From: Haliotis cracherodii
Taxonomy: Eukaryota
DNA: 64,000 nucleotides
Reading direction: 5' to 3'
Assembly (NCBI RefSeq): GCF_022045235.1
Contig: NW_027266286.1
Location: 20,336,001 to 20,400,000 of the forward strand
Shown in pieces: positions 1 through 64,000 of this stretch. How positions within the stretch are numbered: the stretch's first letter is position 1; every line of letters starts with the position of its first letter. The notes beneath the pieces were generated by a model that did not search any database, was not told the DNA's origin, and worked only from the letters and a program-made list of their open reading frames with translations. The translations under genes were made by a program, and so were the position numbers.

Positions 1-190
1 AAAAGGCCACAATGCTTGTCGTGAGAGGCGAGTAACAGGACCAGGTTGTCAGGCTCGCTGACTTGGTTGATGCATGTCATACTGCGTGGATCGATGCTCG
101 TGATCTCAATCACAGGATTGTCTGATCCAGACTTGATTATTTACAGAATATTGCTGAGTGTGGCGTTAACCAACAAACAAATAAACGAAC
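1..190 (+). mobile_element. SINE family A (cut by window edge)
   Basis: Homology. Confidence 0.85.
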
Positions 191-439
191 AACATGTACC
201 AAAGAATACTGCACTCGCACGTTACCGGCCTATTTCATATTGTAACATGATAACTCGTGTTTAGCATTGAGATTGCATTAATTTATCAACAGAACAGTGA
301 CAAATAGTTTGGTATAACTTCTCCAGAAATTACCTGATACCACCGTTCTTTTACAGATGATATCATAAGTCCTGACTGACAGTCTTAATGACCTCAACTT
401 TCTTGCAAGGGATGCCATGCTTATGCTCCCATTACTGTA

Positions 440-500
440 ATGCGTCGGCGCAGGACACTTCCGCTTCCGGTAGAAAAGGGGGCACCTGTCATGGATGTAA
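440..500. promoter_or_regulatory. Possible housekeeping promoter element upstream of STK40 (tandem ETS/GABP-like CACTTCCGCTTCCGG)
   Basis: Motif at about 456-470 in a locally CpG-containing patch; no transcript evidence. Confidence 0.3.
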
Positions 501-1024
501 ACATGAATACTTCTCGAGATCTTTAACAGTGAGACATATTCTATGAGGATTTTCTTTTAACTGTTCATTTTCAGTATGGATAAGAACTGAACCTGCATAT
601 GTTATGTTCCGTGAATTTGAGTATCTTGACTTTACGACCGAATATGCAGCTTGTTGTGTTATTGGTTCAGTTTTCGATCACCATCCTGTACATACGTGTG
701 CTGTTGTAGAACAGTACTTTCTAGTAGGCCATGTTAACACCCATTGTGATAATGCTTCCTGTCCGTATCCCTCTCAAACATATATATAATTAAAAGGATT
801 GAGCTGCAATGCATTCCTATATAACTGTTATATTGGGCAGAAATCTTTTCTCACACTGTTTCCTGTAGTTGTACTAGTTATTCAATGCAGTTTACCAGGC
901 TCGACTTATATATAAACATTGTCTCAGGCTGCTGACCGTGGCTCTTGCTTCTCAGATCACATGTGCCTCTTTGATTGTATCTGTTAGATGTGTAATGGTG
1001 AAGGTAGGTTACCCCATCTCGATG

Positions 1025-1027
1025 CAT

Positions 1028-1066
<39 letters not shown>

Positions 1067-1271
1067 GCTGCTTGTACTAGTCCAGACTGATGCCGATTTA
1101 TAGTGCTACCTCACTGAGATACCATGCCGCAGTTTAACATGAATACCCCACTCAGACACAGTATACTGACTCCCAGCCGACCACTCGTTATATCCCCTTA
1201 ATGCCCCTTTTGGTTTGACGCGGTCGGGAATCGAACCCCGGACCATCTGCCATTAGACCACGGAGGCAGTC
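1025..1271 (-). mobile_element. SINE family D, internally deleted
   Basis: Homology. Confidence 0.8.
1032..1063. repeat. (GT)n microsatellite within a SINE
   Basis: Direct reading. Confidence 0.9.
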
Positions 1272-1294
1272 ACCTTTCAAATGAAGACTTGCAG

Positions 1295-1691
1295 GCTAAA
1301 ACGGCACCTCAGCAAAACATCACTGATTTCTTGGGCTACAATGGCACCTCATTTGGCTAAAACGGCTACTAATTGTCAGGCAAAAAACTACACATTTATT
1401 TTTAATAACGATATAATTAGTTGGATATATGCTATATTACACTTTTTTTATGGAAGGGGAGATATATTTGAAATATCTATAAAATTACTAATTATTTCCT
1501 ACTTACTAAAATAAATATTAAATATATAGTATACCTGTTTTAAGGCGATTAACATTTCACAATTATTTGTGTTTGCAAGTGACCATGTGAGTTTAATTTC
1601 ATGCCTTTTTCGCCATGCAATATAAGCTGTTTTCGCTTTAGGCGAGGTACATTTTTCGCTCAGTGATGTTTTGCTGAGGTGACGTTTTAGC
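1295..1691. mobile_element. MITE/foldback with ~32-nt inverted ends
   Basis: gctaaaacggcacctcagcaaaacatcactga ... tcagtgatgttttgctgaggtgacgttttagc. Confidence 0.7.
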
Positions 1692-1738
1692 TATAACCCC
1701 CAATGAAGTACCCCTTTACAATAATTAGGGTTAGGTAT

Positions 1739-2157
1739 TAAGGCTGTGACGAGTCCAAATTTACTACCCGGGTACCTATGCCCCTATTACTTGACCCTAC
1801 CCGGGTACACTCTGTAGATCTCAAGAGATAGGTACAAACTGTCCGATTGGGAAATGTTTGCCCAAGCAAAATGTATTTAGATACACATATAAAACGATCT
1901 GGTCATGTATACACTGAAGTCTACTGTATGAAGTTTTATCTTTGTATTCAAACATATAAAAGTCAGAAGGAATGGGTGCATAGTCAGAAAGAAATGGGAA
2001 CATTAGTGACTTGTAGTTTAACCATAGAGTTTAGATAATATTTGTCATTAAACAATATATCACATGACTCACCACTGGTCCAGGTAGTTCTGTGGGTACC
2101 CGGGTCCTACTCAGTACCCACCCGACCCGGGTACCCGAGTTACCCGTCCCAGCCCTA
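1739..2157. mobile_element. hAT-type MITE
   Basis: Imperfect TIRs taaggctgtgacgagt / acccgtcccagcccta, 8-bp TSD ttaggtat/ttaggtac, subterminal ACCCG repeats. Confidence 0.7.
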
Positions 2158-2774
2158 TTAGGTACTAACTACAGTTTACAAGCATACATCCCTTCACAAT
2201 CCTTAGGGTTGGGAACCCCTTGCTAATCTAACACCCCTTTACAGGTCTTTGGTTAATTTTTGTGATATTCAAGAATCTCTTTGATCTGTTGACAAACGCA
2301 GAGCTCCAGATAAGCTTTTGGTGTTGTGGGTATTTTACCCATGCATTTTAAAATCATTGGGTATGAGTAATTCTATCTGGGTATTCAAATTTCTGTTACC
2401 CTCTAGTTTTTACACATGAGGGTATTTAAGTTAAATATTTGAAAACACTATTCATCTAGTCACTGCAAACTGGTGTCGTGTGGGTTCGAGAGTTTTACAG
2501 GCCTAAAAAATACCACGATACTTCCACTAGAAAGTGTGATGGCAAATGATCATGAAGTAACTGTCATCGTGGAGTTTGGCAAGGTTGACGGAATGCCCGT
2601 TTATAATTTCAAAATAAGTTGCTGATTTGCTAATCGAATACGCAGGGTTACTTCACAATATTTTGATGATATGCACAAGTTTTATTTTTGCAGCGTATCT
2701 GTAATGTTCGTTGCGTATTTGATACGCTTGGATTTTATTTTACTGCATATTTCTGCATTTCTGCAACCTCCTCC

Positions 2775-3003
2775 AGCAACCCATGCTTGCCGTAAAAGGC
2801 GACTATGCTTGTCAGAAGAGGCAACTAACAGGATCAGGTGGTCAGACTCGCTGACTTTGTTGATGCATGCCATCGTATCCCAATTGTGTGAATCGATGCT
2901 CATGATGTCAATCACTGGATTGTCTGGTCCAAACTAAATTATTTACAGACCGCCGTCATATAGCTCGAATATTGCTGAGTGCAGCGTTAAACAACAAACA
3001 AAC
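2775..3003 (+). mobile_element. SINE family A
   Basis: Homology. Confidence 0.9.
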
Positions 3004-3317
3004 TATCCCCTAAATGAGGCTTATTAGATTTACTCATGTCGACAGAGGCAACTGACAGGATCAGTCTCGCTGGTCAACTGAGTTTGATCCTCCATGCGGT
3101 GCTACTGATAACACCAGACACTCATAAATGACATTGATTACTTGTAATGGTCACCATGGCTACAGCACAAGTTCTTCAAAGGGAACTTGTTCTTTACAGT
3201 ATAATATTAGAATAAGGAAGTTATACATCTTTTACAACATAGATTTAGAAGTCATCATTATTTCAACCAAGAAACTTGGTATTATCAAATTATTATTCAT
3301 GTTTTATTCCAAACATA

Positions 3318-3687
3318 CCGTATTCGACGTAATAAGCGCCCCGCTCTAATAAGCGCCCACGTCTATATTTGCTAATATATTAGCCAGTAAACAATCCCAA
3401 TTACACCCCTTCCGATTGATCAATGTACACAAGACTTATTTATTTGTGTATAATACGCACTCGTGTGTTATATGCACCCTTAATTATGGGCAATTAAATT
3501 CAGGAAAATATATCTGTCATGTATGATAAGCACATACTTTTCTTTTGTATCATTTCAGGCTGTCAGCATAAACTACGAAATTTAAAATTTTTCAACTCTG
3601 TTTTTGTTTCATCAAAATTATATTCTGATAAGAGCCCCCTCTTTCTAATTTTGAGAGCGCCCCGGGCGCTTATTGCTTCGAATACGG
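3318..3687 (+). mobile_element. Tc1/mariner-type MITE
   Basis: TIRs ccgtattcgacgtaataagcgccc / gggcgcttattgcttcgaatacgg, TA TSD; lies 50 nt upstream of the STK40 exon acceptor at 3737. Confidence 0.88.
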
Positions 3688-3787
3688 TACTTAGATTATG
3701 ACACTGTCTCTATAAACCATTGTTATATTCTACCCAGATGACTGCTAGACATCCAACCCGACTAAATGGTTGCCAGCCACTGACGCA

Positions 3788-4001
3788 ATGAAGAGAGGGC
3801 CAAGTCCTTCCTCCAGTGATGCCACCTCACCAGGAAGTTGTGGCCCCGCCCCGAAGATCCCCCGCACTGGTTCATCTGTCACTAGACAATCGTTCCGTCA
3901 TCCTCCCAGCGGGCATGGCGCCAGCAGGGGTCCAGATCTGGGGAAGGGTGCTTCCAGCTTTGTCAAGCCAGGCACCAAGACAGCAGGACCCTACATGCTA
4001 G
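3788..4001 (+). CDS. STK40: STK40 coding exon 1 (MKRGPSP...TAGPYML-G)
   Basis: Acceptor ctacccag ends at 3737, ATG at 3788, donor G|gtcggt (phase 1). MKR start and AGPYMLG match the STK40 N-terminus. Confidence 0.88.
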
Positions 4002-7000
4002 GTCGGTTGCTGATGAGATTCTTACCATGCTGGCTGAGGCCAAACATTTTTTTAAACTTTTAAATGTGAGAAGAAAATTATAATTGAAAAGTGTGTTTTT
4101 ATATTCTGCTGACAAGAAATAAGTAAAATGTTAAAATAACACCTTATTTACTGACTCAATCATTGTAAATAAATTGCCGGGTATTTACATTTATTATTAA
4201 ACATGTTAAATTAAAGCCTCTTGAAAGTGTATGTAAAAACTCCTGCTGCCACTATTTTTATGTGTTTTTTCTACCTACTTAAGGGGGCGGTCGGGTAGCC
4301 TGAAAGTTAAAGCGTTTGCTTGTCACACCAAAGACCCGGGTTCGATTCCCGACATGGGTACAATGTGTGAAGCCCATTTCTGGTGTCCCCCGCCGTGATA
4401 TTGCTGGAATATTGCTAAAAGCGGCGTAAAACCATACTCACACTCTCACTCACTCTACCTACCTACTTAACATTTTGAAGAAATCCAATTTCTTTTATCA
4501 GAAATTGAACCTAATGTCCTAAATGTTTAGGCCAGATATCTGTTAAAAAAGCAGAAGAATAAAAATCTTTCTCAGTCAAATTGTTGAATGAATGTATGAC
4601 ATAAACATGATAAAAGGATGGACGCTCAGATTTTCCCAAACTGATCTGTGCTACAAATATGCAATGTGTCAGATTATGCATGACATTTGTGGAGGTAGGA
4701 TTAATATTGACATGTTTCCAGCAGGGTTTGACAAATATGCTGGTCTAATGGACACTTGCCTTAAATAAAACATGAATCGTGTCACTTACTATACATGAAA
4801 GTGACTGTCGGAATGTGTTTTCTAATCATGCAACCTCGAAATATTTAACAGAGGGTATTCCAAACGACAGTTAGGGGTTTTATGATTCTATCCATACAAT
4901 CTAGGCCATCTATAAGCCATTTCAGAATGTTCTTTTGATCAGTTTTAAAATTTGTTATCGAGAATACGTCAAAATATGTTTCGAAGCGTAGTCGCCAGTT
5001 TGAAACTAGTGTCGTAAAGCTCCCAAAAGCTGCTTTCTGATGGGCTAATGTCAATTTCTTGTCAGTTATTTCATTGGTCAGTCAAAGTTTGCAAAAGGTC
5101 GTTCTGACGTGACTCATAATGGGACGTCCTCAGATCTTTGTTTGGCAGTAGCGAAAACTAAGATATAATTTTAATGAGATTGGGTTCATCGACACAGGAT
5201 TTGGCACTCCCGGTACCAGGCAAATAAAACGAGAACAAAGGAGTACCGCTCATCAATTCCATTACCATATTTATGCATTAAAGTTCACAACTGTTTAAAA
5301 TGTTCAATCCCGGTCAAGAAGTTCTGAGTTCCGCATTTTAAGTTACACCTAAAATCTATACCCGCCATAGTACAGTTTCTCTCCGCCTATCACACTCTCA
5401 TTTGTGCATTTGCCATTTTGGTGGTATTATTGTGGAAGAAAAGACTTATATAGCATGCATTTTTACTCAGTGTCATATCGATGTTATTTCAATTATTACA
5501 GTTAGGCATATGAAAGTTTTTAGGTATGTTTGATCTTCTAAAACAGGCGCTTTATCTGTGAACACATCCGAATCATCAGTAGACTCAGTGCAGCTGTCAT
5601 TCGTCACCACTTGCCCCTTTCCGTAACCTGCAAGAAGACTCGTCCCCCTATTGATGAACGTGATGTGATAAAATGCGACAAACCAATCAGAATGCGTGTA
5701 TGACTTTGGTCAAAGAATTCCTCAGGGATGATTTTTGTTTTTACATGTTTTTACATGTTTTTACATGTGTCTTGCATTTAAAAATAAAGTTACCGTTAAA
5801 AGTGTTCAATCAAACTGTATAATACAGTAAGTCTTGATGTGTTTTCAGTAGCATCTGGGGCGGTCGGGTAGCCTAGTGGTTAAAGCGTTCGCTCGTCACG
5901 CCGAAGACCTGGGTTCGATTCTCGACATGGGTACAATGTGTGAAGCCCATTTCTGGTGTCCCCCTCCGTGATATTGCTGGAATATTGCTAAAAGCTGCGT
6001 AAAACCATACTCACTCACTTCAGTAGCATCTGGAATATATACCTGGAGGTTATCATAGCAGGAGTTCTGTCCCTTGCTAATGTCCCTTTCATTTCAGCTT
6101 GACATCACTTCGATGAAAATTATAGCAGGAAACTGGAGAAGACAGTGAGGTGTTAATTGTTGTCACACAAAATTCCATGATCTTATTTCTGTAATACACC
6201 ACGGTATACAGCAGCTTTTTGAGAACAGCTGCTTTATTGATGTGTGAGTGAAATGTGTAAAAATGGTCAACTTTGGAGTATCAATAACATGATGAAGCAA
6301 TCCTTTGTCCAACAATTTCAGTCCGGATTTAGACTAACATCTGACATATTTCACAGAAAAAACCTTTGTTAAATTATAGTTATGAAAAATGATAAAAAAA
6401 GAGCCCAGAGACTTTCTCCATTTCTGAAACTACAGAAATCTAGACTTGCCAAACATTATAGACGTCCATGGGCTCTATTGGATATATATATGTTTCAGGG
6501 TCCGTATGACAGACTAGAAGTCTGGGTTTGTCATATTTTACTGGGTGATAAAGTGACATCATGAATTTGGGTCGGCAGATAAACTTGGTTCTGTATTGAG
6601 AGACCCAAGTTAAGACCAGTATTGACAGATGTTTTGAGTTAGTGAGTGAGTTGGGTTTAACGCCGCTTTTAACAGTATTCCAGTTATATCGCAGTGTGTC
6701 AGCTTAATGGGGGAGGAAAGCCCGAACTAATGCAGGTCTCAGACGTTTACCACTTCGGTGAAACCCACGAGCACAGGTATGGTGCTGACAAACCTAGAAA
6801 CATAATCGGGGCGAACCGGGATTCGAACCCACAATCATAGGTTTCTGGCGTGCCCAAGGGACGCAACTCTGCACAGCGAATCGCGGCGCCTTAGACGACT
6901 TGGGCACCTGTGCTCCCGACAGATGTTGTGACAACTGTGAAATAATAAAATATCAAAAGAGAGAGGTTGATTAACATTTATTTCAACCAGTATCAGTTTT

Positions 7001-10000
7001 ATATAAAATTAGGGAAATGGACAAGGCGTAACTCAAATAAAGCAATAACTTAATAAGTAGAAATAAGTAGAAATAGTGAATACATGTATATACATCTTAA
7101 TATAATAATATCAATATTGTACAGAATTCATTATAGTACACTTCATATATACAGCTGATATTTTCTAACAAATAAATAAAAAGTTATTTTAGAAGTGGAT
7201 ACATATAAGTAAAAATATATAGGGGGAAATGTAAATAAAATCTATTATCTCAAAAGTGGGTGGATGTTATGTTCAAATGAATTTAGGATACAGGTAGAGT
7301 GAGTGAGTGAGTTTTTTACGCCGCTTTTAGCAATATTCAAGCAATTTCACGGCAGGGGACACCAGAAATAGGCTTCACACATTGTACCCATGTCGGGAAT
7401 CAAACCCAGGTCTTCGGCGTGACGAGCGAACGCTTTAACCACTAGACTACCCGACCGCCCCGGGTACAGGTGGAAACAGACAGAGTGATGTAACAGCTCA
7501 GTAAGGGTTAAACTATGTGTAAAGCATGCACTAGGAACCTAACAGTCTTTACGACATTTCATGTCAACTGGCAGGTTTGAGGGTTCCCCAAATTCTTGTG
7601 ATACTGACGACCAATGAAGGCCATGTTAAGAGTCATCCAATCACAGCCTACGAGAAGTCTGCCACTGCCGTTTTGGTAGACAGAGGCCTGTCACATGATG
7701 AGCAGTGATTGTCCCCAGGGCGTCAAGTCAACAGGGTTTACTGTAGATGAATACCGTATTCGACGTAATAAGCGCCAAGGGCGCTCTCAAAATTATAAAT
7801 AGAGGGTCTCATTAGAATATTATTTTTGTGAAAAAAACACAGTTGAAATATAAATTTTGTGGTTTATGATGACAGCCTGAAATGTTTATGTACGACTGAT
7901 ATATTTTTCCAGAATTTAATTGCCCATAATTGAAGGTACATATTACGCACGAGTGTGTATTATACGTAAATAAATAAGTCTTGTGTACATTAATCAATCC
8001 GAAGGGGTGCTAATTGGGATTGTTCACTAGCCAATATATTAGCAAAAATATTGTCGTGGGCGCTTATTAGAGCGGGACGCTTATTACGTTGAATACAGTA
8101 TACAACATGATGTGATGGATATGTGAGCACGAGGAGTGCACCCTGGAATGTAATCATAATGAAGACTGACACAACAACTGACATCAAATCTAGTACAGAT
8201 TTTGATATGTTATTGTATTCACAATATTTAATACCTGTATTATAGGAGGTATGGCCATGTTGACCTTGAACAGGGCTCTAGCCATCTTCCCGAGGCAAGA
8301 GAGTTAACTGACTTTGAAAGTCCAGTTTCCACCCTTGCCAAACTAGGCTGGTATTATGGAGTTACATTTTGGCTGGACTAACGAGTCTATGCATAGCCCA
8401 ATCAAAATCGCGCACTGAAATCAAAATCCAGTTCATAAACTGTCGTGCAGATTTCGGCTGATTGCAGGATTTGCAAAGCATGTGCACCGCCAACTCGTTG
8501 TCAGCAGATATTTTCCAAATCTTTTCATGTTGTAAATCAAGGTGCTCACATGATTTGATGCAATTCGCGATGTAAGACCCGTTTTATCACAATATAGATC
8601 TTGATTATCGATCAGATCCTCCTGACTGGGCACCACCATTTTGTGTGAAGCAAACACAAGTGATACGAGAAGTGGAATCTGATTGCTCCATAGGACAGGT
8701 TTAGAAGGGACATAATTGGTAATAGCCACTTGTGGCGCGACGATCGAGCCCAGGAATTCCAGCTAAGTTCGGCAAGGGTGGTGAATGAAACGTGAAATGA
8801 GCGATAAAACATCACTAGACCTGCTAAACATGATGATCTACAATTTTGTCGTATTTCCTGTTGTGCCAGAGACTAAGATTACCGTGTGTATTTGTTTTAA
8901 AAATAAGCTGGTAATAGCAATCAGCTGTACACTCTATCATATGTTAACATATTGATCAGAATAGCAAGGCTCAAATGTGAATCATCACACACCATGGCAA
9001 TACTGTCACAATGTTATATCAAATTGGGGTGTAACCATGGCAACACTGTCACAATGTTATATCAATTGGGGTGTAACCATGGCAATACTGTCACAATGTT
9101 ATGGCAATTGTGGTGTAACCATGGCAATACTGTCACAATGTTATGGCAATTGTGGTGTAACCATGGCAATACTGTCACAATGTTATATCAATCATGGTGT
9201 AACCATGGCAATACTGTTACAATGTTATATCAATAATGGTGTTACCTTGGCAATGCTGTCACAATTTTATATCAATCGTGGTGTATCAATGGCAATACTG
9301 TCACAATGTTATATCAATCATGGTGTTACCATGGCAATACTGTCACAATGTTATATCAATCGGGGTGTAACTATGGCAATACTGTCACAATGTTATATCA
9401 ATCATGGTGTAACAATGGCAATACTGTCACAATGTTATATCAATCGCCATGTAACCATGGCAATACTATCACAATAGTTGATCAACTGTGGCAATACTAC
9501 CAAGACTGTATCACATGAAGTTTAACTGCGGTAGTATCACCACTAGCAAGATATTTGTGTAGTTTGTCTGGCAGCATCGCCCTTTGTGACAATGCTCACA
9601 AGTTACAAATGGCACATCGTCTGTTCTTAGGCAGGCCATGTTTGGTACTCTGTCCACTCCCAAGAGCCCGTGTGTAGGTGAAGCACACTCTGTCTGGCCC
9701 GTACTGATCCTGCAGCGCTGTGATGTCCACATCCTCCGTGTACAGCACCTCCACGTGGAGGGTCCGAGTCGTGTGTACCGTCCCTCCCTCTCGGTACAGG
9801 AACGGGTTGTCGTAGGGGTCGAGCTGAAGCAGGGTTGCCTCGCAGAATCTGTCTGTGTCCGATTCTTTTATTGTCATGACAACTGTCACGTAATGAGCTT
9901 TGTAGGTGCAGTAGAAATCCGTGAAATATATATTTGTGTTTGCCGTGAAGAGCGCTTCAACAGGAACATCCAGTCTCCGGTTGCCGTAATAAGAGGAAGT

Positions 10001-13000
10001 GGGAATTCTTCCAGTCATTCTGTCGAGGGAGATACTGAAAAAGAGGCCATCAATGTTGTTGTTGATTGGGGAGTGTGGGTCTCCATTGCGGTCTTTAATG
10101 TATTTCTCCATCAATCCATTCTTGTTTTCCATGATGTCGTCCATTTTGTCTCGTGGCTTGTTTCGGAACATGACCTTCACCTCATGTGTAGATGGAACTG
10201 ATATGAATAACTCGGCCTTTTCCTTCAGTCTCTCCAAGTCATCCTTACTCATCACTGTTAAACATAAATTTTATTCAGGGTTAGAAATTATTCTTCTTTT
10301 TCACATGTCCTTAAAAATGTGTCTGTTACAGTGTTGCCATCTACCTTTTCATACCTCATTCAGGAACCAGTAAATTAGGAACTGTCTTTCTGGACTAGTA
10401 GGGGGCACGGGTGGCCCAGTCGTCTAAGGCGCAGCGATTTGCTGTGCAGAGTTGCGTCCCGTGGACATACCAGAAACCTATGATTGTGGGTTTGAATCCC
10501 GGTTCACCCCGATTATGTTTCTAGGTTTGTCAGCACCATACCAGTGCTCGTGGGTTTCACCGAAGTGGTAAACGTCTGAGACCTGCATCACTTCGGGCTT
10601 TCCTCCCACATTAAGCTGACACACCGTGATATGACTGGAATACTGTTAAAAGCGGCGTTAAACCCAACTCCCTCACTCACTTCTGGACTAGTAAATTAGG
10701 AACTGTCTTTCTGGACTAGTAAATTAGGGACTTGACATTGAAGGATAGGGATTTGTCAAGTAGGGACCATTCATTTAACTAGCTATTTAGAGTCATGGGT
10801 AGTCTGTCTTACAGACCCTGATACAAATATATATCAAATACAGCCCATGCAAGTCTATAATGTTTGGCAAGTCTAGATCACTGCAGTATGAAAATGAAGA
10901 GAGTTACTGGGCTCCTTTTTATTATATTTTTGTTAAGATAACTGAACAACTGTTTTTATGTACGATATGTTCATTTCAGAGACTAGATTTTAGTCTAAGT
11001 CATGGGTGGATGTCGGTGCAATAGAGGACACAATAAATATTTTGCATGCTAAGAGCAAGAGGCTTACAAAAAGACTGTTAATCAAGACTGGTTATCCTCT
11101 GGCAATGATGTTTTATATTTAAAAAAAAAAAATGCAATTTGTTGAAGGGGCATATAACATTAGATAATTGCGAAATGCATAATTCATTATGAATCAAGAG
11201 CATCTGGATGGGCTATGAAAGAGATTTTTCTGATTAGATAAGGTAATCCATTGATGCCTATAATGTTGAGGGGTGGTCGGGTAGCCTAGTGGTTAAAGCG
11301 TTCGCTCGTCATGCCGAAGACCCGGGTTCGATTTCCGACATGGGTACAATGTGTGAAGCCTATTTCTGGTGTCCCCCGCCGTGATATTGCTGGAATATTG
11401 CTAAAAGCGGCGTAAAAACCATACTCACTCACTATAATGTTGATTCAATACCTGAGTTCAGGGTGAAACTTTTAGACTTTTGCTGATAATGATACTGTTT
11501 GTGTCCATCGTGATCCGTCCGTGTCATCTGCAGGAGAACTCCACAATAGGTTTGCCGGGGGGGTAGTGGGAACGGGACCTTCACCCCAGAGGCAGGCATG
11601 GGGGTCTCAAGCAGGTACTGGGTGTCCTCCCGGCACAGGTATATCAGGGTGGTACAGGCATTGGGGAGGCTGCGGTCAGGCAGCAACTTGTAGTCTGCTG
11701 GTGGTGTGTATCGTGAAGAAACTTCAAGATCATCCTGTTGAAGATGAATAAGACTTAATTACATACTATATGAAGATTTGTTATCTGATGAAGATACAAA
11801 CATTTATCTAGCATTCCAAAATGAGTGCCTTTTCGAGTTTTTTAAGTTATGTATTTTATTATTGCATTCAATATACCGATACAGTAATGTGAAACTAAGC
11901 ATTCAAGCCTCCTCTAGTAAACTGGTCCTGTTATCAGTGAAATACAAGTCACCTCTACAAGCCATAAACATTAGTTTTGCTTATATTAAGAGTAAATTGG
12001 TAATTTTGTAAATCCAATTTTAGAAATTTTAATCACAGTTGCTGCAGATTTGGTGCCACAGTATAAATAGGTGAGGTGAAATGGGGTTTAACGTCGCGTC
12101 CAAGATTATTGCACTTATATAGCGGCGTGCATGTGCGTGTGTGTGTGGCTGCGGCTGCTTGTACTAGTCCGGACTGATGCCGATTTATAGTGCTGGCCCA
12201 CTGAGATACCATGCCACAGTTTAACATGAATACCCTACTCAGACACAGTATACTGACTCCGAGCAGACCAGTCCTTGTTTAAGCCCCTTAATGCCGAACG
12301 CCAGACAGGGTAACAACAAGTACCATCTTTTAACATGTTTTGGTATCACGCGGTGGTGGATCAAACCCCGGACCTTCCGCTCTCCGGGCGGACGCTCTAC
12401 CACTAGACCACGGAGGCGGTCCCACAGTATAAATACAATCTGCAGACAGACTGTATATTTTACTTACAGGCCCCAATGATCTAGCTGGAAGTTTGTAGAC
12501 TGTAGTGAAAAACATTATTCACTCTCTTACTGTAACCATGGCAACAGAAATTGCCTCCTTCGGAGCTAAGAGAACCTGCTTACCAGTTTTTGGAAGAACA
12601 TCACACTTTCAAGCGGGATTTTTGTTTTGCTGAGACTGAGTGATACTTCTGTTCCTATAAGAAAAACTTTTTTTATACAGATTCTGGTTTCCATGCATCT
12701 TACATGTACATGTATTATATTCAATTTGATATTTAGTTTTGCAAGTAGTTTCAGGAGGCACTTGCAATTTTAGACTGGGTCCCGTTCCACAAAGCGATCG
12801 TAGTGCAATGACAGTCGTAAGTCTATGTTACAGTATGGGAGTTACGTTCACCTTTGAGCTACAATAGCTTTGTGCTTGTCGTAAGAGGCGACTAACGGGA
12901 TCGGGTAGTCATGGTAGTTGATGCATGTTATCGCATCCCAATTGCGTGGATCGATGCTCATGATGTCAATCATTGGATTGTCTGGTCCAGACTCGATTAT

Positions 13001-16000
13001 TTACAGACCGCCATCATATAGCTGGAATATTGTTGAGGGCGGCGTTAAACAACAAACCAACAAATGCTTTGTGGAATGGACCCCTGAAGTGGGTTTTAGT
13101 ATGGACATGGTTAGGAGGGACAGAAATATATCAACCTGTGCATGAGGAAACTCTGCCAGAGTTCACAACTTGAAACATGCGAAGAGTTTGTCGGACATCT
13201 GGCACTGTCAGCCCATACACCAACACATGAGGTCTCTCGTCATCTATTTGATCAAGTGTCAGTTCTCTTGTAGCCAGATCTTCAACAAGGTACACGCCAT
13301 GAAGTGTAGAGAATGGATTGACAATGAACACAATAAGATGTGAAACTTGGTCCTCGCTCCAGGACACTGTCAGTTTCACAGTACGTGTTTCAGTCGTCAA
13401 GGAAAACGTGAAAGATTTACCCTGAAAGAGAAATCAAAACAGTTGACAGGTCAGCCTGACACTACTGACATACACTACTGCTTGGTATACTTGCCACTTG
13501 CAGTCTTGCCCCCTGTGCATGTACTGATAATTGATCAGTTTTGATTATTGATTAGTATCGATTGCTGATCAGTATTGATTAGTATTGACTGCTGATTGTT
13601 ATTGATCAGTATTGATTGCTGATCGGTATTGATTATTGATCAGTATTGATTATTGATTAGTATTGATTGCTGATCACTATTGATATTGATCAGTATTGAT
13701 TATTGATTAGTATTGATTGCTGATCAGTATTGATTATTGATTAGTATTGATTGCTGATCAATATTGATTATTGATTAGTAATGATTGCTGATCAGTATTG
13801 ATTATTGATTAGTACTGATTGCTGATCAGTATTGATTATAGATCAGCATTGATAATTGATTAGTACTGATTGCTAATCAATATTGATTATTGATCAGTAT
13901 TGATTATTGATTCTAATCAATTAATGCAAAAATGTCAACAGTGAGACATAATTGGATTTTCTTCAGGGCAAATCATATTTGCATGGCTTCAGATAATTTT
14001 TTAACCATTGATTATATATTCCCATGTTATGAATCACTTTGGGTATTCATAATTTTTCTTTCGGTAATCAGTATATAATATTTTCCCAGGAAACCCCTCT
14101 ATTAGGTTTTTTAAGACATTTGTTTAAGAATATGTCTGCTTAAAATGATACTTCAGTTAACTCCTTATTCGACCTGTTCATGTGCTGTGTCGAATTGTGA
14201 AGATCCGGGGTAGAATAGGTCTTCAGCAACCCATGCTTGCCATAAAAGGCGACTATGCTTGTCTTAAGAGGTGACTAACAGGATCGGTAGGTCAGGCTCG
14301 CTGACTTGGTTGATACATGTCATCGATCCCAATTGCGTTGATCGATGCTCATGATGTTAATCACTGGATTGTCTGGTCCAGACTCGATTATTTCACAGAC
14401 TGCCGTCATATAGCTGGAATATTGCTGAGTACGGCGTTAAAAAACCAAACAAACAATTCCAGGTATGTCAATTGTCACTGAGCTCACAACAGAGATATTT
14501 TATACATGTCTAACCTACAGTAGGGATGCAGTAGTGAATTAACTGTAGTGGAATTCATGTATAGACGATGCCAGCATTTGATCAGTAAAATCTGTGAACA
14601 AACACAGGTATGCAGACTAAAACACCTACACTAGGCAAGTACACACACTGCTGTTACACTGCAACTATTGTTGTTGTTTTTTAGGTGAGGTGAAATATGC
14701 ACTAGCACTCCAACACTAGCACTCCAACACTAGCACTCCAACACTCCTACACTAGCACTCCAACACTAGCACTCCAACACTCCAACACTAGCACTCCAAC
14801 ACAAGCACTCCAACGCTCCAACACTAGCACTCCAACACTAGCACTCCAACACTAGCACTCCAACACAAGCACTCCAACACAAGCACTCCAACACTAGCAC
14901 TCCAACACAAGCACTCCAACACTCCTACACTAGCACTTCAACACTAGCACTCCAACACTAGCACTCCAACACTAGCACTCCAACACTCCAACACTAGCAC
15001 TCCAACACAAGCACTCCAACACTCCAACACTAACACTCCAACACTAGCACTCCAACACTAGAACTCCAACACTAGAACTCCAACACTAGCACTGTACTTA
15101 CACTGTCCGACATGCTGAATCGCAACTCTGAGCAAGTCCCACAACCAGTGTTAGGCAGCTATTGACTTGGAGTATGTGTTTATCGGATGTAGATCCCAAA
15201 AGTGGGAGGCATACGTTGTAAATCCTATTGCCTAATGTCCAGTTCCCAATCCAAGTGTCATGTGTTAACAATGTTGGATTATTGGGTTAGCAGATATTTT
15301 TGTCTTTCCTCGTAACGTATGTTGATTTCCTAGATGTTTATTAATAGCTCCAGCTTAAACAGAAAGTAGAAAATTGATCAGCTTCAAAAGCGTCACTCTA
15401 GCTATTAATGTCAGTTGACATAGAGGTAATAACTATCTGGCAATAAAGGCTACTGAAACAGACTCTCAGTTCTGTCAATGTCTGTCCAATTTGGTGCCCA
15501 AAAAAATTTTATGAAAAAGGTTTAGGGAGTTTGCTTACACTACAGTAATGAAAAGTGTAAATATGAAAAATCAGAAAAGTGCTTTAAAAAAAGCATATGA
15601 CTGATATTGCCACCACTAAAATATTAAAAAGTTATTTTTTGAATATTATTTTTTACCTTTTGATTATTTTTCGGCGCTACTTTAAGCTCACAGTAAATGT
15701 GACTCCTATTCCATCTGTCTCCTAATGCATTATGATAAATGTTTAATCCATTGCTGCAGTGTAATATCAATAAAGGATTGTACACTGTGCAGACATTGTG
15801 TCATTTCCAGGTAAGCATGTTGATTTCCTAGAAGTCTAGAAATAGTTCAGCACAAAGCAAATTGAAAGTGAAAGTAACATTTGATTAAGAAAGAGCTGAT
15901 CAACATGATCAAGGTATGTTGATATGGAGGTTGTTGATTGTGTTATCTGGCTGCAGCAGCAACTGTAAAACAGGCACATGATACTGCTTCAGTGCAAATC

Positions 16001-19000
16001 TTTTTTTTTAAATATTTACAGATTTTTCCAACCCTACAGTAATGAAATTTGGAAAAAAAGTAAAACCTGAAAAGTTCTATTTTAAGCTTACTTTGATATC
16101 ATGGTCATGTCACTGTGAAAGCCATTTTGAAAATGTCAAATGTCATTTTTTTCAATACCTCAGACACTTTGCATGTGTCACTATTTAATTTGATATGCAG
16201 TATGTGATATGCATAAAAACATTTTTTAAATAAATTGTAAGCATGGTAAGTGATCAGTATTGATTATTGATTAGTATTGATTGCTGATCAGTATTGATTA
16301 TTGATCAGTATTGATTATTGATTGCTGATCAGTATTGATTATTGATTAGTATTGATTGCTGATCAGTATTGATTATTGAATAGTACTGATTGCTGATCAA
16401 TATTGATTATTGATCAGTATTGATTATTGATTCTTATCAATTAATGCAAAAATGTCAACAGTGAGACATAATTGGATTTTCTTCAGGGCAAATCATATTT
16501 GCATGGCTTCAGATAATTTTTTAACCATTGATTATATACTCCCATGTTATCAATCACTTTGGGTATTTATAGTTTTCTTTCGGTAATCAATATATAATTT
16601 TTTCCCAGAAAACCCCTCTATTAGGTTTTTTAAGACATTTGTTTTAGAATATGTCTGCTTAAAATGATACTTTAGTTAACTCCTAATTCGCACCTGTTCA
16701 TGTGGTGTGTCGAATTATGAAGATCCGGGGTAGAATAGGTCTTCAGCAACCCATGCTTGCCGTAAAAGGCGACTATGCTTGTCTTAAGAGATGACTAACA
16801 GGATCGGTAGGTCAGGCTCGCTGACTTGGTTGATACATGTCATCGATCCCAATTGCGTTGATCGATGCTCATGATGTTAATCACTGGATTGTCTGGTCCA
16901 GACTCGATTATTTCACAGACTGCCGTCATATAGCTGGAATATTGCTGAGTACGGCGTTAAAAAACAAACAAACAAATCCAGGTGTGTCACTTGTCACTGA
17001 GCTCACAACATAGATATTTTATACATGTCTAACCTACAGTAGGCATGCAGTAGTGAATTAACTGTAGTGGAATTCATGTATAGACGATGCCAGCATTTGA
17101 TCAGTAAAATCTGTGAACAAACACAGGTATGCAGACTAAAACACCTACACTAGGCAAGTACACACACTGCTGTTACACTGCAACTATTGTTGTTGTTTTT
17201 TAGGTGAGGTGAAATATGATTTGACAAAGATCATTGCAATTCTATAGTGATGTGCATGCATGTGTGTCTGTGTGTGGCTGCTTGTATTCGTCCAGACCAA
17301 TGCCGATTTTACCAAGTGCGGTGTTAATATGTCCGGTTCTGGGACGCAAACCCATTGACCATTGTCTCCTACTCTGATGACAGGATAATTCAAGGTTAAA
17401 AGTGGTCCCCTGGTGGGTTCCGGTATTTGCTTGAATATTCTGATTTAAAAAAATGTATTCTTGCTCATAAAAATATGAGATACAATATTTCTATTATTGT
17501 TTTTAAAATGAAATAAATATGAAATTATTTTTAGAAATACCTTGCATATAGAAAATAGAATATGTTAAACAAATGTCCCACATCTGAGATCAAGTGCTCT
17601 AGCACTCTAAAACTAGCGCTCCAACACTAGCAGTCCAACACTAGAACTCCAACACTAGTGCTCTAACACTAGTGCTCCAACACTAGTACTCCAACACAAG
17701 AACTCCAACACTAGCACTCCAACTCCAACAGTAGCACTCCAACACTAGCACTCCAACACATGCACTCCAACACTAGAACTCCAACACTAGCACTGTACTT
17801 ACACTGTCCGACATGCTGAATCGCAACTCTGAGCAAGTCCCACAACCAGTGTTAGGCAGCTATTGACTTGGAGTATGTGTTTATCGGATGTAGATCCCAA
17901 AAGTGGGAGACATACGTTGTAAATCCTTTTGCCTAATGTCTAGTTCCCAATCCAAAGTCAAGTGTCATGTATTAACAACATTGGATCATTCAGTAAGCAG
18001 CTACTTTTGTCTTTCCTCGTAACGTATGTCCATTTCCTAGATGTATATAAATAGCTCCAGCTCAAACAGAAAGTAGAAAATTGATCAGCTTCAAAAGCAT
18101 TACTCTAGCTATCATTGTCAGTTGACATAGAGGTAATAACGTTCTGGCAATAAAGGCTACTGAAACAGACACTCAGTTCTGTCAATGTCTGTCCAATTTG
18201 GTGCCCAAAAATTTTTTTATGAAAAAGGTTTAGGGAGTTTGCTTTCACTACAGTAATGAAAAGTGTAAATATGAAATATCAGAAAAGTGCTTAAAAAAGC
18301 ATATGACTGATATTGCCACCACTAAAATATTAAAAATTATTTTTTGAATATTATTTTTTACCTTTTGATTATTTTTCGGCGCTACTTTAAGCTCACAGTA
18401 AATGTGACTCCTATTCCATCTGTCTCCTAATGCATTATGATAAATGTTTAATCCATTGCTGCAGTGTAATATCAATAAAGGATTGTACACTGTGCAGACA
18501 TTGTGTCATTTCCAGGTAAGCATGTTGATTTCCTAGAAGTCTAGAAATAGTTCAGCACAAAGCAAATTGAAAGTGAAAGTAACATTTGATTAAGAAAGAG
18601 CTGATCAAGGTATGTTGATATGGAGGTGGTTGATTGTGTTATCTGGCTGCAGCAGCAACTGTAAAACAGGCACATGATACTGCTTCAGTGCAAATCTTTT
18701 TTTTTAAATATTTACAGATTTTTCCAACACTACAGTAATGAAATTTGGAAAAAAAGTAAAACCTGAAAAGTTCTATTTTAAGCTTACTTTGATATCATGG
18801 TCATGTCACCGTGAAAGCCATTTTGAAAATGTCAAATGTCATTTTTTTCAATACCTCAGACACTTTGCATGTGTCACTATTTAATTTGATATGCAGTATG
18901 TGATATGCATAAAAACATTTTTTAAATAAATTGTAAGCATGGTAAGTGATCAGTATTGATTATTGATTAGTATTGATTGCTGACCATATTGATTATTGAT

Positions 19001-22000
19001 TGCTGATCAGTATTGATTATTGATTAGTATTGATTGCTGATCAGTATTGATTATTGAATAGTACTGATTGCTGATCAATATTGATTATTGATCAGTATTG
19101 ATTATTGATTCTTATCAATTAATGCAAAAATGTCAACAGTGAGACATAATTGGATTTTCTTCAGGGCAAATCATATTTGCATGGCTTCAGATAATTTTTT
19201 AACCATTGATTATATATTCCCATGTTATCAATCACTTTGGGTATTCATAATTTTTCTTTCGGTAATCAATATATAATTTTTTCCCAGAAAACCCCTCTAT
19301 TAGGTTTTTTAAGACATTTGTTTTAGAATATGTCTGCTTAAAATGATACTTCAGTTAACTCCTAATTCGCACCTGTTCATGTGCTGTGTCGAATTGTGAA
19401 GATCCGGGGTAGAATAGGTCTTCAGCAACCCATGCTTGCCGTAAAAGGTGACTATGCTTGTCTTAAGAGATGACTAACAGGATCGGTAGGTCAGGCTCGC
19501 TGACTTGGTTGATACATGTCATCGATCCCAATTGCGTTGATCGATGCTCATGATGTTAATCACTGGATTGTCTGGTCCAGACTCGATTATTTCACAGACT
19601 GCCGTCATATAGCTGGAATATTGCTGAGTACAGTGTTAAAAAACAAACAAACAAATCCAGGTGTGTCACTTGTCACTGAGCTCACAACATAGATATTTTA
19701 TACATGTCTAACCTACAGTAGGGATGCAGTAGTGAATTAACTGTAGTGGAATTCATGTATAGACGATGCCAGCATTTGATCAGTAAAATCTGTGAACAAA
19801 CACAGGTATGCAGACTAAAACACCTACACTAGGCAAGTACACACACTGCTGTTACACTGCAACTATTGTTGTTGTTTTTTAGGTGAGGTGAAATATGATT
19901 TGACAAAGATCATGGCAATTCTATAGTGATGTGCATGCATGTGTGTCTGTGTGTGGCTGCTTGTATTCGTCCAGACCAATGCCGATTTTACCAAGTGCGG
20001 TGTTAATATGTCCGGTTCTGGGACGCAAACCCATTGACCATTGTCTCCTACTCTGATGACAGGATAATTCAAGGTTAAAAGTGGTCCCCTGGTGGGTTCC
20101 GGTATTTGCTTGAATATTCTGATTTAAAAAAATGTATTCTTGCTCATAAAAATATGAGATACAATATTTCTTTTATTGTTTTTAAAATGAAATAAATATG
20201 AAATTATTTTTAGAAATACCTTGCATATAGAAAATAGAATATGTTAAACAAATGTCCCACATCTGAGATCAAGTGCTCTAGCACTCTAAAACTAGCGCTC
20301 CAACACTAGCACTCCAACACTAGTGCTCTAACACTAGCGCTCCAACACTAGTACTCCAACACAAGAACTCCAACACTAGCACTCCAACTCCAACAGTAGC
20401 ACTCCAACACTAGCACTCCAACACTAGCACTCCAACACATGCACTCCAACACTAGCACTGTACTTACACTGTCCGACATGCTGAATCTCAACTCTGAGCA
20501 AGTCCCACAACCAGTGTTAGGCAGCCATAGACATGGAGTATGTGTTTATCGGATGTAGATCCCAAAAGTGGGAGACATACGTTGTAAATCCTTTTGCCTA
20601 ATGTCTAGTTCCCAATCCAAAGTCAAGTGTCATGTATTAACAACATTGGATCATTCAGTAAGCAGCTACTTTTGTCTTTCCTCGTAACGTATGTCCATTT
20701 CCTAGATGTATATTAATAGCTCCAGCTCAAACAGAAAGTGCTTAAAAAAGCATATGACTGATATTGCCACCACTAAAATATTAAAAATTATTTTTTGAAT
20801 ATTATTTTTTACCTTTTGATTATTTTTCGGCACTACTTTAAGCCCACAGTAAATGTGACTCCTATTCCGTCTGTCTCCTAATGCATTATGATAAATGTTT
20901 AATCCATTGCTGCAGTGTAATATCAATAAAGGATTGTACACTGTGCAGACATTGTGTCATTTCCAGGTAAGCATGTTGATTTCCTAGAAGTCTAGAAATA
21001 GTTCAGCACAAAGCAAATTGAAAGTGAAAGTAACATTTGATTAAGAAAGAGCTGATCAAGGTATGTTGATATGGAGGTGGTTGATTGTGTTATCTGGCTG
21101 CAGCAGCAACTGAAACACAGGCACATGATACTGCTTCAGTGCAAATCTTTTTTAAATATTTACAGATTTTTCCAACACTACAGTAATGAAATTTGGAAAA
21201 AAGTAAAACCTGAAAAGTTCTATTTTAAGCTTACTTTGATATCATGGTCATGTCACTGTGAAAGCCATTTTGAAAATGTCAAATGTCATTTTTTTCAATA
21301 CCTCAGACACTTTGCATGTGTCACTATTTAATTTGATATGCAGTATGTGATATGCATAAAAACATTTTTTAAATAAATTGTAAGCATGGTAAGTGATCAG
21401 TATTGATTATTGATTAGTACTGATTGCTGATCAGTATTGATTATTGATCAGTATTGATTATTGATTGCTGATCAGTATTGATTATTGATTAGTATTGATT
21501 GCTGATCAGCATTGATAATTGATTAGTACTGATTGCTGATCAATATTGATTATTGATCAGTATTGATTATTGATTCGTATCAATTAATGCAAAAATGTCA
21601 ACAGTGAGACAGAATTGGATTTTCTTCAGGGCAAATCATATTTGCATGGCTTCAGATAATTGGCATTTTATATATAATTATGATTAGGCCACGCCCACTA
21701 ATGGACTACTCTTTCCTGATTGGCTGATAAAAGAATGGGCAGGGCTTGTTAAATAAGCACTCTGTGAAGATATTGTTGACATATTCACAGTCAAACACTG
21801 TTGTGTCAAACTTTGATATGTCAAACTTACAAATGTCTCGAAGTAAGCTTGGTCCCTGCGTACTCCTTTATTAATCATTATTTAACCTCCGATGTGTCAA
21901 ATCTGATGTGACAAAGTTGTCTCGATTATATTTTCCAGTCCCAAACATGTTCAGTAAACTACGGTTATAACAAACTCAAAGGGACCACTAATTTTTGTTC

Positions 22001-25000
22001 GTTATATCCGTCATTGGTTATATGCATTTTGACCATCAGACATCTTTTATCCAGTCGTGTCTCATCATTTTACTCAATTGTTTATTGGGGGCGGTCGGGT
22101 AGCCTAGTGCTTAAAGCGTTCACTCGTCATGCCGAAAACCCGGGTTTGATTCCTGACATGGGTGCCATGTGTAAAGCCCATTTCTGGTGTCCACCGCCAT
22201 AATATTGCTGGAATATTGCTAAAAGCGGCTTAAAACCATACTCACACACTCACTAATTTATATGTTATAATATATGGCAAATGGACGGGACCAAAACAAC
22301 ATTTTATCATATAATGGATAGGTTTCTCGGCAGGATAAAGCCAACGGATAAAAATTATATCCGTTGGGGTAATATGCGGATAGAGATGCAAATATCAAAG
22401 GTCAAGTAGGACTACTTTCACTGTTTATAAACAAGCATGGCGTCGCCCTCGTCATTCGGCGATCGAGTCAGAATTAACCATCGGTAATCTGGATAAACTA
22501 AAGGGATAATTGCTATCATTATCAAAAGAACAGTCTAATATACTGGAAATCAGTGTCTAACTGTGACGTAGCTAAGGCATTTTATAAGTTTTGGCAACTT
22601 TGGACATATAAATTTCGAAACAATTTTGCGAGGGCACGAGGCCTAGCCAAGCGGGATCAGTAGCCATATCTGGGCTTGTAGACCTCTGCGGCTTGAAACC
22701 TTCCCCACAAATAAAAATAGTTGGATTTGGCCGAAATATGTTTGAATCGTTACCTTTGTTTCGTTTTGTCATTGTGTGTACATCTGACTACACTTCTTAA
22801 CGTTATGACAGGACAGACCGACTGTCAACAACGTCTGACCGTGGCCGTGACGTCTCATAGACTAGGGTTAGAGTAGCTTCCCTTTGACAAAGGGCAGTTA
22901 CTCTACTGGACAGACTGATGGATTGCTGCGAAAGACAATTAAAAACAACTGTTGTTTTGCGAATATGTTGCTTCGCCACTGTATAAGAAACAGATTTCAG
23001 TTGGAACTATATTGGCTACTGTCACTGTCACACCACTTACCCTGTGACGTAATAAATATTAATGTGCGCATTCCAGGAAAACTTGCAATATTTCGGTAAT
23101 GTTTGTGAGAGAGGGAAAGCGATTTTAAAGCACAGAATTAAAGAATGACATTATATGATAAAGAGGTTATCACGCTTGTGTGTTTGGGGATGGTAAATAT
23201 CCTGTATTAGGAATAAACACTATGTATTTAGCTCGCCAAGGCTCGCTAAATACAATGTTTATTCCTAATGCAGGATATTTACCATCCCCAAACACACTCG
23301 CGTGATAACCTCTATTTATCCGTCAGTTCGTTATAAGCATAGTTTACTGTACTTCCATCATCACTATACTCTTTTAAGACGATCTCGGCATGACTCATCG
23401 GTCATCACAGTTCTATTAACAACTCTTTATAAGACGGACCGCCTCCGTGGTCAAGTGGTAGAGCGTCGCCCCGGAAAGCAGAAGGTCAGGGGTTCGATCC
23501 CCGGCCGCATCATACCAAAAGACATTAAAAGATGGTACTTGTTGTTTTCCTGTCTGGCGCTCGGCATTAAGGGGCTGAAACAAGGACTGGTCCGCTCGGA
23601 GTCAGTATACTCTGTCTGAGTAGGGTATTCATGTTAAACTGCGGCATGGTATCTCAGTGAGCTAGCACTATAAATCGGCATCAGTTCGGCCTGGTACAAA
23701 CAGCCACACAAACACACACACGTACTTGCACGTCGCGATATAAGTGCAATAATCTTAGACGCGACGTTAAACCCCATTTCACCTCACCTCACCTTTAAAA
23801 GACGGAAATCTCCACTGCCTTGAGTTCAGTGTGTCAAAGGCTTATTGTCTTGTAGTTACACCCAGTGACACCTAATTTCAAGGAAACATTTCACGGATGT
23901 GTCAATCAGAGACTATCATATCATTTGATCAACACCAAGGACACAAGTGAACAGAGTCATGTGGTTGTCACGTGTTCATCTTGTGATTACAAGTTGTGGA
24001 ATGTGTAAACATGGTTAAATAAGTCAGCAACGATTATAGGCAGGGTTTAGTGATAACCCTGTTTTCTTGTCCATCCATGGATGTCTTCAGATTTAAACTA
24101 GGGAGCCCTTTTGGTTCATGTCATGAAAAGGTCAAAAGTCAAGGTCACAAGACGGAAAAACTCACAAAAGTGTTTGTGGTTACACTTTCTCGAAAACTAG
24201 AGGTATTTGTGGTACTGAGATAGATATAAAAATGAGATCAATGTCATATACAATTTGGGTTGCGGGTAGCCTAGTGGTAAAAGCATTCGCTTGTCACGCC
24301 GAAGACCGGGGTTCGATTCCCCACATGGGTACAATGTGTGAAGCCCATTTCTGGTGTCCCCCACCGTGATATTGCCGTGCCTCACACTCGAATGCATTCG
24401 CTCTCATCTCGGGGAGCTGACAAGTGTTGGCGATCCAACACCCCTTTTCGGTATTAGGGAGCTGACACGCTTTTCCGATCTTAGAAACTGACAGGCTTTC
24501 CAATCCAACATTCCTTTTCGATCCTTAGGGTTAGTCTGGATAGCGCTAGGGTTAGCTGTAAATTATTACTTTTTACAGTGTTTCCAATAACCCAATGCGG
24601 GTAATCCTATTAGAGTATAGTCTGTAATAACACGTTTTGTCGCTCGATTGGTTACTCATTTTGATAGACAATGGCAGGAGTGGCTTCTTCAAGAAGATGA
24701 ATGGAGAGGGTGTGATGTCAGTAACACACGTCCGAAGTTCACTGTGTATGATGGCACTCTTGGTCCAGTGGTAGAGCCTTGGGTAATTAATGCACTAATT
24801 AGTCAAGCCGGCTCAACGCGTTCAAGCCCCCACAGCACTAATTGGATCTGTGGAAAGTGCACCCAGTTAAGTGCACTACTCCCCAAAATTAGTCTTCAGC
24901 AACCCATGCTTGTCTTAAGAGGCAACTATGCTTGTCGTAAGAGTAACAGGATCAGGTGGTCAGGTTCTCTGCACTGGATGATGATGCATGTCATTGATCC

Positions 25001-28000
25001 CAATTGCGTAGATCGAGGCTCATGATGTTAATATAGTTGGTCATATAGTTAGTATATTGCTAAGTATGGCGTTAAACAACAAATAAAACAAAAGTTATTT
25101 CATTTATTCTAATTTAAAACAATGATGTGTTGAAAGGTTGCTGTGTAATGTATGATTTTCCTATTCTCATTCATCATGAATCATCAATTAATTATTGATT
25201 ACAAGCCAATGAATTCCCAATACCAATAGACACCAAGTGATAGAGCAAAAAGAATCTTTCTAAATAATTTGCTGTCTAGAGTTACTTCCCCTAAGCGTGC
25301 CAGGAACCTTTGATCACAAGTTTCGCTTAATATGAACATTGGTAAATGTCTAGGACCAGTATCACTTTCCTCCCCTGCTCAGCTGAAATGATGTGATGTA
25401 ACTGAAATACTCACTCACTCTGTCAGATGTCCTGATGATTGCAGGACAAATAGGACCCAGTTGTCCTGCTTCTAGTAAGGGCCCTCTTAATAAGAGATCA
25501 GGTGGCTGCTTGTCAAAGTACCCAGACTTGATTATTTCCTGTCCGGGTCTGGAATAGTGTGCACAGAGGCATTAAACAACATTCACTCACTCACTCACTC
25601 ATTGTGACATAACTTCTGGTTGCAGGTCCACGACTTGGGTCATCACCAGTACGGAGCATCGTCCAATGCCTGGCCAGGAAGGAAGACACAGACGAGTTCT
25701 ACACCATCAAGGTTAGGGTCAGATCTTGTGCTGTGTCACCGATAGAAGTAGCCGTAAACATCTAAGGCAACATTCTTGTGCTGTGTCACCAATAGAAGTA
25801 ACCGTAAACATGTAAGGCAACGTTCTTGTGCTTTGTTACTGATAGAAGTAACTGTAAACATGTAAGGCAACGTTCTTGTGCTGTGTCAGTGATAGAAGTA
25901 ACTGTAAACATGTAAGGCAACATTCTTGTGCTGTGTCAGCCATAGAAGTAACCGTAAACATGTAAGACAACGTTCTTGTGCTGTGTCACCGATAGAAGTA
26001 ACTGTAAACATGTAAGACAACGCTCCTGTGCTGTGTCACCGATAGAAGTAACTGTAAACATGTAAGGCAACGTTCTTGTGCTGTGTCACCGATAGAAGTA
26101 ACCGTAAACATGTAAGACAACGTTCTTGTGCTGTGTCAGCGATAGAAGTAACTGTAAACATGTAAGGCAACATTCTTGTGCTGTGTCAGCGATAGAAGTA
26201 ACTGTAAACATGTAAGACAATGTTCTTGTGCTGTGTCACCGATAGAAGTCACCGTAAACATGTAAGGCAACATTCTTGTGCTGTGTCACCGATAGAAGTC
26301 ACCGTAAACATGTAAGGCAACGTTCTTGTGCTGTGTCACCGATAGAAGTAACTGTAAACATGTAAGGCAACGTTCTTGTGCTGTGTCACCGATAGAAGTA
26401 ACTGTAAACATGTAAGGCACCGTTCTTGTGCTGTGTCAGCCATAGAAGTAACTGTAAACATCTAAGACAACATTCTTGTGCTGTGTCAGTGATAGAAGTA
26501 ACTGTAAACATGTAAGACAACGTTCTTGTGCTGTGTCACCGATAGAAGTAACCGTAAACATGTAAGGCAACGTTCTTGTGCTGTGTCACCGATAGAAGTC
26601 ACCGTAAACATGTAAGGCACCGTTCTTGTGCTGTGTCAGTGATAGAAGTAACTGTAAACATCTAAGACAACATTCTTGTGCTGTGTCAGTGATAGAAGTA
26701 ACTGTAAACATGTAAGACAACGTTCTTGTGCTGTGTCACCGATAGAAGTAACTGTAAACATGTAAGGCAACGTTCTTGTGCTGTGTCACCGATAGAAGTA
26801 ACTGTAAACATGTAAGGCAACATTCTTGTGCTGTGTCACCGATAGAAGTAACCGTAAACATGTAAGGCAACATTCTTGTGCTGTGTCAGCGATAGAAGTC
26901 ACTGTAAACATCTAAGGCAACGTTCTTGTGCATGTTGGCTAGTGCTCTCCTAAGGCCATGATGGCCTTGTACAACAAACATTGATAATGTGATGTATAAT
27001 ATGTTGAGAAACACTAGGAGGAACATGCCTCACAATGCATCCTCTGAAGGGCAGTTGGGGGACCAAGTGTTTGCTTGTCACGACGAAGGTCCATGTTCAA
27101 TTCCCAACATGCCTACAATGTGAAGCCCATTTATAGTGTCCCCTGCCATGACATTGCTAGAATATTGTTAAAAGCAGCCCAAGACCCAACTAACTCACTG
27201 AAGGCAAACCTTTTTGGAACTGTATAACCACAAGACTTTTATTTTCTGTCAGTTTAAAGGGAAAATATGTTCCATTGTATTGTTCCCATTTCTAGTCTCG
27301 ATATGGATGCTGTGATTAGTGCCATGTTTGAATTGTAGCCATTTGATAACTGTAAGTAAGATAATATATATCTGTTCAAGTGATGTGCATCATGAAATTT
27401 AGGTGATGAACTATTAACATTTGAACACTTAAATCAAACATGCTAGGATTGCCAATAACCCTACAGCCTAGTTGAGCTTTAGTCATGCTGATGGTGCTTA
27501 CACTTTTGTATTTTTGTGTTTGTGATATAGTTTGTGTTTTCCAGATCCTGACAATGGAGGACCCTGAGAAGGAGAGCCAGGACGACCGCCAGGGAAAGAT
27601 GTTGATGCACACGGAGTACTCGCTGTTGTCCCTGCTGCACCAGCAAGATGGCGTTGTCCACCACCACGGGCTCTTCAAGGTGCTCACTCCAGCCTCACCC
27701 TGTCTACTGTACTGCCTGACCCTGTCTACTGTACTGCTTCACCCTGTCTACTGTACTGCCTCACCCTGTCTACTGTACTGCCTGACCCTGTCTTCACTCC
27801 TGCCTTACCCTGTCTACTGTACTGCTTCACCCTGTCTACTGTACTGCCTGACCCTGTCTTCACTCCTGCCTTACCCTGTCTACTGTACTGTTTCACCCTG
27901 TCTACTGTACTGTCTCACCCCGTCTACACTCCTGCCTCACCCCGTCTACACTCCTGCCTCACCCTGTCTACACTCCTGTCTCACCCTGTCTACTGTACTG

Positions 28001-31000
28001 CCTGACCCTGTCTTCACTCCAGCCTTACCCTGTCTACTGTACTGTCTCACCCCGTCTACACTCCTGCCTCACCCCGTCTACACTCCTGCCTCACCCTGTC
28101 TACACTCCTGTCTCACCCTGTCTACTGTACTGCCTCACCCTGTCTTCACTCCAGCCTTACCCTGTCTACTGTACTGCTTCACCCTGTCTACTGTACTGCC
28201 TCACTCTCTCTACACTCCTGCCTCACCCTGTCTACACTCCTGCCTCACCCTGTCTTCACTCCTGCCTCAACCTGTCTACTGTACTGCCTCACCCTGTCTA
28301 CTGTACTGCCTCACCCCGTCTACACTCCTGGCTCACCCTGTCTATTGTACTTCCTCACTCTGTCTACACTCCTGCCTCACCCTGTCTACTGTACTGCCTC
28401 ACTCTCTCTACACTCCTGCCTCACCCTGTCTACTGTACTGCCTCACTCTCTCTACACTCCTGCCTCACCCTGTCTACACTCCTGCCTCAACCTGTCTATT
28501 GTACTGTCTCACCCTGTCTTCACTCCTGCCTCACCCTGTCTATCGTACTTCCTCACTCTGTCTACACTCCTGCCTCACCCTGTCTACTGTACTGCCTGAC
28601 CCTGTCTTCACTCCTTCCTCATCCGGTCTACTCTACTGTCTCAGCCTGTCTATGTTCCTGCCTCACCCTGTCTTCACTCCTGCCTCACCCTGTCTACACT
28701 CCTGCCTCACCCTGTCTTTTGTACTTCCTCACTCTGTCTACACTCCTGCCACACCCTGTCTACTGTACTGCCTCACCGCATCTACACTCATGCCTCACCC
28801 TGTCTATTGTACTTCCTCACTCTGTCTACACTCCTGCCTCACCCTGTCTACTGTACTGCCTCACCCCGTCTACACTCCTGCCTCACCCTGGTTACTGTAC
28901 TGATCTTTACCAGTTGATTGTCCAGTGGAGTAAATTACGATTCTGCTATTCAGGAAGAACCACGACACCTTCGGTCTCAGTTGTTTCCAACTCCCCAGTG
29001 TTTCCAATTTCAACCAAAATCGAGAATTGTTTTCTCTGGCTTATTAATCTGCAAACAAATTCGAATTGTTAAATTATTCCTTCTTAAAAGAAATATATGA
29101 CTCTGTAATCAGAAAATCAGGATCAAGGCTTCTAAATTCTCGGTTGTTATCAAAGCATTCAGACAGGCACAATTTATACATCCCGTTGTTTCTTGAGCAC
29201 CATAGCATCTACAACCTAAAGGGTGTGCTATCAAAGGAATATCTTTTTCCGTGGCCAATTTCTTTTGCTAAATTCAATTAAGGTTGAAAAGAGATGAGGC
29301 CGAATCATTTCAGAAAGCTGACATCTGATTGGCTCAAGAACCCACACACCCTTCATGTAGACTGGCAGTCAGGGTTTGATCAGTGTTCACCTGGCACACC
29401 CTTCACATAGACAGACGGTCAGGGTTTGATCAGGGTTCACCTGGCACAACCTTCATGTAGACAGACAGTCAGGGTTTGATCAGTGCTCGCCTGGCACACC
29501 CTTCACATAGACTGGCAGTCAGGGTTTGATCAGTGTTCACCTGGCACACCCTTCACATAGACAGACGGTCAGGGTTTGATCAGTGCTCACCTGGCACACC
29601 CTTCACATAGACTGGCAGTCAGGGTTTGATCAGTGTTCACCTGGCACACCCTTCACATAGACAGACGGTCAGGGTTTGATCAGTGTTCACCTGGCACACC
29701 CTTCACATAGACAGACGGTCAGGGTTTGATCAGTGCTCACCTGGCACAACTTTCATATAGACAGACGGTCAGGGTTTGATCAGTGCTCACCTGGCAAACC
29801 CTTCCATGTAGATGTCCTCAGAGCTTGATGCAGGGTGGAAGTGTACCAGATGAAAACACCTGATTTTAATGAGATTAGAATAAAACTAGATCATTTTCAC
29901 TGTTCTTTTAAGATTGTAACAAGTGGCGATATCACCAGTACTTGAACTGGCTTTTGTGTTATATCTCAAATACAACCGGTCATCTTTTGGCATAGCATCT
30001 TTCCTTCCACGACTCAAAACTCAGGAAAACATCTTCTAATTTCATTTAATATGTAATGGGCTCACTTGGACAAGGCCACAATCTTGAAGACTGTTTTTTA
30101 ATTTCAAACTTAGGAATTAGAATATTTTCATGCTAATTCAGTGATCCAGAGAAGGAGCCCTAATTCCACCATTTCTACCAGCATCGCCCTTCTTTCTGCA
30201 TTAAAAATGGGGGCCAAAGGTGGCCCAGTCGTCTAAAGCGCAGCGATTCGCTGTGCAGAGTTGCGTCCCTAGGACATGCCAGAAACCTATAATCGTGGGT
30301 TCAAATCACGATTATGTTTCTAGGTTTGTCAGCACCATACCCGTGCTCGTGGGTTTCACCGAAGTGGTAAACGTCTGAGACCTGCATCACTTCAGGCTTT
30401 CCTCCCACATTAAGCTGACACCCCGTGATATAACAGTGATATAACTCACTCACTCACTCACTGCATTAAAGATGAGTTATTCATACTTCCTCCAGGATGA
30501 GTGTCTGGAGGAGACCCAGTCTGTAGACAACAACGGCCTGGTGGAGTACACTGGGCGCCGCCGGAAGCGTCTGTGTCTGGTCCTCGACTGTCTGATCCCT
30601 CACGACTTCAGCACCATGACGGCGGACCTCATCAACCTCCAGCACTACGTCATCAAGGAGAAGAAGCTCTCCGAGAAGGAAGCCATCGTCATCTTCTACG
30701 ACATTGTGCGTGTGGTTGACAGTCTGCATAAGGTCAGTTTGGACCCGATTCACACTAGCCAGACTGGTGATTGTGAACTGGCTGAAGAATCATGAACACT
30801 CCTGTACATAGACCAACTTTATTCCTTCGGTTCTCTCTTTCTTAGGCTTAAAAAATAAAAAAATTGGTTCTCAGGCAATGACTTTTGAAAATATAGTGCT
30901 GGTGGGCGGTGTTTATTTATTTATTTTTTGTCTTGTTGAAACAAGAATGTTACCAAATAAACACTTGTGTACCATCAACCTGGGAAAAGGCCCCCCTACA

Positions 31001-34000
31001 TAAACAAACATACAAACTCCTTTTGCTGCCATGACCATAACACGCGATGCGCAGTAAAGCAGTGCACATGTAAAGGGAAGTAACTGTGTGCTATATTGGA
31101 TTGCATTGTTTTTAAGTATTAGGATTTTTTAATTGTTTTGGAAAATGGAAATAAGAACGAAATGTGAGGCAATCTTTATGATGATGCGGGCGGTACCTGA
31201 GAACAAAGACTATTATTTTGTTAAGCCTTAATGCGACATTTAATCTTTTATCTATGATGATGGGTTAGAATACAATTTCACAACGAATATGTTTTTAGGT
31301 TTGTCAGCTACATACCCGAGCTTGTGGGCTTCACTGAAGATGTCAACGCCCACATTAAGATGACATGCCATGATGTAACTGGAATACTGTTGAGAGCGGC
31401 ATTAAACTCACTCACTCACTCACTCACTCACTCTCATGAGAGCCTATTATAATCCAGTAGTTCCCCAGGTTCAGGGATATACAATTGGTGGGTAGACATG
31501 CAATTGCTGGGTAGATATGCAATTGTTGTGTAGATAATGATTGCTGGGTAAATATACAGTTGCTGGTCAGACATGCAGTTGCTGGTCAGATATGCAATTG
31601 CTGGTCAGATATGCAATTGCTGGTCAGATATACAATTGCTGGTCAGATATGCATTTGCTGTGTAGATATACAATTGCTAGGTAGATATGCATTTGCTGGT
31701 CAGGTATACAATTGCTGGTCAGATATACAATTTCTGGTCAGATATACAATTGCTGGCCAGATATACAATTGCTGGGTAGATATGCATTTGCTGGTCAGGT
31801 ATACAATTGCTGGTCAGATATACAATTGCTGGTCAGATATACAATTGCTGGGTAGATATGCAATTGCTGGTCAGGTATACAATTGCTGGTCAGGTATACA
31901 ATTGCTGGTCAGATATACAATTGCTGGTCAGATATACAATTGCTGGGTAGATATGCAATTGCTGGTCAGACATGCAGTTGCTGGTCAGATATACAATTGC
32001 TGGTCAGATATACAATTGCTGGGTAGATATACAATTGCTGGTCAGATATACAATTGCTGGGTAGATATACAATTGCTGGGTAGATATGCAAGTGACTGGT
32101 GTTGCATGTTGTTGTCTGCAGAAGAACATCGTTCACCGAGACCTCAAGCTGGGCAACATGATGCTCAACATGCGGACTCGTCGCATCACCATCACCAACT
32201 TCTGTCTTGGCAAACACCTGGTGTCGGAGAGTGACCTCCTGCGTGATCAGCGAGGCAGCCCCGCCTACATCAGCCCTGATGTCCTCAGTGGTAGGCCGCA
32301 TTAAAAGAGTTAATATACATATTCAGTGAACAAATCATGGTTTAATTATACAGATTACCAGTATTCATACCAAGGTTCTGTCCGTCCGTCCGTCTGTCTG
32401 TCTGTCCATCTGAAAGCTTTGTCCGCGCGATTTCTCTTAAACTATTCAGTGGATTCATCTCAAACTTAGTACATATAATCTGGTGATCATGGTTCACGTA
32501 CCACTAACGTCCTGTGCGACACAACCCCAGCGACCTGATCACCTGACATGTCCAGCACCCTCATTCTCATTTCTGTTGCTATGGTGTTCGGACGTTATAC
32601 TTGAACAGAGAAATTTTTATTATTATTTTTTTTATTTATAAAATTTAGATATACGACTTCACTTTTTAAGTTTACCATAACCACTAAGAGTGTGTGGTAT
32701 TAATAACAATGTCACAGTCTGAGATAGGATAAGTATATAAATATACAATTTATTAGAAAATTTACAAATTCTAAAGAACACATGTAGACATCGTAATGAA
32801 TGCCCTGGGGCACACGTTCTATCCAGGGGCGGTCGGGTAGCCTAGTGGTTAAAGTGTTCTCTCGCCCCACCGAAGACCCGGGTTTGATTCCCGGGTACAA
32901 TGTGTGAAGCCCATTTTTGGTGCCCCCCGCCGTTATATTGCTGGAATGTTGCTAAAAGCGGCGTTAAACCATACTCACTCACTCTCTCTCACTTTCTATC
33001 CCGGAATCAGTTTTCCTGTTACTAATTCATGTTTTATCCATGACATTCACAAGTGTCGGCGTCTTGTTGTCAGGCAAGCCCTACCTGGGCAAACCAAGTG
33101 ACATGTGGGCTCTCGGGGTGGTGCTGTTCACCATGTTGTATGGCCAGTTCCCCTTCTACGACAGTCTGCCCACGGAACTCTTCAGGAAGATCAAGTCTGC
33201 AGAGTACAGCATACCCAAGTAAGTCTCTGGAATGGGTGAGCTGTGTGCAGTGCAGTACATACACACACCCTGTGCACTCAAAACAACCCACTCCTCCAAT
33301 GGTAGATGACCAGATGGTGGAAACATGAATATGTACATACACCCGAAACACAGGTGTCAACACGTGTGGTGTCCCCTAGGGCAAGTGACTTAGTTCACAT
33401 ATGGGTATGGGTACCCAATATATGAGGTGGATGTAAAAATCTTCCAGTGCCCCTGGGCAACTTGGGTTGTATACACCCCAGGGAGTTGAGAATGATAACT
33501 GGAAAGCGAACAGATCCACTGGTCAGGGAACAAATAAAACCGCATTTAAGCAGATACTGGTACATGGACACCTGCGGTATAGTATAGTATAGTATAGTAT
33601 AAAGTGAGCTGTATAGTATAGTATAGTATAAAGTGAGCTGTATAGTATAGTATAGTATAGTATAGTATAGTATAGTATAGTATAGTATAAAGTGAGTGGT
33701 TGCGAGCATGGGACTGTTAACAGGGAACTAGGCCCGTGAAGATTCGGGGTAGAATAGGTCTTCAGAAACCCATGCTTGCTGTAAAAGGTGACTGTGCTTG
33801 TTGGTAGAGGCAACTAACAGGATCGGGTGGTCAGGCTCACTGACGTGGTTGATGCATGTCATTGTATCCCAATTGCGTGGATCTATGCTCATTATGTCAA
33901 TCACTGGATCGTCTGTCCAGGCTCAATTATTTACAGACTGTCGTCATATAGCTGGAATATTGCTCAGTGTGACGTTAAAAAACAAACAAAACCAATTTTG

Positions 34001-35928
34001 TTCTACTACCAGGCGACTTGTGCTGGAAATATGATGTAAATATTCTTCGGACTTCTTCTCTTCAGAGTTAAGCCTAAGTGTTGTGTATGTTCGGAGTTAA
34101 GCCTGAGTGTTGTGTATGTTCGGAGTTAAGCCTGAGTGTTGTGTATGTTCGGAGTTAAGCCTGAGTGTTGTGTATGTTCGGAGTTAAGCCTGAGTGTTGT
34201 GTATGTTCAGAGTTAAGCCTGAGTGTTGTGTATGTTCGGAGTTAAGCCTGAGTGTTGTGTATGTTCGGAGTTAAGCCTAAGTGTTGTGTATGTTCGGAGT
34301 TAAGCTTGAGTGTTGTGTATGTTGTCAGTGATGGCCGGGTGAGCAAGGCAACAGTGCTTGTGATCCAGAGACTACTGGTGCTGGAACCACAGACTCGGAT
34401 GACTGCCGGTCAAGTCCTGGATGACCTCGGGACAATCATTGCCACATGGTACGTACAGCAACTTGATGCAGCTGCCTGTACAACACAGCAATACCTAATC
34501 TCTACCTGTACAACACAGCAGTACCTAATCTCTACCTGTACAACACAGCAGTACCTAATCTCTACCTGTACAACACAGCAATACCTAATCTCTACCTGTA
34601 CAACACAGCAATACCTAATCTCTACCTGTACAACACAGCAATACCTCATCTCTACTTGTACAACACAGCAGTACCTAATCTCTACCTGTACAACACAGCA
34701 ATACCTAATCTCTACCTGTACAATACAGCAATACCTAATCTCTACCTGTACAACACAGCAATACCTAATCTCTACCTGTACAATACAGCAATACCTAATC
34801 TCTACCTGTACAACACAGCAGTACCTAATCTCTACCTGTACAACACAGTAGTACCCAATCTCTACCTGTACAACACAGCAATACCTAATCTCTACCTGTA
34901 CAGTACAGCAATACCTAATCTCTACCTGTACAACACAGCAATACCTAATCTCTACCTGTACAATACAGCAATACCCAATCTCTACCTGTACAAAACAGCA
35001 ATACCCAATCTCTACCTGTACAATACAGCAAATTTAAACAGTTTTTAGGGACTGGTAATTTTTTATACGGAGAGGGTGGGTGGCTAGTCTTAAAAAAAGA
35101 GAGCCCTGTCTGTCAGTGTCTTACATGTTTTCAACATTCCCTCCCAAGGAGAGCCCTGTCTGTCAGTGTCTTACATGTGTTCAACATTCCCTCCCAGGGA
35201 GAGCCCTGTCTGTCAGTGTCTTACATGTGTTCAACATTCCCTCCCAAGGAGAGCCCTGTCTGTCAGTGTCTTACATGTGTTCAACATTCCCTCCCAAGGA
35301 GAGCCCTGTCTGTCAGTGTCTTACATGTGTTCAACATTCCCTCCAAAGGAGAGCCCTGTCTGTCAGTGTCTTACATGTGTTCAACATTCCCTCCAAAGGA
35401 GAGCCCTGTCTGTCAGTGTCTTACATGTGTTCAACATTCCCTCCCAAGGAGAGCCCTGTCTGTCAGTGTCTTACATGTGTTCAACATTCCCTCCAAAGGA
35501 GAGCCCTGTCTGTCAGTGTCTTACATGTGTTCAACATTCCCTCCCAAGGAGAGCCTTGTCTGTCAGTGTCTTACATGTCAACATTCCCTCCCAAGGAGAG
35601 CCTTGTCTGTCAGTGTCTCACATGTTGTCAACATTCCCTCCCAAGGAGAGCCCTGTCTGTCACTGGACCAAATCAACAAGTGCCAGAGAACCCACCCTCC
35701 AAGCCGGACCACCCTCCTGCCCTGCCAGTCCTGACCCAACCAAGTGACCTGGAGGTGAAGCTGCACCAGCTACAGTCCGACTCCCAGAATGAGGCCAAGG
35801 CTCAGAAAGTTCACATTGTGAGGAAAAGGCCAACTAATGCTCAACCCACAGTGAGGAGAATGAATGTTGATGCCATGCCGTTAACAGCAGACGAACTCCG
35901 TGCTCACCAACACCTTCTGCCAAAATGA
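3788..35928 (+). CDS. STK40: Serine/threonine-protein kinase 40 (Tribbles-related pseudokinase); join(3788..4001,25626..25711,27545..27679,30496..30732,32122..32290,33074..33218,34329..34448,35646..35928), 462 aa
   Basis: All introns are GT..AG with consistent phases (1389 nt including the stop). The translation matches STK40 as I recall it throughout: AGPYMLGPRLGSSPVRSIVQCLARK, QGKMLMHTEYSLLSLLH, LCLVLDCL, NLQHYVIKEKKLSE, HRDLKLGN, ITNFCLGKHL (NFC in place of DFG), DQRGSPAYISPDVLSG, KPSDMWALGVVLFTMLYGQFPFYD, and a C-terminal QVPE (COP1-binding VP motif). Confidence 0.97.
4283..4454 (+). mobile_element. SINE family B
   Basis: TSD ctacctacttaa. Confidence 0.92.
5857..6018 (+). mobile_element. 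SINE family B (tRNA-derived, ~160 nt)
   Basis: A box tagcctagtgg, B box ggttcgattc, (ACTC)n tail, TSD ttcagtagcatct. Confidence 0.93.
6636..6917 (-). mobile_element. SINE family C
   Basis: TSD gacagatgtt. Confidence 0.92.
7298..7461 (-). mobile_element. SINE family B
   Basis: Homology. Confidence 0.9.
7754..8098 (-). mobile_element. Same Tc1/mariner-type MITE family, inverted copy
   Basis: Same TIRs, TA TSD, internal homology to 3318-3687. Confidence 0.88.
8990..9477. repeat. 42-nt minisatellite, about 11.5 copies
   Basis: Unit catggcaatactgtcacaatgttatatcaatcatggtgtaac. Confidence 0.93.
9596..10254 (-). CDS. PHYHIP-like copy 1, terminal exon (PHYHIP C-terminal domain)
   Basis: taacag| acceptor, 219-codon ORF carrying all family motifs. 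Confidence 0.93.
9596..15113 (-). CDS. PHYHIP/PHYHIPL-family protein (FN3-like N-terminus plus PHYHIP_C domain), nested in STK40 intron; model complement(join(9596..10254,11452..11734,12584..12654,13136..13421,15102..15113)), about 436 aa
   Basis: Phases are consistent (1311 nt). The last exon has PHYHIP_C motifs: FRNK, YIKDRNGDPHSPIN, GLFFS, SYYGNRR, YFTDFYC, HYVTVV, EVLYTE, terminal CAICNL. Exon 11452-11734 has LPPRQTY (compare PHYHIP FN3 LSPRTEY). Exon 13136-13421 is beta-rich (KLTVSW). The small exons 12584-12654 and 15102-15113 were chosen on splice signals and phase only. Confidence 0.75.
10401..10680 (+). mobile_element. SINE family C (tRNA-derived, ~280 nt)
   Basis: A box tggcccagtcgtctaagg, B box ggtttgaatcc, TSD ttctggactagta. 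Confidence 0.92.
11270..11431 (+). mobile_element. SINE family B
   Basis: TSD ctataatgttga; about 20 nt from a splice donor of the nested gene. Confidence 0.93.
11452..11734 (-). CDS. PHYHIP-like copy 1 internal exon (degenerate FN3)
   Basis: caacag|GATGAT acceptor, TCAG|gtattg donor; phase 1 joins the terminal exon in frame. Confidence 0.8.
12070..12421 (-). mobile_element. SINE family D (tRNA head, Meta/MESC-type central domain)
   Basis: TSD ccacagtataaata; central ataccaaaa...aaaagatggtacttgttg...gcattaagg resembles the MetaSINE domain from memory; (CACCT)n tail. Confidence 0.88.
12584..12654 (-). CDS. PHYHIP-like copy 1 putative small linker exon (GTEVSLSLSKTKIPLESVMFFQKL)
   Basis: ttatag| acceptor, CTG|gtaagc donor; supplies the phase 1-to-0 change needed between the flanking exons. 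Confidence 0.5.
12873..13063 (+). mobile_element. SINE family A, truncated, inside a small TIR element (about 12777-13084)
   Basis: Homology; flanking gctttgtg duplication. Confidence 0.8.
13136..13421 (-). CDS. PHYHIP-like copy 1 upstream exon (beta-sandwich-like)
   Basis: ctctttcag| acceptor, ACAG|gttgat donor, open 95 codons. Confidence 0.7.
13530..13915. repeat. ATTGATT/GATCAGT minisatellite (also 16251-16432, 18946-19110, 21393-21575), marking the duplication junctions
   Basis: Direct reading. Confidence 0.9.
14197..14454 (+). mobile_element. SINE family A (duplicated with the segment at 16718-16974 and 19396-19653)
   Basis: Homology; the three copies share private variants. Confidence 0.9.
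14700..15092. repeat. 14-nt minisatellite (CCAACACTAGCACT)n (also 17595-17793, 20275-20458)
   Basis: Direct reading; it begins about 10 nt inside the intron following the MSDS exon (- strand). Confidence 0.92.
15102..15113 (-). CDS. Putative start-codon exon end (MSDS) of PHYHIP-like copy 1; identical copies at 17803-17814 and 20468-20479
   Basis: agcATGTCGGACAGT|gtaagt: A at -3, perfect donor, phase 0 as required by exon 13421, in-frame stop upstream. Confidence 0.55.
21952..23349. mobile_element. Tc1/mariner-type MITE with nested insertions (SINE, hairpin-ended element)
   Basis: TIR pair cagtaaactacggttataacaaact / agttcgttataagcatagtttactg. Confidence 0.55.
22087..22254 (+). mobile_element. 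SINE family B
   Basis: Homology. Confidence 0.9.
23437..23793 (+). mobile_element. SINE family D
   Basis: Full length, imperfect TSD cttta(t/a)aagacgg. Confidence 0.9.
24262..24375 (+). mobile_element. SINE family B, 3'-truncated
   Basis: Homology. Confidence 0.85.
24891..25092 (+). mobile_element. SINE family A, degenerate
   Basis: Homology. Confidence 0.75.
25626..25711 (+). CDS. STK40: STK40 coding exon 2 (GPRLGSSPVRSIVQCLARKEDTDEFYTIK)
   Basis: ttgcag| acceptor, AAG|gttagg donor; too short to appear in the ORF track. Confidence 0.95.
25724..26931. repeat. 50-nt minisatellite, about 24 copies
   Basis: Unit cttgtgctgtgtcaccgatagaagtaactgtaaacatgtaaggcaacgtt; starts about 13 nt after the exon 2 donor. 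Confidence 0.95.
27060..27198 (+). mobile_element. SINE family B, old degenerate copy
   Basis: Homology. Confidence 0.7.
27545..27679 (+). CDS. STK40: STK40 coding exon 3 (ILTMEDPE...HHHGLFK)
   Basis: ttccag| acceptor, AAG|gtgctc donor; strong homology. Confidence 0.95.
27684..28901. repeat. 22-nt pyrimidine-rich minisatellite with two interspersed variants
   Basis: Units cctcaccctgtctactgtactg and cctcaccctgtctacactcctg; starts within about 10 nt of the exon 3 donor. Confidence 0.93.
29345..29810. repeat. 50-nt minisatellite, about 9 copies
   Basis: Unit cctggcacacccttcacatagacagacggtcagggtttgatcagtgttca. Confidence 0.93.
30209..30460 (+). mobile_element. SINE family C
   Basis: TSD ctgcattaaa; ends 35 nt before STK40 exon 4. 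Confidence 0.9.
30496..30732 (+). CDS. STK40: STK40 coding exon 4 (DECLEE...VVDSLHK)
   Basis: ctccag| acceptor, AAG|gtcagt donor. Confidence 0.95.
30845..31227. mobile_element. Probable PIF/Harbinger-type MITE
   Basis: Ends ggcttaaaaaa / ttgttaagcc with TTA flanks and internal inverted ttctcagg/cctgagaa. Confidence 0.55.
31289..31433 (+). mobile_element. SINE family C, partial
   Basis: Homology. Confidence 0.75.
31476..32092. repeat. 19-nt minisatellite
   Basis: Unit agatatacaattgctggtc; ends about 30 nt before the exon 5 acceptor. Confidence 0.93.
32122..32290 (+). CDS. STK40: STK40 coding exon 5 (KNIVHRDLKLGN...SPDVLS-G)
   Basis: ctgcag| acceptor, G|gtaggc donor; catalytic loop and NFC motif. 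Confidence 0.96.
32826..32992 (+). mobile_element. SINE family B
   Basis: TSD ttctatcc. Confidence 0.9.
33074..33218 (+). CDS. STK40: STK40 coding exon 6 (KPYLGKPSDMWALG...EYSIP)
   Basis: tgtcag| acceptor, AA|gtaagt donor. Confidence 0.96.
33577..33690. repeat. (TATAG)n microsatellite
   Basis: Direct reading. Confidence 0.9.
33733..33991 (+). mobile_element. SINE family A
   Basis: Homology, near full length. Confidence 0.9.
34065..34323. repeat. 29-nt minisatellite, 9 copies
   Basis: Unit gagttaagcctgagtgttgtgtatgttcg; runs into the exon 7 acceptor. Confidence 0.94.
34329..34448 (+). CDS. STK40: STK40 coding exon 7 (DGRVSKATV...IIATW)
   Basis: tgtcag| acceptor, TG|gtacgt donor. Confidence 0.93.
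34475..35030. repeat. 30-nt minisatellite, about 18 copies
   Basis: Unit cctgtacaacacagcaatacctaatctcta; starts about 27 nt after the exon 7 donor. Confidence 0.95.
35099..35662. repeat. 50-nt minisatellite, about 11 copies, containing the STK40 terminal splice acceptor and exon start
   Basis: Unit gagccctgtctgtcagtgtcttacatgtgttcaacattccctcccaagga. Confidence 0.95.
35646..35928 (+). CDS. STK40: STK40 terminal coding exon (RALSVTGPNQQVPE...HQHLLPK*)
   Basis: Acceptor ccctcccaag|G restores W-RALSVTGP (compare vertebrate W-QSLSSLSGP). C-terminal PTVRRMNVDAMPLT resembles STK40 PPVRRLGHDAQPMT. The exact acceptor is ambiguous because it is tandemly repeated upstream. Confidence 0.85.
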
Positions 35929-36178
35929 CACAAGTAGGTGTCTGTGTTCACTGCAGTCTCCGTCAGCTTTCAGTACTATGAGGTATTTAGTGTGGGAAAT
36001 GTATTTGAATGCAGATTTGGTGTTATTCCATATCAGTTCATTACTGATCATGCTTGTCTATGAGGGCAGTGTCCCCGCTGGCTTTTGAAACTGCCAGTCC
36101 TTGTGGACTAGCAACTCTAAAAATTACCAGTTCCCCAAATTTCAACAAATAAAAAAACGTATGAAAATTATTTGGTTA

Positions 36179-37321
36179 CAGTCAAGTCTCGTTAATCCGA
36201 CACTCGTTAATCCGACACTCGGCTTTATCCGACACAAATGATGGGAACCGATTGATTCAGTGCTATTTAGTCCCGTTAATCCGACATTCTCGCACTCCGA
36301 CTCCGACACACCTAATTTGCAACGAATTACCGAAATCACTCATTAATCAGTCTCGTTAATCCGACACAGTGGTCAGCGTACTCCGTGGTCATCTGACCGC
36401 GAGTACACAACCCCGTGTTTTGACACGCACTGGCTGCAGAGATTAACTTAACAATTAACAGGAAAAGCTATTCAAACCTGTATGTACAAAGCTATACAAA
36501 TGTAGTTTACAAATTGAAGCCAGATAAATGTGCATGAAGCCAGTTTAAAATACGAACAGGTATATAAAACATGGTCGACTCACCATGGTCGACTGGTATG
36601 TAAACAAGAAAGCATGGATGACTTCATTAATATTCAAAGCCTGGCTACTGATCTTGGATTGGCAAATGCGATTGGAGCAACGCCACGTGGTATTGCTGTT
36701 GGACAACGCCCCATCCCATGCTACTGTCGACATAACTAATGTGAAATGTCACTTTTTGCCACCAAACACTACATCGCACATTCAGCCACTAGATGCCGGG
36801 ATCATTAAGAATTTCAAGCTTTATTATAAGAAACAGCAAATGAAATTACACCTCGACAATGTTGATGCTGAAGAACCACAAGCCCTAGACGTCAAGCGAG
36901 CAGGGGACTTGGGGGAGAAATGTGCCTTCAAAATGTTAGAAACAGAAAACACTAACAGACTATTTTAAGTAGATGAAGCAAGTTGTTAAGACAGTAGCAC
37001 TTTCATTTACAAGAGGAAACGTGTGTCGTTGATCATGTGATATATTCAGTGAGTAATGTCTCTATTGTTATGTATAAATGGGAAAATTATTATTATTTTT
37101 GCACAGTCATTAATTATAAATTAAGGAATGAATGAATAAACGACATAACAATATTAATATTTCGTTTTTAATGATTTTATTACAAGGTACACACGGTTAT
37201 TATCTATCGTGAAGACGCCCGTTTTTCGATCACAAATCACTTAATTTCGTTAATCCGACATACTCGTTAATCCGACACAATCATGTGCAACCAACGATGT
37301 CGGATTAACGAGACTTGACTG
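36179..37321 (+). mobile_element. Internally deleted pogo/Tigger (Tc1/mariner superfamily) DNA transposon
   Basis: 24-nt TIRs cagtcaagtctcgttaatccgaca / tgtcggattaacgagacttgactg, TA TSDs, and subterminal gttaatccgaca repeats. Confidence 0.95.
36585..36968 (+). pseudogene. DDE_1 (CENP-B/pogo) transposase fragment
   Basis: NKKAWMT, LLLDNAPSH, FLPPNTTSHIQPLDAGII motifs; HTH region absent. Confidence 0.92.
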
Positions 37322-38953
37322 TATATTGCTTTCAGTGAAAAGATGTCATCTCTGAAGTAACTTAGTTAGATCTATAGGTCATTCACACAAACTCCAATCA
37401 CAATTTTCTCCCCTTTTTTTTATTTCGAGACAAAGTCGCTACAAATAGATGGACAAGGGGAAGCACTGATGGTAACAGACAAGCTGAATTTGTTTGAAAA
37501 ATGTACTTACATGAATATCACCAAAGTTTTGTTCAACGACAAAGATTTATAAGGTGCTTTATTTGCCGGTCCACAGGGACTGGCAGTCACATGAATTACC
37601 AGTCCAAGCCTGATTTTACCGGTAAAAAATTGGTAATTACCGGTAAATGGGAACGCTGATTAGGGTGAGAATTAAAATCCTAAAATGGCAACATCAAAAA
37701 CAGGGAATCATGATTTTCACATTTACAAAGTGCTCAATTTATGATTGAAGATTATCATGTACTAAACACAGGGATGAGAATGAATATTTTCTTTTTCAGC
37801 TGAAAGGTCGTTGCAATGTAGTGTGGTCCATAATTTGGGGGCGATTATGGGGGAATCCATCAGATTTTAACAAATTTGATGTCACTAAAATTTGCGGACC
37901 TGCGGAAGGTTCTCAGCCCTGTAAACAGTGTCATATTTCATTTAAGGCATATGCATGAGAAACAGTTGGCAACATGGATATCATTTTGTCATGACATTTC
38001 CTGAAAATACTATTGTAATGTACAGATGTATATAATAAATCATACATTTTTAATAAACTGTGACGTCACTGTGCATGTCAAATTGTTGTCATTTGTAGAC
38101 AAGTATGTGATCTAGCCGATGATAAAACACACACAATAAAATTTTCATCCTACAGTGTACTATACAAATACACTTCTAGACTATTCTGTATTAGTACTGT
38201 AAGATTTTAGCTGCTAACTTTGGAAGGTTGCTGTCAATGTTTTATCATTTCAAGACAAATTCTGCGATTGCAGAAAGATTTGCAGAAAATGTAACTTTCC
38301 GCAGAATTGCAGAAAAATCGTTCAATCTGCCTTTTATTTTATCAATTAGTAAACTAATTGTCATCATTTTTAAGCATTTTAATCAAACTTTCCATTCCAA
38401 TATTGCCCTAAACAATTAATATGTGATTCAAACATGCAAAATAGGACTATTCATAAAACAAAATAATGCTTTTTAAACATTCTTGTGGTATTATGACTAT
38501 ATAAACTGTTTACAGCTAACCATAAATAAATATGTGACACTGTGCATATTTATTTGCATGTCTTGAAATGTCTAAATGCAAGGGATTATAGTTTTTAAAG
38601 GAAGAAAAAGAGTTTGTATTAATGACCGGGGGAATGTTTTTACCACAGAATTGTACAATTTTAGCCACATAGTTTTGGTAATTTTCCTAATTTTGATAAT
38701 TTTACCCCAGAATATGTCTATATGATACAATATTTAAGAACGATTTCCCCAAAATTATTGTAAAAAAAATTTAGTTCCACCAGTAATTCCAGCCTAGTTC
38801 GGCAAGGGTGGAAACTGGACTTTTACAGTCAGTCAACTCCCTTGCCTCAGGAAGATGGTACAGGGATATCAGGATGTGTTGTTCAACCATACACTGTGAT
38901 AAATCTGACTGAGCCATTATGCATGATATTTCCTCATCAAGTCAAGGATGATG

Positions 38954-38959
38954 TTTATT
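38954..38959 (-). terminator. Candidate polyadenylation signal AATAAA of the 118-aa gene
   Basis: tttatt on the + strand just past the stop codon. Confidence 0.45.
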
Positions 38960-38967
38960 GTGTTGTG

Positions 38968-41900
38968 TCAGCGCCACAGCAGTGAGAATGTCACACACAC
39001 CAGGCACAGCAGCATGGAGTAGACGTTCATCGGGGCACCGCCTGAAATTAGAAATAAGCTGAGTGACAAAGAGCGAGTACATACTGAGACAAGCTGCTGA
39101 TGTTGCAGGTCATGGTTCCAGTGTTTAACCTGCTTCTTATTATCTTCCCTTGTTCCTGGTGGACTGGCAGCTCTAAACTTTACCAATACCCCCTAATTGT
39201 TTTCAGTCCCAACTTTAAACAAATAAAATAACTTATGAAAATTACCTTGTTTTAATGTTCAATAGAATGACATCATCTCTGAAATAACTTAAATAGATCT
39301 ACATGTTATTGACACAAAGTTCAGTCACAATTTTCTCTCTCTCTATTTTTTTTAATATTCAGAGACTGTCCCTACAAATATATATTTAACCTCGAAACCA
39401 AGAGAAATTATATTTCCTTGCACTAAGGATAGACAAGGGGAAACCCTGATGGTAACAGACAAGCTGGCTTCGTTCGAAAAATATACTTGTATGAATATCA
39501 CCGATGTTTTGTTTAACAACAAAGATTTATAATGGAGCGACCATTTGATTTCTATGGGGGGGGCCGGAAGTATTTACAAATGAATAGTTTGTTGGAGATA
39601 ATCAGTAAAATAAATAGAATGTTTACTACTGTGAGAAAAATGAATAGTTTGTTTCCAGATATAATTTTGCATGTCATTGCAACATTTATCTATTAAATTA
39701 AAGAATTATTCCAGCATTATAAACGTAAAAAATTTCCGCCGCCTTCGGCGCAACATCACTATTACTTTAATCTTATTTGTTATTGTCTATAGCTGTTCAT
39801 GTTATAATACACCACAGGCTGCATTTGCTGAAATATGATTGCATATTTTACTCTATAATAAAATTGCAAAATTACCATCTGAAATGAATAGTTTGTTCAG
39901 CTGTATGTTACAAAAAAATAGTTTGTTAGAAATGGCTTCAGAAAAAAATAGTTTGCTGAGAAAACAACTTCCGGCCCCCCCATAGAAATCAAATGGTCGC
40001 TCCCTAAGGTACTTTATTTGCCGGTCCACAGGGACTGGCAGTCAAATGAATTGACCATCCAAGCTTAATTTTACCAGTAAAAAAAAATGGTAATTGCTGG
40101 TAAGAAGGATCACTGGCTTCAATGTTTTGGCAATAACAAATATGTTTCCCAAATCTAGAGTGCAACCTCTAGTGATCAAGTCAGGACCAGACAAATCAGT
40201 GATGGAGATTATGAGCAACGAGCCACATCGTCGTAGTAATATGGCACACTGTCTACTAACATTCAGTCTGACCACAAGGGCTGGGACAATACACCAACTG
40301 TGCAATCCATACGTATCACGGTACCTTGTTCACGATCCACTACGTATCACAATACCTTGTTCACGATCTGATACGTATCACAATATCTTGTTCACGATCC
40401 GATACGTATCACGGTACCTTATTCACGATCCGATACGTATCACAATACCTTGTTCACGATACGATATGTATCACAGTACCTTGTTCACGATCCACTACGT
40501 ATCACAATACCATGTTCACGATCTGATACGTATCACAATATCTTGTTCACGATCCGATACGTATCACGGTACCTTATTCACGATCCGATACGTATCACAA
40601 TACCTTGTTCACGATACGATATGTATCACAGTACCTTGTTCACGATCCGATATGTATCACAATACCTTGTTCACGATCCAATACGTATCACAATACCTTG
40701 TTCACGATCTGATACATATCATGATGCCTTGTTCACCATCCGATTCGTATCACAATACCTTGTTCACGATCTGATACGTATCACAATACCTTGTTCCGAT
40801 ACGTAGGGTGTGGTGAAAGCCATCTGTTTCACAGACATAATGGCCAAATACCTGGTACACTGACGATTTGCAGTTGGCAGTGTAAAGTGTTGGGCAATGG
40901 ATGAAAATATTTATGTTTTCACCACTAATTTTCACTATTTTATGTTTGTTGTTTAACGCCACACTCAACAATATTCCAGCTATATGAAAAGAAGCAAATC
41001 TGAACTAGACAATCCAGTGATTGACATCATGAGCATCGATCCATGCAGGGGTAGAAACTAACATATATAGTCCACTAGTCCTTATAATGATAACATATAG
41101 CAAAACCCTTAAATATGGCAAATGTCTACTAGTCCTTATGATACCTTAACTATTGGGCAGTTTGGCAAGGACTACAGGACTAGTGCCAGTTTCTAACGCT
41201 GCCATGTAGTTTGGATACGATGACATGCATCAAACAGTGTTAGAAACAGAAATCCTATTCTAACCCGGATCTTCAGGGGTCAAATTTATTATTTCACTAA
41301 TAATTAGTCTGTGTTGTAACAGTTATAAAGTAAACATTTAAGGTATGAATCATTATCAATATGTTTTTCTTTGCGTGCGACTGTGTTTGTTTTGTTTGTT
41401 TATTGTTTTACACCGCACTCAGCAATATTCCAGCTATAATTACGGCGGTCTAAATAATTGAGTCTGGACCAGACAATCCAGTGATTGATATCATGAGCAT
41501 CGATCCACGCAATTTGGATTGATGACATGCATCAACCAAGTCAGCGAGCCTGACCACCCGATCCCATTAGTCGCTTCTTACAACAAGCAGTCGTGATTGA
41601 TGCTTGTATTAACAAGTAAATAATTGCAATCCACCGGTTCATTGGTGAATCATCTCACTACCACTAACCACATATAGAGAATTAAGTCACCTCTCCAAAC
41701 CAGCATATGTTCCTGGTAAGCTACTCTAACCCAGGTTGGTTGGTTGGTTGGTTTGTTGTTTAACGCCGCACTCAGCAATATTCCAGCTATATGACAGCGA
41801 TCTGTAAATAATCGAGTCTGGACCAGGCAATCCAGTGATTAATATCATGATCATCAATCCATGCAATTGGGATTGATGACGTGCATCAACCAAGTCAGCG

Positions 41901-44900
41901 AGCCTGACCACCCGATCCCGTTAGTCGCCTTTTACGACAAGCATAGTCGCCTTTTACAGCAAGCATTGGTTGCTGAAGACCTATTCTACCCCGGAATACT
42001 CTAACCCAGGCACTCCACAGGGGTACCTGCAGCAGTGTATACCATGATATAGTCAATAACGTACTTGTAATTTCACAATCCGAGATACTCCAAATTATAG
42101 TTTTCACAGATGCGATCTCAGCATCAAAGACAATTTTTTGAAAGATGTCACATGATGACTCTTCTTCCCTCAGACAGCTCAGGTAGGTGTTCTGCTGCCT
42201 GGAACAGAGAGAACAGCGTGAGACGGAGTTGCACATCATAAGGTTTTGGTTGGTTGGTTGGTTTGTTGTTTTACCCCGCACTCAGCAATATTCCAGCTAT
42301 ATGACGGCGGTCTGTAAATAATCGAGTCTGGATCAGACAATCCAGTGATTAATATCATGAGCATCGATCCACGCAATTGGGATCGATGACATGCATCAAC
42401 CAAGTCAGCGAGCCTGACCACACGATGTCGTTAGTCGCCTTTTAGGACTAGCATAGTTGCCTTTGAGGGCACGCATGGGTTGCTGATGACCTATTCTACC
42501 TGATCTTCACGGGTCGCACATCATAAGGCCTGTTTGGCATGGACACTGAGGTTTGATATCTCATCTGCAAAATGGAAGCCTGTCTGCAGAGCTACAGTAG
42601 CAGCATAATTTCAAATATATAAATGTGCAATGACATTATTCGAATCCTCTTACAGCATTGCCATATGTCCTGTATTTTGGCCGCAACCACACTAAAACTC
42701 AATCTTCACTGTCAACTGGTAACAATTATTATTGCCAATTTTAATTGGTCACGTATACCTAAGGACAAAAGTGATGATGTTCTAATCTGGACACAGCAAG
42801 GTGTTGGGGCAGTGAGAATAATCCTTCCAGGCCTTTTTATTCGAGATTTTACTTAAAAAACAAGCTCTCAAATGTGTTCTCTTTTGCCTTGAAGACTCAA
42901 GTGATTCAGCAGAAGATGGGGCCCATAGGCTTTTTTAAGATTCTCTTTTGTCAATTTAGATTGTAACAAATTCTGCCTGTACACACACTGTGAGTGAGTG
43001 AGTATGGTTTTACGCGAGATGGTATACACACTGTGGTGAAATGTCTTCTTTAACCCTAATGCCTCTTTAAACTCCATCAAGGTACACTGATCAATTTGTA
43101 AACAAATAAAATTCACATCATAAATTCATTTTTATTAAGGGGGGAGGGGGGGGTTGCACAGGGGGCACGAGGTGCGATTTGCTGTGCAGAGTTGTGTCCC
43201 TTGGGCATGCAAGACACCTATGATTGTGGATTCGAATCCTGGTTCGCCCTAATTATGTTTCTAGATTTGTCGGCACCATACCCTGCTCGTGGGTTGCACG
43301 GAAGTGGTAAACGAAACCAGCATCACTTCGGGCTTTCCTCCCACATTAAGCTGGAATACGACTTAAACCCAACTCACTCACTCATTGTTACAATTCATTT
43401 TCAATCTTTAGTAAATAGATTTGGTGACAGTAATATAAATTATGCTTAGGGTAGATCTAAGTTACTTACAAACAGTAAGCACTGGTGCCATTTGATGTGC
43501 TGTTCATTGTTGTGGGAGGGGGCCTACAGGCAGTCAATTCACAAGAACTCACTGCCACTGGGATGACCCACACAACCGCCACTGAAACAACCACAGCATC
43601 AGGAAAATTCTGGGATGAAGCATTAGGATCATAGATAACTTGAGTTACTGTTGATAGATGGCATAAAGTATGCTACCCAGCTAACAATTTCAGGTTATGG
43701 CAACTTTGTGTTTACGTGGTTGTGACGTTAAGATATTATATCCGTCCACAGTTCTTCTGTGGACTATTTGTTGTGATAACGTTGTATTTTACGTTATGGA
43801 ATGTTGTATTTTACATTGTGGTAATGTTGTACTCTACGTTGTTCTGCCGACTACCATGGACGCTGTCACAACAACGTGAACTAACTTTGTGTTAGAAGGA
43901 TGAAATAAGTTGTGACGACCCTATCTCATGACAATACCCCACGAAAATGTTGTAAAAACATCCCAAAAACATTTCGCTACATGTTCCGGAATTGTTTTGA
44001 AAACATGTCTTATTCAGGTCAGTGTGTATGGTTCGAGATACCCTTTATCAATGTTTTGAAACCAGGGCGTCCAACAGTCCTGTTAACAGTTAGGTTGTGT
44101 TTTGCTGACAATGTCCAAAACGTAAAAATACCACCGAGCTGTTACCACATGACTATAACAAATAATCAGACAGGGTAACCCTTTAAGCTTGTACTGCAGG
44201 AAACAAAATAGGAATGGCAGACATGGTAATCAAAATATAGGATATTTAAGAATTGAATTTCAAAAGTAGCATTTTAGTGATCACTGGCATGTTTTGTTGT
44301 TTTGTTGTTGTTTTTGTGTTGTTGTTTTTAGGGGGGGGGGGTTCTTATCGGGTTGTTTTTTTTTATCAAATCGCTGATAAGATAATCGTCGCCGATAAGT
44401 ATAGAATCGTTTAGAATGTTTTGGAAAATACGCAAACACGAACGCCGAAGTGTACATTCCGCCATATTGGATAGATTTCACAAAATCACGTTTCAGGTAT
44501 GCCGGCTATGAGACGCCTAATATAAGATCACGTATATTTCAAACTCAGTTGCGATACATGCATCCCCGAATTCCACATACATTTTGGAATTAAATGACAA
44601 ATAATCTTTGTCACCAATTTAAAGTATCTAGTTGGAATCAAGCGAAATAAATTAGATCTAGATATGGAAACGAACACTGTACTAGTAAAACTGTACTTGT
44701 TGAAATGTAAAAGCAAAATTCAGATTTTACACTGTGTAGCATTTTCTCCTATCCATCGTCTAGTATTGCATACATTGGCTCACGCGTTTGATGCTATTCG
44801 TGGGAAGGGTATCGTAGCACGAATTATGGAATTTAAAAATATAGATCTACAATACAACAAGCAAGTAAATTCAACAGAAATCGTAAAAGTTTCCGTCCTG

Positions 44901-45882
44901 AATGACTCCATGACTGACGGAAAGTCACGCACGACGACGGTAGTTATTTGCATTTCTGACTAATTTTCTCGGTTACATTGAAAAACAAATAACAGTACGC
45001 AGATAGTCAGAATGTGTCTGATTACTTACATGACACATTTATGTATTTACGATCCCTTAATCAACCAAAATCCTCCTGGAAATCCCGCGTACTGTTGTCA
45101 ATGAACACGCCAATCTATAAAAGTGATATATCTGGTAGTGATGTCATACGGAAGTAAACATTGTTGTAGATATTTGGTCATTTCTTTGAGGTGAAAACTT
45201 TAAACTCGGCATCCAGCGTGTTCTTTGATTTTATCTAGTTTGCATCATCAACATCGCCTTGAAAACTCACAGATATGGCAGAAACCTTTTTGTGTAGGGT
45301 CACATTATTTATACGTAGTAAGCAGTACGTCGGATGGCGTCACTCATGACCGCGGTGTTATGTATTAATGCGCCACTGCGATCATCAGAATATAGGCAAA
45401 ATGTATCGATTCGATGGTGAAAAGATGCGATTTTAGGGTGTGTAAGAAACAGGTTACTGCACTCGTGTCTGCCAGATACCATTGATCTTACAACTCGTTG
45501 TTTCAAAGCGTATCTAGCTCGCTTTCATTCGTTGTAAGATCAGTGGTATCTGACAGGCACTCGTGTAGTAATCTCTGTTTCCCAGTCCATTTTTGCACGT
45601 TGCAGACCGCCGCTAATTTGCTAAGATTCTTAAAACATTTGCGATAACTGTTTACAGAATCAGTTTCACACACTGATTTGTTAAATATGTTTGTTGTTTA
45701 CATAAAATGTCATATTACGTCAATATTGTTTCGCCTTCGCCTAGGCTAGATCGGAAAAGAAATGTTTCTCACAAAACATACGCTATACCGTAATTACTAA
45801 AAGCAGGAACTCTAAGATCATAAACTCTTGTTTCGAGCATCTTACCACAAACTAGAATCACTGAGGCTATTACGTTCATCAT
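38968..45882 (-). CDS. Small secreted, probably GPI-anchored 6-Cys protein, RGM-N-domain/neuritin-like; complement(join(38968..39041,42065..42198,43470..43581,45846..45882)), 118 aa
   Basis: Four exons with canonical donors (gtaaga, gtaagt, gtacgt), pyrimidine-rich CAG acceptors and consistent phases (357 nt). Protein: MMNVIASVILVCVAVVWVIPVAVSS-CELTACRPPPTTMNSTSNGTSAYCLQQNTYLSCLREEESSCDIFQKIVFDAEIASVKTIIWSISDCEITS-GAPMNVYSMLLCLVCVTFSLLWR. It has a hydrophobic N-terminal signal and a hydrophobic C-terminal tail, with AATAAA 8 nt after the stop. Confidence 0.82.
39533..40004. mobile_element. PIF/Harbinger-type MITE
   Basis: ~37-nt TIRs ggagcgaccatttgatttctatggggggggccggaag, TAA TSD; the empty paralogous site (gatttaTAAggt) is visible at about 37544-37555. 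Confidence 0.9.
40306..40803. repeat. 31-nt minisatellite, about 16 copies
   Basis: Unit cacgatccgatacgtatcacaataccttgtt. Confidence 0.92.
40944..41279 (-). mobile_element. SINE family A, deleted and interrupted
   Basis: Homology; MITE insertion at 41046-41201. Confidence 0.75.
41046..41201. mobile_element. Small TIR element inserted into a SINE-A copy
   Basis: caggggtagaaact ... agtttctaacgctg with flanking ccatg duplication; the SINE resumes on the other side. Confidence 0.55.
41385..41590 (-). mobile_element. SINE family A, 5'-truncated
   Basis: Homology to the other copies. Confidence 0.85.
41736..41995 (-). mobile_element. SINE family A
   Basis: TSD tactctaacccagg. Confidence 0.92.
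42244..42515 (-). mobile_element. SINE family A (~270 nt, no tRNA head), full length
   Basis: 13-bp TSD gcacatcataagg; (AACC/AAAC)n tail. Confidence 0.92.
43161..43384 (+). mobile_element. SINE family C, internally deleted
   Basis: Homology. Confidence 0.82.
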
Positions 45883-47166
45883 GGAGTGTGTAAAAGATCA
45901 CGTTTTCCGACCAGTGGACGTTGTCGTTTGGGAGGAATCGTTTGGGTCAAAACTCCGTTTGGCGCCCGTAACTAGTGTATTGGCAGTTTTCAGGGCGAAA
46001 TAGCGCTGCGGGGAGCTTGCGGTTTGAACGTCATTTTCATAACGCTCTCCTTCCCATAGTTCTTTGCGGTAAACCAGTAAGCGCGGGAAGAACGTCTGAC
46101 AATCACTGTGCGACTACGGGTCACAATTATTATTGTCGTCTCAATTGTGACAATAAGAATGAACTCCCCTGGTAAATGGTAGCCGATGGCAAAAAAAAGA
46201 AGCTTTGTAATGAACATGATCAAGATTTAACTAATCTTTACTAAAATATCCGAAATGTATTTTCAGAGTGTATGGATATCCAATAAGGGGTGCAGGCAAA
46301 AACGGCAAAACGTCACCGATTTCTCTGGCGAAAACGGCTACTATGTGTCGGGTAGATGAATGTCTCGATGAGTCTACTTTAGATGTCGTGATAACTTTTA
46401 TGTCTTGGTAGACCGTATATAAGGCCACGTAGTATCATTCGTCACCGTTCGTATCTTCCCGGAATGGGACTAGTTGGTCCAGAATGCCGTAATATGTGTT
46501 TTCGAAAATAGTTTCGTTTCATGAAAAATCAATCATTGAAGTGATAAGATAAGATGAGACAACGCTTTTTCCGAAGAAAAGTGGTCTCGGCCACATATAC
46601 AAATAAATATACAATCACAAACGTAGCCTAATTGACATTAAATGTAGCGCTAGTGAATAAATGCTCAACATTTTTTTTGGTTCTCAAGCTTTAAGAAGCT
46701 GACACTCCGAAATCTCTGCCAAAAACAGAGTCGATTGTACGATTCCGACTATATCATCATTGGTTTATGTATCACTCTCAAAACCGGTGGCATTCGTCAC
46801 AAACACATGCAAAGGCAAATCAACCGTACGCGTGAAACAAAACACGGGAACACATGGTACAAGTGAAACTAGGGAATTGCATCGGGTATTTTTTTTTTGT
46901 CGCTGAATCGTAAATGTCCTCCACATGCCTACAATAAAATGTGTTGAAAGCTTTAATGAGGCCTTGAAGTTGTGACCTTATAAAACAGCTTCTGAGTTAC
47001 AGTCGTATGACGCGCGTTGAAATCTTGTTAGAATTTTTAAGAGCATGCTCGATTGTACCTCGAAAGTTGTGAAATGTAAACACCAAAGACTGGAGCTGCC
47101 GGTATATTGCTCTACATAAAGGAAAAGTTGACTATTGGAAAGTTGAAGTCATCTCTGTTGTCATAC

Positions 47167-47332
47167 GGGGCGGTCGGGTAGCTTAGTGGTTAAAGCGTTC
47201 GCTCGTCACGCCGAAGACCCGGGTAGAATTCCCGACATGGGTACAATGTGTGAAGCCCATTCTGATGTCCCCCGCCTTGATATTGCTGGAATATTGCTAA
47301 AAGCGGCGTTAAACCGTACTCCCTCACTCACT
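47167..47332 (+). mobile_element. SINE family B
   Basis: TSD ttgtcatac. Confidence 0.92.
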
Positions 47333-47879
47333 CTCTTGTCATACAGTCTTGTGGAGAGTGTTTTGTCACTCTGAATCTTTTTGCACAGATCTAAATATGA
47401 AACAGATGAGGCCTTCTCAATGGTCTCCTTTATTTCTAGTTCAGGTGCATGGGTAAATCAGTGGAAGGCTATTTGATCATTATTGGAGGACATCTGACCA
47501 TCGATATACCTGAAGCTTAAGTTAAACTTCTTGGCCAAATTACCTTGTTTTGATTTTGCCGAGCAGAAATTATGATGCATATGCATAAAGAAACAGATCA
47601 CTAAGAAGGGGAGCATTTAGTGCCAATAGGGATGCCTACATCTTCACCTGATGATGATGATGGTATGGTATATATATTCTGTTTGTATCCCGTGTGAGTT
47701 GAGAATCAATGATGGTTCCCAGGTATTATATTTGTCCACATTACTTCATTATCAACAACAACTGGATATACACATGAGTTATCTTTCCCAAAATCTAATA
47801 CCATTTCATTTGTTTGGGGTTTTTCACATTTAAACACGGGCAGTTATCCTTACACCAAGATCCAAAATAACGTCTCAGA

Positions 47880-48260
47880 TAAGACCTGCAAGTGAAGCGT
47901 AATCTGCACATCGTACAGGAAAACCAATAACAAAACGGCTAATGCATTCATTGGCGTACAGCATTAATAAAATGGGCGGGATGGCACAACCTTGTAGGGC
48001 CCCTGTAGAAGCGCGAACAAGTTGAACGGGTCCCATTTAGGGCGATGGACTGTGTTGACAATAAAACATTTGACCCATTTGAAAATACGTGAGTTAACAC
48101 CCATCTTTGTCAGCTTTTGCATAACAAAGTGAGGCTGAATAATATTAGAAGCGGATGAACAATCGACGCACACTCTCATTTTATACGATTTACTGTTATC
48201 TAGATAGTTATAAATTTTATGCAGTAGAGTATGTGTTGCGTCGGACTACATGCTCCTGAA
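47880..48260 (-). mobile_element. Highly decayed LINE RT fragment
   Basis: VDCSSASNIIQPHFVMQKL resembles FVDFSSAFNTIQP. Confidence 0.55.
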
Positions 48261-51200
48261 ACCACAGGAAAAGCATGCTTACGTAATTTAATAAGTTATC
48301 ACTCGAACAGTGAGTTGGGTTCTAAAACGCTTTTGGAAATAGGGTATTACCAATCATGAAGAATAGTACAATTTAAGTTGCCGGATGTCTTATTTTATAT
48401 CTAACTATAAAAAATAACATTGTCATTTCGCTATCGCATCAAAGTGTTACGAACACTTAACGTGCTAAATAGAAAAAAAACATTAGTTTGCTAATTATTG
48501 GAATGCTTCCATCCTAAATGAAAAAAAAGTATCGAAACGTTTTAATAAACAATAACGGTTGATCTATATGCAACACATGTTCCCGAGGCAAGAGTGTCAA
48601 CTAGACTTTATGATGTCTCCTTTATCAAAGCCTGGAAACTAGGCTTAGATATATGGGCTAGTCTGTCGGTCATACCCTGGAGAAAAAAAATAAAAAGGAG
48701 ACCACCTTAAGTTTAGAATTAATGATTTGGCAAGTCGAGATCCTGAAATTAAGGATTGTTCTGGGCTCCATTTGGATTTTTTATTTTTTTCATTTTGTAG
48801 ATATATATTTTGAAATAAGACAACTTATTTCACGGACTAAATGTCAGTCTATATATAGTACAGGTTGTGGTATACTTGCAATGATGACAAATAGTTGCAG
48901 TGATGAGAAAGCTCTTTTTCCACAACCACCATACCCCTCTGCCAATCTGTTCACCAGAGTCGTCACAGTGTTGCACGAGAACGAATTTCGTGATTCGCCT
49001 TACACATGCACTACCGTTGTCAACTGTGCCAAGGTACCCACACGCGATAAAATCACAAAAGCGGAAATGAAAATAAATCGATTTTTGACCCTCAATGTTA
49101 CAGTGTTCATAAAGCGCAGAGTTCCGCTGTTATATTTTCTGGATCGCATTTGTGACAATGCTTTAGTCTTTATTTTCGCTCGCATTTTATAAAATTGTAT
49201 CAATCTACATGTGTGACGAAGTGCCAAAAAACCATAAGCGTTTCGCATCAGGTTTTACATCTACAATGGTGTGGGACGAGCGGTTTTAATAATTGAATGT
49301 AACTATACAGTGTAGAATTGATTGATTTAACAAGGAAATACATGTGATCAAATATTTATATAGTATATTTGTGTAAAGAGTATATTTTCTTTTTCTAGCT
49401 AAAGTAATAGTATTTTTTTTTTCGTTTTAAAAACAACACCTAGGTTATCTATATTATTGAAAGACTACGAAAGCCTATTAGGGCCAAATTCATTGATAAC
49501 ATTTTTTATTTAACAAGTGATTAAATATTGTCTGTTGAATAATTGTATTCTTTAAAAACAGGTGATTAACGGCATAGATGTATTCCATTAAATATAGCAA
49601 TTTGTTGATATTTTGGCAGCAAAATTTAAGCACATATTTTTGTATCGTATTTTTTAGATTGGCGATTTGAAAAATGAAGTAAAAATTGGTTCCCATGCTC
49701 GTTTGAGTTTAAAACGTCGTCAAAAAAGTAACATATTTTGAACACTGTCCAAAATTCAGTTTCCAATATATTTTCGGAGCAAATGTTTATTGTATGATGA
49801 TGAGACCCCCAAAATTCAGCGATGTTATGCTCATTCGACAACACTTTTTAACCAATCAGATCAGGGAACATACCTACTTTTATGTTACAATAGACAACAT
49901 AACTTGACAATTCCTAAATTATCTCCCTTTGTGAACGAAAATTAGTGTCACTTTCAAATTTTGAAAAGAATTATGGATCTAGATAGATAAAAATATAATA
50001 ACATCATCTAAATTCAAATAGCTTGATATTGTATTTGAGTCCTTTGTTTATTCGTGAAATGTTTTGGATATATATAAAACAAACAAACATACGTTGTCAT
50101 TATAACTCGCTCGTGGGTGCGCTGCTTCATGAACAAGTTTTGTTTTGACTGTTTCCAGGTATACTGTTGGTGTTTTCTCTAACTTGACTTTTGACACAAA
50201 CGGAAAAACAAGCAGTATTGTGAAACTGACCCAGCACACATCACGTAACATCAGACTTGAACACGCAACTTAAATGTTTAACGCCTGCTGTTCGACCAAA
50301 GGTCTCGGCATTGTCATTTAGAATAATGTCCCTTACTTTCGTCCTTAACCTTGTACGCGATGTGTTAACATAAAGTTCTGCGCGCTCGCGAGGGGACCAT
50401 TTGAAGGGAAAACAGTGAAGGATCTTTTTGCACATTTGTTCAATTCTAATTACTATAGTGTGGTAACACTACACTTATTGATTATAACACTTATTGGGTT
50501 TGCAAAATGCCTTTGCATGACACACGAATGATATTTGTGTTCGGGTAGTCATCTTTTATCATAATAACAAAACGTCTACATGTAGAACGTATGTAGGATT
50601 GTACTGAATGCTACTCAGATAGTTGCGTGTTAAACAATGCGATCTGACAATGTGATCATGAATTCCGTGTCACTTATCTTTGTTGTTGTTATTGTCAGCA
50701 GCTGGGAAATCCGTGACGTCATTGGGAAACACCCCGATTTTTCGATCTCTAACACAAATGAGTTCTCTGTCAGAGTTACGATAGGTATCATAGCTCTGAG
50801 CGATCTGTGACAGGTTTACGATTGTTTCGAAAATCTATCTATCTTAACTTTTAGATATCTTATCTTTGAACAAAAGTAGTTAAGATTTATCGTTTCAAAA
50901 TCTAGACCCTACACAACAGGTGGCACCCTTTACAAAAGAAGACCATTAGTAGGCTCTTGTAGCCTCTATCAAATAACCTGTTCACTATTTGGCCAAGGGC
51001 CTCTGTCATCTGCATCTTTGAAAACATTTACACGTTTTTCCTTTATTCACACAAAACTACATTTGCATTTAGATTAATGTATCGTTTATTGAATCATCTA
51101 ATTTACATACTGCATGTTACAGCTTGTTTATGTGTTATTCCAACCATCAATTTGACCTTGTTTTATCTCCTGCTTGGTGTCTATCCTTTTCTCCTTCTTG

Positions 51201-51656
51201 GTGTCTATCCTTTTCTCCTTCTTGGTGTGTACCTTTTTCTTCTTGGTGTCTATCCTTTTCTCCTTCTTGGTGTCTATCCTTTTCTCCTTCTTGGTGTGTA
51301 CCTTTTTCTTCTTGGTGTCTATCCTTTTCTCCTTCTTGGTGTCTATCCGTTCCCCCTTCTTGGTGTCTATCCTTTTCTCCTTCTTGGTGTCTATCCGTTC
51401 CCCCTTCTTGGTGTCTATCCTTTTCTCCTTCTTGGTGTCTATCCTTTTCTCCTTCTTGGTGTCTATCCGTTCCCCCTTCTTCGTGTCTATCCTTTTCTCC
51501 TTCTTGGTGTCTATCCTTTTCTCCTTCTTCGTGTCTATCCTTTTCTCCTTCTTGGTGTCTATCCTTTTCTCCTTCTTGGTGTCTATCCTTTTCTCCTTCT
51601 TGGTGTCTATCCGTTTCCCCTTCTTGTTGTCTATCCCTTTTTCCTTCTGGTTGTCA

Positions 51657-51921
51657 CCCGTGAAGATCCGGGGTAGAATAGGTCTTCAGCAACCCATGCT
51701 TGCTGTAAAAGGCGACTAAGCTTGTCGTAAGAGGCATCTAACGGGATCGGGTGGTCAGGCTCGCTGATTTGGTTGATGCATGTTATCGTATCACAATTGC
51801 GTAGATCGATGCTCATGATATTAATCACTGGATTGTCTGGTCCAGACTCGATTATTTACAGACCACCGTCATATAGCTGGAATATTGCTGAGTGCGGCGT
51901 TAAAAAAACCAACCAACCAAC
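51657..51921 (+). mobile_element. SINE family A
   Basis: Homology, near full length. Confidence 0.92.
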
Positions 51922-52009
51922 CTCCTTGTTGTCTATCCTTTCTCTTTCTTTGTGTCTAGTTTTCTTCTTCGTGTTTATCCTTTGCACCTTGTTGTCTATA
52001 CGTTTCCCG

Positions 52010-52173
52010 TTGCGGTCTTGTAGCCTAGTGGTTAAAGCGTTCGCTCGTCACGCCGAAGACCCGGGTTCGATTCCCGACATGGGTACAATGTGTCAAGCCC
52101 ATTTCTGGTGCCCCCCGCCGTGATATTGCTGGAATATTGCTAAAAGCGGCGTAAAACCATACTCACTCACTCA
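52010..52173 (+). mobile_element. SINE family B
   Basis: TSD ctatacgtttccc. Confidence 0.92.
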
Positions 52174-53292
52174 CTATACGTTTCCCCTTCTTGGTGTCAT
52201 ACTTTTCTCCTTCTTGGTGTCTATCCTTTCTCCTTCTTGGTGTCTAGCCTTTCTCCTTCTTGGTGTCTATCCTTTTCTCCTTCTTGTTGTCTATCCTTTC
52301 TCCTTCTTGGTGTCTATCCTTTTCTCCTTCTTGTTGTCTATCCTTTCTCCTTCTTGGTGTCTAGCCTTTCTCCTTGGTGTCTAGCCTTTCTCCTTCTTGG
52401 TGTCAAGCCTTTTCTCCTTGGTGTCAAGCCTTTTTTCCTTTTTGTTGTTCATCTTTTTCTCCTTGGCGTCTATCCTTCTCGAACCACACGTAGAGATAAC
52501 GGTGTCATGATTGGGAAATACAACCTTTATCGCAAAGACTAAAAAAGAATATACTTCTATTTCCGACAGTATACTTTATAGTCTGTTTAAGAATTGAATT
52601 CAGTATTGTTTGTGTTTATGGAGATATAAACGCAATAAAACTTAGCAGTATTTCGGTTAAATCACAGCGTACCCTGCATGCAGCTATAAATGTGTGAGGA
52701 TAGTCCATGCTGAAGCGGATCGCTGACGTTAAGAGTTACCTACGAACACGATAGACCGTCACCTTGCGTGGCCAACAGGTCGCCGCCTAAGGGTCGGGAT
52801 GTGGGGCATAATGACATCTCACATGTTGACACAGGTGCATATAGTATACGCGTGTGAACCTGAACGGCCTCTGGGCACATCACACGGCACAGTCAACGCA
52901 TAACAAGGGACGGGGTGTGGCGGTCGAGTAAACAGTAAGTCCAGTTTAGTACATGAATGATTATCAGAACTTGTTTATTTTATCCCAAAAAATATGCATG
53001 CTATTGATGTCATACGTCGACTTTGTCAAACCATAACTAATGTTATCCTATAGATTTAACCAGCGCGCTTGCAGGCGGTTCACCACACAGAGTCGGACAT
53101 CCAGACATATGGAATAACCTTTCACACGGTTTATTGTGTGTGTAGGAGAAAAACAGGATTTTGTTTGGAAATCTAAAAATCGATGGGGAAGGAATATCGA
53201 AGGCCCGAGGGCAATTCCGACCCCGAGGGTTTACAGTTTCAAAGAAATTAAATTGGAGGTTCATACTTCTGGACGTGAACCTCTAGCCACTG

Positions 53293-53497
53293 GTCTGTCT
53301 TACAGACCCAGATACAAATATATATGAAATACAGCCCATGCAAGTCTATAATGTTTGGCAAGTCTAGATTACTGCAGTATCAGTATCCGAAAATGAAGAG
53401 AGTCACTGGGCTCCCTTTTATTATATTTTTTATTAAGGTAACTGAACAACTCTTGTTTTTCTGTACGATATGTTCATTTCAGAAACTAGATGTTAGT
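53293..53497 (+). repeat. Unclassified dispersed repeat (also 10805-11000 + and about 6330-6505 -)
   Basis: Shared cagcccatgcaagtctataatgtttggcaagtctagat...gaaaatgaagagagt core. Confidence 0.75.
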
Positions 53498-54128
53498 CTT
53501 CTCCAGCCACGTATATTGTATTATTACTGCGTGAAGCTGACGTGGTCCACTTTCAACAGCTGTTGGCCACCACGCGACATATGTTTTATGAGTATCTGGT
53601 ATGACACGAAACATGGTTAAGACTTTTAGATTAAGAAAATATATGAAATTTAACTCAATGAGGTAACGCATTAAAAAAAGTGAGTTTAGAAAATATAATA
53701 TGAAATTAAACTCATTGAGGTAACGCATTTAAAAACAGTGTGTTTAGACACTTAAAAAAAGATGTGATGTCCTGATATAATACCATTCCAGCTTGCGTGA
53801 CATCGACATGTATATATATATATTGCCTAACCCAAAATAAGACGTTGTACATAAACCTACCCGACTGAGCCATACCTTTTATTGTTTGTTTGACGCCTCA
53901 CTTCTCAATACTCCAGCTATAAGACGTCTGTCAATAACTGAGTATCGACCAGACAATCCGGTGATTGAAATGGATGTGCCTTATGTGGTTGTTTGTGAAC
54001 TCTTAACGTCCTATTTTGTTACTGAGGTTGACTGATCATAAAAATGGGATGTCGGTAATTTGAACATCCATCTTCTAAAGAAAAGGAACGTTTTCAGCTG
54101 AGCTTATAACTAAGTTCATACAAACAGG

Positions 54129-54266
54129 NNNNNNNNNNNNNNNNNNNNNNNNNNNNNNNNNNNNNNNNNNNNNNNNNNNNNNNNNNNNNNNNNNNNNNNN
54201 NNNNNNNNNNNNNNNNNNNNNNNNNNNNNNNNNNNNNNNNNNNNNNNNNNNNNNNNNNNNNNNNNN
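54129..54266. other. Assembly gap (138 N)
   Basis: Run of N. Confidence 0.99.
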
Positions 54267-54527
54267 ACACTACCACTTCTAGAATTTCGGCGCGATAGAC
54301 AAATGTACACCCAGCCCTACTCATTAAGGCAGAGACAGAAAGTGCTTAATCTCAGATTTTGCTTTGTTGACAGTGATAGGGTTCGTTTGGCACAAACCAG
54401 TAAAATCTTCAAGTCACTTTCAGATTCAGCCAGTTGTACGAGTTCAGAAGGTCAACTGTCCTGTTGTCAATCAATCAGTTTATTGGCCTACAGTACAATG
54501 CGTATTTACATGTAGGTGACGTGGTTG

Positions 54528-57392
54528 TTAACTAACAATTCTGTTTCTATGTGACATAGCGTGATAAACATATGTTGCCAGGTTACATAACATAGTATCA
54601 TTAGATGAAGTTAAAAGATCTACAAACTTATGGTCATTCGGGTGTACAGAGTAGAAAGATGGCAAATATTTATCACGTAAATGTTTGTAAGCTTGACATA
54701 CCAGGAGAAAGTGAAACTCATCTTCAATTGAATTTGTGTTACACGTGCATATTCTGTCTCTTCTATCAGTGTGATTATATCTACCAGTCTCTATATACAG
54801 GTTGTGAGTGGAACATCTAAATCGTGCTTGTGCAATTCTAATTTTTTTAAACTCAAGTTTACAGAGGTACGCCTCAATTTCAATATTACTTTTCATGATT
54901 CTATAATATAAACATTTATTTGATTTGGACATTAATTCTAACCATTTCTGCAAATACATATCTTTTAGGCTCTGGGGGAAGGACATTAAAAAGAGCGGTT
55001 CTGATTCTACACACTGATTATACCACACATAATTTAAACCCGTAATAAATAATTATTATTTTACGTTTGTTACCCAATTTCGTTTTCCAGTACTGTCGTA
55101 GATGTTTAACATATCATAGCACTTCCTAGGGTTTCTATCATTAGTAATGTTTATCAAGCGAATCCAGTATTTAATCACTTTTAAGTAGGATTGAATATAC
55201 AGCGGATATCGTCCCGTTTCTCCATATACCATTATGCTGGACGTACTATTTTTAACTCCTACATATATAATTCTTGCAAACAAACAAATGTACTTATTTA
55301 ATTTGATCATGAATTTTTATACCCCAGACTTCAGCACCATAGTGTAGTATTGGAATTATCTTTGTATCAAAAAGTTTAAAATATGATCTAAATGAGATGT
55401 CTCTTAGAAATGGAGACTGTCTATGAAGATGTGGTTTCCAAAATTTCTCCATTGTGAAACCGTTTTTCAATTGATGCTAGTTTTCCCCCATTTTTGAAGA
55501 CTATAACTTTTGTTTTTTCTCTATTTACAACTAAGTTTGATTCTTTACAGAATTTTTCAAGTTCATTAATTTGCCTTTGCAAACCAATCACTGTCGTGGA
55601 GAAATGTATGACATCATCTGCGAAAAGCAACAGAAATAATTCCGTAAGATCTGGATGTAACTGTATACCATGGGAGCAATTTTCTTGTTTTTGAGTAGCT
55701 AATTCATTAATGAAAAAAGAAAATTGAAACGGACTCATTATACAGCCTTGTCTAACACCTAAATCAATAGTAAAACTTTCTGACAGTTTGTTATTATTTC
55801 TCACGCAGGCTTTGACATTGGTGTATATACTTCTCAAAAGATTACTCATTTTCAAGCTAATTCCGTGCGATTCTAACAGTGTCCATAGTTTTGTTCTATC
55901 TTCTCTGTCAAACGCCTTTGAAAAATCAACGAAAAGTGCATAAAATGTTCCACCTCTTTTACTAAGTATTTCTCTATGAGCCTCTGTAGTGTAAAAATAG
56001 TATCGATGGTAGAATATCCCTGTCGAAAACCAGCTTGTGCTTCACTAATTTTCTGCCCAATTCTGTAATCTTTTATTTATAATGTATATGAACAATTTAC
56101 TAAAGACGCTTAAAAGTGTTATACCTCGGTAGTTATTGGTATTGTTAATATCACCATGTTTATGGATGGGGACAATTATGCCAAACGTCCATGATTCGGG
56201 GAAATTCCCACCCTGTAGAATATGATTAAAAACAAATGATAAATATGGTATTATGATATCTGCACAGTGTTTGAACAATTCCGGTAGCATTTTGTCAATT
56301 TCCGATTTATTGTTTTTCAAATTATCTATGCTATTCATTATTTCCTGAAAAGAAATTGGAGAATCTAAAATGTCAGTTACGACATCATCGATTTCACGAA
56401 TTCGGTCACACTCTGTAGTATGTACATGGTCTATATCCATATCATTTCTATTTGATTCGAAAAGAGTTTTACAGTGAGAAACCCATTCACCTGTGCTGAT
56501 ATCATTCCCTTGGGAATATTTTCCTCTAAGTTTTCTTAATATTGACCAGAACTGGGTTGGGTCATCTATACTGTTTGCTGAGAGTATCCTTTGTTTTTGG
56601 AGGTAGTTATTTCGTTTTTGTCTACAAATGGCATTGTACTTATTTCTTGCTGCATTATAAAGTTGTAATGAATCCCTGTCTTTAAGTTGTCTAAACCTAT
56701 TTAAGTTCTTACACCTCTGTCGTTTCAATTCTTCACATTCTCTATCAAACCACTTATTAACCCTTTCCGAGTAATTTGAACTTTTAACTTTCCTTTTCAT
56801 TTAAAGGCAGCTTTTGAGATTGCCTGAACTATACAATCGATACTCTTATTAATATTGACGGACACTTCTTCCTGTGACATGTTTAGCACAGTCTGTACCT
56901 CATCTGTAAGTAAATTTTCTCTGAAAGTTTCACAGTGCTGGACATCCCAAACAAACTTATGAGAAACGCTATCACTACGAGAACTATTGTTGCTACATGG
57001 GTGAGGATGAAGCGTCCGTAAAGTCACAGAAACTGGAAGATGTGGAGTCAGCACGTGATGAAGTCTCGAAATCAGCTACATAGTCAAATATAAAAGATGA
57101 TGCAATTACATAGTCCACAAGACTGGCACCGAGTGATCCAATAAATGTGTAATCTCCACGTCCTGGGGGGCGGTCGGGTAGGCTAGTGGTTGAAGCGTTT
57201 GCTCGTCACGCCGAAGACCTGGGTTCGATTCCCGACATGGGTACAATGTGTGAAGCCCATTTCAGGTGTCCACCGCCGTGATATTGCTGGAAAATTGCTT
57301 AAAGCAGCGTAAAACCATACTTACTCACTCCACGTCCTGAGTCTGATCCACATCTCACATTCATGATATGTACATTGAAAATTGAACACAAA
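54528..57392 (-). mobile_element. Decayed non-LTR retrotransposon (LINE) ORF2, multiple frameshifts; clade uncertain (RTE-X/Proto2- or CR1/L2-group-like)
   Basis: APE remnant (YTFIGSLGASLVDY, HLPVSV), NYRGITLLSVFSKLF, FVDFSKAFD, GVRQGCIMSP, LLFADD, and C-terminal HNLYIETGRY...EDEFHFLLVC. Confidence 0.93.
57165..57327 (+). mobile_element. SINE family B inserted into the LINE
   Basis: TSD ctccacgtcctg; LINE sequence continues on both sides. Confidence 0.93.
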
Positions 57393-57419
57393 TCTAGTAA
57401 AGATCTACCAAAGGCATTA

Positions 57420-57603
57420 CTGTTCTTATCCACAGAGTGTTGTCAATGACGACGCCACTGGAAAGGCGGTTAACTTCAGTGATGAGGCCATTTATATACA
57501 GGTTGAACAGTAATGGAGATAACATACATCCTTGTTTTAGTTCCCCATTCGCAACACACATTGGCGTAGATCTTCCATTTATGTGAACGCAGTATTGTAT
57601 CAC
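57420..57603 (-). mobile_element. Separate LINE RT fragment
   Basis: LKQGCMLSPLLFNLYINGL. Confidence 0.75.
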
Positions 57604-58959
57604 TTCTTATATTTTATCACAATTTCCTACCTCAAAGGATGTAGGCCTAGATCTAGATCTCTAATATTTTATTTAGTTTGTGTGACTTCATGTTTACACT
57701 GAGAGCCATACAACAACCAGCTGTATCGCGGAATAAAATAGTTCCTCATTAGGAGCGGTGACGTGAGCGTATGTATGCACAACTTGTTCTTCAGAAACAT
57801 CTTACACAACACGTCTTCAAATAACATCACCGTTAGATGTTAAAAAAGGTCTGTTAAGAACTACTTCTGTAAGTCAATCACAATGACGGCGCGTTGTAAT
57901 ACATTTCCATCAAGTTCAAGACGTCAAAATGGCCGACACCATAAACGTGACGGCAGTGATTTAGGAAGTTGTTTTTGAACCTGTGGGGGTTACATGTTTA
58001 AGTCATCATTGATCAACTGGCCGATCATTGAAAGGTGATTAAAGATGTGTCATATAGACACTAAGGTAAAATCATAGATTGCTGTAGACTGTCACTGTCA
58101 GCCCGGACACACCCCCTGATGTTTCTCAATGCATACTAAAACGCTGAGTTCAAGATTAAAGGGTCTAAATTATCAGAAAGAACGCTTCTTTATGTATTCA
58201 TGCGAGGGAATTCCCAGGAATGTGGAAGTCGTCCGTCAGTGTTTACGTCATTTCAAGAATGACACGTCATTTCGTGAAAAACGTATGAAAGTCAAATTGT
58301 GTCGTTCATACACTTATGGACGTCAATTTCGCAGTCATGTGACCTACCTCTCGTCCAATGAAAAAGCCGTATATCGTGTAAACTTCAAATTAAAAAAAAT
58401 ATTTAAAGTTAAGCTATAAGATAGCTTCATATGAATTGTCTAATACCAAGACATTAATCTTATGACACGCTTCATTTCTTACCAGGGACCCAACGCCTTC
58501 TGGCTACACACCAATGAATTGATTTGTGGTTATGTCCAAACCACGTTTTGACTTTTGGAAATAAATTTATTTTATGGTCTTTGGAAAATCGTCTAAACGG
58601 AACTTTTAATTTCCTTAGTATTAACGGTAGTGTTAATGTACATTAAAACCTGACATTTAACCCCTTGCAGCACACAGTTAATTGTTCATTACGCAAGCAG
58701 TTAACGATGACTTGGTGGGGGCTGTTGGTTCCCACAACAGAACAGAAGAAAAGGCTTAATTTCTTTAGTATTTACGGTAGTGTTTATGTACATTATAACC
58801 TGATAATTTTTCATTACGCAAGCGGTAAACGATGACTGGGTGGGGCGGTTGGTTCCCACAACAGAACAGAAGAGAAGGCTAGGCTTATTCACAAAGATCA
58901 AACAAAGTGAAATAGTGATACAGCTATTTACATTTTCTATATACATTTGTTTAGACAGC

Positions 58960-59135
58960 TGTAATAGGGGTAGACATTTATTTACAAATTTAACAATATT
59001 ACATAATAAGGGGACGTAATCAGACATTATTAACTTCAAAAACGTTTCAATATTTGGAAACGTGATGAAATAATTTGGAACGTACAAGACACGATATTTG
59101 TTTAGAATAGGACAAACAAGCATAAAAAGATACCC
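58960..59135 (-). mobile_element. LINE 3'-end fragment
   Basis: LVCPILNKYRVLYVPNYF...LCNIVKFV parallels the C-terminus of the 54528 element. Confidence 0.6.
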
Positions 59136-59313
59136 GTCACCAGAGCTTTTAAGTTACACAAAGGTCAGAGGCTATTTTTTCAATAGGATTATTTTGCCAG
59201 CGACGTTTCTATTGGAACATACTAATCATTTAGTAGCATGTGGACTTGCTCGGGATAGGCCAGCTATTGTTGTTGAGGGTGTATGACAGACTAACGTGGT
59301 TCATTAACTTCAG

Positions 59314-60096
59314 TTCCGGATGGACAAGGCAAAGGACCAACACTCATTGAAGCTGCTGCGTGTGGCCGAGGACTTCTGCCAGGGACAGATGGTGACAACA
59401 ATCACTCATCTATATCGGAACAAATCTCGGGAGTACTTCGATCAAGTCCTGAACAAGGAAGATGGCCTGATGTTGCCCTACAAGAAAGACAACGGGGGCG
59501 ACCCATCCTGCCCCATCAACGGCAGATTGAAGGGACTGTTCTTTGCCGCTACGTTGGTGCAGGGGAGAATTCCAGAGGCATCGCCATTCGGAAATACTCG
59601 GTTGACGCTTCCAGTGGAAGAGCTGATTGGACCAGACACGAACCTTTACTTCGCCGATTTCTTCTGCATGCCTATAATGTCAATAAATAATAACCACTAC
59701 ATTGTACTGGTGGTGACGAAGCAGGGATCACCCTCCGACCTGTTCTGCAACACAATTCTCCCTCAAATCAACATCAATAACAACTTATTCCTAACACGGA
59801 GAGACGGGCCAAATGGACCTTCTTTTACAATACCTTTCAAAACAGGGTTTGATCACGACGGGCGGCCTCACAAGTTGTGGATCGAGGTAATGTACACCGA
59901 GGCCATTGATATGGCGAACATGCTAATCAAATATGGCGATGCCATAGTAACAACGTGTAGGACATTCGGCGAAGGAAGCAGCAAGAAGGAAACGGGTGTG
60001 AGGAAACATACAAACTGTACAATATGTAGTTATAACCCTTGTGTGAGGTGCATCTGTTGCAAGAGAGTTCTCTCTGGTCGAGATTTTGACTTGTGA
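59314..60096 (+). CDS. PHYHIP-like copy 2 (PHYHIP_C domain exon, in-frame ATG at 59320)
   Basis: 258-aa ORF with LYRNK, PYKKDNGGDPSCPING, GLFFA, SPFGNTR, LYFADFFC, HYIVLV, EVMYTE, CTIC. Possible acceptor cttcag ends at 59313; no upstream exons found. Confidence 0.92.
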   Translation, partial: FRMDKAKDQHSLKLLRVAEDFCQGQMVTTITHLYRNKSREYFDQVLNKEDGLMLPYKKDNGGDPSCPINGRLKGLFFAATLVQGRIPEASPFGNTRLTLPVEELIGPDTNLYFADFFCMPIMSINNNHYIVLVVTKQGSPSDLFCNTILPQININNNLFLTRRDGPNGPSFTIPFKTGFDHDGRPHKLWIEVMYTEAIDMANMLIKYGDAIVTTCRTFGEGSSKKETGVRKHTNCTICSYNPCVRCICCKRVLSGRDFDL

Positions 60097-60310
60097 CCTT
60101 GACCTCCATTGACGTGTCAGCGCGGGTGTTGTGTCTGGTCTGTTAGGGTTTAGAGGGAACCATTTTACCTTTTGTGCAGCTTTTGGCACAGGCGGGACAC
60201 CGAGGACAGGCTGAAGAATTTGTAATCTTGTTGGAATCACATCCAGTATTGGAGACGAGGTGGTCACAGTACTTGGCTATATCCCATCATCCTTTGATTG
60301 GTGACTGGGT

Positions 60311-60547
60311 TGGTTGGTTGGTTGTTTAACGTCCACTCAGCAATATTCCAGCTATATGACGGCGGTCTGTAAATAATCGAGTCTGGACCAGACAATCCTG
60401 GGATTGATGTCATGAGCATCGATCCACGAAATTGGGAGCGATGACATGCATCAACCAAGTCAGCGAGACCGACCACCCGATCTCGTTAGTTGACTTTTAC
60501 GGCAAGCATGGGTTGAAGAGCTATTCTTGCCCGGATCTTCACGGGTC
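60311..60547 (-). mobile_element. SINE family A
   Basis: TSD attggtga(c/t)tggg. Confidence 0.9.
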
Positions 60548-60907
60548 TATTGGTGATTGGGTCACTTGTCAGAAGAAGCATCTAACCTCGCCCTGTGGTT
60601 CAGATGCTAAGCATCTCCTCTGAAGATAATTTCAGCAATTATTTATGTTGCAAAGTAAAATTGTATTTGAGTTAAATGTGTTATCTTCTATTATTTTTAT
60701 AGCGGGTATTTATCAGATATAGAGTGAAAGAATGTGCAAAAGAAACAAGCATACAGAAATAAGACCAGGTTCACGATAACCATAATAACCTTGACCTTTG
60801 AAACACATCAAGATATCAATTTTCATAACTGTAGAGAGTGTGAGTATGACAACAAATAACTGAATCTGGACCAGTCCATTCCAATAGGTTGATAGGAGCA
60901 AAAGGTG

Positions 60908-61168
60908 TGTTTAACGCCGCACTCAGCAATATTGAACCTAAATGATGGCGGTCAGTACCTGACAATCCAGTGATTGACATCATGAGCACCGATCTAGGCA
61001 ATTGGGATACGATGACATGCATCAACCATGTCAGCGAGCCTGACAACCCGATCCCTTTAATCGCCTCTCGATCCCTTTAGTCGCCTCTCCTGAAAAGCAT
61101 AGTCGCCTGTTAGGGCAAGCAAAGCATGGAATGCTGACGACCTATTCTACCATGGACCTTCACAGGTC
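60908..61168 (-). mobile_element. SINE family A
   Basis: Homology. Confidence 0.85.
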
Positions 61169-61734
61169 GCCAGCCTAGGTATTGGCTATATATATATGTA
61201 AACATTCCGATAAATAGGTGCAATCAATGAAAACAAAACTCAAATAGAGAAAAAAACTTTCATAGAATATAAAACGTATAATGTTTTAACAATGGAATAT
61301 GTAATGTCAGAACATATACATGCTTAAGATATTCCAGTAGACAGGTACACACAACTTCAGCACAGTACACCATCTTGTCTGACAGAGACAGTGCAATATC
61401 CTCATTCATTAATAGCACCAACCATAACCACTCAAAATAATGTAAATGCTGCACGCTTTCATGGCAATACCTGAACATTCAAATATATCGTCACAGAAAA
61501 ACATGATTGACAATGAACTATACATGCTAAAGATGCATACTTACGTCCATGGGTAACGTGGGTACAAAAAGGGGAGGCATCAGCCAATGGGAAGGGACAC
61601 GTGGGTAATAGTGAATTAAGGGTATGGACACCTGGCTTAGGGTGAATTAAGGGTATGGACACCTGGCTAAGGGTGAATTTAGGTTATGCACATCTGAGTA
61701 AACGTGCATTTAAGATATGGACTCTCGGATAATA

Positions 61735-62400
61735 ATGCAATAAGGCTATTATGGACACATGAGTAAGGATGCAATAAGGCTATTAGGGACACATGAGTAA
61801 GGATGCAATAAGGCTATTAGGGACACATGAGTAAGGATGCAATAAGGCTATTAGGGACACATGAGTAAGGATGCAATAAGGCTATTAGGGACATATGAGT
61901 AAGGATGCAATAAGGCTATTAGGGACACATGAGTAAGGATGCAATAAGGCTATTAGGGACACATGAGTAAGGATGCAATAAGGCTATTAGGGACATATGA
62001 GTAAGGATGCAATAAGGCTATTAGGGACACATGAGTAAGGATGCAATAAGGCTATTAGGGACACATGAGTAAGGATGCAATAAGGCTATTAGGGACACAT
62101 GAGTAAGGATGCAATAAGGCTATTAGGGACACATGAGTAAGGATGCAATAAGGCTATTAGGGACATATGAGTAAGGATGCAATAAGGCTATTAGGGACAC
62201 ATGAGTAAGGATGCAATAAGGCTATTAGGGACACATGAGTAAGGATGCAATAAGGCTATTAGGGACACATGAGTAAGGATGCAATAAGGCTATTAGGGAC
62301 ACATGAGTAAGGATGCAATAAGGTTATTAGGGACACATGAGTAAGGATGCAACAAGGCCATTAGGGACACATGAGAAAGGATGCATTTGGGGTATAAGGG
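61735..62400. repeat. 34-nt minisatellite, about 19 copies, with degenerate flanks (61600-62580)
   Basis: Unit ggacacatgagtaaggatgcaataaggctattag. Confidence 0.95.
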
Positions 62401-63423
62401 ACATATGAGGAAGGGTGCAGTAAGGGTATGGGTATGCACATCTGAGTAAACGGACACCTGGATAACTGTGCATAAGAGTATAGACACCTAGCCCCAGCAA
62501 TAAAGGTATCAGGGACACCTGGGTAAGGGAGCATTAATGATTAGGACACCTGGGTTAGGGTGTATTAAAAGGTATGGAACGTGTGAGGCTTGACACTTAT
62601 TGTAGGGTTGAAACATGAGCACTAAATGGGAAGAGCAGTCGACTTGGTTAAGGTCTTACATTAGTAGGCATCAAGATATTGCCAGTAAGGTCAGACCTTG
62701 TGACTGGATGACCTTTCTGATGAAAATCAAGGCCTTTCTTTGAAGTCCCTTGGCCAAGTATAGAATGGAACACTGGTATGATGGGAGGGGGATGATGGGA
62801 GGGGGATGATGGGATGATGGGAGGGGGAGATGGGAAGAGTGAAAAGGTAATATAGAAAACAACATTAAAATAAGAGTATAAAAATGATACATTCAAACAA
62901 AATATGCCGATAACAAACTTTGAACACTTCAGAAGTTCATAAGAACTTGCAAGGTTGACAGGTACTCTCCAGTGCACTCTACCTGGCTGGCAAGAAGTGC
63001 ATTAACATCAGGTGGGAAACAGCTGGTCAAATTATCCAAGAACACTAATTCTGGTCAGTCGGGTTTCAAATGGCATCTTTGACCCATTGACAACACGGTT
63101 ACATTCAGACATACCAAGTGGAAAAAAATCTGATAATTTCATATTTCCGTTTGTTCAAGGAATTTTTAAATATTACTCAAAATATATCATTGTGAAACCT
63201 GAAACAAGATTCACATGATCCTGACAAGTCTTTCGTCATAGTGTAAAGAATTGTGAACTAAACTTTTCATACTAACACCTTCACCAATCACTGACGCTGA
63301 ACTATACAGACAAATATCTCAATGAGTTTACTCCCGTGTTAAACCATATATGTAATACCTAACCAGCATGATATTCTTCATAACATCCTCTAACACTGCT
63401 ATTGGTCTTCACTTGACAACTGT

Positions 63424-64000
63424 CTACTTGTGCTGTCTTTTTGTCGAGGGCAAACCCAACTGAAGGTTGCACAAATTGCACCTGGTATTCTTTGGAATGC
63501 CCATAATTGAGCTATGTCCTTGCCCAAATGTTTCGACATTTTCAAAATACGCATCATTCCTATGTCTGTCTAACAGCCACCCAATGTCCACATTTTCTGT
63601 GTAAAACACTTCAATATTCAAGCAAACCGAGCATGTGCATGTGAATACCTGCCAACCATACACTGAGTTTTCTTTATACAGGAAGGGGTTGTTGAAAGGA
63701 TTAAGCTGACGCAAGCATGTCTGACAAAACACATCTGCATCTGAACCCTTCCTTGTCATCACTAGTGTGACATAATGAGGACCTCTACTACTGGTGCAGT
63801 AGAAGTCTGTGAAATACAAGCAAGTGTCCATATCGAACAGTACGTCAGCAGGAACGTACAAACGCTTGTCACCAAAGCAGGAAGTTGAAGGTACTTTCCC
63901 TGTCGAAAATTGGACCGATGCACTGAAAAACAAACCATTGAGTTTCCCGTTGATGGGCGATCCCTGGTCTCCATTGTGGTCCTTCAGGTAGGGCTTCATG
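63424..64000 (-). CDS. PHYHIP-like copy 3 (PHYHIP_C domain, 5' end beyond window)
   Basis: MKPYLKDHNGDQGSPINGKLNGLFFS, LYFTDFYC, HYVTLV, EVFYTE, CNLCNL. Confidence 0.93.
   Translation of the reverse strand, partial: MKPYLKDHNGDQGSPINGKLNGLFFSASVQFSTGKVPSTSCFGDKRLYVPADVLFDMDTCLYFTDFYCTSSRGPHYVTLVMTRKGSDADVFCQTCLRQLNPFNNPFLYKENSVYGWQVFTCTCSVCLNIEVFYTENVDIGWLLDRHRNDAYFENVETFGQGHSSIMGIPKNTRCNLCNLQLGLPSTKRQHK

Follow-up and report, generated by a model that had tools for sequence, protein, structure and literature searches.

Three PHYHIP_C domains of an abalone have a predicted ADP-ribosyltransferase fold and a candidate Arg-Phe-Glu triad

Vertebrates have two genes, PHYHIP and PHYHIPL, whose products share the C-terminal domain PHYHIP_C (PF19281). 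The human proteins are conserved and brain-enriched, and mice with a truncating variant of PHYHIPL have an altered cerebellum; the accessible part of that account gives the function of PHYHIPL as unknown and remarks only on its fibronectin-III domain (PMC7953787). When AlphaFold models of human proteins were screened by Foldseek for resemblance to PARP1, the 17 PARPs, LRRC9, TASOR and NEURL4 came up and, in the accessible text of that study, no PHYHIP (PMC10450202). PHYHIP is also unnamed in published work listing the ADP-ribosyltransferase (ART)-like domains of TASOR, TEX15, LRRC9 and NEURL4 and in the accessible parts of PMC9027952, PMC12522546 and PMC11377751. Among the openly accessible papers listed in our literature searches, we found no link between the PHYHIP family and ARTs and no enzyme function for it. 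It is rather unlikely, though a real chance, that subscription papers or structure-classification databases already record the ART assignment.

We analyzed a 64-kb stretch of the Haliotis cracherodii genome (the window), in which a first-pass annotation had reported three PHYHIP_C domains in mixed orientations. All three lie in stop-free frames, at 9596-10270 (reverse strand, copy 1), 59308-60096 (forward strand, copy 2) and 63424-64000 (reverse strand, copy 3, open at the window end). They score 123, 131 and 124 bits, respectively, all well above the curated PF19281 cutoff of 27 bits (Pfam E values of 1.3e-35, 5.9e-38 and 6.9e-36), and carry the same C-terminal domain as PHYHIP/PHYHIPL (PAHX-AP1). 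The motif blocks that had been described are all present (MFRNK/LYRNK, GLFFSI/GLFFAA/GLFFSAS, HVEV/WIEV/NIEV, DFYC/DFFC, HY and CxxC). As had been stated, the strand-1 Arg of copy 3 falls outside the window, 51-53 bases past its end, within FYRNK in the genomic copy L001. A YTE said to follow the EV block is indeed there, but one residue (L, M or F) intervenes, and actual pairwise identities of 39%, 50% and 43% over 208-212 columns temper the description of the copies as very divergent. Copy 2 has Ala at the position for which a Ser had been proposed.

Copy 1 is spliced. Its last exon, at 9596..10254 on the reverse strand with an acceptor AG at 10255, holds the whole PHYHIP_C domain with its predicted ART fold, and at least three coding exons lie upstream on the same strand, in frame and with GT/AG ends. 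These are 11452..11734, encoding the second half of the N-terminal region (tblastn with P0154/P0002, AG/GT ends); a 71-base linker exon at 12584..12654 (tblastn, AG/GT ends, frame); and 13136..13421, encoding the first half (tblastn, splice ends, contig cover). One contig (X8, record 24) joins exon 11452..11734 to the last exon, and in another (X6, record 21) the exons flanking the 71-base exon are 66 letters apart. Both contigs come from two public runs of a close relative; their joints skip the introns, and their status as RNA is a guess. Exon 13136..13421 starts at a splice acceptor, and no start-codon exon was found. The nearest named protein is abalone protein P0154, which is 96% identical.

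Copy 2 (59320..60096, forward strand) is a single frame of 258 residues that comprises PHYHIP_C alone and a Cys-rich tail. Its relative P0134 (258 residues, 97% identical) belongs to a cluster that includes a named 257-residue abalone protein. Read cover of copy 2 was short and shallow, in two of four runs, and bears neither way on expression; none of the sequence runs holding these genes is on record as RNA. The domain exon of copy 3 (63424..64000, reverse strand) is cut by the window end, with about 140 bases more outside and a further exon about 540-740 bases past the end. Its relative P0003 is 87% identical.

Two independent high-confidence structure models, 40% identical to each other, matched ART-fold structures alone, bearing out the ART-like fold that had been proposed: the structural matches belonged to the ART superfamily in 44 of 44 and 43 of 43 cases. 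On these models, PHYHIP_C almost certainly has the split β-sheet ART core, in which strand 1 carries Arg26 and strand 5 carries Glu164 (copy 1 residues are counted from base 10240; reverse-strand codons 10163-10165 and 9749-9751). The highest-Z rows were CC0527, Tpt1 and DarT, with low Z values throughout, rows within 1 Z counting as ties and small targets favored in the score. CopC gave the longest alignments (138 and 134 residues with the two models), and Scabin, pierisin and pertussis S1 were also among the matches.

Foldseek came back blank against the PDB and viral models at E ≤ 0.001, but a more sensitive full aligner returned ART structures only. Foldseek matches to xylanase and Ig structures were rejected as noise because none appeared among the displayed rows of the full aligner. 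The blank result fits the absence of PHYHIP from the published PARP1 screen: the family comes into view only when the aligner is more sensitive. A PDB sequence search with the protein and two profiles gave no match. It is extremely improbable that the domain is no ART at all and resembles the fold by a chance arrangement of β-sheets. The low Z values and the want of Foldseek or profile significance would suit such a resemblance, but its matches would be mixed rather than drawn from one superfamily by models of 40% identity, and both catalytic positions are in register.

That register was obtained by ungapped extension from the first and last aligned residues in 13 chains with known catalytic numbers, a procedure from which the middle triad residue is not readable. 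For PARP1-3, the tankyrases and pertussis S1 we used the customary catalytic numbers. Those of PARP4 (PMC10711553), Scabin (PMC7828395), DarT (PMC9967889) and CopC came from publications. Arg26 fell exactly on the strand-1 catalytic His/Arg in 11 of the 13 chains. The alignments of CopC and OspC3 begin at a greater distance; there it came out one residue ahead of the His, landing on an Arg that is just as conserved, and in one CopC row it was ten residues off. The Glu of the compact paralogue coincided with the catalytic Glu in 10 of 13 chains; in the other three, those of Scabin, pertussis S1 and DarT, it was displaced by one residue. Among 216 aligned PHYHIP_C domains (with 210, 206 or 199 rows at some positions), the strand-1 Arg is invariant (210/210) and directly preceded by Tyr or Phe in 204 of 210 rows, and the strand-5 Glu is present in 197 of 206, or 202 of 206 with Asp counted. 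Asp replaces Glu in the genome paralogues L012 and L013. The Arg and Glu picked in the first-pass annotation line up with the catalytic residues that solved ARTs carry on strands 1 and 5.

Its assignment of the domain to the R-S-E clade (Scabin, pierisin, clam CARP-1, pertussis S1 and ART1-5) fared less well. PHYHIP_C shares with that clade the fold, the aromatic-Arg pair and the strand-5 Glu. Of 20 genome paralogues, 7 also have F-F-S-x-S, which reads as aromatic-hydrophobic-S-x-S, as do copies 1 and 3, and Ser or Thr occupies position 71 in 19 of the 20. The S-T-S and Q/E-x-E motifs of the clade are not conserved, however. Ser69 (codon 10034-10036 in copy 1) is found in 96 of 216 rows (Met in 51, Gly in 24, Ala in 22) and S-x-S in 17 of 199, and the combination R-S-E occurs in 81 of 199 rows versus 182 of 199 for R-F-E. 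Two residues before the Glu, the three copies have His, Trp and Asn, and across 206 rows Trp, Met, His, Arg and Thr are commonest, with no conserved Gln or Glu. Strand 2 spans residues 64-69 in both models and so ends at the Ser in question, and the end offsets, exact for the PARPs and OspC, deviate by one residue for Scabin and pertussis S1. A further difference from the clade is that no signal peptide is evident by eye in P0154, the closest named relative of copy 1. A true R-S-E enzyme like cholera toxin, pierisin or CARP-1, with Ser69 as the middle residue, is thus very unlikely.

We infer that the middle residue is instead Phe67 (codon 10040-10042 in copy 1), giving the triad R-F-E, because strand 2 covers 64-69, because S-x-S is equated with Y-x-x in Table 1 of PMC7955679 (where the PARP4 entry is YFS) and because, out of 214 ungapped OspC blocks, the top-ranking one places Phe67 on the CopC-type triad Phe. 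Phe67 is present in 207 of 216 rows and the Gly of G-L-F-F in 214. This triad falls between the classical ART clades. One DarT subgroup offers a precedent, with a strand-1 Arg beside an aromatic strand 2 (31/31 rows); this Arg seems to occupy the position of Thermus H13, as suggested by the pattern H13-I14-T15...N19 (PMC9967889). The H-Y-E ARTs (PARP1-4, tankyrases and diphtheria toxin) and DarT match PHYHIP_C in fold, the PARPs with exact strand-1 and strand-5 register, and the H-Y-E pattern G-I-Y-F-A/S appears, in the register that we reconstruct, to correspond to G-L-F-F-S. PHYHIP_C differs from the H-Y-E enzymes by Arg for His, Phe for Tyr and R-N-K for H-G-S/T; neither its Cys/His set nor its donor loop, which is long and conserved, was seen in them or in DarT, and there is no sequence similarity. 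In the H-H-h clade (Tpt1/TRPT1 and CC0527/DUF952), a His-His-hydrophobic triad stands where PHYHIP_C has Arg, Phe (or Ser) and Glu. Either the Glu or the complete triad is missing from this clade and from the human ART-like domains of TASOR, TEX15, LRRC9 and NEURL4, whereas PHYHIP_C keeps both Arg and Glu.

We assign a probability of about 0.7 to the reading that the three PHYHIP_C domains, with their predicted ART fold, split NAD+ inside the cell by means of a catalytic Arg-Phe-Glu triad. The proposed mechanism follows common ART chemistry (PMC8883491, PMC8120803, PMC7955679). NAD+ would sit in the cleft between the half-sheets, on which Arg26, Phe67 and Glu164 would converge, judging from the alignment ends and strand positions. 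Arg26 would hold the pyrophosphate side of NAD+, Phe67 and Phe/Tyr85 (Tyr85 in copy 1, codon 9986-9988) would stack the nicotinamide, and Glu164 would hold the ribose 2'-OH and stabilize the oxocarbenium ion in the way known from other ARTs; we consider this placement and these roles, taken jointly, very probable. A further near-invariant polar shell (Lys28, Lys49, Asp50, Asp54, Asn60, Ser83, Arg89 and Asp108) would likely form the acceptor site. The Arg, Phe, Asp and Glu codons of copy 2 are at 59416-59418, 59539-59541, 59656-59658 and 59884-59886 (forward strand), and the Phe, Asp and Glu codons of copy 3 are at 63928-63930, 63805-63807 and 63610-63612 (reverse strand).

Since the catalytic residues and the polar shell are near-invariant from molluscs to nematodes, the enzyme is probably active. 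It could instead be an ART-fold pseudo-enzyme or an NAD+/ADP-ribose-binding scaffold, with the fold kept, no turnover and the conserved residues binding a ligand or partner. TASOR and LRRC9 set a precedent (PMC9027952, PMC10450202), vertebrate PHYHIP is known, in the accessible text of PMC7953787, through binding partners only, and the Asp for Glu in L012 and L013 would be in keeping with lost catalysis. Pseudo-ARTs usually lose the triad, however, whereas here the Arg and the Glu/Asp persist in the numbers given above, and the polar shell is kept across the 24 genome matches and several phyla. We therefore regard a pseudo-enzyme as unlikely.

As for the acceptor, a tentative guess, at somewhat less than even odds, is that the enzyme would mono-ADP-ribosylate a protein picked by the N-terminal β-rich module (fibronectin-III in vertebrates). 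Were the target chosen in this way, paralogues with a different module, or none, would therefore have different targets. The leading alternative acceptor is nucleic acid, given the top scores of Tpt1 and DarT. An active ART of DarT- or Tpt1-like kind, acting on nucleic acid or phosphate, would alter our preferred reading at the acceptor step only and seems unlikely. It would account for the top-Z rows and for five near-invariant basic residues (Arg26, Lys28, Lys49, Arg89 and Lys205), of which Lys49 appears from its spacing to lie in the loop of the DarT catalytic residue R51 (PMC9967889). By eye, the order S-P, Y/V-F-T-D, E resembles DarT. Against this, the top rows are ties in a score that favors small targets, a profile-profile comparison of PHYHIP_C with DarT (31 rows) was not significant, and none of the 39 relatives scanned has a nucleic-acid-binding domain, the only recurring extra domain being a weak fn3 in 3 of the 39.

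The longest structural alignments point to the arginine-modifying ADP-riboxanases of the OspC/CopC group and to SopF. In addition to its H-F-E triad, CopC uses a second Phe and depends on two Asp residues, D172 and D230. PHYHIP_C likewise has a candidate triad Phe and two conserved Asp at similar spacing, Asp54 (codon 10079-10081 in copy 1; 191/216 rows) and Asp108 (codon 9917-9919; 214/216 rows), and the 23 residues from Phe85 to Asp108 equal the distance from F207 to D230 in CopC. The strand-1 and strand-2 blocks each ranked first of 214 against the OspC profile. In a language-model search, OspC clusters came first for copy 1 and 29th of 30 for copy 2, with low recognition scores for both. 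OspC and CopC differ, however, in having His on strand 1 where PHYHIP_C has Arg or Asn (the register is ambiguous by one residue), and their E-x-H is absent from PHYHIP_C, which has Phe (120), Leu (62) or Tyr (15) there in most of 206 rows. A profile-profile comparison with OspC (57 rows) was not significant, neither ankyrin repeats nor PF06128 matched in the three copies or the 39 relatives scanned, and no calmodulin-binding helices were seen. An animal counterpart of these enzymes or of SopF, modifying arginine with the help of two aspartates, is decidedly unlikely, and the boldest form of this idea, with PHYHIP_C as the first animal member of the OspC/CopC kind and ADP-riboxanated arginine as its product, is more doubtful still.

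The zinc site of C/H/C/C type that had been proposed is backed by ligand conservation: Cys111, His116, Cys209 and Cys212 are all kept in 194 of 199 rows. Their codons are at 9908-9910, 9893-9895, 9614-9616 and 9605-9607 in copy 1 (reverse strand), at 59665-59667, 59695-59697, 60016-60018 and 60025-60027 in copy 2 (forward strand) and at 63796-63798, 63775-63777, 63478-63480 and 63469-63471 in copy 3 (reverse strand). Cys111 and His116 sit across a hairpin turn, and Cys209 and Cys212 lie in the C-terminal tail, which was modeled at pLDDT 95-96. The four residues thus likely bind a structural zinc that would pin the tail, although Cys133, conserved in 214 of 216 rows and so equal to them, is an alternative ligand.

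In copy 1, a 220-residue β-rich N-terminal region, common to 34 of the 82 relatives with long N termini, precedes the domain; it matched nothing in Pfam or the PDB, and some relatives are weakly fn3 here. The N termini do vary, as had been noted, this mollusc-type region being present in some paralogues and absent from others.

Through Pfam homology, the putative new animal ART family likely extends to human PHYHIP and PHYHIPL. The odds are about even for the wider picture, in which PHYHIP_C would be an active, unrecognized animal ART family with an Arg-Phe-Glu triad, a zinc-pinned tail and, in invertebrates, arrays with swapped targeting modules. On that view, human PHYHIP and PHYHIPL would be mono-ADP-ribosyltransferases that consume NAD+, are enriched in brain and belong to neither the PARP nor the ecto-ART list. 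The fold and the named catalytic residues make PHYHIP/PHYHIPL function directly testable, and the mollusc expansion provides natural variants for the study of acceptor choice.

A search of the abalone's own genome gave at least 24 matches over the PF19281 cutoff from 26 candidates, a lower bound that upholds the local expansion. Stops are present in 3 of the 24, and 21 are on the contig of the window, in clusters of 10, 5, 3, 2 and 1. Where vertebrates have two genes, the abalone has no fewer than 24 matches, in which the domain occupies a single exon and is preceded by the 220-residue region or by none. Contrary to what had been supposed, the family is not lineage-specific, because relatives are found in mussels, a limpet, a leech and nematodes and the domain is that of vertebrate PHYHIP. 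A protein search gave 599 relatives at E ≤ 0.001, the best 150 of which were examined, and a second search added named relatives from the invertebrates just listed and from another snail. PHYHIP_C was absent from 14 control genomes.

In a tree of 20 genome paralogues (4 of the 24 were omitted as broken or partial, and copy 3 was represented by 169 residues only), copies 1 and 3 fell in one clade and copy 2, which is long-branched, in another (both 100/98). On this tree, the three copies are no recent triplet. Expansion and varied N termini would suit the hypothetical defence role that had been suggested, but selection on the genome paralogues is mostly purifying, with dN/dS of 0.32-0.79 in 11 of the 13 pairs with measurable silent distance, from which the window copies are excluded as too distant from one another. 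Positive selection was not found as a general feature of these 13 pairs. The only outliers were L012/L013, with 13 replacement and 0 silent differences (P of about 0.03, uncorrected), and L014/L022, with a dN/dS of 1.49 but with the start of L022 out of register.

Viral contigs contained no relatives (145 pattern matches, 0 confirmed). Finally, 27 metagenome loci of one subgroup had 0-65% of their sequence in long frames, versus 65-100% in 5 bacterial loci; being gene-poor, they are likely to be animal.

The largest cluster of PHYHIP_C domains in the genome is an array of 10 matches, all on the same strand, within 84 kb (G000:C23:71591615-71675192). At about 71.62-71.63 Mb on the same contig lies a pair of PHYHIP_C paralogues, L012 and L013, in which Asp replaces Glu at the predicted catalytic position and the tails are acidic and Tyr-rich. 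The two genes differ from each other by 13 replacement differences and 0 silent ones. The metagenome loci L067-L093 make up a subgroup whose PHYHIP_C genes stand alone, consist of a single exon and have Met at position 69. The many variants of this subgroup, carried on contigs poor in genes, suggest a second PHYHIP_C expansion, in a different animal group.

The relative P0026 (427 residues) is a tandem of two PHYHIP_C domains, the first of which lacks the C-terminal Cys pair. Copy 2 carries additional cysteines past the conserved CxxC, forming a C-x-x-C-x-C-C run (window 60031-60093, + strand) that is also present in the relative P0134 (97% identical). When the predicted structure of a PHYHIP_C domain (mf9c551c09f66) was aligned with pertussis S1, CARDS, and EcPltA, its Cys-bearing tail, residues 195-214, reached their C-terminal segments. 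Since C-terminal segments such as these are able to block the active site, the modeled PHYHIP_C tail may, by analogy, act as a lid.

In the viral structure library, the top fold match was a pithovirus protein, A0A481ZDK8 (E 0.026, probability 0.91, TM 0.33). Giant-virus DUF5846 clusters turned up in both language-model searches, one made with copy 1 and the other with copy 2. The pithovirus protein and the atlas clusters DUF5846, DUF5863, and DUF3841 may represent additional unrecognized ART-like families.

No start exon was found for copy 1. Directly upstream of this gene is a repeat (13721-21661) of about three units of ~2.7 kb, 95-97% identical to one another, which may contain or disrupt the start exon. 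Between copies 1 and 2 lies a multi-exon protein-kinase-like gene (about 27476-35928, + strand), which we take to be similar to STK40; its Pkinase match (32968-33219, E 1.5e-7) is slightly below the cut-off. Transposon remnants comprise a DDE_1 transposase piece (36549-36968, + strand, E 2e-25) and two broken LINE reverse-transcriptase pieces on the minus strand, at 54528-57075 and 47964-48245 (RVT_1, E 4e-23 and 4e-4).

Follow-up and report, generated by a model that had tools for sequence, protein, structure and literature searches.

The locus raises the question which protein is encoded by four short exons in the genome of the black abalone, Haliotis cracherodii, and in which process this protein may act. 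An earlier note had read the product as a stand-alone relative of the RGM N-terminal domain (RGM-N) and of neuritin, possibly serving as BMP co-receptor or decoy. Taken as a whole, the evidence is explained best, at about even chances of being right, by a fast-evolving, GPI-anchored, RGM-N-like binding protein of the sperm surface.

Gene structure and annotation

All coordinates (Table 1) are positions within the window, i.e., the whole analyzed stretch of 64,000 nt from contig NW_027266286.1 of H. cracherodii, with the gene located on the minus strand. Script-based assembly of the four exons from the window yields 357 nt, corresponding to 118 codons plus stop codon, and the acceptors of all three introns are of the polypyrimidine-AG type. 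The translation is letter for letter identical to RefSeq XP_071113889.1 (H. cracherodii, "uncharacterized protein"), confirming the derivation of a 118-aa protein from four short exons. The gene had been regarded as hidden, but is already annotated in RefSeq for black abalone and is thus itself no discovery.

Table 1. Features of the mini-protein gene (positions within the window)
Feature	Position	Strand	Description
Exon 1, coding part	45846..45882	-	ATG 45882-45880; residues 1-12 (MMNVIASVILVC) and first base of codon 13; donor GTAAGA
Intron 1	43582..45845	-	phase 1, GT..AG
Exon 2	43470..43581	-	residues 13-49; remainder of putative signal peptide, C26, C31, Pro/Thr/Ser-rich stretch with both sequons, C49
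Intron 2	42199..43469	-	phase 2, GT..AG; SINE-like repeats inside
Exon 3	42065..42198	-	residues 50-94; both predicted long helices, C58, C66, C91
Intron 3	39042..42064	-	phase 1, GT..AG; 31-bp minisatellite, MITE-like element and SINE-like copies inside
Exon 4, coding part	38968..39041	-	residues 95-118; predicted omega site S95-G-A, spacer, hydrophobic tail; TGA 38970-38968
AATAAA polyadenylation signal	38959..38954	-	8 nt past stop

Spliced RNA contigs of two related abalone species (X1 and X3), mapped to a 6000-base stretch that includes exons 2 to 4, display the junctions of exon 2 with exon 3 and of exon 3 with exon 4. The former joint (42197>43469) is present in both X1 and X3 contigs and the latter (39040>42064) in that of X1, each reading CT..AC on the plus, i.e., GT..AG on the minus strand. 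Contig pieces 43469-43582 (X1, X3) and 42064-42197 correspond to exon 2 and exon 3, respectively, and the contigs terminate at ~38953, just beyond the AATAAA signal. Exon 1 is based on the RefSeq models and on the identical N-termini of orthologous database proteins from four species. The four-exon gene is real, spliced and expressed.

Orthologues from H. rufescens, H. discus and H. walallensis have been deposited in GenBank since 2013 under the name "sperm protein". Literature searches for a publication behind these accessions or behind the label gave none. A suspected origin of these entries from the sp6 submission is unconfirmed, and sp6/FITZAP is a different protein. A HMMER family search retrieved members in Haliotis only, and no paralogues were found in the genome of H. 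cracherodii. The gene is a single-copy gene of the genus Haliotis.

Protein features and predicted anchoring

The protein contains six cysteines (residues 26, 31, 49, 58, 66 and 91; spacing x4, x17, x8, x7, x24) and two N-glycosylation sequons (N39-S-T and N43-G-T). Its N-terminus is hydrophobic, while its C-terminus is composed of S95-G96-A97, the 6-residue spacer PMNVYS and a hydrophobic stretch from M104 to W117 (14-15 residues; Kyte-Doolittle 2.1-2.9), followed by R118 alone. All these features, including the hydrophobic tail devoid of a cytoplasmic domain, agree with the earlier description. The C-terminal tail is identical across four Haliotis species, and C91 is missing in one species. 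Judged from the sequence, a signal peptide would be cut near residue 23-25, and the mature part of ~70 residues is acidic (pI about 4.3) and probably carries two N-glycans.

The GPI signal was assessed by a sequence rule comprising small residues at omega, omega+1 and omega+2, a polar spacer of 5-10 residues, a hydrophobic end of ~12-20 residues and no cytoplasmic tail. In this rule-based reading, S95-G-A, the spacer and the hydrophobic end agree with the general pattern. Since the hydrophobic tail is not long enough to span a membrane and no cytoplasmic part is present, GPI attachment probably occurs at S95. The product is a stand-alone six-cysteine mini-protein, probably GPI-anchored.

Predicted fold and possible relation to the RGM N-terminal domain

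Structure models predict, with low to moderate confidence, a hairpin of two long helices (residues 42-64 and 68-87) and an N-terminal strap held to the hairpin through C26/C31. At the same level of confidence, the predicted layout resembles the three-disulfide RGM-N domain, with helix 1, which is not predicted in the models, degenerated into a glycosylated Pro/Thr/Ser loop. RGM-N itself consists of three bundled alpha-helices with three disulfides (PMC7354924). The RGM N-terminal domain (RGMA/B/C; PF06535; PDB 6z3m, 6z3j, 4ui0-4ui2, 4uhy) is the closest solved structure, ranking first among 48,161 solved chains in two separate models, with non-significant margins. It is also on top with two different aligners, at small Z margins and Foldseek E-values > 0.3. 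Structure-based identity to RGM-N amounts to 16-23 % as compared to 0-10 % for the other top matches, and the structural alignment begins and ends at the first and last cysteines.

The cysteines are spaced x4, x20, x8, x7, x21 in abalone RGM and x4, x22, x8, x7, x21 in human RGMA (4uhy_C), such that the x4, x8 and x7 spacings of the mini-protein are identical to those of RGM, whereas its x17 and x24 differ from x20-22 and x21. Y55 (C3+6, three before C4) occupies the Tyr position common to RGMs, including abalone RGM, and MAFFT aligned five of the six cysteines as well as this Tyr with RGM.

On the level of sequence profiles, hmmscan of the 118-aa protein yielded no Pfam family at E<=10, and exon-by-exon Pfam scans revealed nothing relevant. 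A genome-wide search with PF06535 (cut-off 24.2 bits) recovered the true abalone RGM (L008, 64.9 bits) and left the mini-protein locus unmatched at E<=10; further weak RGM_N matches (L009-L015) were chance-like, with the gene structure of L011, which was inspected, not being comparable. Phmmer of the whole protein against the PDB gave chance transferrin matches only (E>0.09), profile A2 had no match in the PDB, and single-sequence comparison with RGM-N by hhalign resulted in P 0.048. Within the length limits set, a word search started from the abalone RGM exon yielded no candidate sequences.

The mini-protein further differs from RGM by the absence of the RGM_C/vWD domain, the GDPH autocleavage site and the neogenin-binding part: it stops 27 residues past C91, whereas abalone RGM runs on into FGDPHLRTF within the same exon. 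Two introns interrupt the domain of the mini-protein, whereas that of abalone RGM is contained in a single exon; in addition, the mini-protein has no detectable profile similarity to RGM-N and evolves very fast. Of the earlier RGM-N-like reading, fold rank, cysteine spacing and Tyr are thus retained, while the PF06535 match is absent. The kinship is remote and only moderately supported.

One may alternatively consider a Haliotis-only orphan, i.e., a fast-evolving, secreted or GPI-anchored helical hairpin of neither RGM-N nor neuritin ancestry, in which cysteine spacing and fold would resemble RGM by coincidence or convergence, because disulfide-stapled small helical hairpins allow few layouts. 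The failure of every sequence or profile method to tie the protein to RGM or neuritin, the small Z margins and high Foldseek E-values, the unpredicted helix 1, the two introns within the domain and the loss of C91 in one species are all in line with such an orphan. It nevertheless appears rather unlikely, though to be taken seriously, considering the three exact spacings plus Tyr shared with RGM, the top position of RGM-N across models and aligners, its higher structural identity, the coincidence of alignment ends with the outer cysteines, and the apparent GPI anchoring, as in RGMs and neuritin.

Sequence divergence and candidate functions

All 24 variable columns are located within residues 23-101 and cluster in helix 3. 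The dN/dS ratio is about 1 versus H. rufescens, and the proteins of sister species differ by 15 %. The variable residues of helix 3 gave no significant result in a helical-face test (P 0.32). Exons of the gene diverge faster than its introns; faster exon than intron divergence is also known from lysin.

In case of a function in BMP signalling, a minimal RGM-N surface protein would bind BMP2/4-type ligands via the RGM interface and serve as their co-receptor or decoy, be it in the mantle, the shell field or another somatic tissue. This would be consistent with the nearest solved fold being the BMP/GDF-binding RGM domain, with the requirement of RGM-N for a membrane tether for full activity on GDF5 (PMC7354924), and with the presence of a conserved BMP2/4 in abalone (L019). 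However, RGMs contact BMP/GDF through the Gly in the RGD/RGN loop as well as through Leu103 and His106 (RGMB numbering) after the fifth cysteine (PMC7354924), and the four species read D, I/T, F, Q/T, K, I/L, V/I after C66, so that contact Gly, Leu and His are absent. The same stretch is Q-G-D-I-R-F-Y in abalone RGM, which retains Gly-Asp-Ile at the RGD-loop site, and R-G-D-L-A-Y-H in human RGMA. Moreover, no part of the protein varies more than the equivalent surface, in spite of a nearly invariant BMP2/4, and HMMER retrieved the family from Haliotis only. Together with the "sperm protein" names of the orthologues, this renders the co-receptor or decoy role improbable, and the suggested mantle, shell-field or neural roles are not supported. 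A predicted complex of residues 26-95 with the abalone BMP2/4 dimer scored 0.12 versus a mark of 0.34, which speaks neither for nor against binding.

Neuritin (CPG15) possesses a C-x8-C-x7-C core and a first cysteine pair spaced longer than x4; it evolves slowly and represents a conserved family that is found mainly in chordates, with expression in neurons. The mini-protein shares its whole-protein architecture, i.e., signal peptide, one six-cysteine domain and rule-based GPI signal, its 118 aa (versus about 140) falling within about 115-145. NRN1 clusters are nearest among the named clusters in language-model features of a protein atlas, with scores of 0.84 (whole protein) and 0.76 (mature part); values below 0.9 represent a lead only. 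PF15056 (NRN1; cut-off 27 bits) matched neither the protein at E<=10 nor the locus, and its genome-wide matches (L016-L018), all elsewhere, were at chance level. From the neuritin-like claim, architecture and nearest cluster thus persist. An orthologous or analogous GPI-anchored neurotrophic factor of the nervous system is very improbable in view of the missing profile match, the sub-threshold atlas scores, the restriction to one genus, the 15 % sister-species change as opposed to slow neuritin evolution, and the depositors' name.

The sperm role is drawn from database names only. In the preferred reading of an RGM-N-like sperm-surface protein, the product would be a surface binding module expressed in sperm or testis, the partner-facing surface of which may comprise helix 3 and the loop that connects it to helix 2, a face used by RGMs for their ligands. 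This region changes quickly between species, similar to known abalone fertilization proteins, and the most likely role would be sperm-egg or sperm-surface recognition rather than conserved BMP signalling. A more specific version, unlikely but not far-fetched, holds that a true but highly diverged module of the RGM-N/neuritin superfamily was redeployed as GPI-anchored sperm-surface recognition factor, with diversifying selection acting on the old ligand face (helix 2-3 loop, helix 3) in response to a partner that is egg-side or female-derived. If true, it would represent the first RGM-N fold used in fertilization and a membrane-bound addition to the lysin/sp18 recognition system of abalone.

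Abalone is a classic model of species-specific fertilization, the known sperm proteins of which (lysin, sp18, FITZAP) are soluble and acrosomal. Provided the sperm assignment is true, a fast-evolving, probably GPI-anchored "sperm protein" would make a candidate for those steps of sperm-egg recognition that take place at the membrane and about which little is known. With respect to RGM, the mini-protein suggests that the N-domain may exist free-standing and GPI-tethered, with neuritin as a possible vertebrate counterpart, and that it may drop its BMP-contact residues yet retain the disulfide scaffold. The significance for fertilization and RGM/BMP work depends on the remote kinship and on the tissue assignment from database names.

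Among known systems, Bouncer/SPACA4 (10.1101/354688, PMC8488580) are small, cysteine-rich, GPI-anchored gamete-surface proteins, the sequence divergence of which can set the species specificity of fertilization; the analogy is functional only and implies no common ancestry. The three-finger fold of Bouncer/SPACA4 is beta-rich and contains 8-10 cysteines, in contrast to the predicted helical mini-protein with six, and the Ly6/uPAR three-finger fold is ruled out by the six cysteines, the all-helical prediction and the lack of a UPAR_LY6 Pfam match. Saposin and lysin/sp18 folds are excluded by cysteine pattern and predicted structure. Lysin, sp18 and sp6/FITZAP (PMC6952181, PMC9022041) are sperm proteins of Haliotis in which, as in the mini-protein, the signal peptide is conserved and the mature part diverges rapidly. 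Unlike the mini-protein, however, lysin and sp18 lack cysteines and are cationic, soluble proteins of five helices, and FITZAP is a disordered poly-Asp peptide from two exons, all of them without a GPI signal and without the cysteine pattern described here.

Gene structure, annotation and transcripts

The earlier note had proposed four short exons for a GPI-anchored six-cysteine protein, and a script check of the joined model found every listed feature present. The exons yield 357 nt (118 codons plus TGA), interrupted by introns of phases 1, 2 and 1 with the donors GTAAGA, GTAAGT and GTACGT and with acceptors that all consist of a pyrimidine-rich tract and CAG; a polyadenylation signal (AATAAA) is located 8 nt 3' of the stop. 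The 118-aa protein has a hydrophobic N-terminus, cysteines at positions 26, 31, 49, 58, 66 and 91 (C1-C6), N-glycosylation sequons at N39 and N43, and a C-terminus in which S95-G-A is followed by a short spacer, 14-15 hydrophobic residues and Arg118 alone.

Table. Exons of the gene and further elements in the window and elsewhere in the genome
Feature	Position	Strand	Remarks
Exon 1	45882-45846	minus	joined in frame
Exon 2	43581-43470	minus	joined in frame
Exon 3	42198-42065	minus	joined in frame
Exon 4	39041-38968	minus	joined in frame
Minisatellite	40305-40800		intron 3; 31-bp unit, about 16 copies, 86% matches
MITE-like element	39534-40003		intron 3; internal repeated AATGAATAGTTTGTT motif; 42-nt inverted ends (39534-39575, 39962-40003), 86% complementary
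SINE-like repeat	about 40940-41060, 41380-41600, 41740-41990, 42250-42500		introns 2 and 3, several copies; core ...AACGCCGCACTCAGCAATATTCCAGCTATATG...
PHYHIP_C (PF19281)	9596-10255	minus	single-ORF gene/fragment; E 1e-35 to 1e-38 for the three
PHYHIP_C	59320-60096	plus	single-ORF gene/fragment
PHYHIP_C	63424-63999	minus	single-ORF gene/fragment
DDE_1 transposase fragment (PF03184)	36585-36968	plus	pogo/Tigger-type; E 5e-25; between STK40 and the sperm-protein gene
Abalone RGM gene (L008)	G000:C1:79994281-79994481	minus	genuine RGM; matches human RGMA, E 1.6e-11; whole RGM_N domain and start of vWD part (FGDPHLRTF) within one exon
TGF-beta ligand array (L021-L028)	G000:C12:80168931-80246829		outside window; ~19 head-to-tail copies, 4.19-kb period, and one inverted copy; single-exon unit, divergent TGF-beta-family ligand (PF00019, about 115 bits each)

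Exons 2-4, the three largest, gave no match in Pfam scans. A word search with the stop-free frame around exon 3, in which the exon-3 residues alone were scored, retrieved a single 118-aa protein (P0001), identical letter for letter to the joined model in a script comparison and used as query in all whole-protein searches. Since P0001 is NCBI entry XP_071113889.1 ("uncharacterized protein [Haliotis cracherodii]"), the gene is not hidden, as had been supposed, but already annotated. It is single-copy in the H. cracherodii genome, and orthologues are found in H. rufescens (XP_046370929.1 / AGJ90075.1), H. discus (AGJ90076.1), H. walallensis (AGJ90077.1) and H. asinina (XP_067676441.1; 51% identity). 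All three GenBank entries (AGJ90075.1-AGJ90077.1) and their UniProt records carry the name "sperm protein", for which a literature search by accession and keyword retrieved no source paper. Identity with sp6/FITZAP was rejected, the latter being a poly-Asp peptide encoded by a two-exon gene (PMC6952181).

Contigs of four sequencing runs (X1, X3, X5 and X6), none recorded as RNA, were placed on window positions 38900-44899, with exon 1 lying outside this stretch. The gene's exons are covered by a 389-nt contig of X1 (depth 724) and a 410-nt contig of X3 (depth 940). Both contain the gap 42197>43469, corresponding to the predicted exon 2-3 junction, and that of X1 also the gap 39040>42064 of the predicted exon 3-4 junction; the gap ends are CT..AC on the plus strand, i.e., GT..AG on the minus strand. 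The exon 1 side of the splicing scheme is supported indirectly, because 52 nt precede exon 2 in the X1 contig and the N-termini are identical across the orthologues. As every listed difference of the X1 contig reproduces the H. rufescens protein, the X1/X3 transcripts derive from sister species. Runs X5 and X6 provided no contig over the gene's exons (38900-44899), which would fit sample-specific expression. The four-exon gene and its splicing are confirmed as proposed, and the locus had been annotated before.

Contigs of all four runs also pile up on the SINE-like copies (summed depth 1e4-1e5), accounting for most spurious joints among the placed contigs. Elsewhere, the three PHYHIP_C copies in one 64-kb window suggest a local family expansion, and in the G000:C12 array a signalling ligand has been amplified in tandem, which is unusual. 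The window also includes 138 N.

Possible likeness to the RGM N-terminal domain

The cysteine spacing of the 118-aa protein (x4, x17, x8, x7, x24) resembles that of abalone RGM (C-x4-C-x20-C-x8-C-x7-C-x21-C) and human RGMA (x4, x22, x8, x7, x21), with the same Tyr at C3+6 as in RGM. Two AlphaFold2 models (H. cracherodii-led, pLDDT 62.7; H. discus-led, pLDDT 66.8) both predict helices at 42-64 and 68-87, and a three-residue helix alone in the N-terminal segment. For both models, the top-ranked of 48,161 chains in VIA-align is 6z3m_C, the N-domain of RGMB (68/74 residues aligned; identity 16% and 22%). Model residues 25-95 are aligned with chain residues 53-125, and the alignment ends therefore coincide with the first and last cysteines. 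Cysteine pattern and predicted fold provide consistent but modest support for RGM-N likeness.

Sequence comparison provides nothing significant for a link to RGM-N or neuritin. The Pfam scan of P0001 returned no family at E<=10, and neither PF06535 nor PF15056 matched the gene's locus in searches of the complete H. cracherodii genome, while PF06535 recovered the genuine abalone RGM (64.9 bits). Phmmer and profile searches against PDB yielded nothing real, and neither BLASTP with the RGM-N exon of abalone as target (E 0.10; 13 residues) nor hhalign (P 0.048) was significant. When 1.84 billion representative proteins were searched with a profile, Haliotis relatives and one repeat artefact were retrieved, nothing else. 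In the protein atlas, two unnamed molluscan clusters score 0.93 and may represent distant kin; neuritin (PF15056) follows with 0.84 for the whole protein and 0.76 for the mature part, both below the tool's level for more than a lead. The proposed RGM-N/neuritin-like structure is partly supported: by spacing, Tyr and top fold match, not by any significant sequence or profile match.

Cys91 is replaced by Arg in the H. walallensis orthologue, and the H. asinina RefSeq model lacks Cys49 and carries a 35-residue insertion precisely where exons 2 and 3 meet (between residues 48 and 51). The insertion may stem from an erroneous splice-site call or from a genuine alternative exon. Both deviations weaken the six-cysteine rule.

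Ligand contacts and divergence

RGM contacts its ligand via the Gly of an RGD/RGN loop, Leu103 inserted into a hydrophobic pocket and His106 stacked on Trp (PMC7354924). These residues are all located C-terminal of the fifth cysteine, where human RGMA reads R-G-D-L-A-Y-H and abalone RGM Q-G-D-I-R-F-Y. The 118-aa protein instead displays D-I/T-F-Q/T-K-I/L-V/I after C66, and therefore lacks the RGM contact residues. Abalone BMP2/4 was located (L019), and complex prediction of residues 26-95 with it returned no verdict, neither for nor against.

Among four North Pacific Haliotis species, all 24 variable columns fall within residues 23-101, with no change in the signal sequence (22 residues) or in the C-terminal 17 residues (P about 1e-5). 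Changes are enriched in helix 3 (12 of 23 columns, versus 11 of 55 in the rest of the mature protein; P 0.007). Comparison of exons 2 and 3 with the H. rufescens-like contig revealed 22 nucleotide differences, 17 of them protein-changing (dN/dS about 0.95). Divergence amounts to 8.9% in exons versus 2.7% in non-repeat intron pieces of the same run (P 2.5e-5), the intron figure being biased downward by the 90% likeness filter. This pattern is not that of a BMP co-receptor or neuritin. The BMP, mantle and neural functions suggested in the earlier note are not supported.

The data are best explained by a helical mini-protein of the RGM-N/neuritin type, probably GPI-anchored and glycosylated and presumably disulfide-stapled, which would act as a fast-evolving, apparently sperm-surface binding protein of Haliotis. 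While the gene itself was already known, its structural classification and its mode of divergence are new. In abalone fertilization proteins the signal peptide is conserved and the mature part changes rapidly, and in lysin exons diverge faster than introns; the 118-aa protein displays the same combination of conserved signal peptide and fast mature part.
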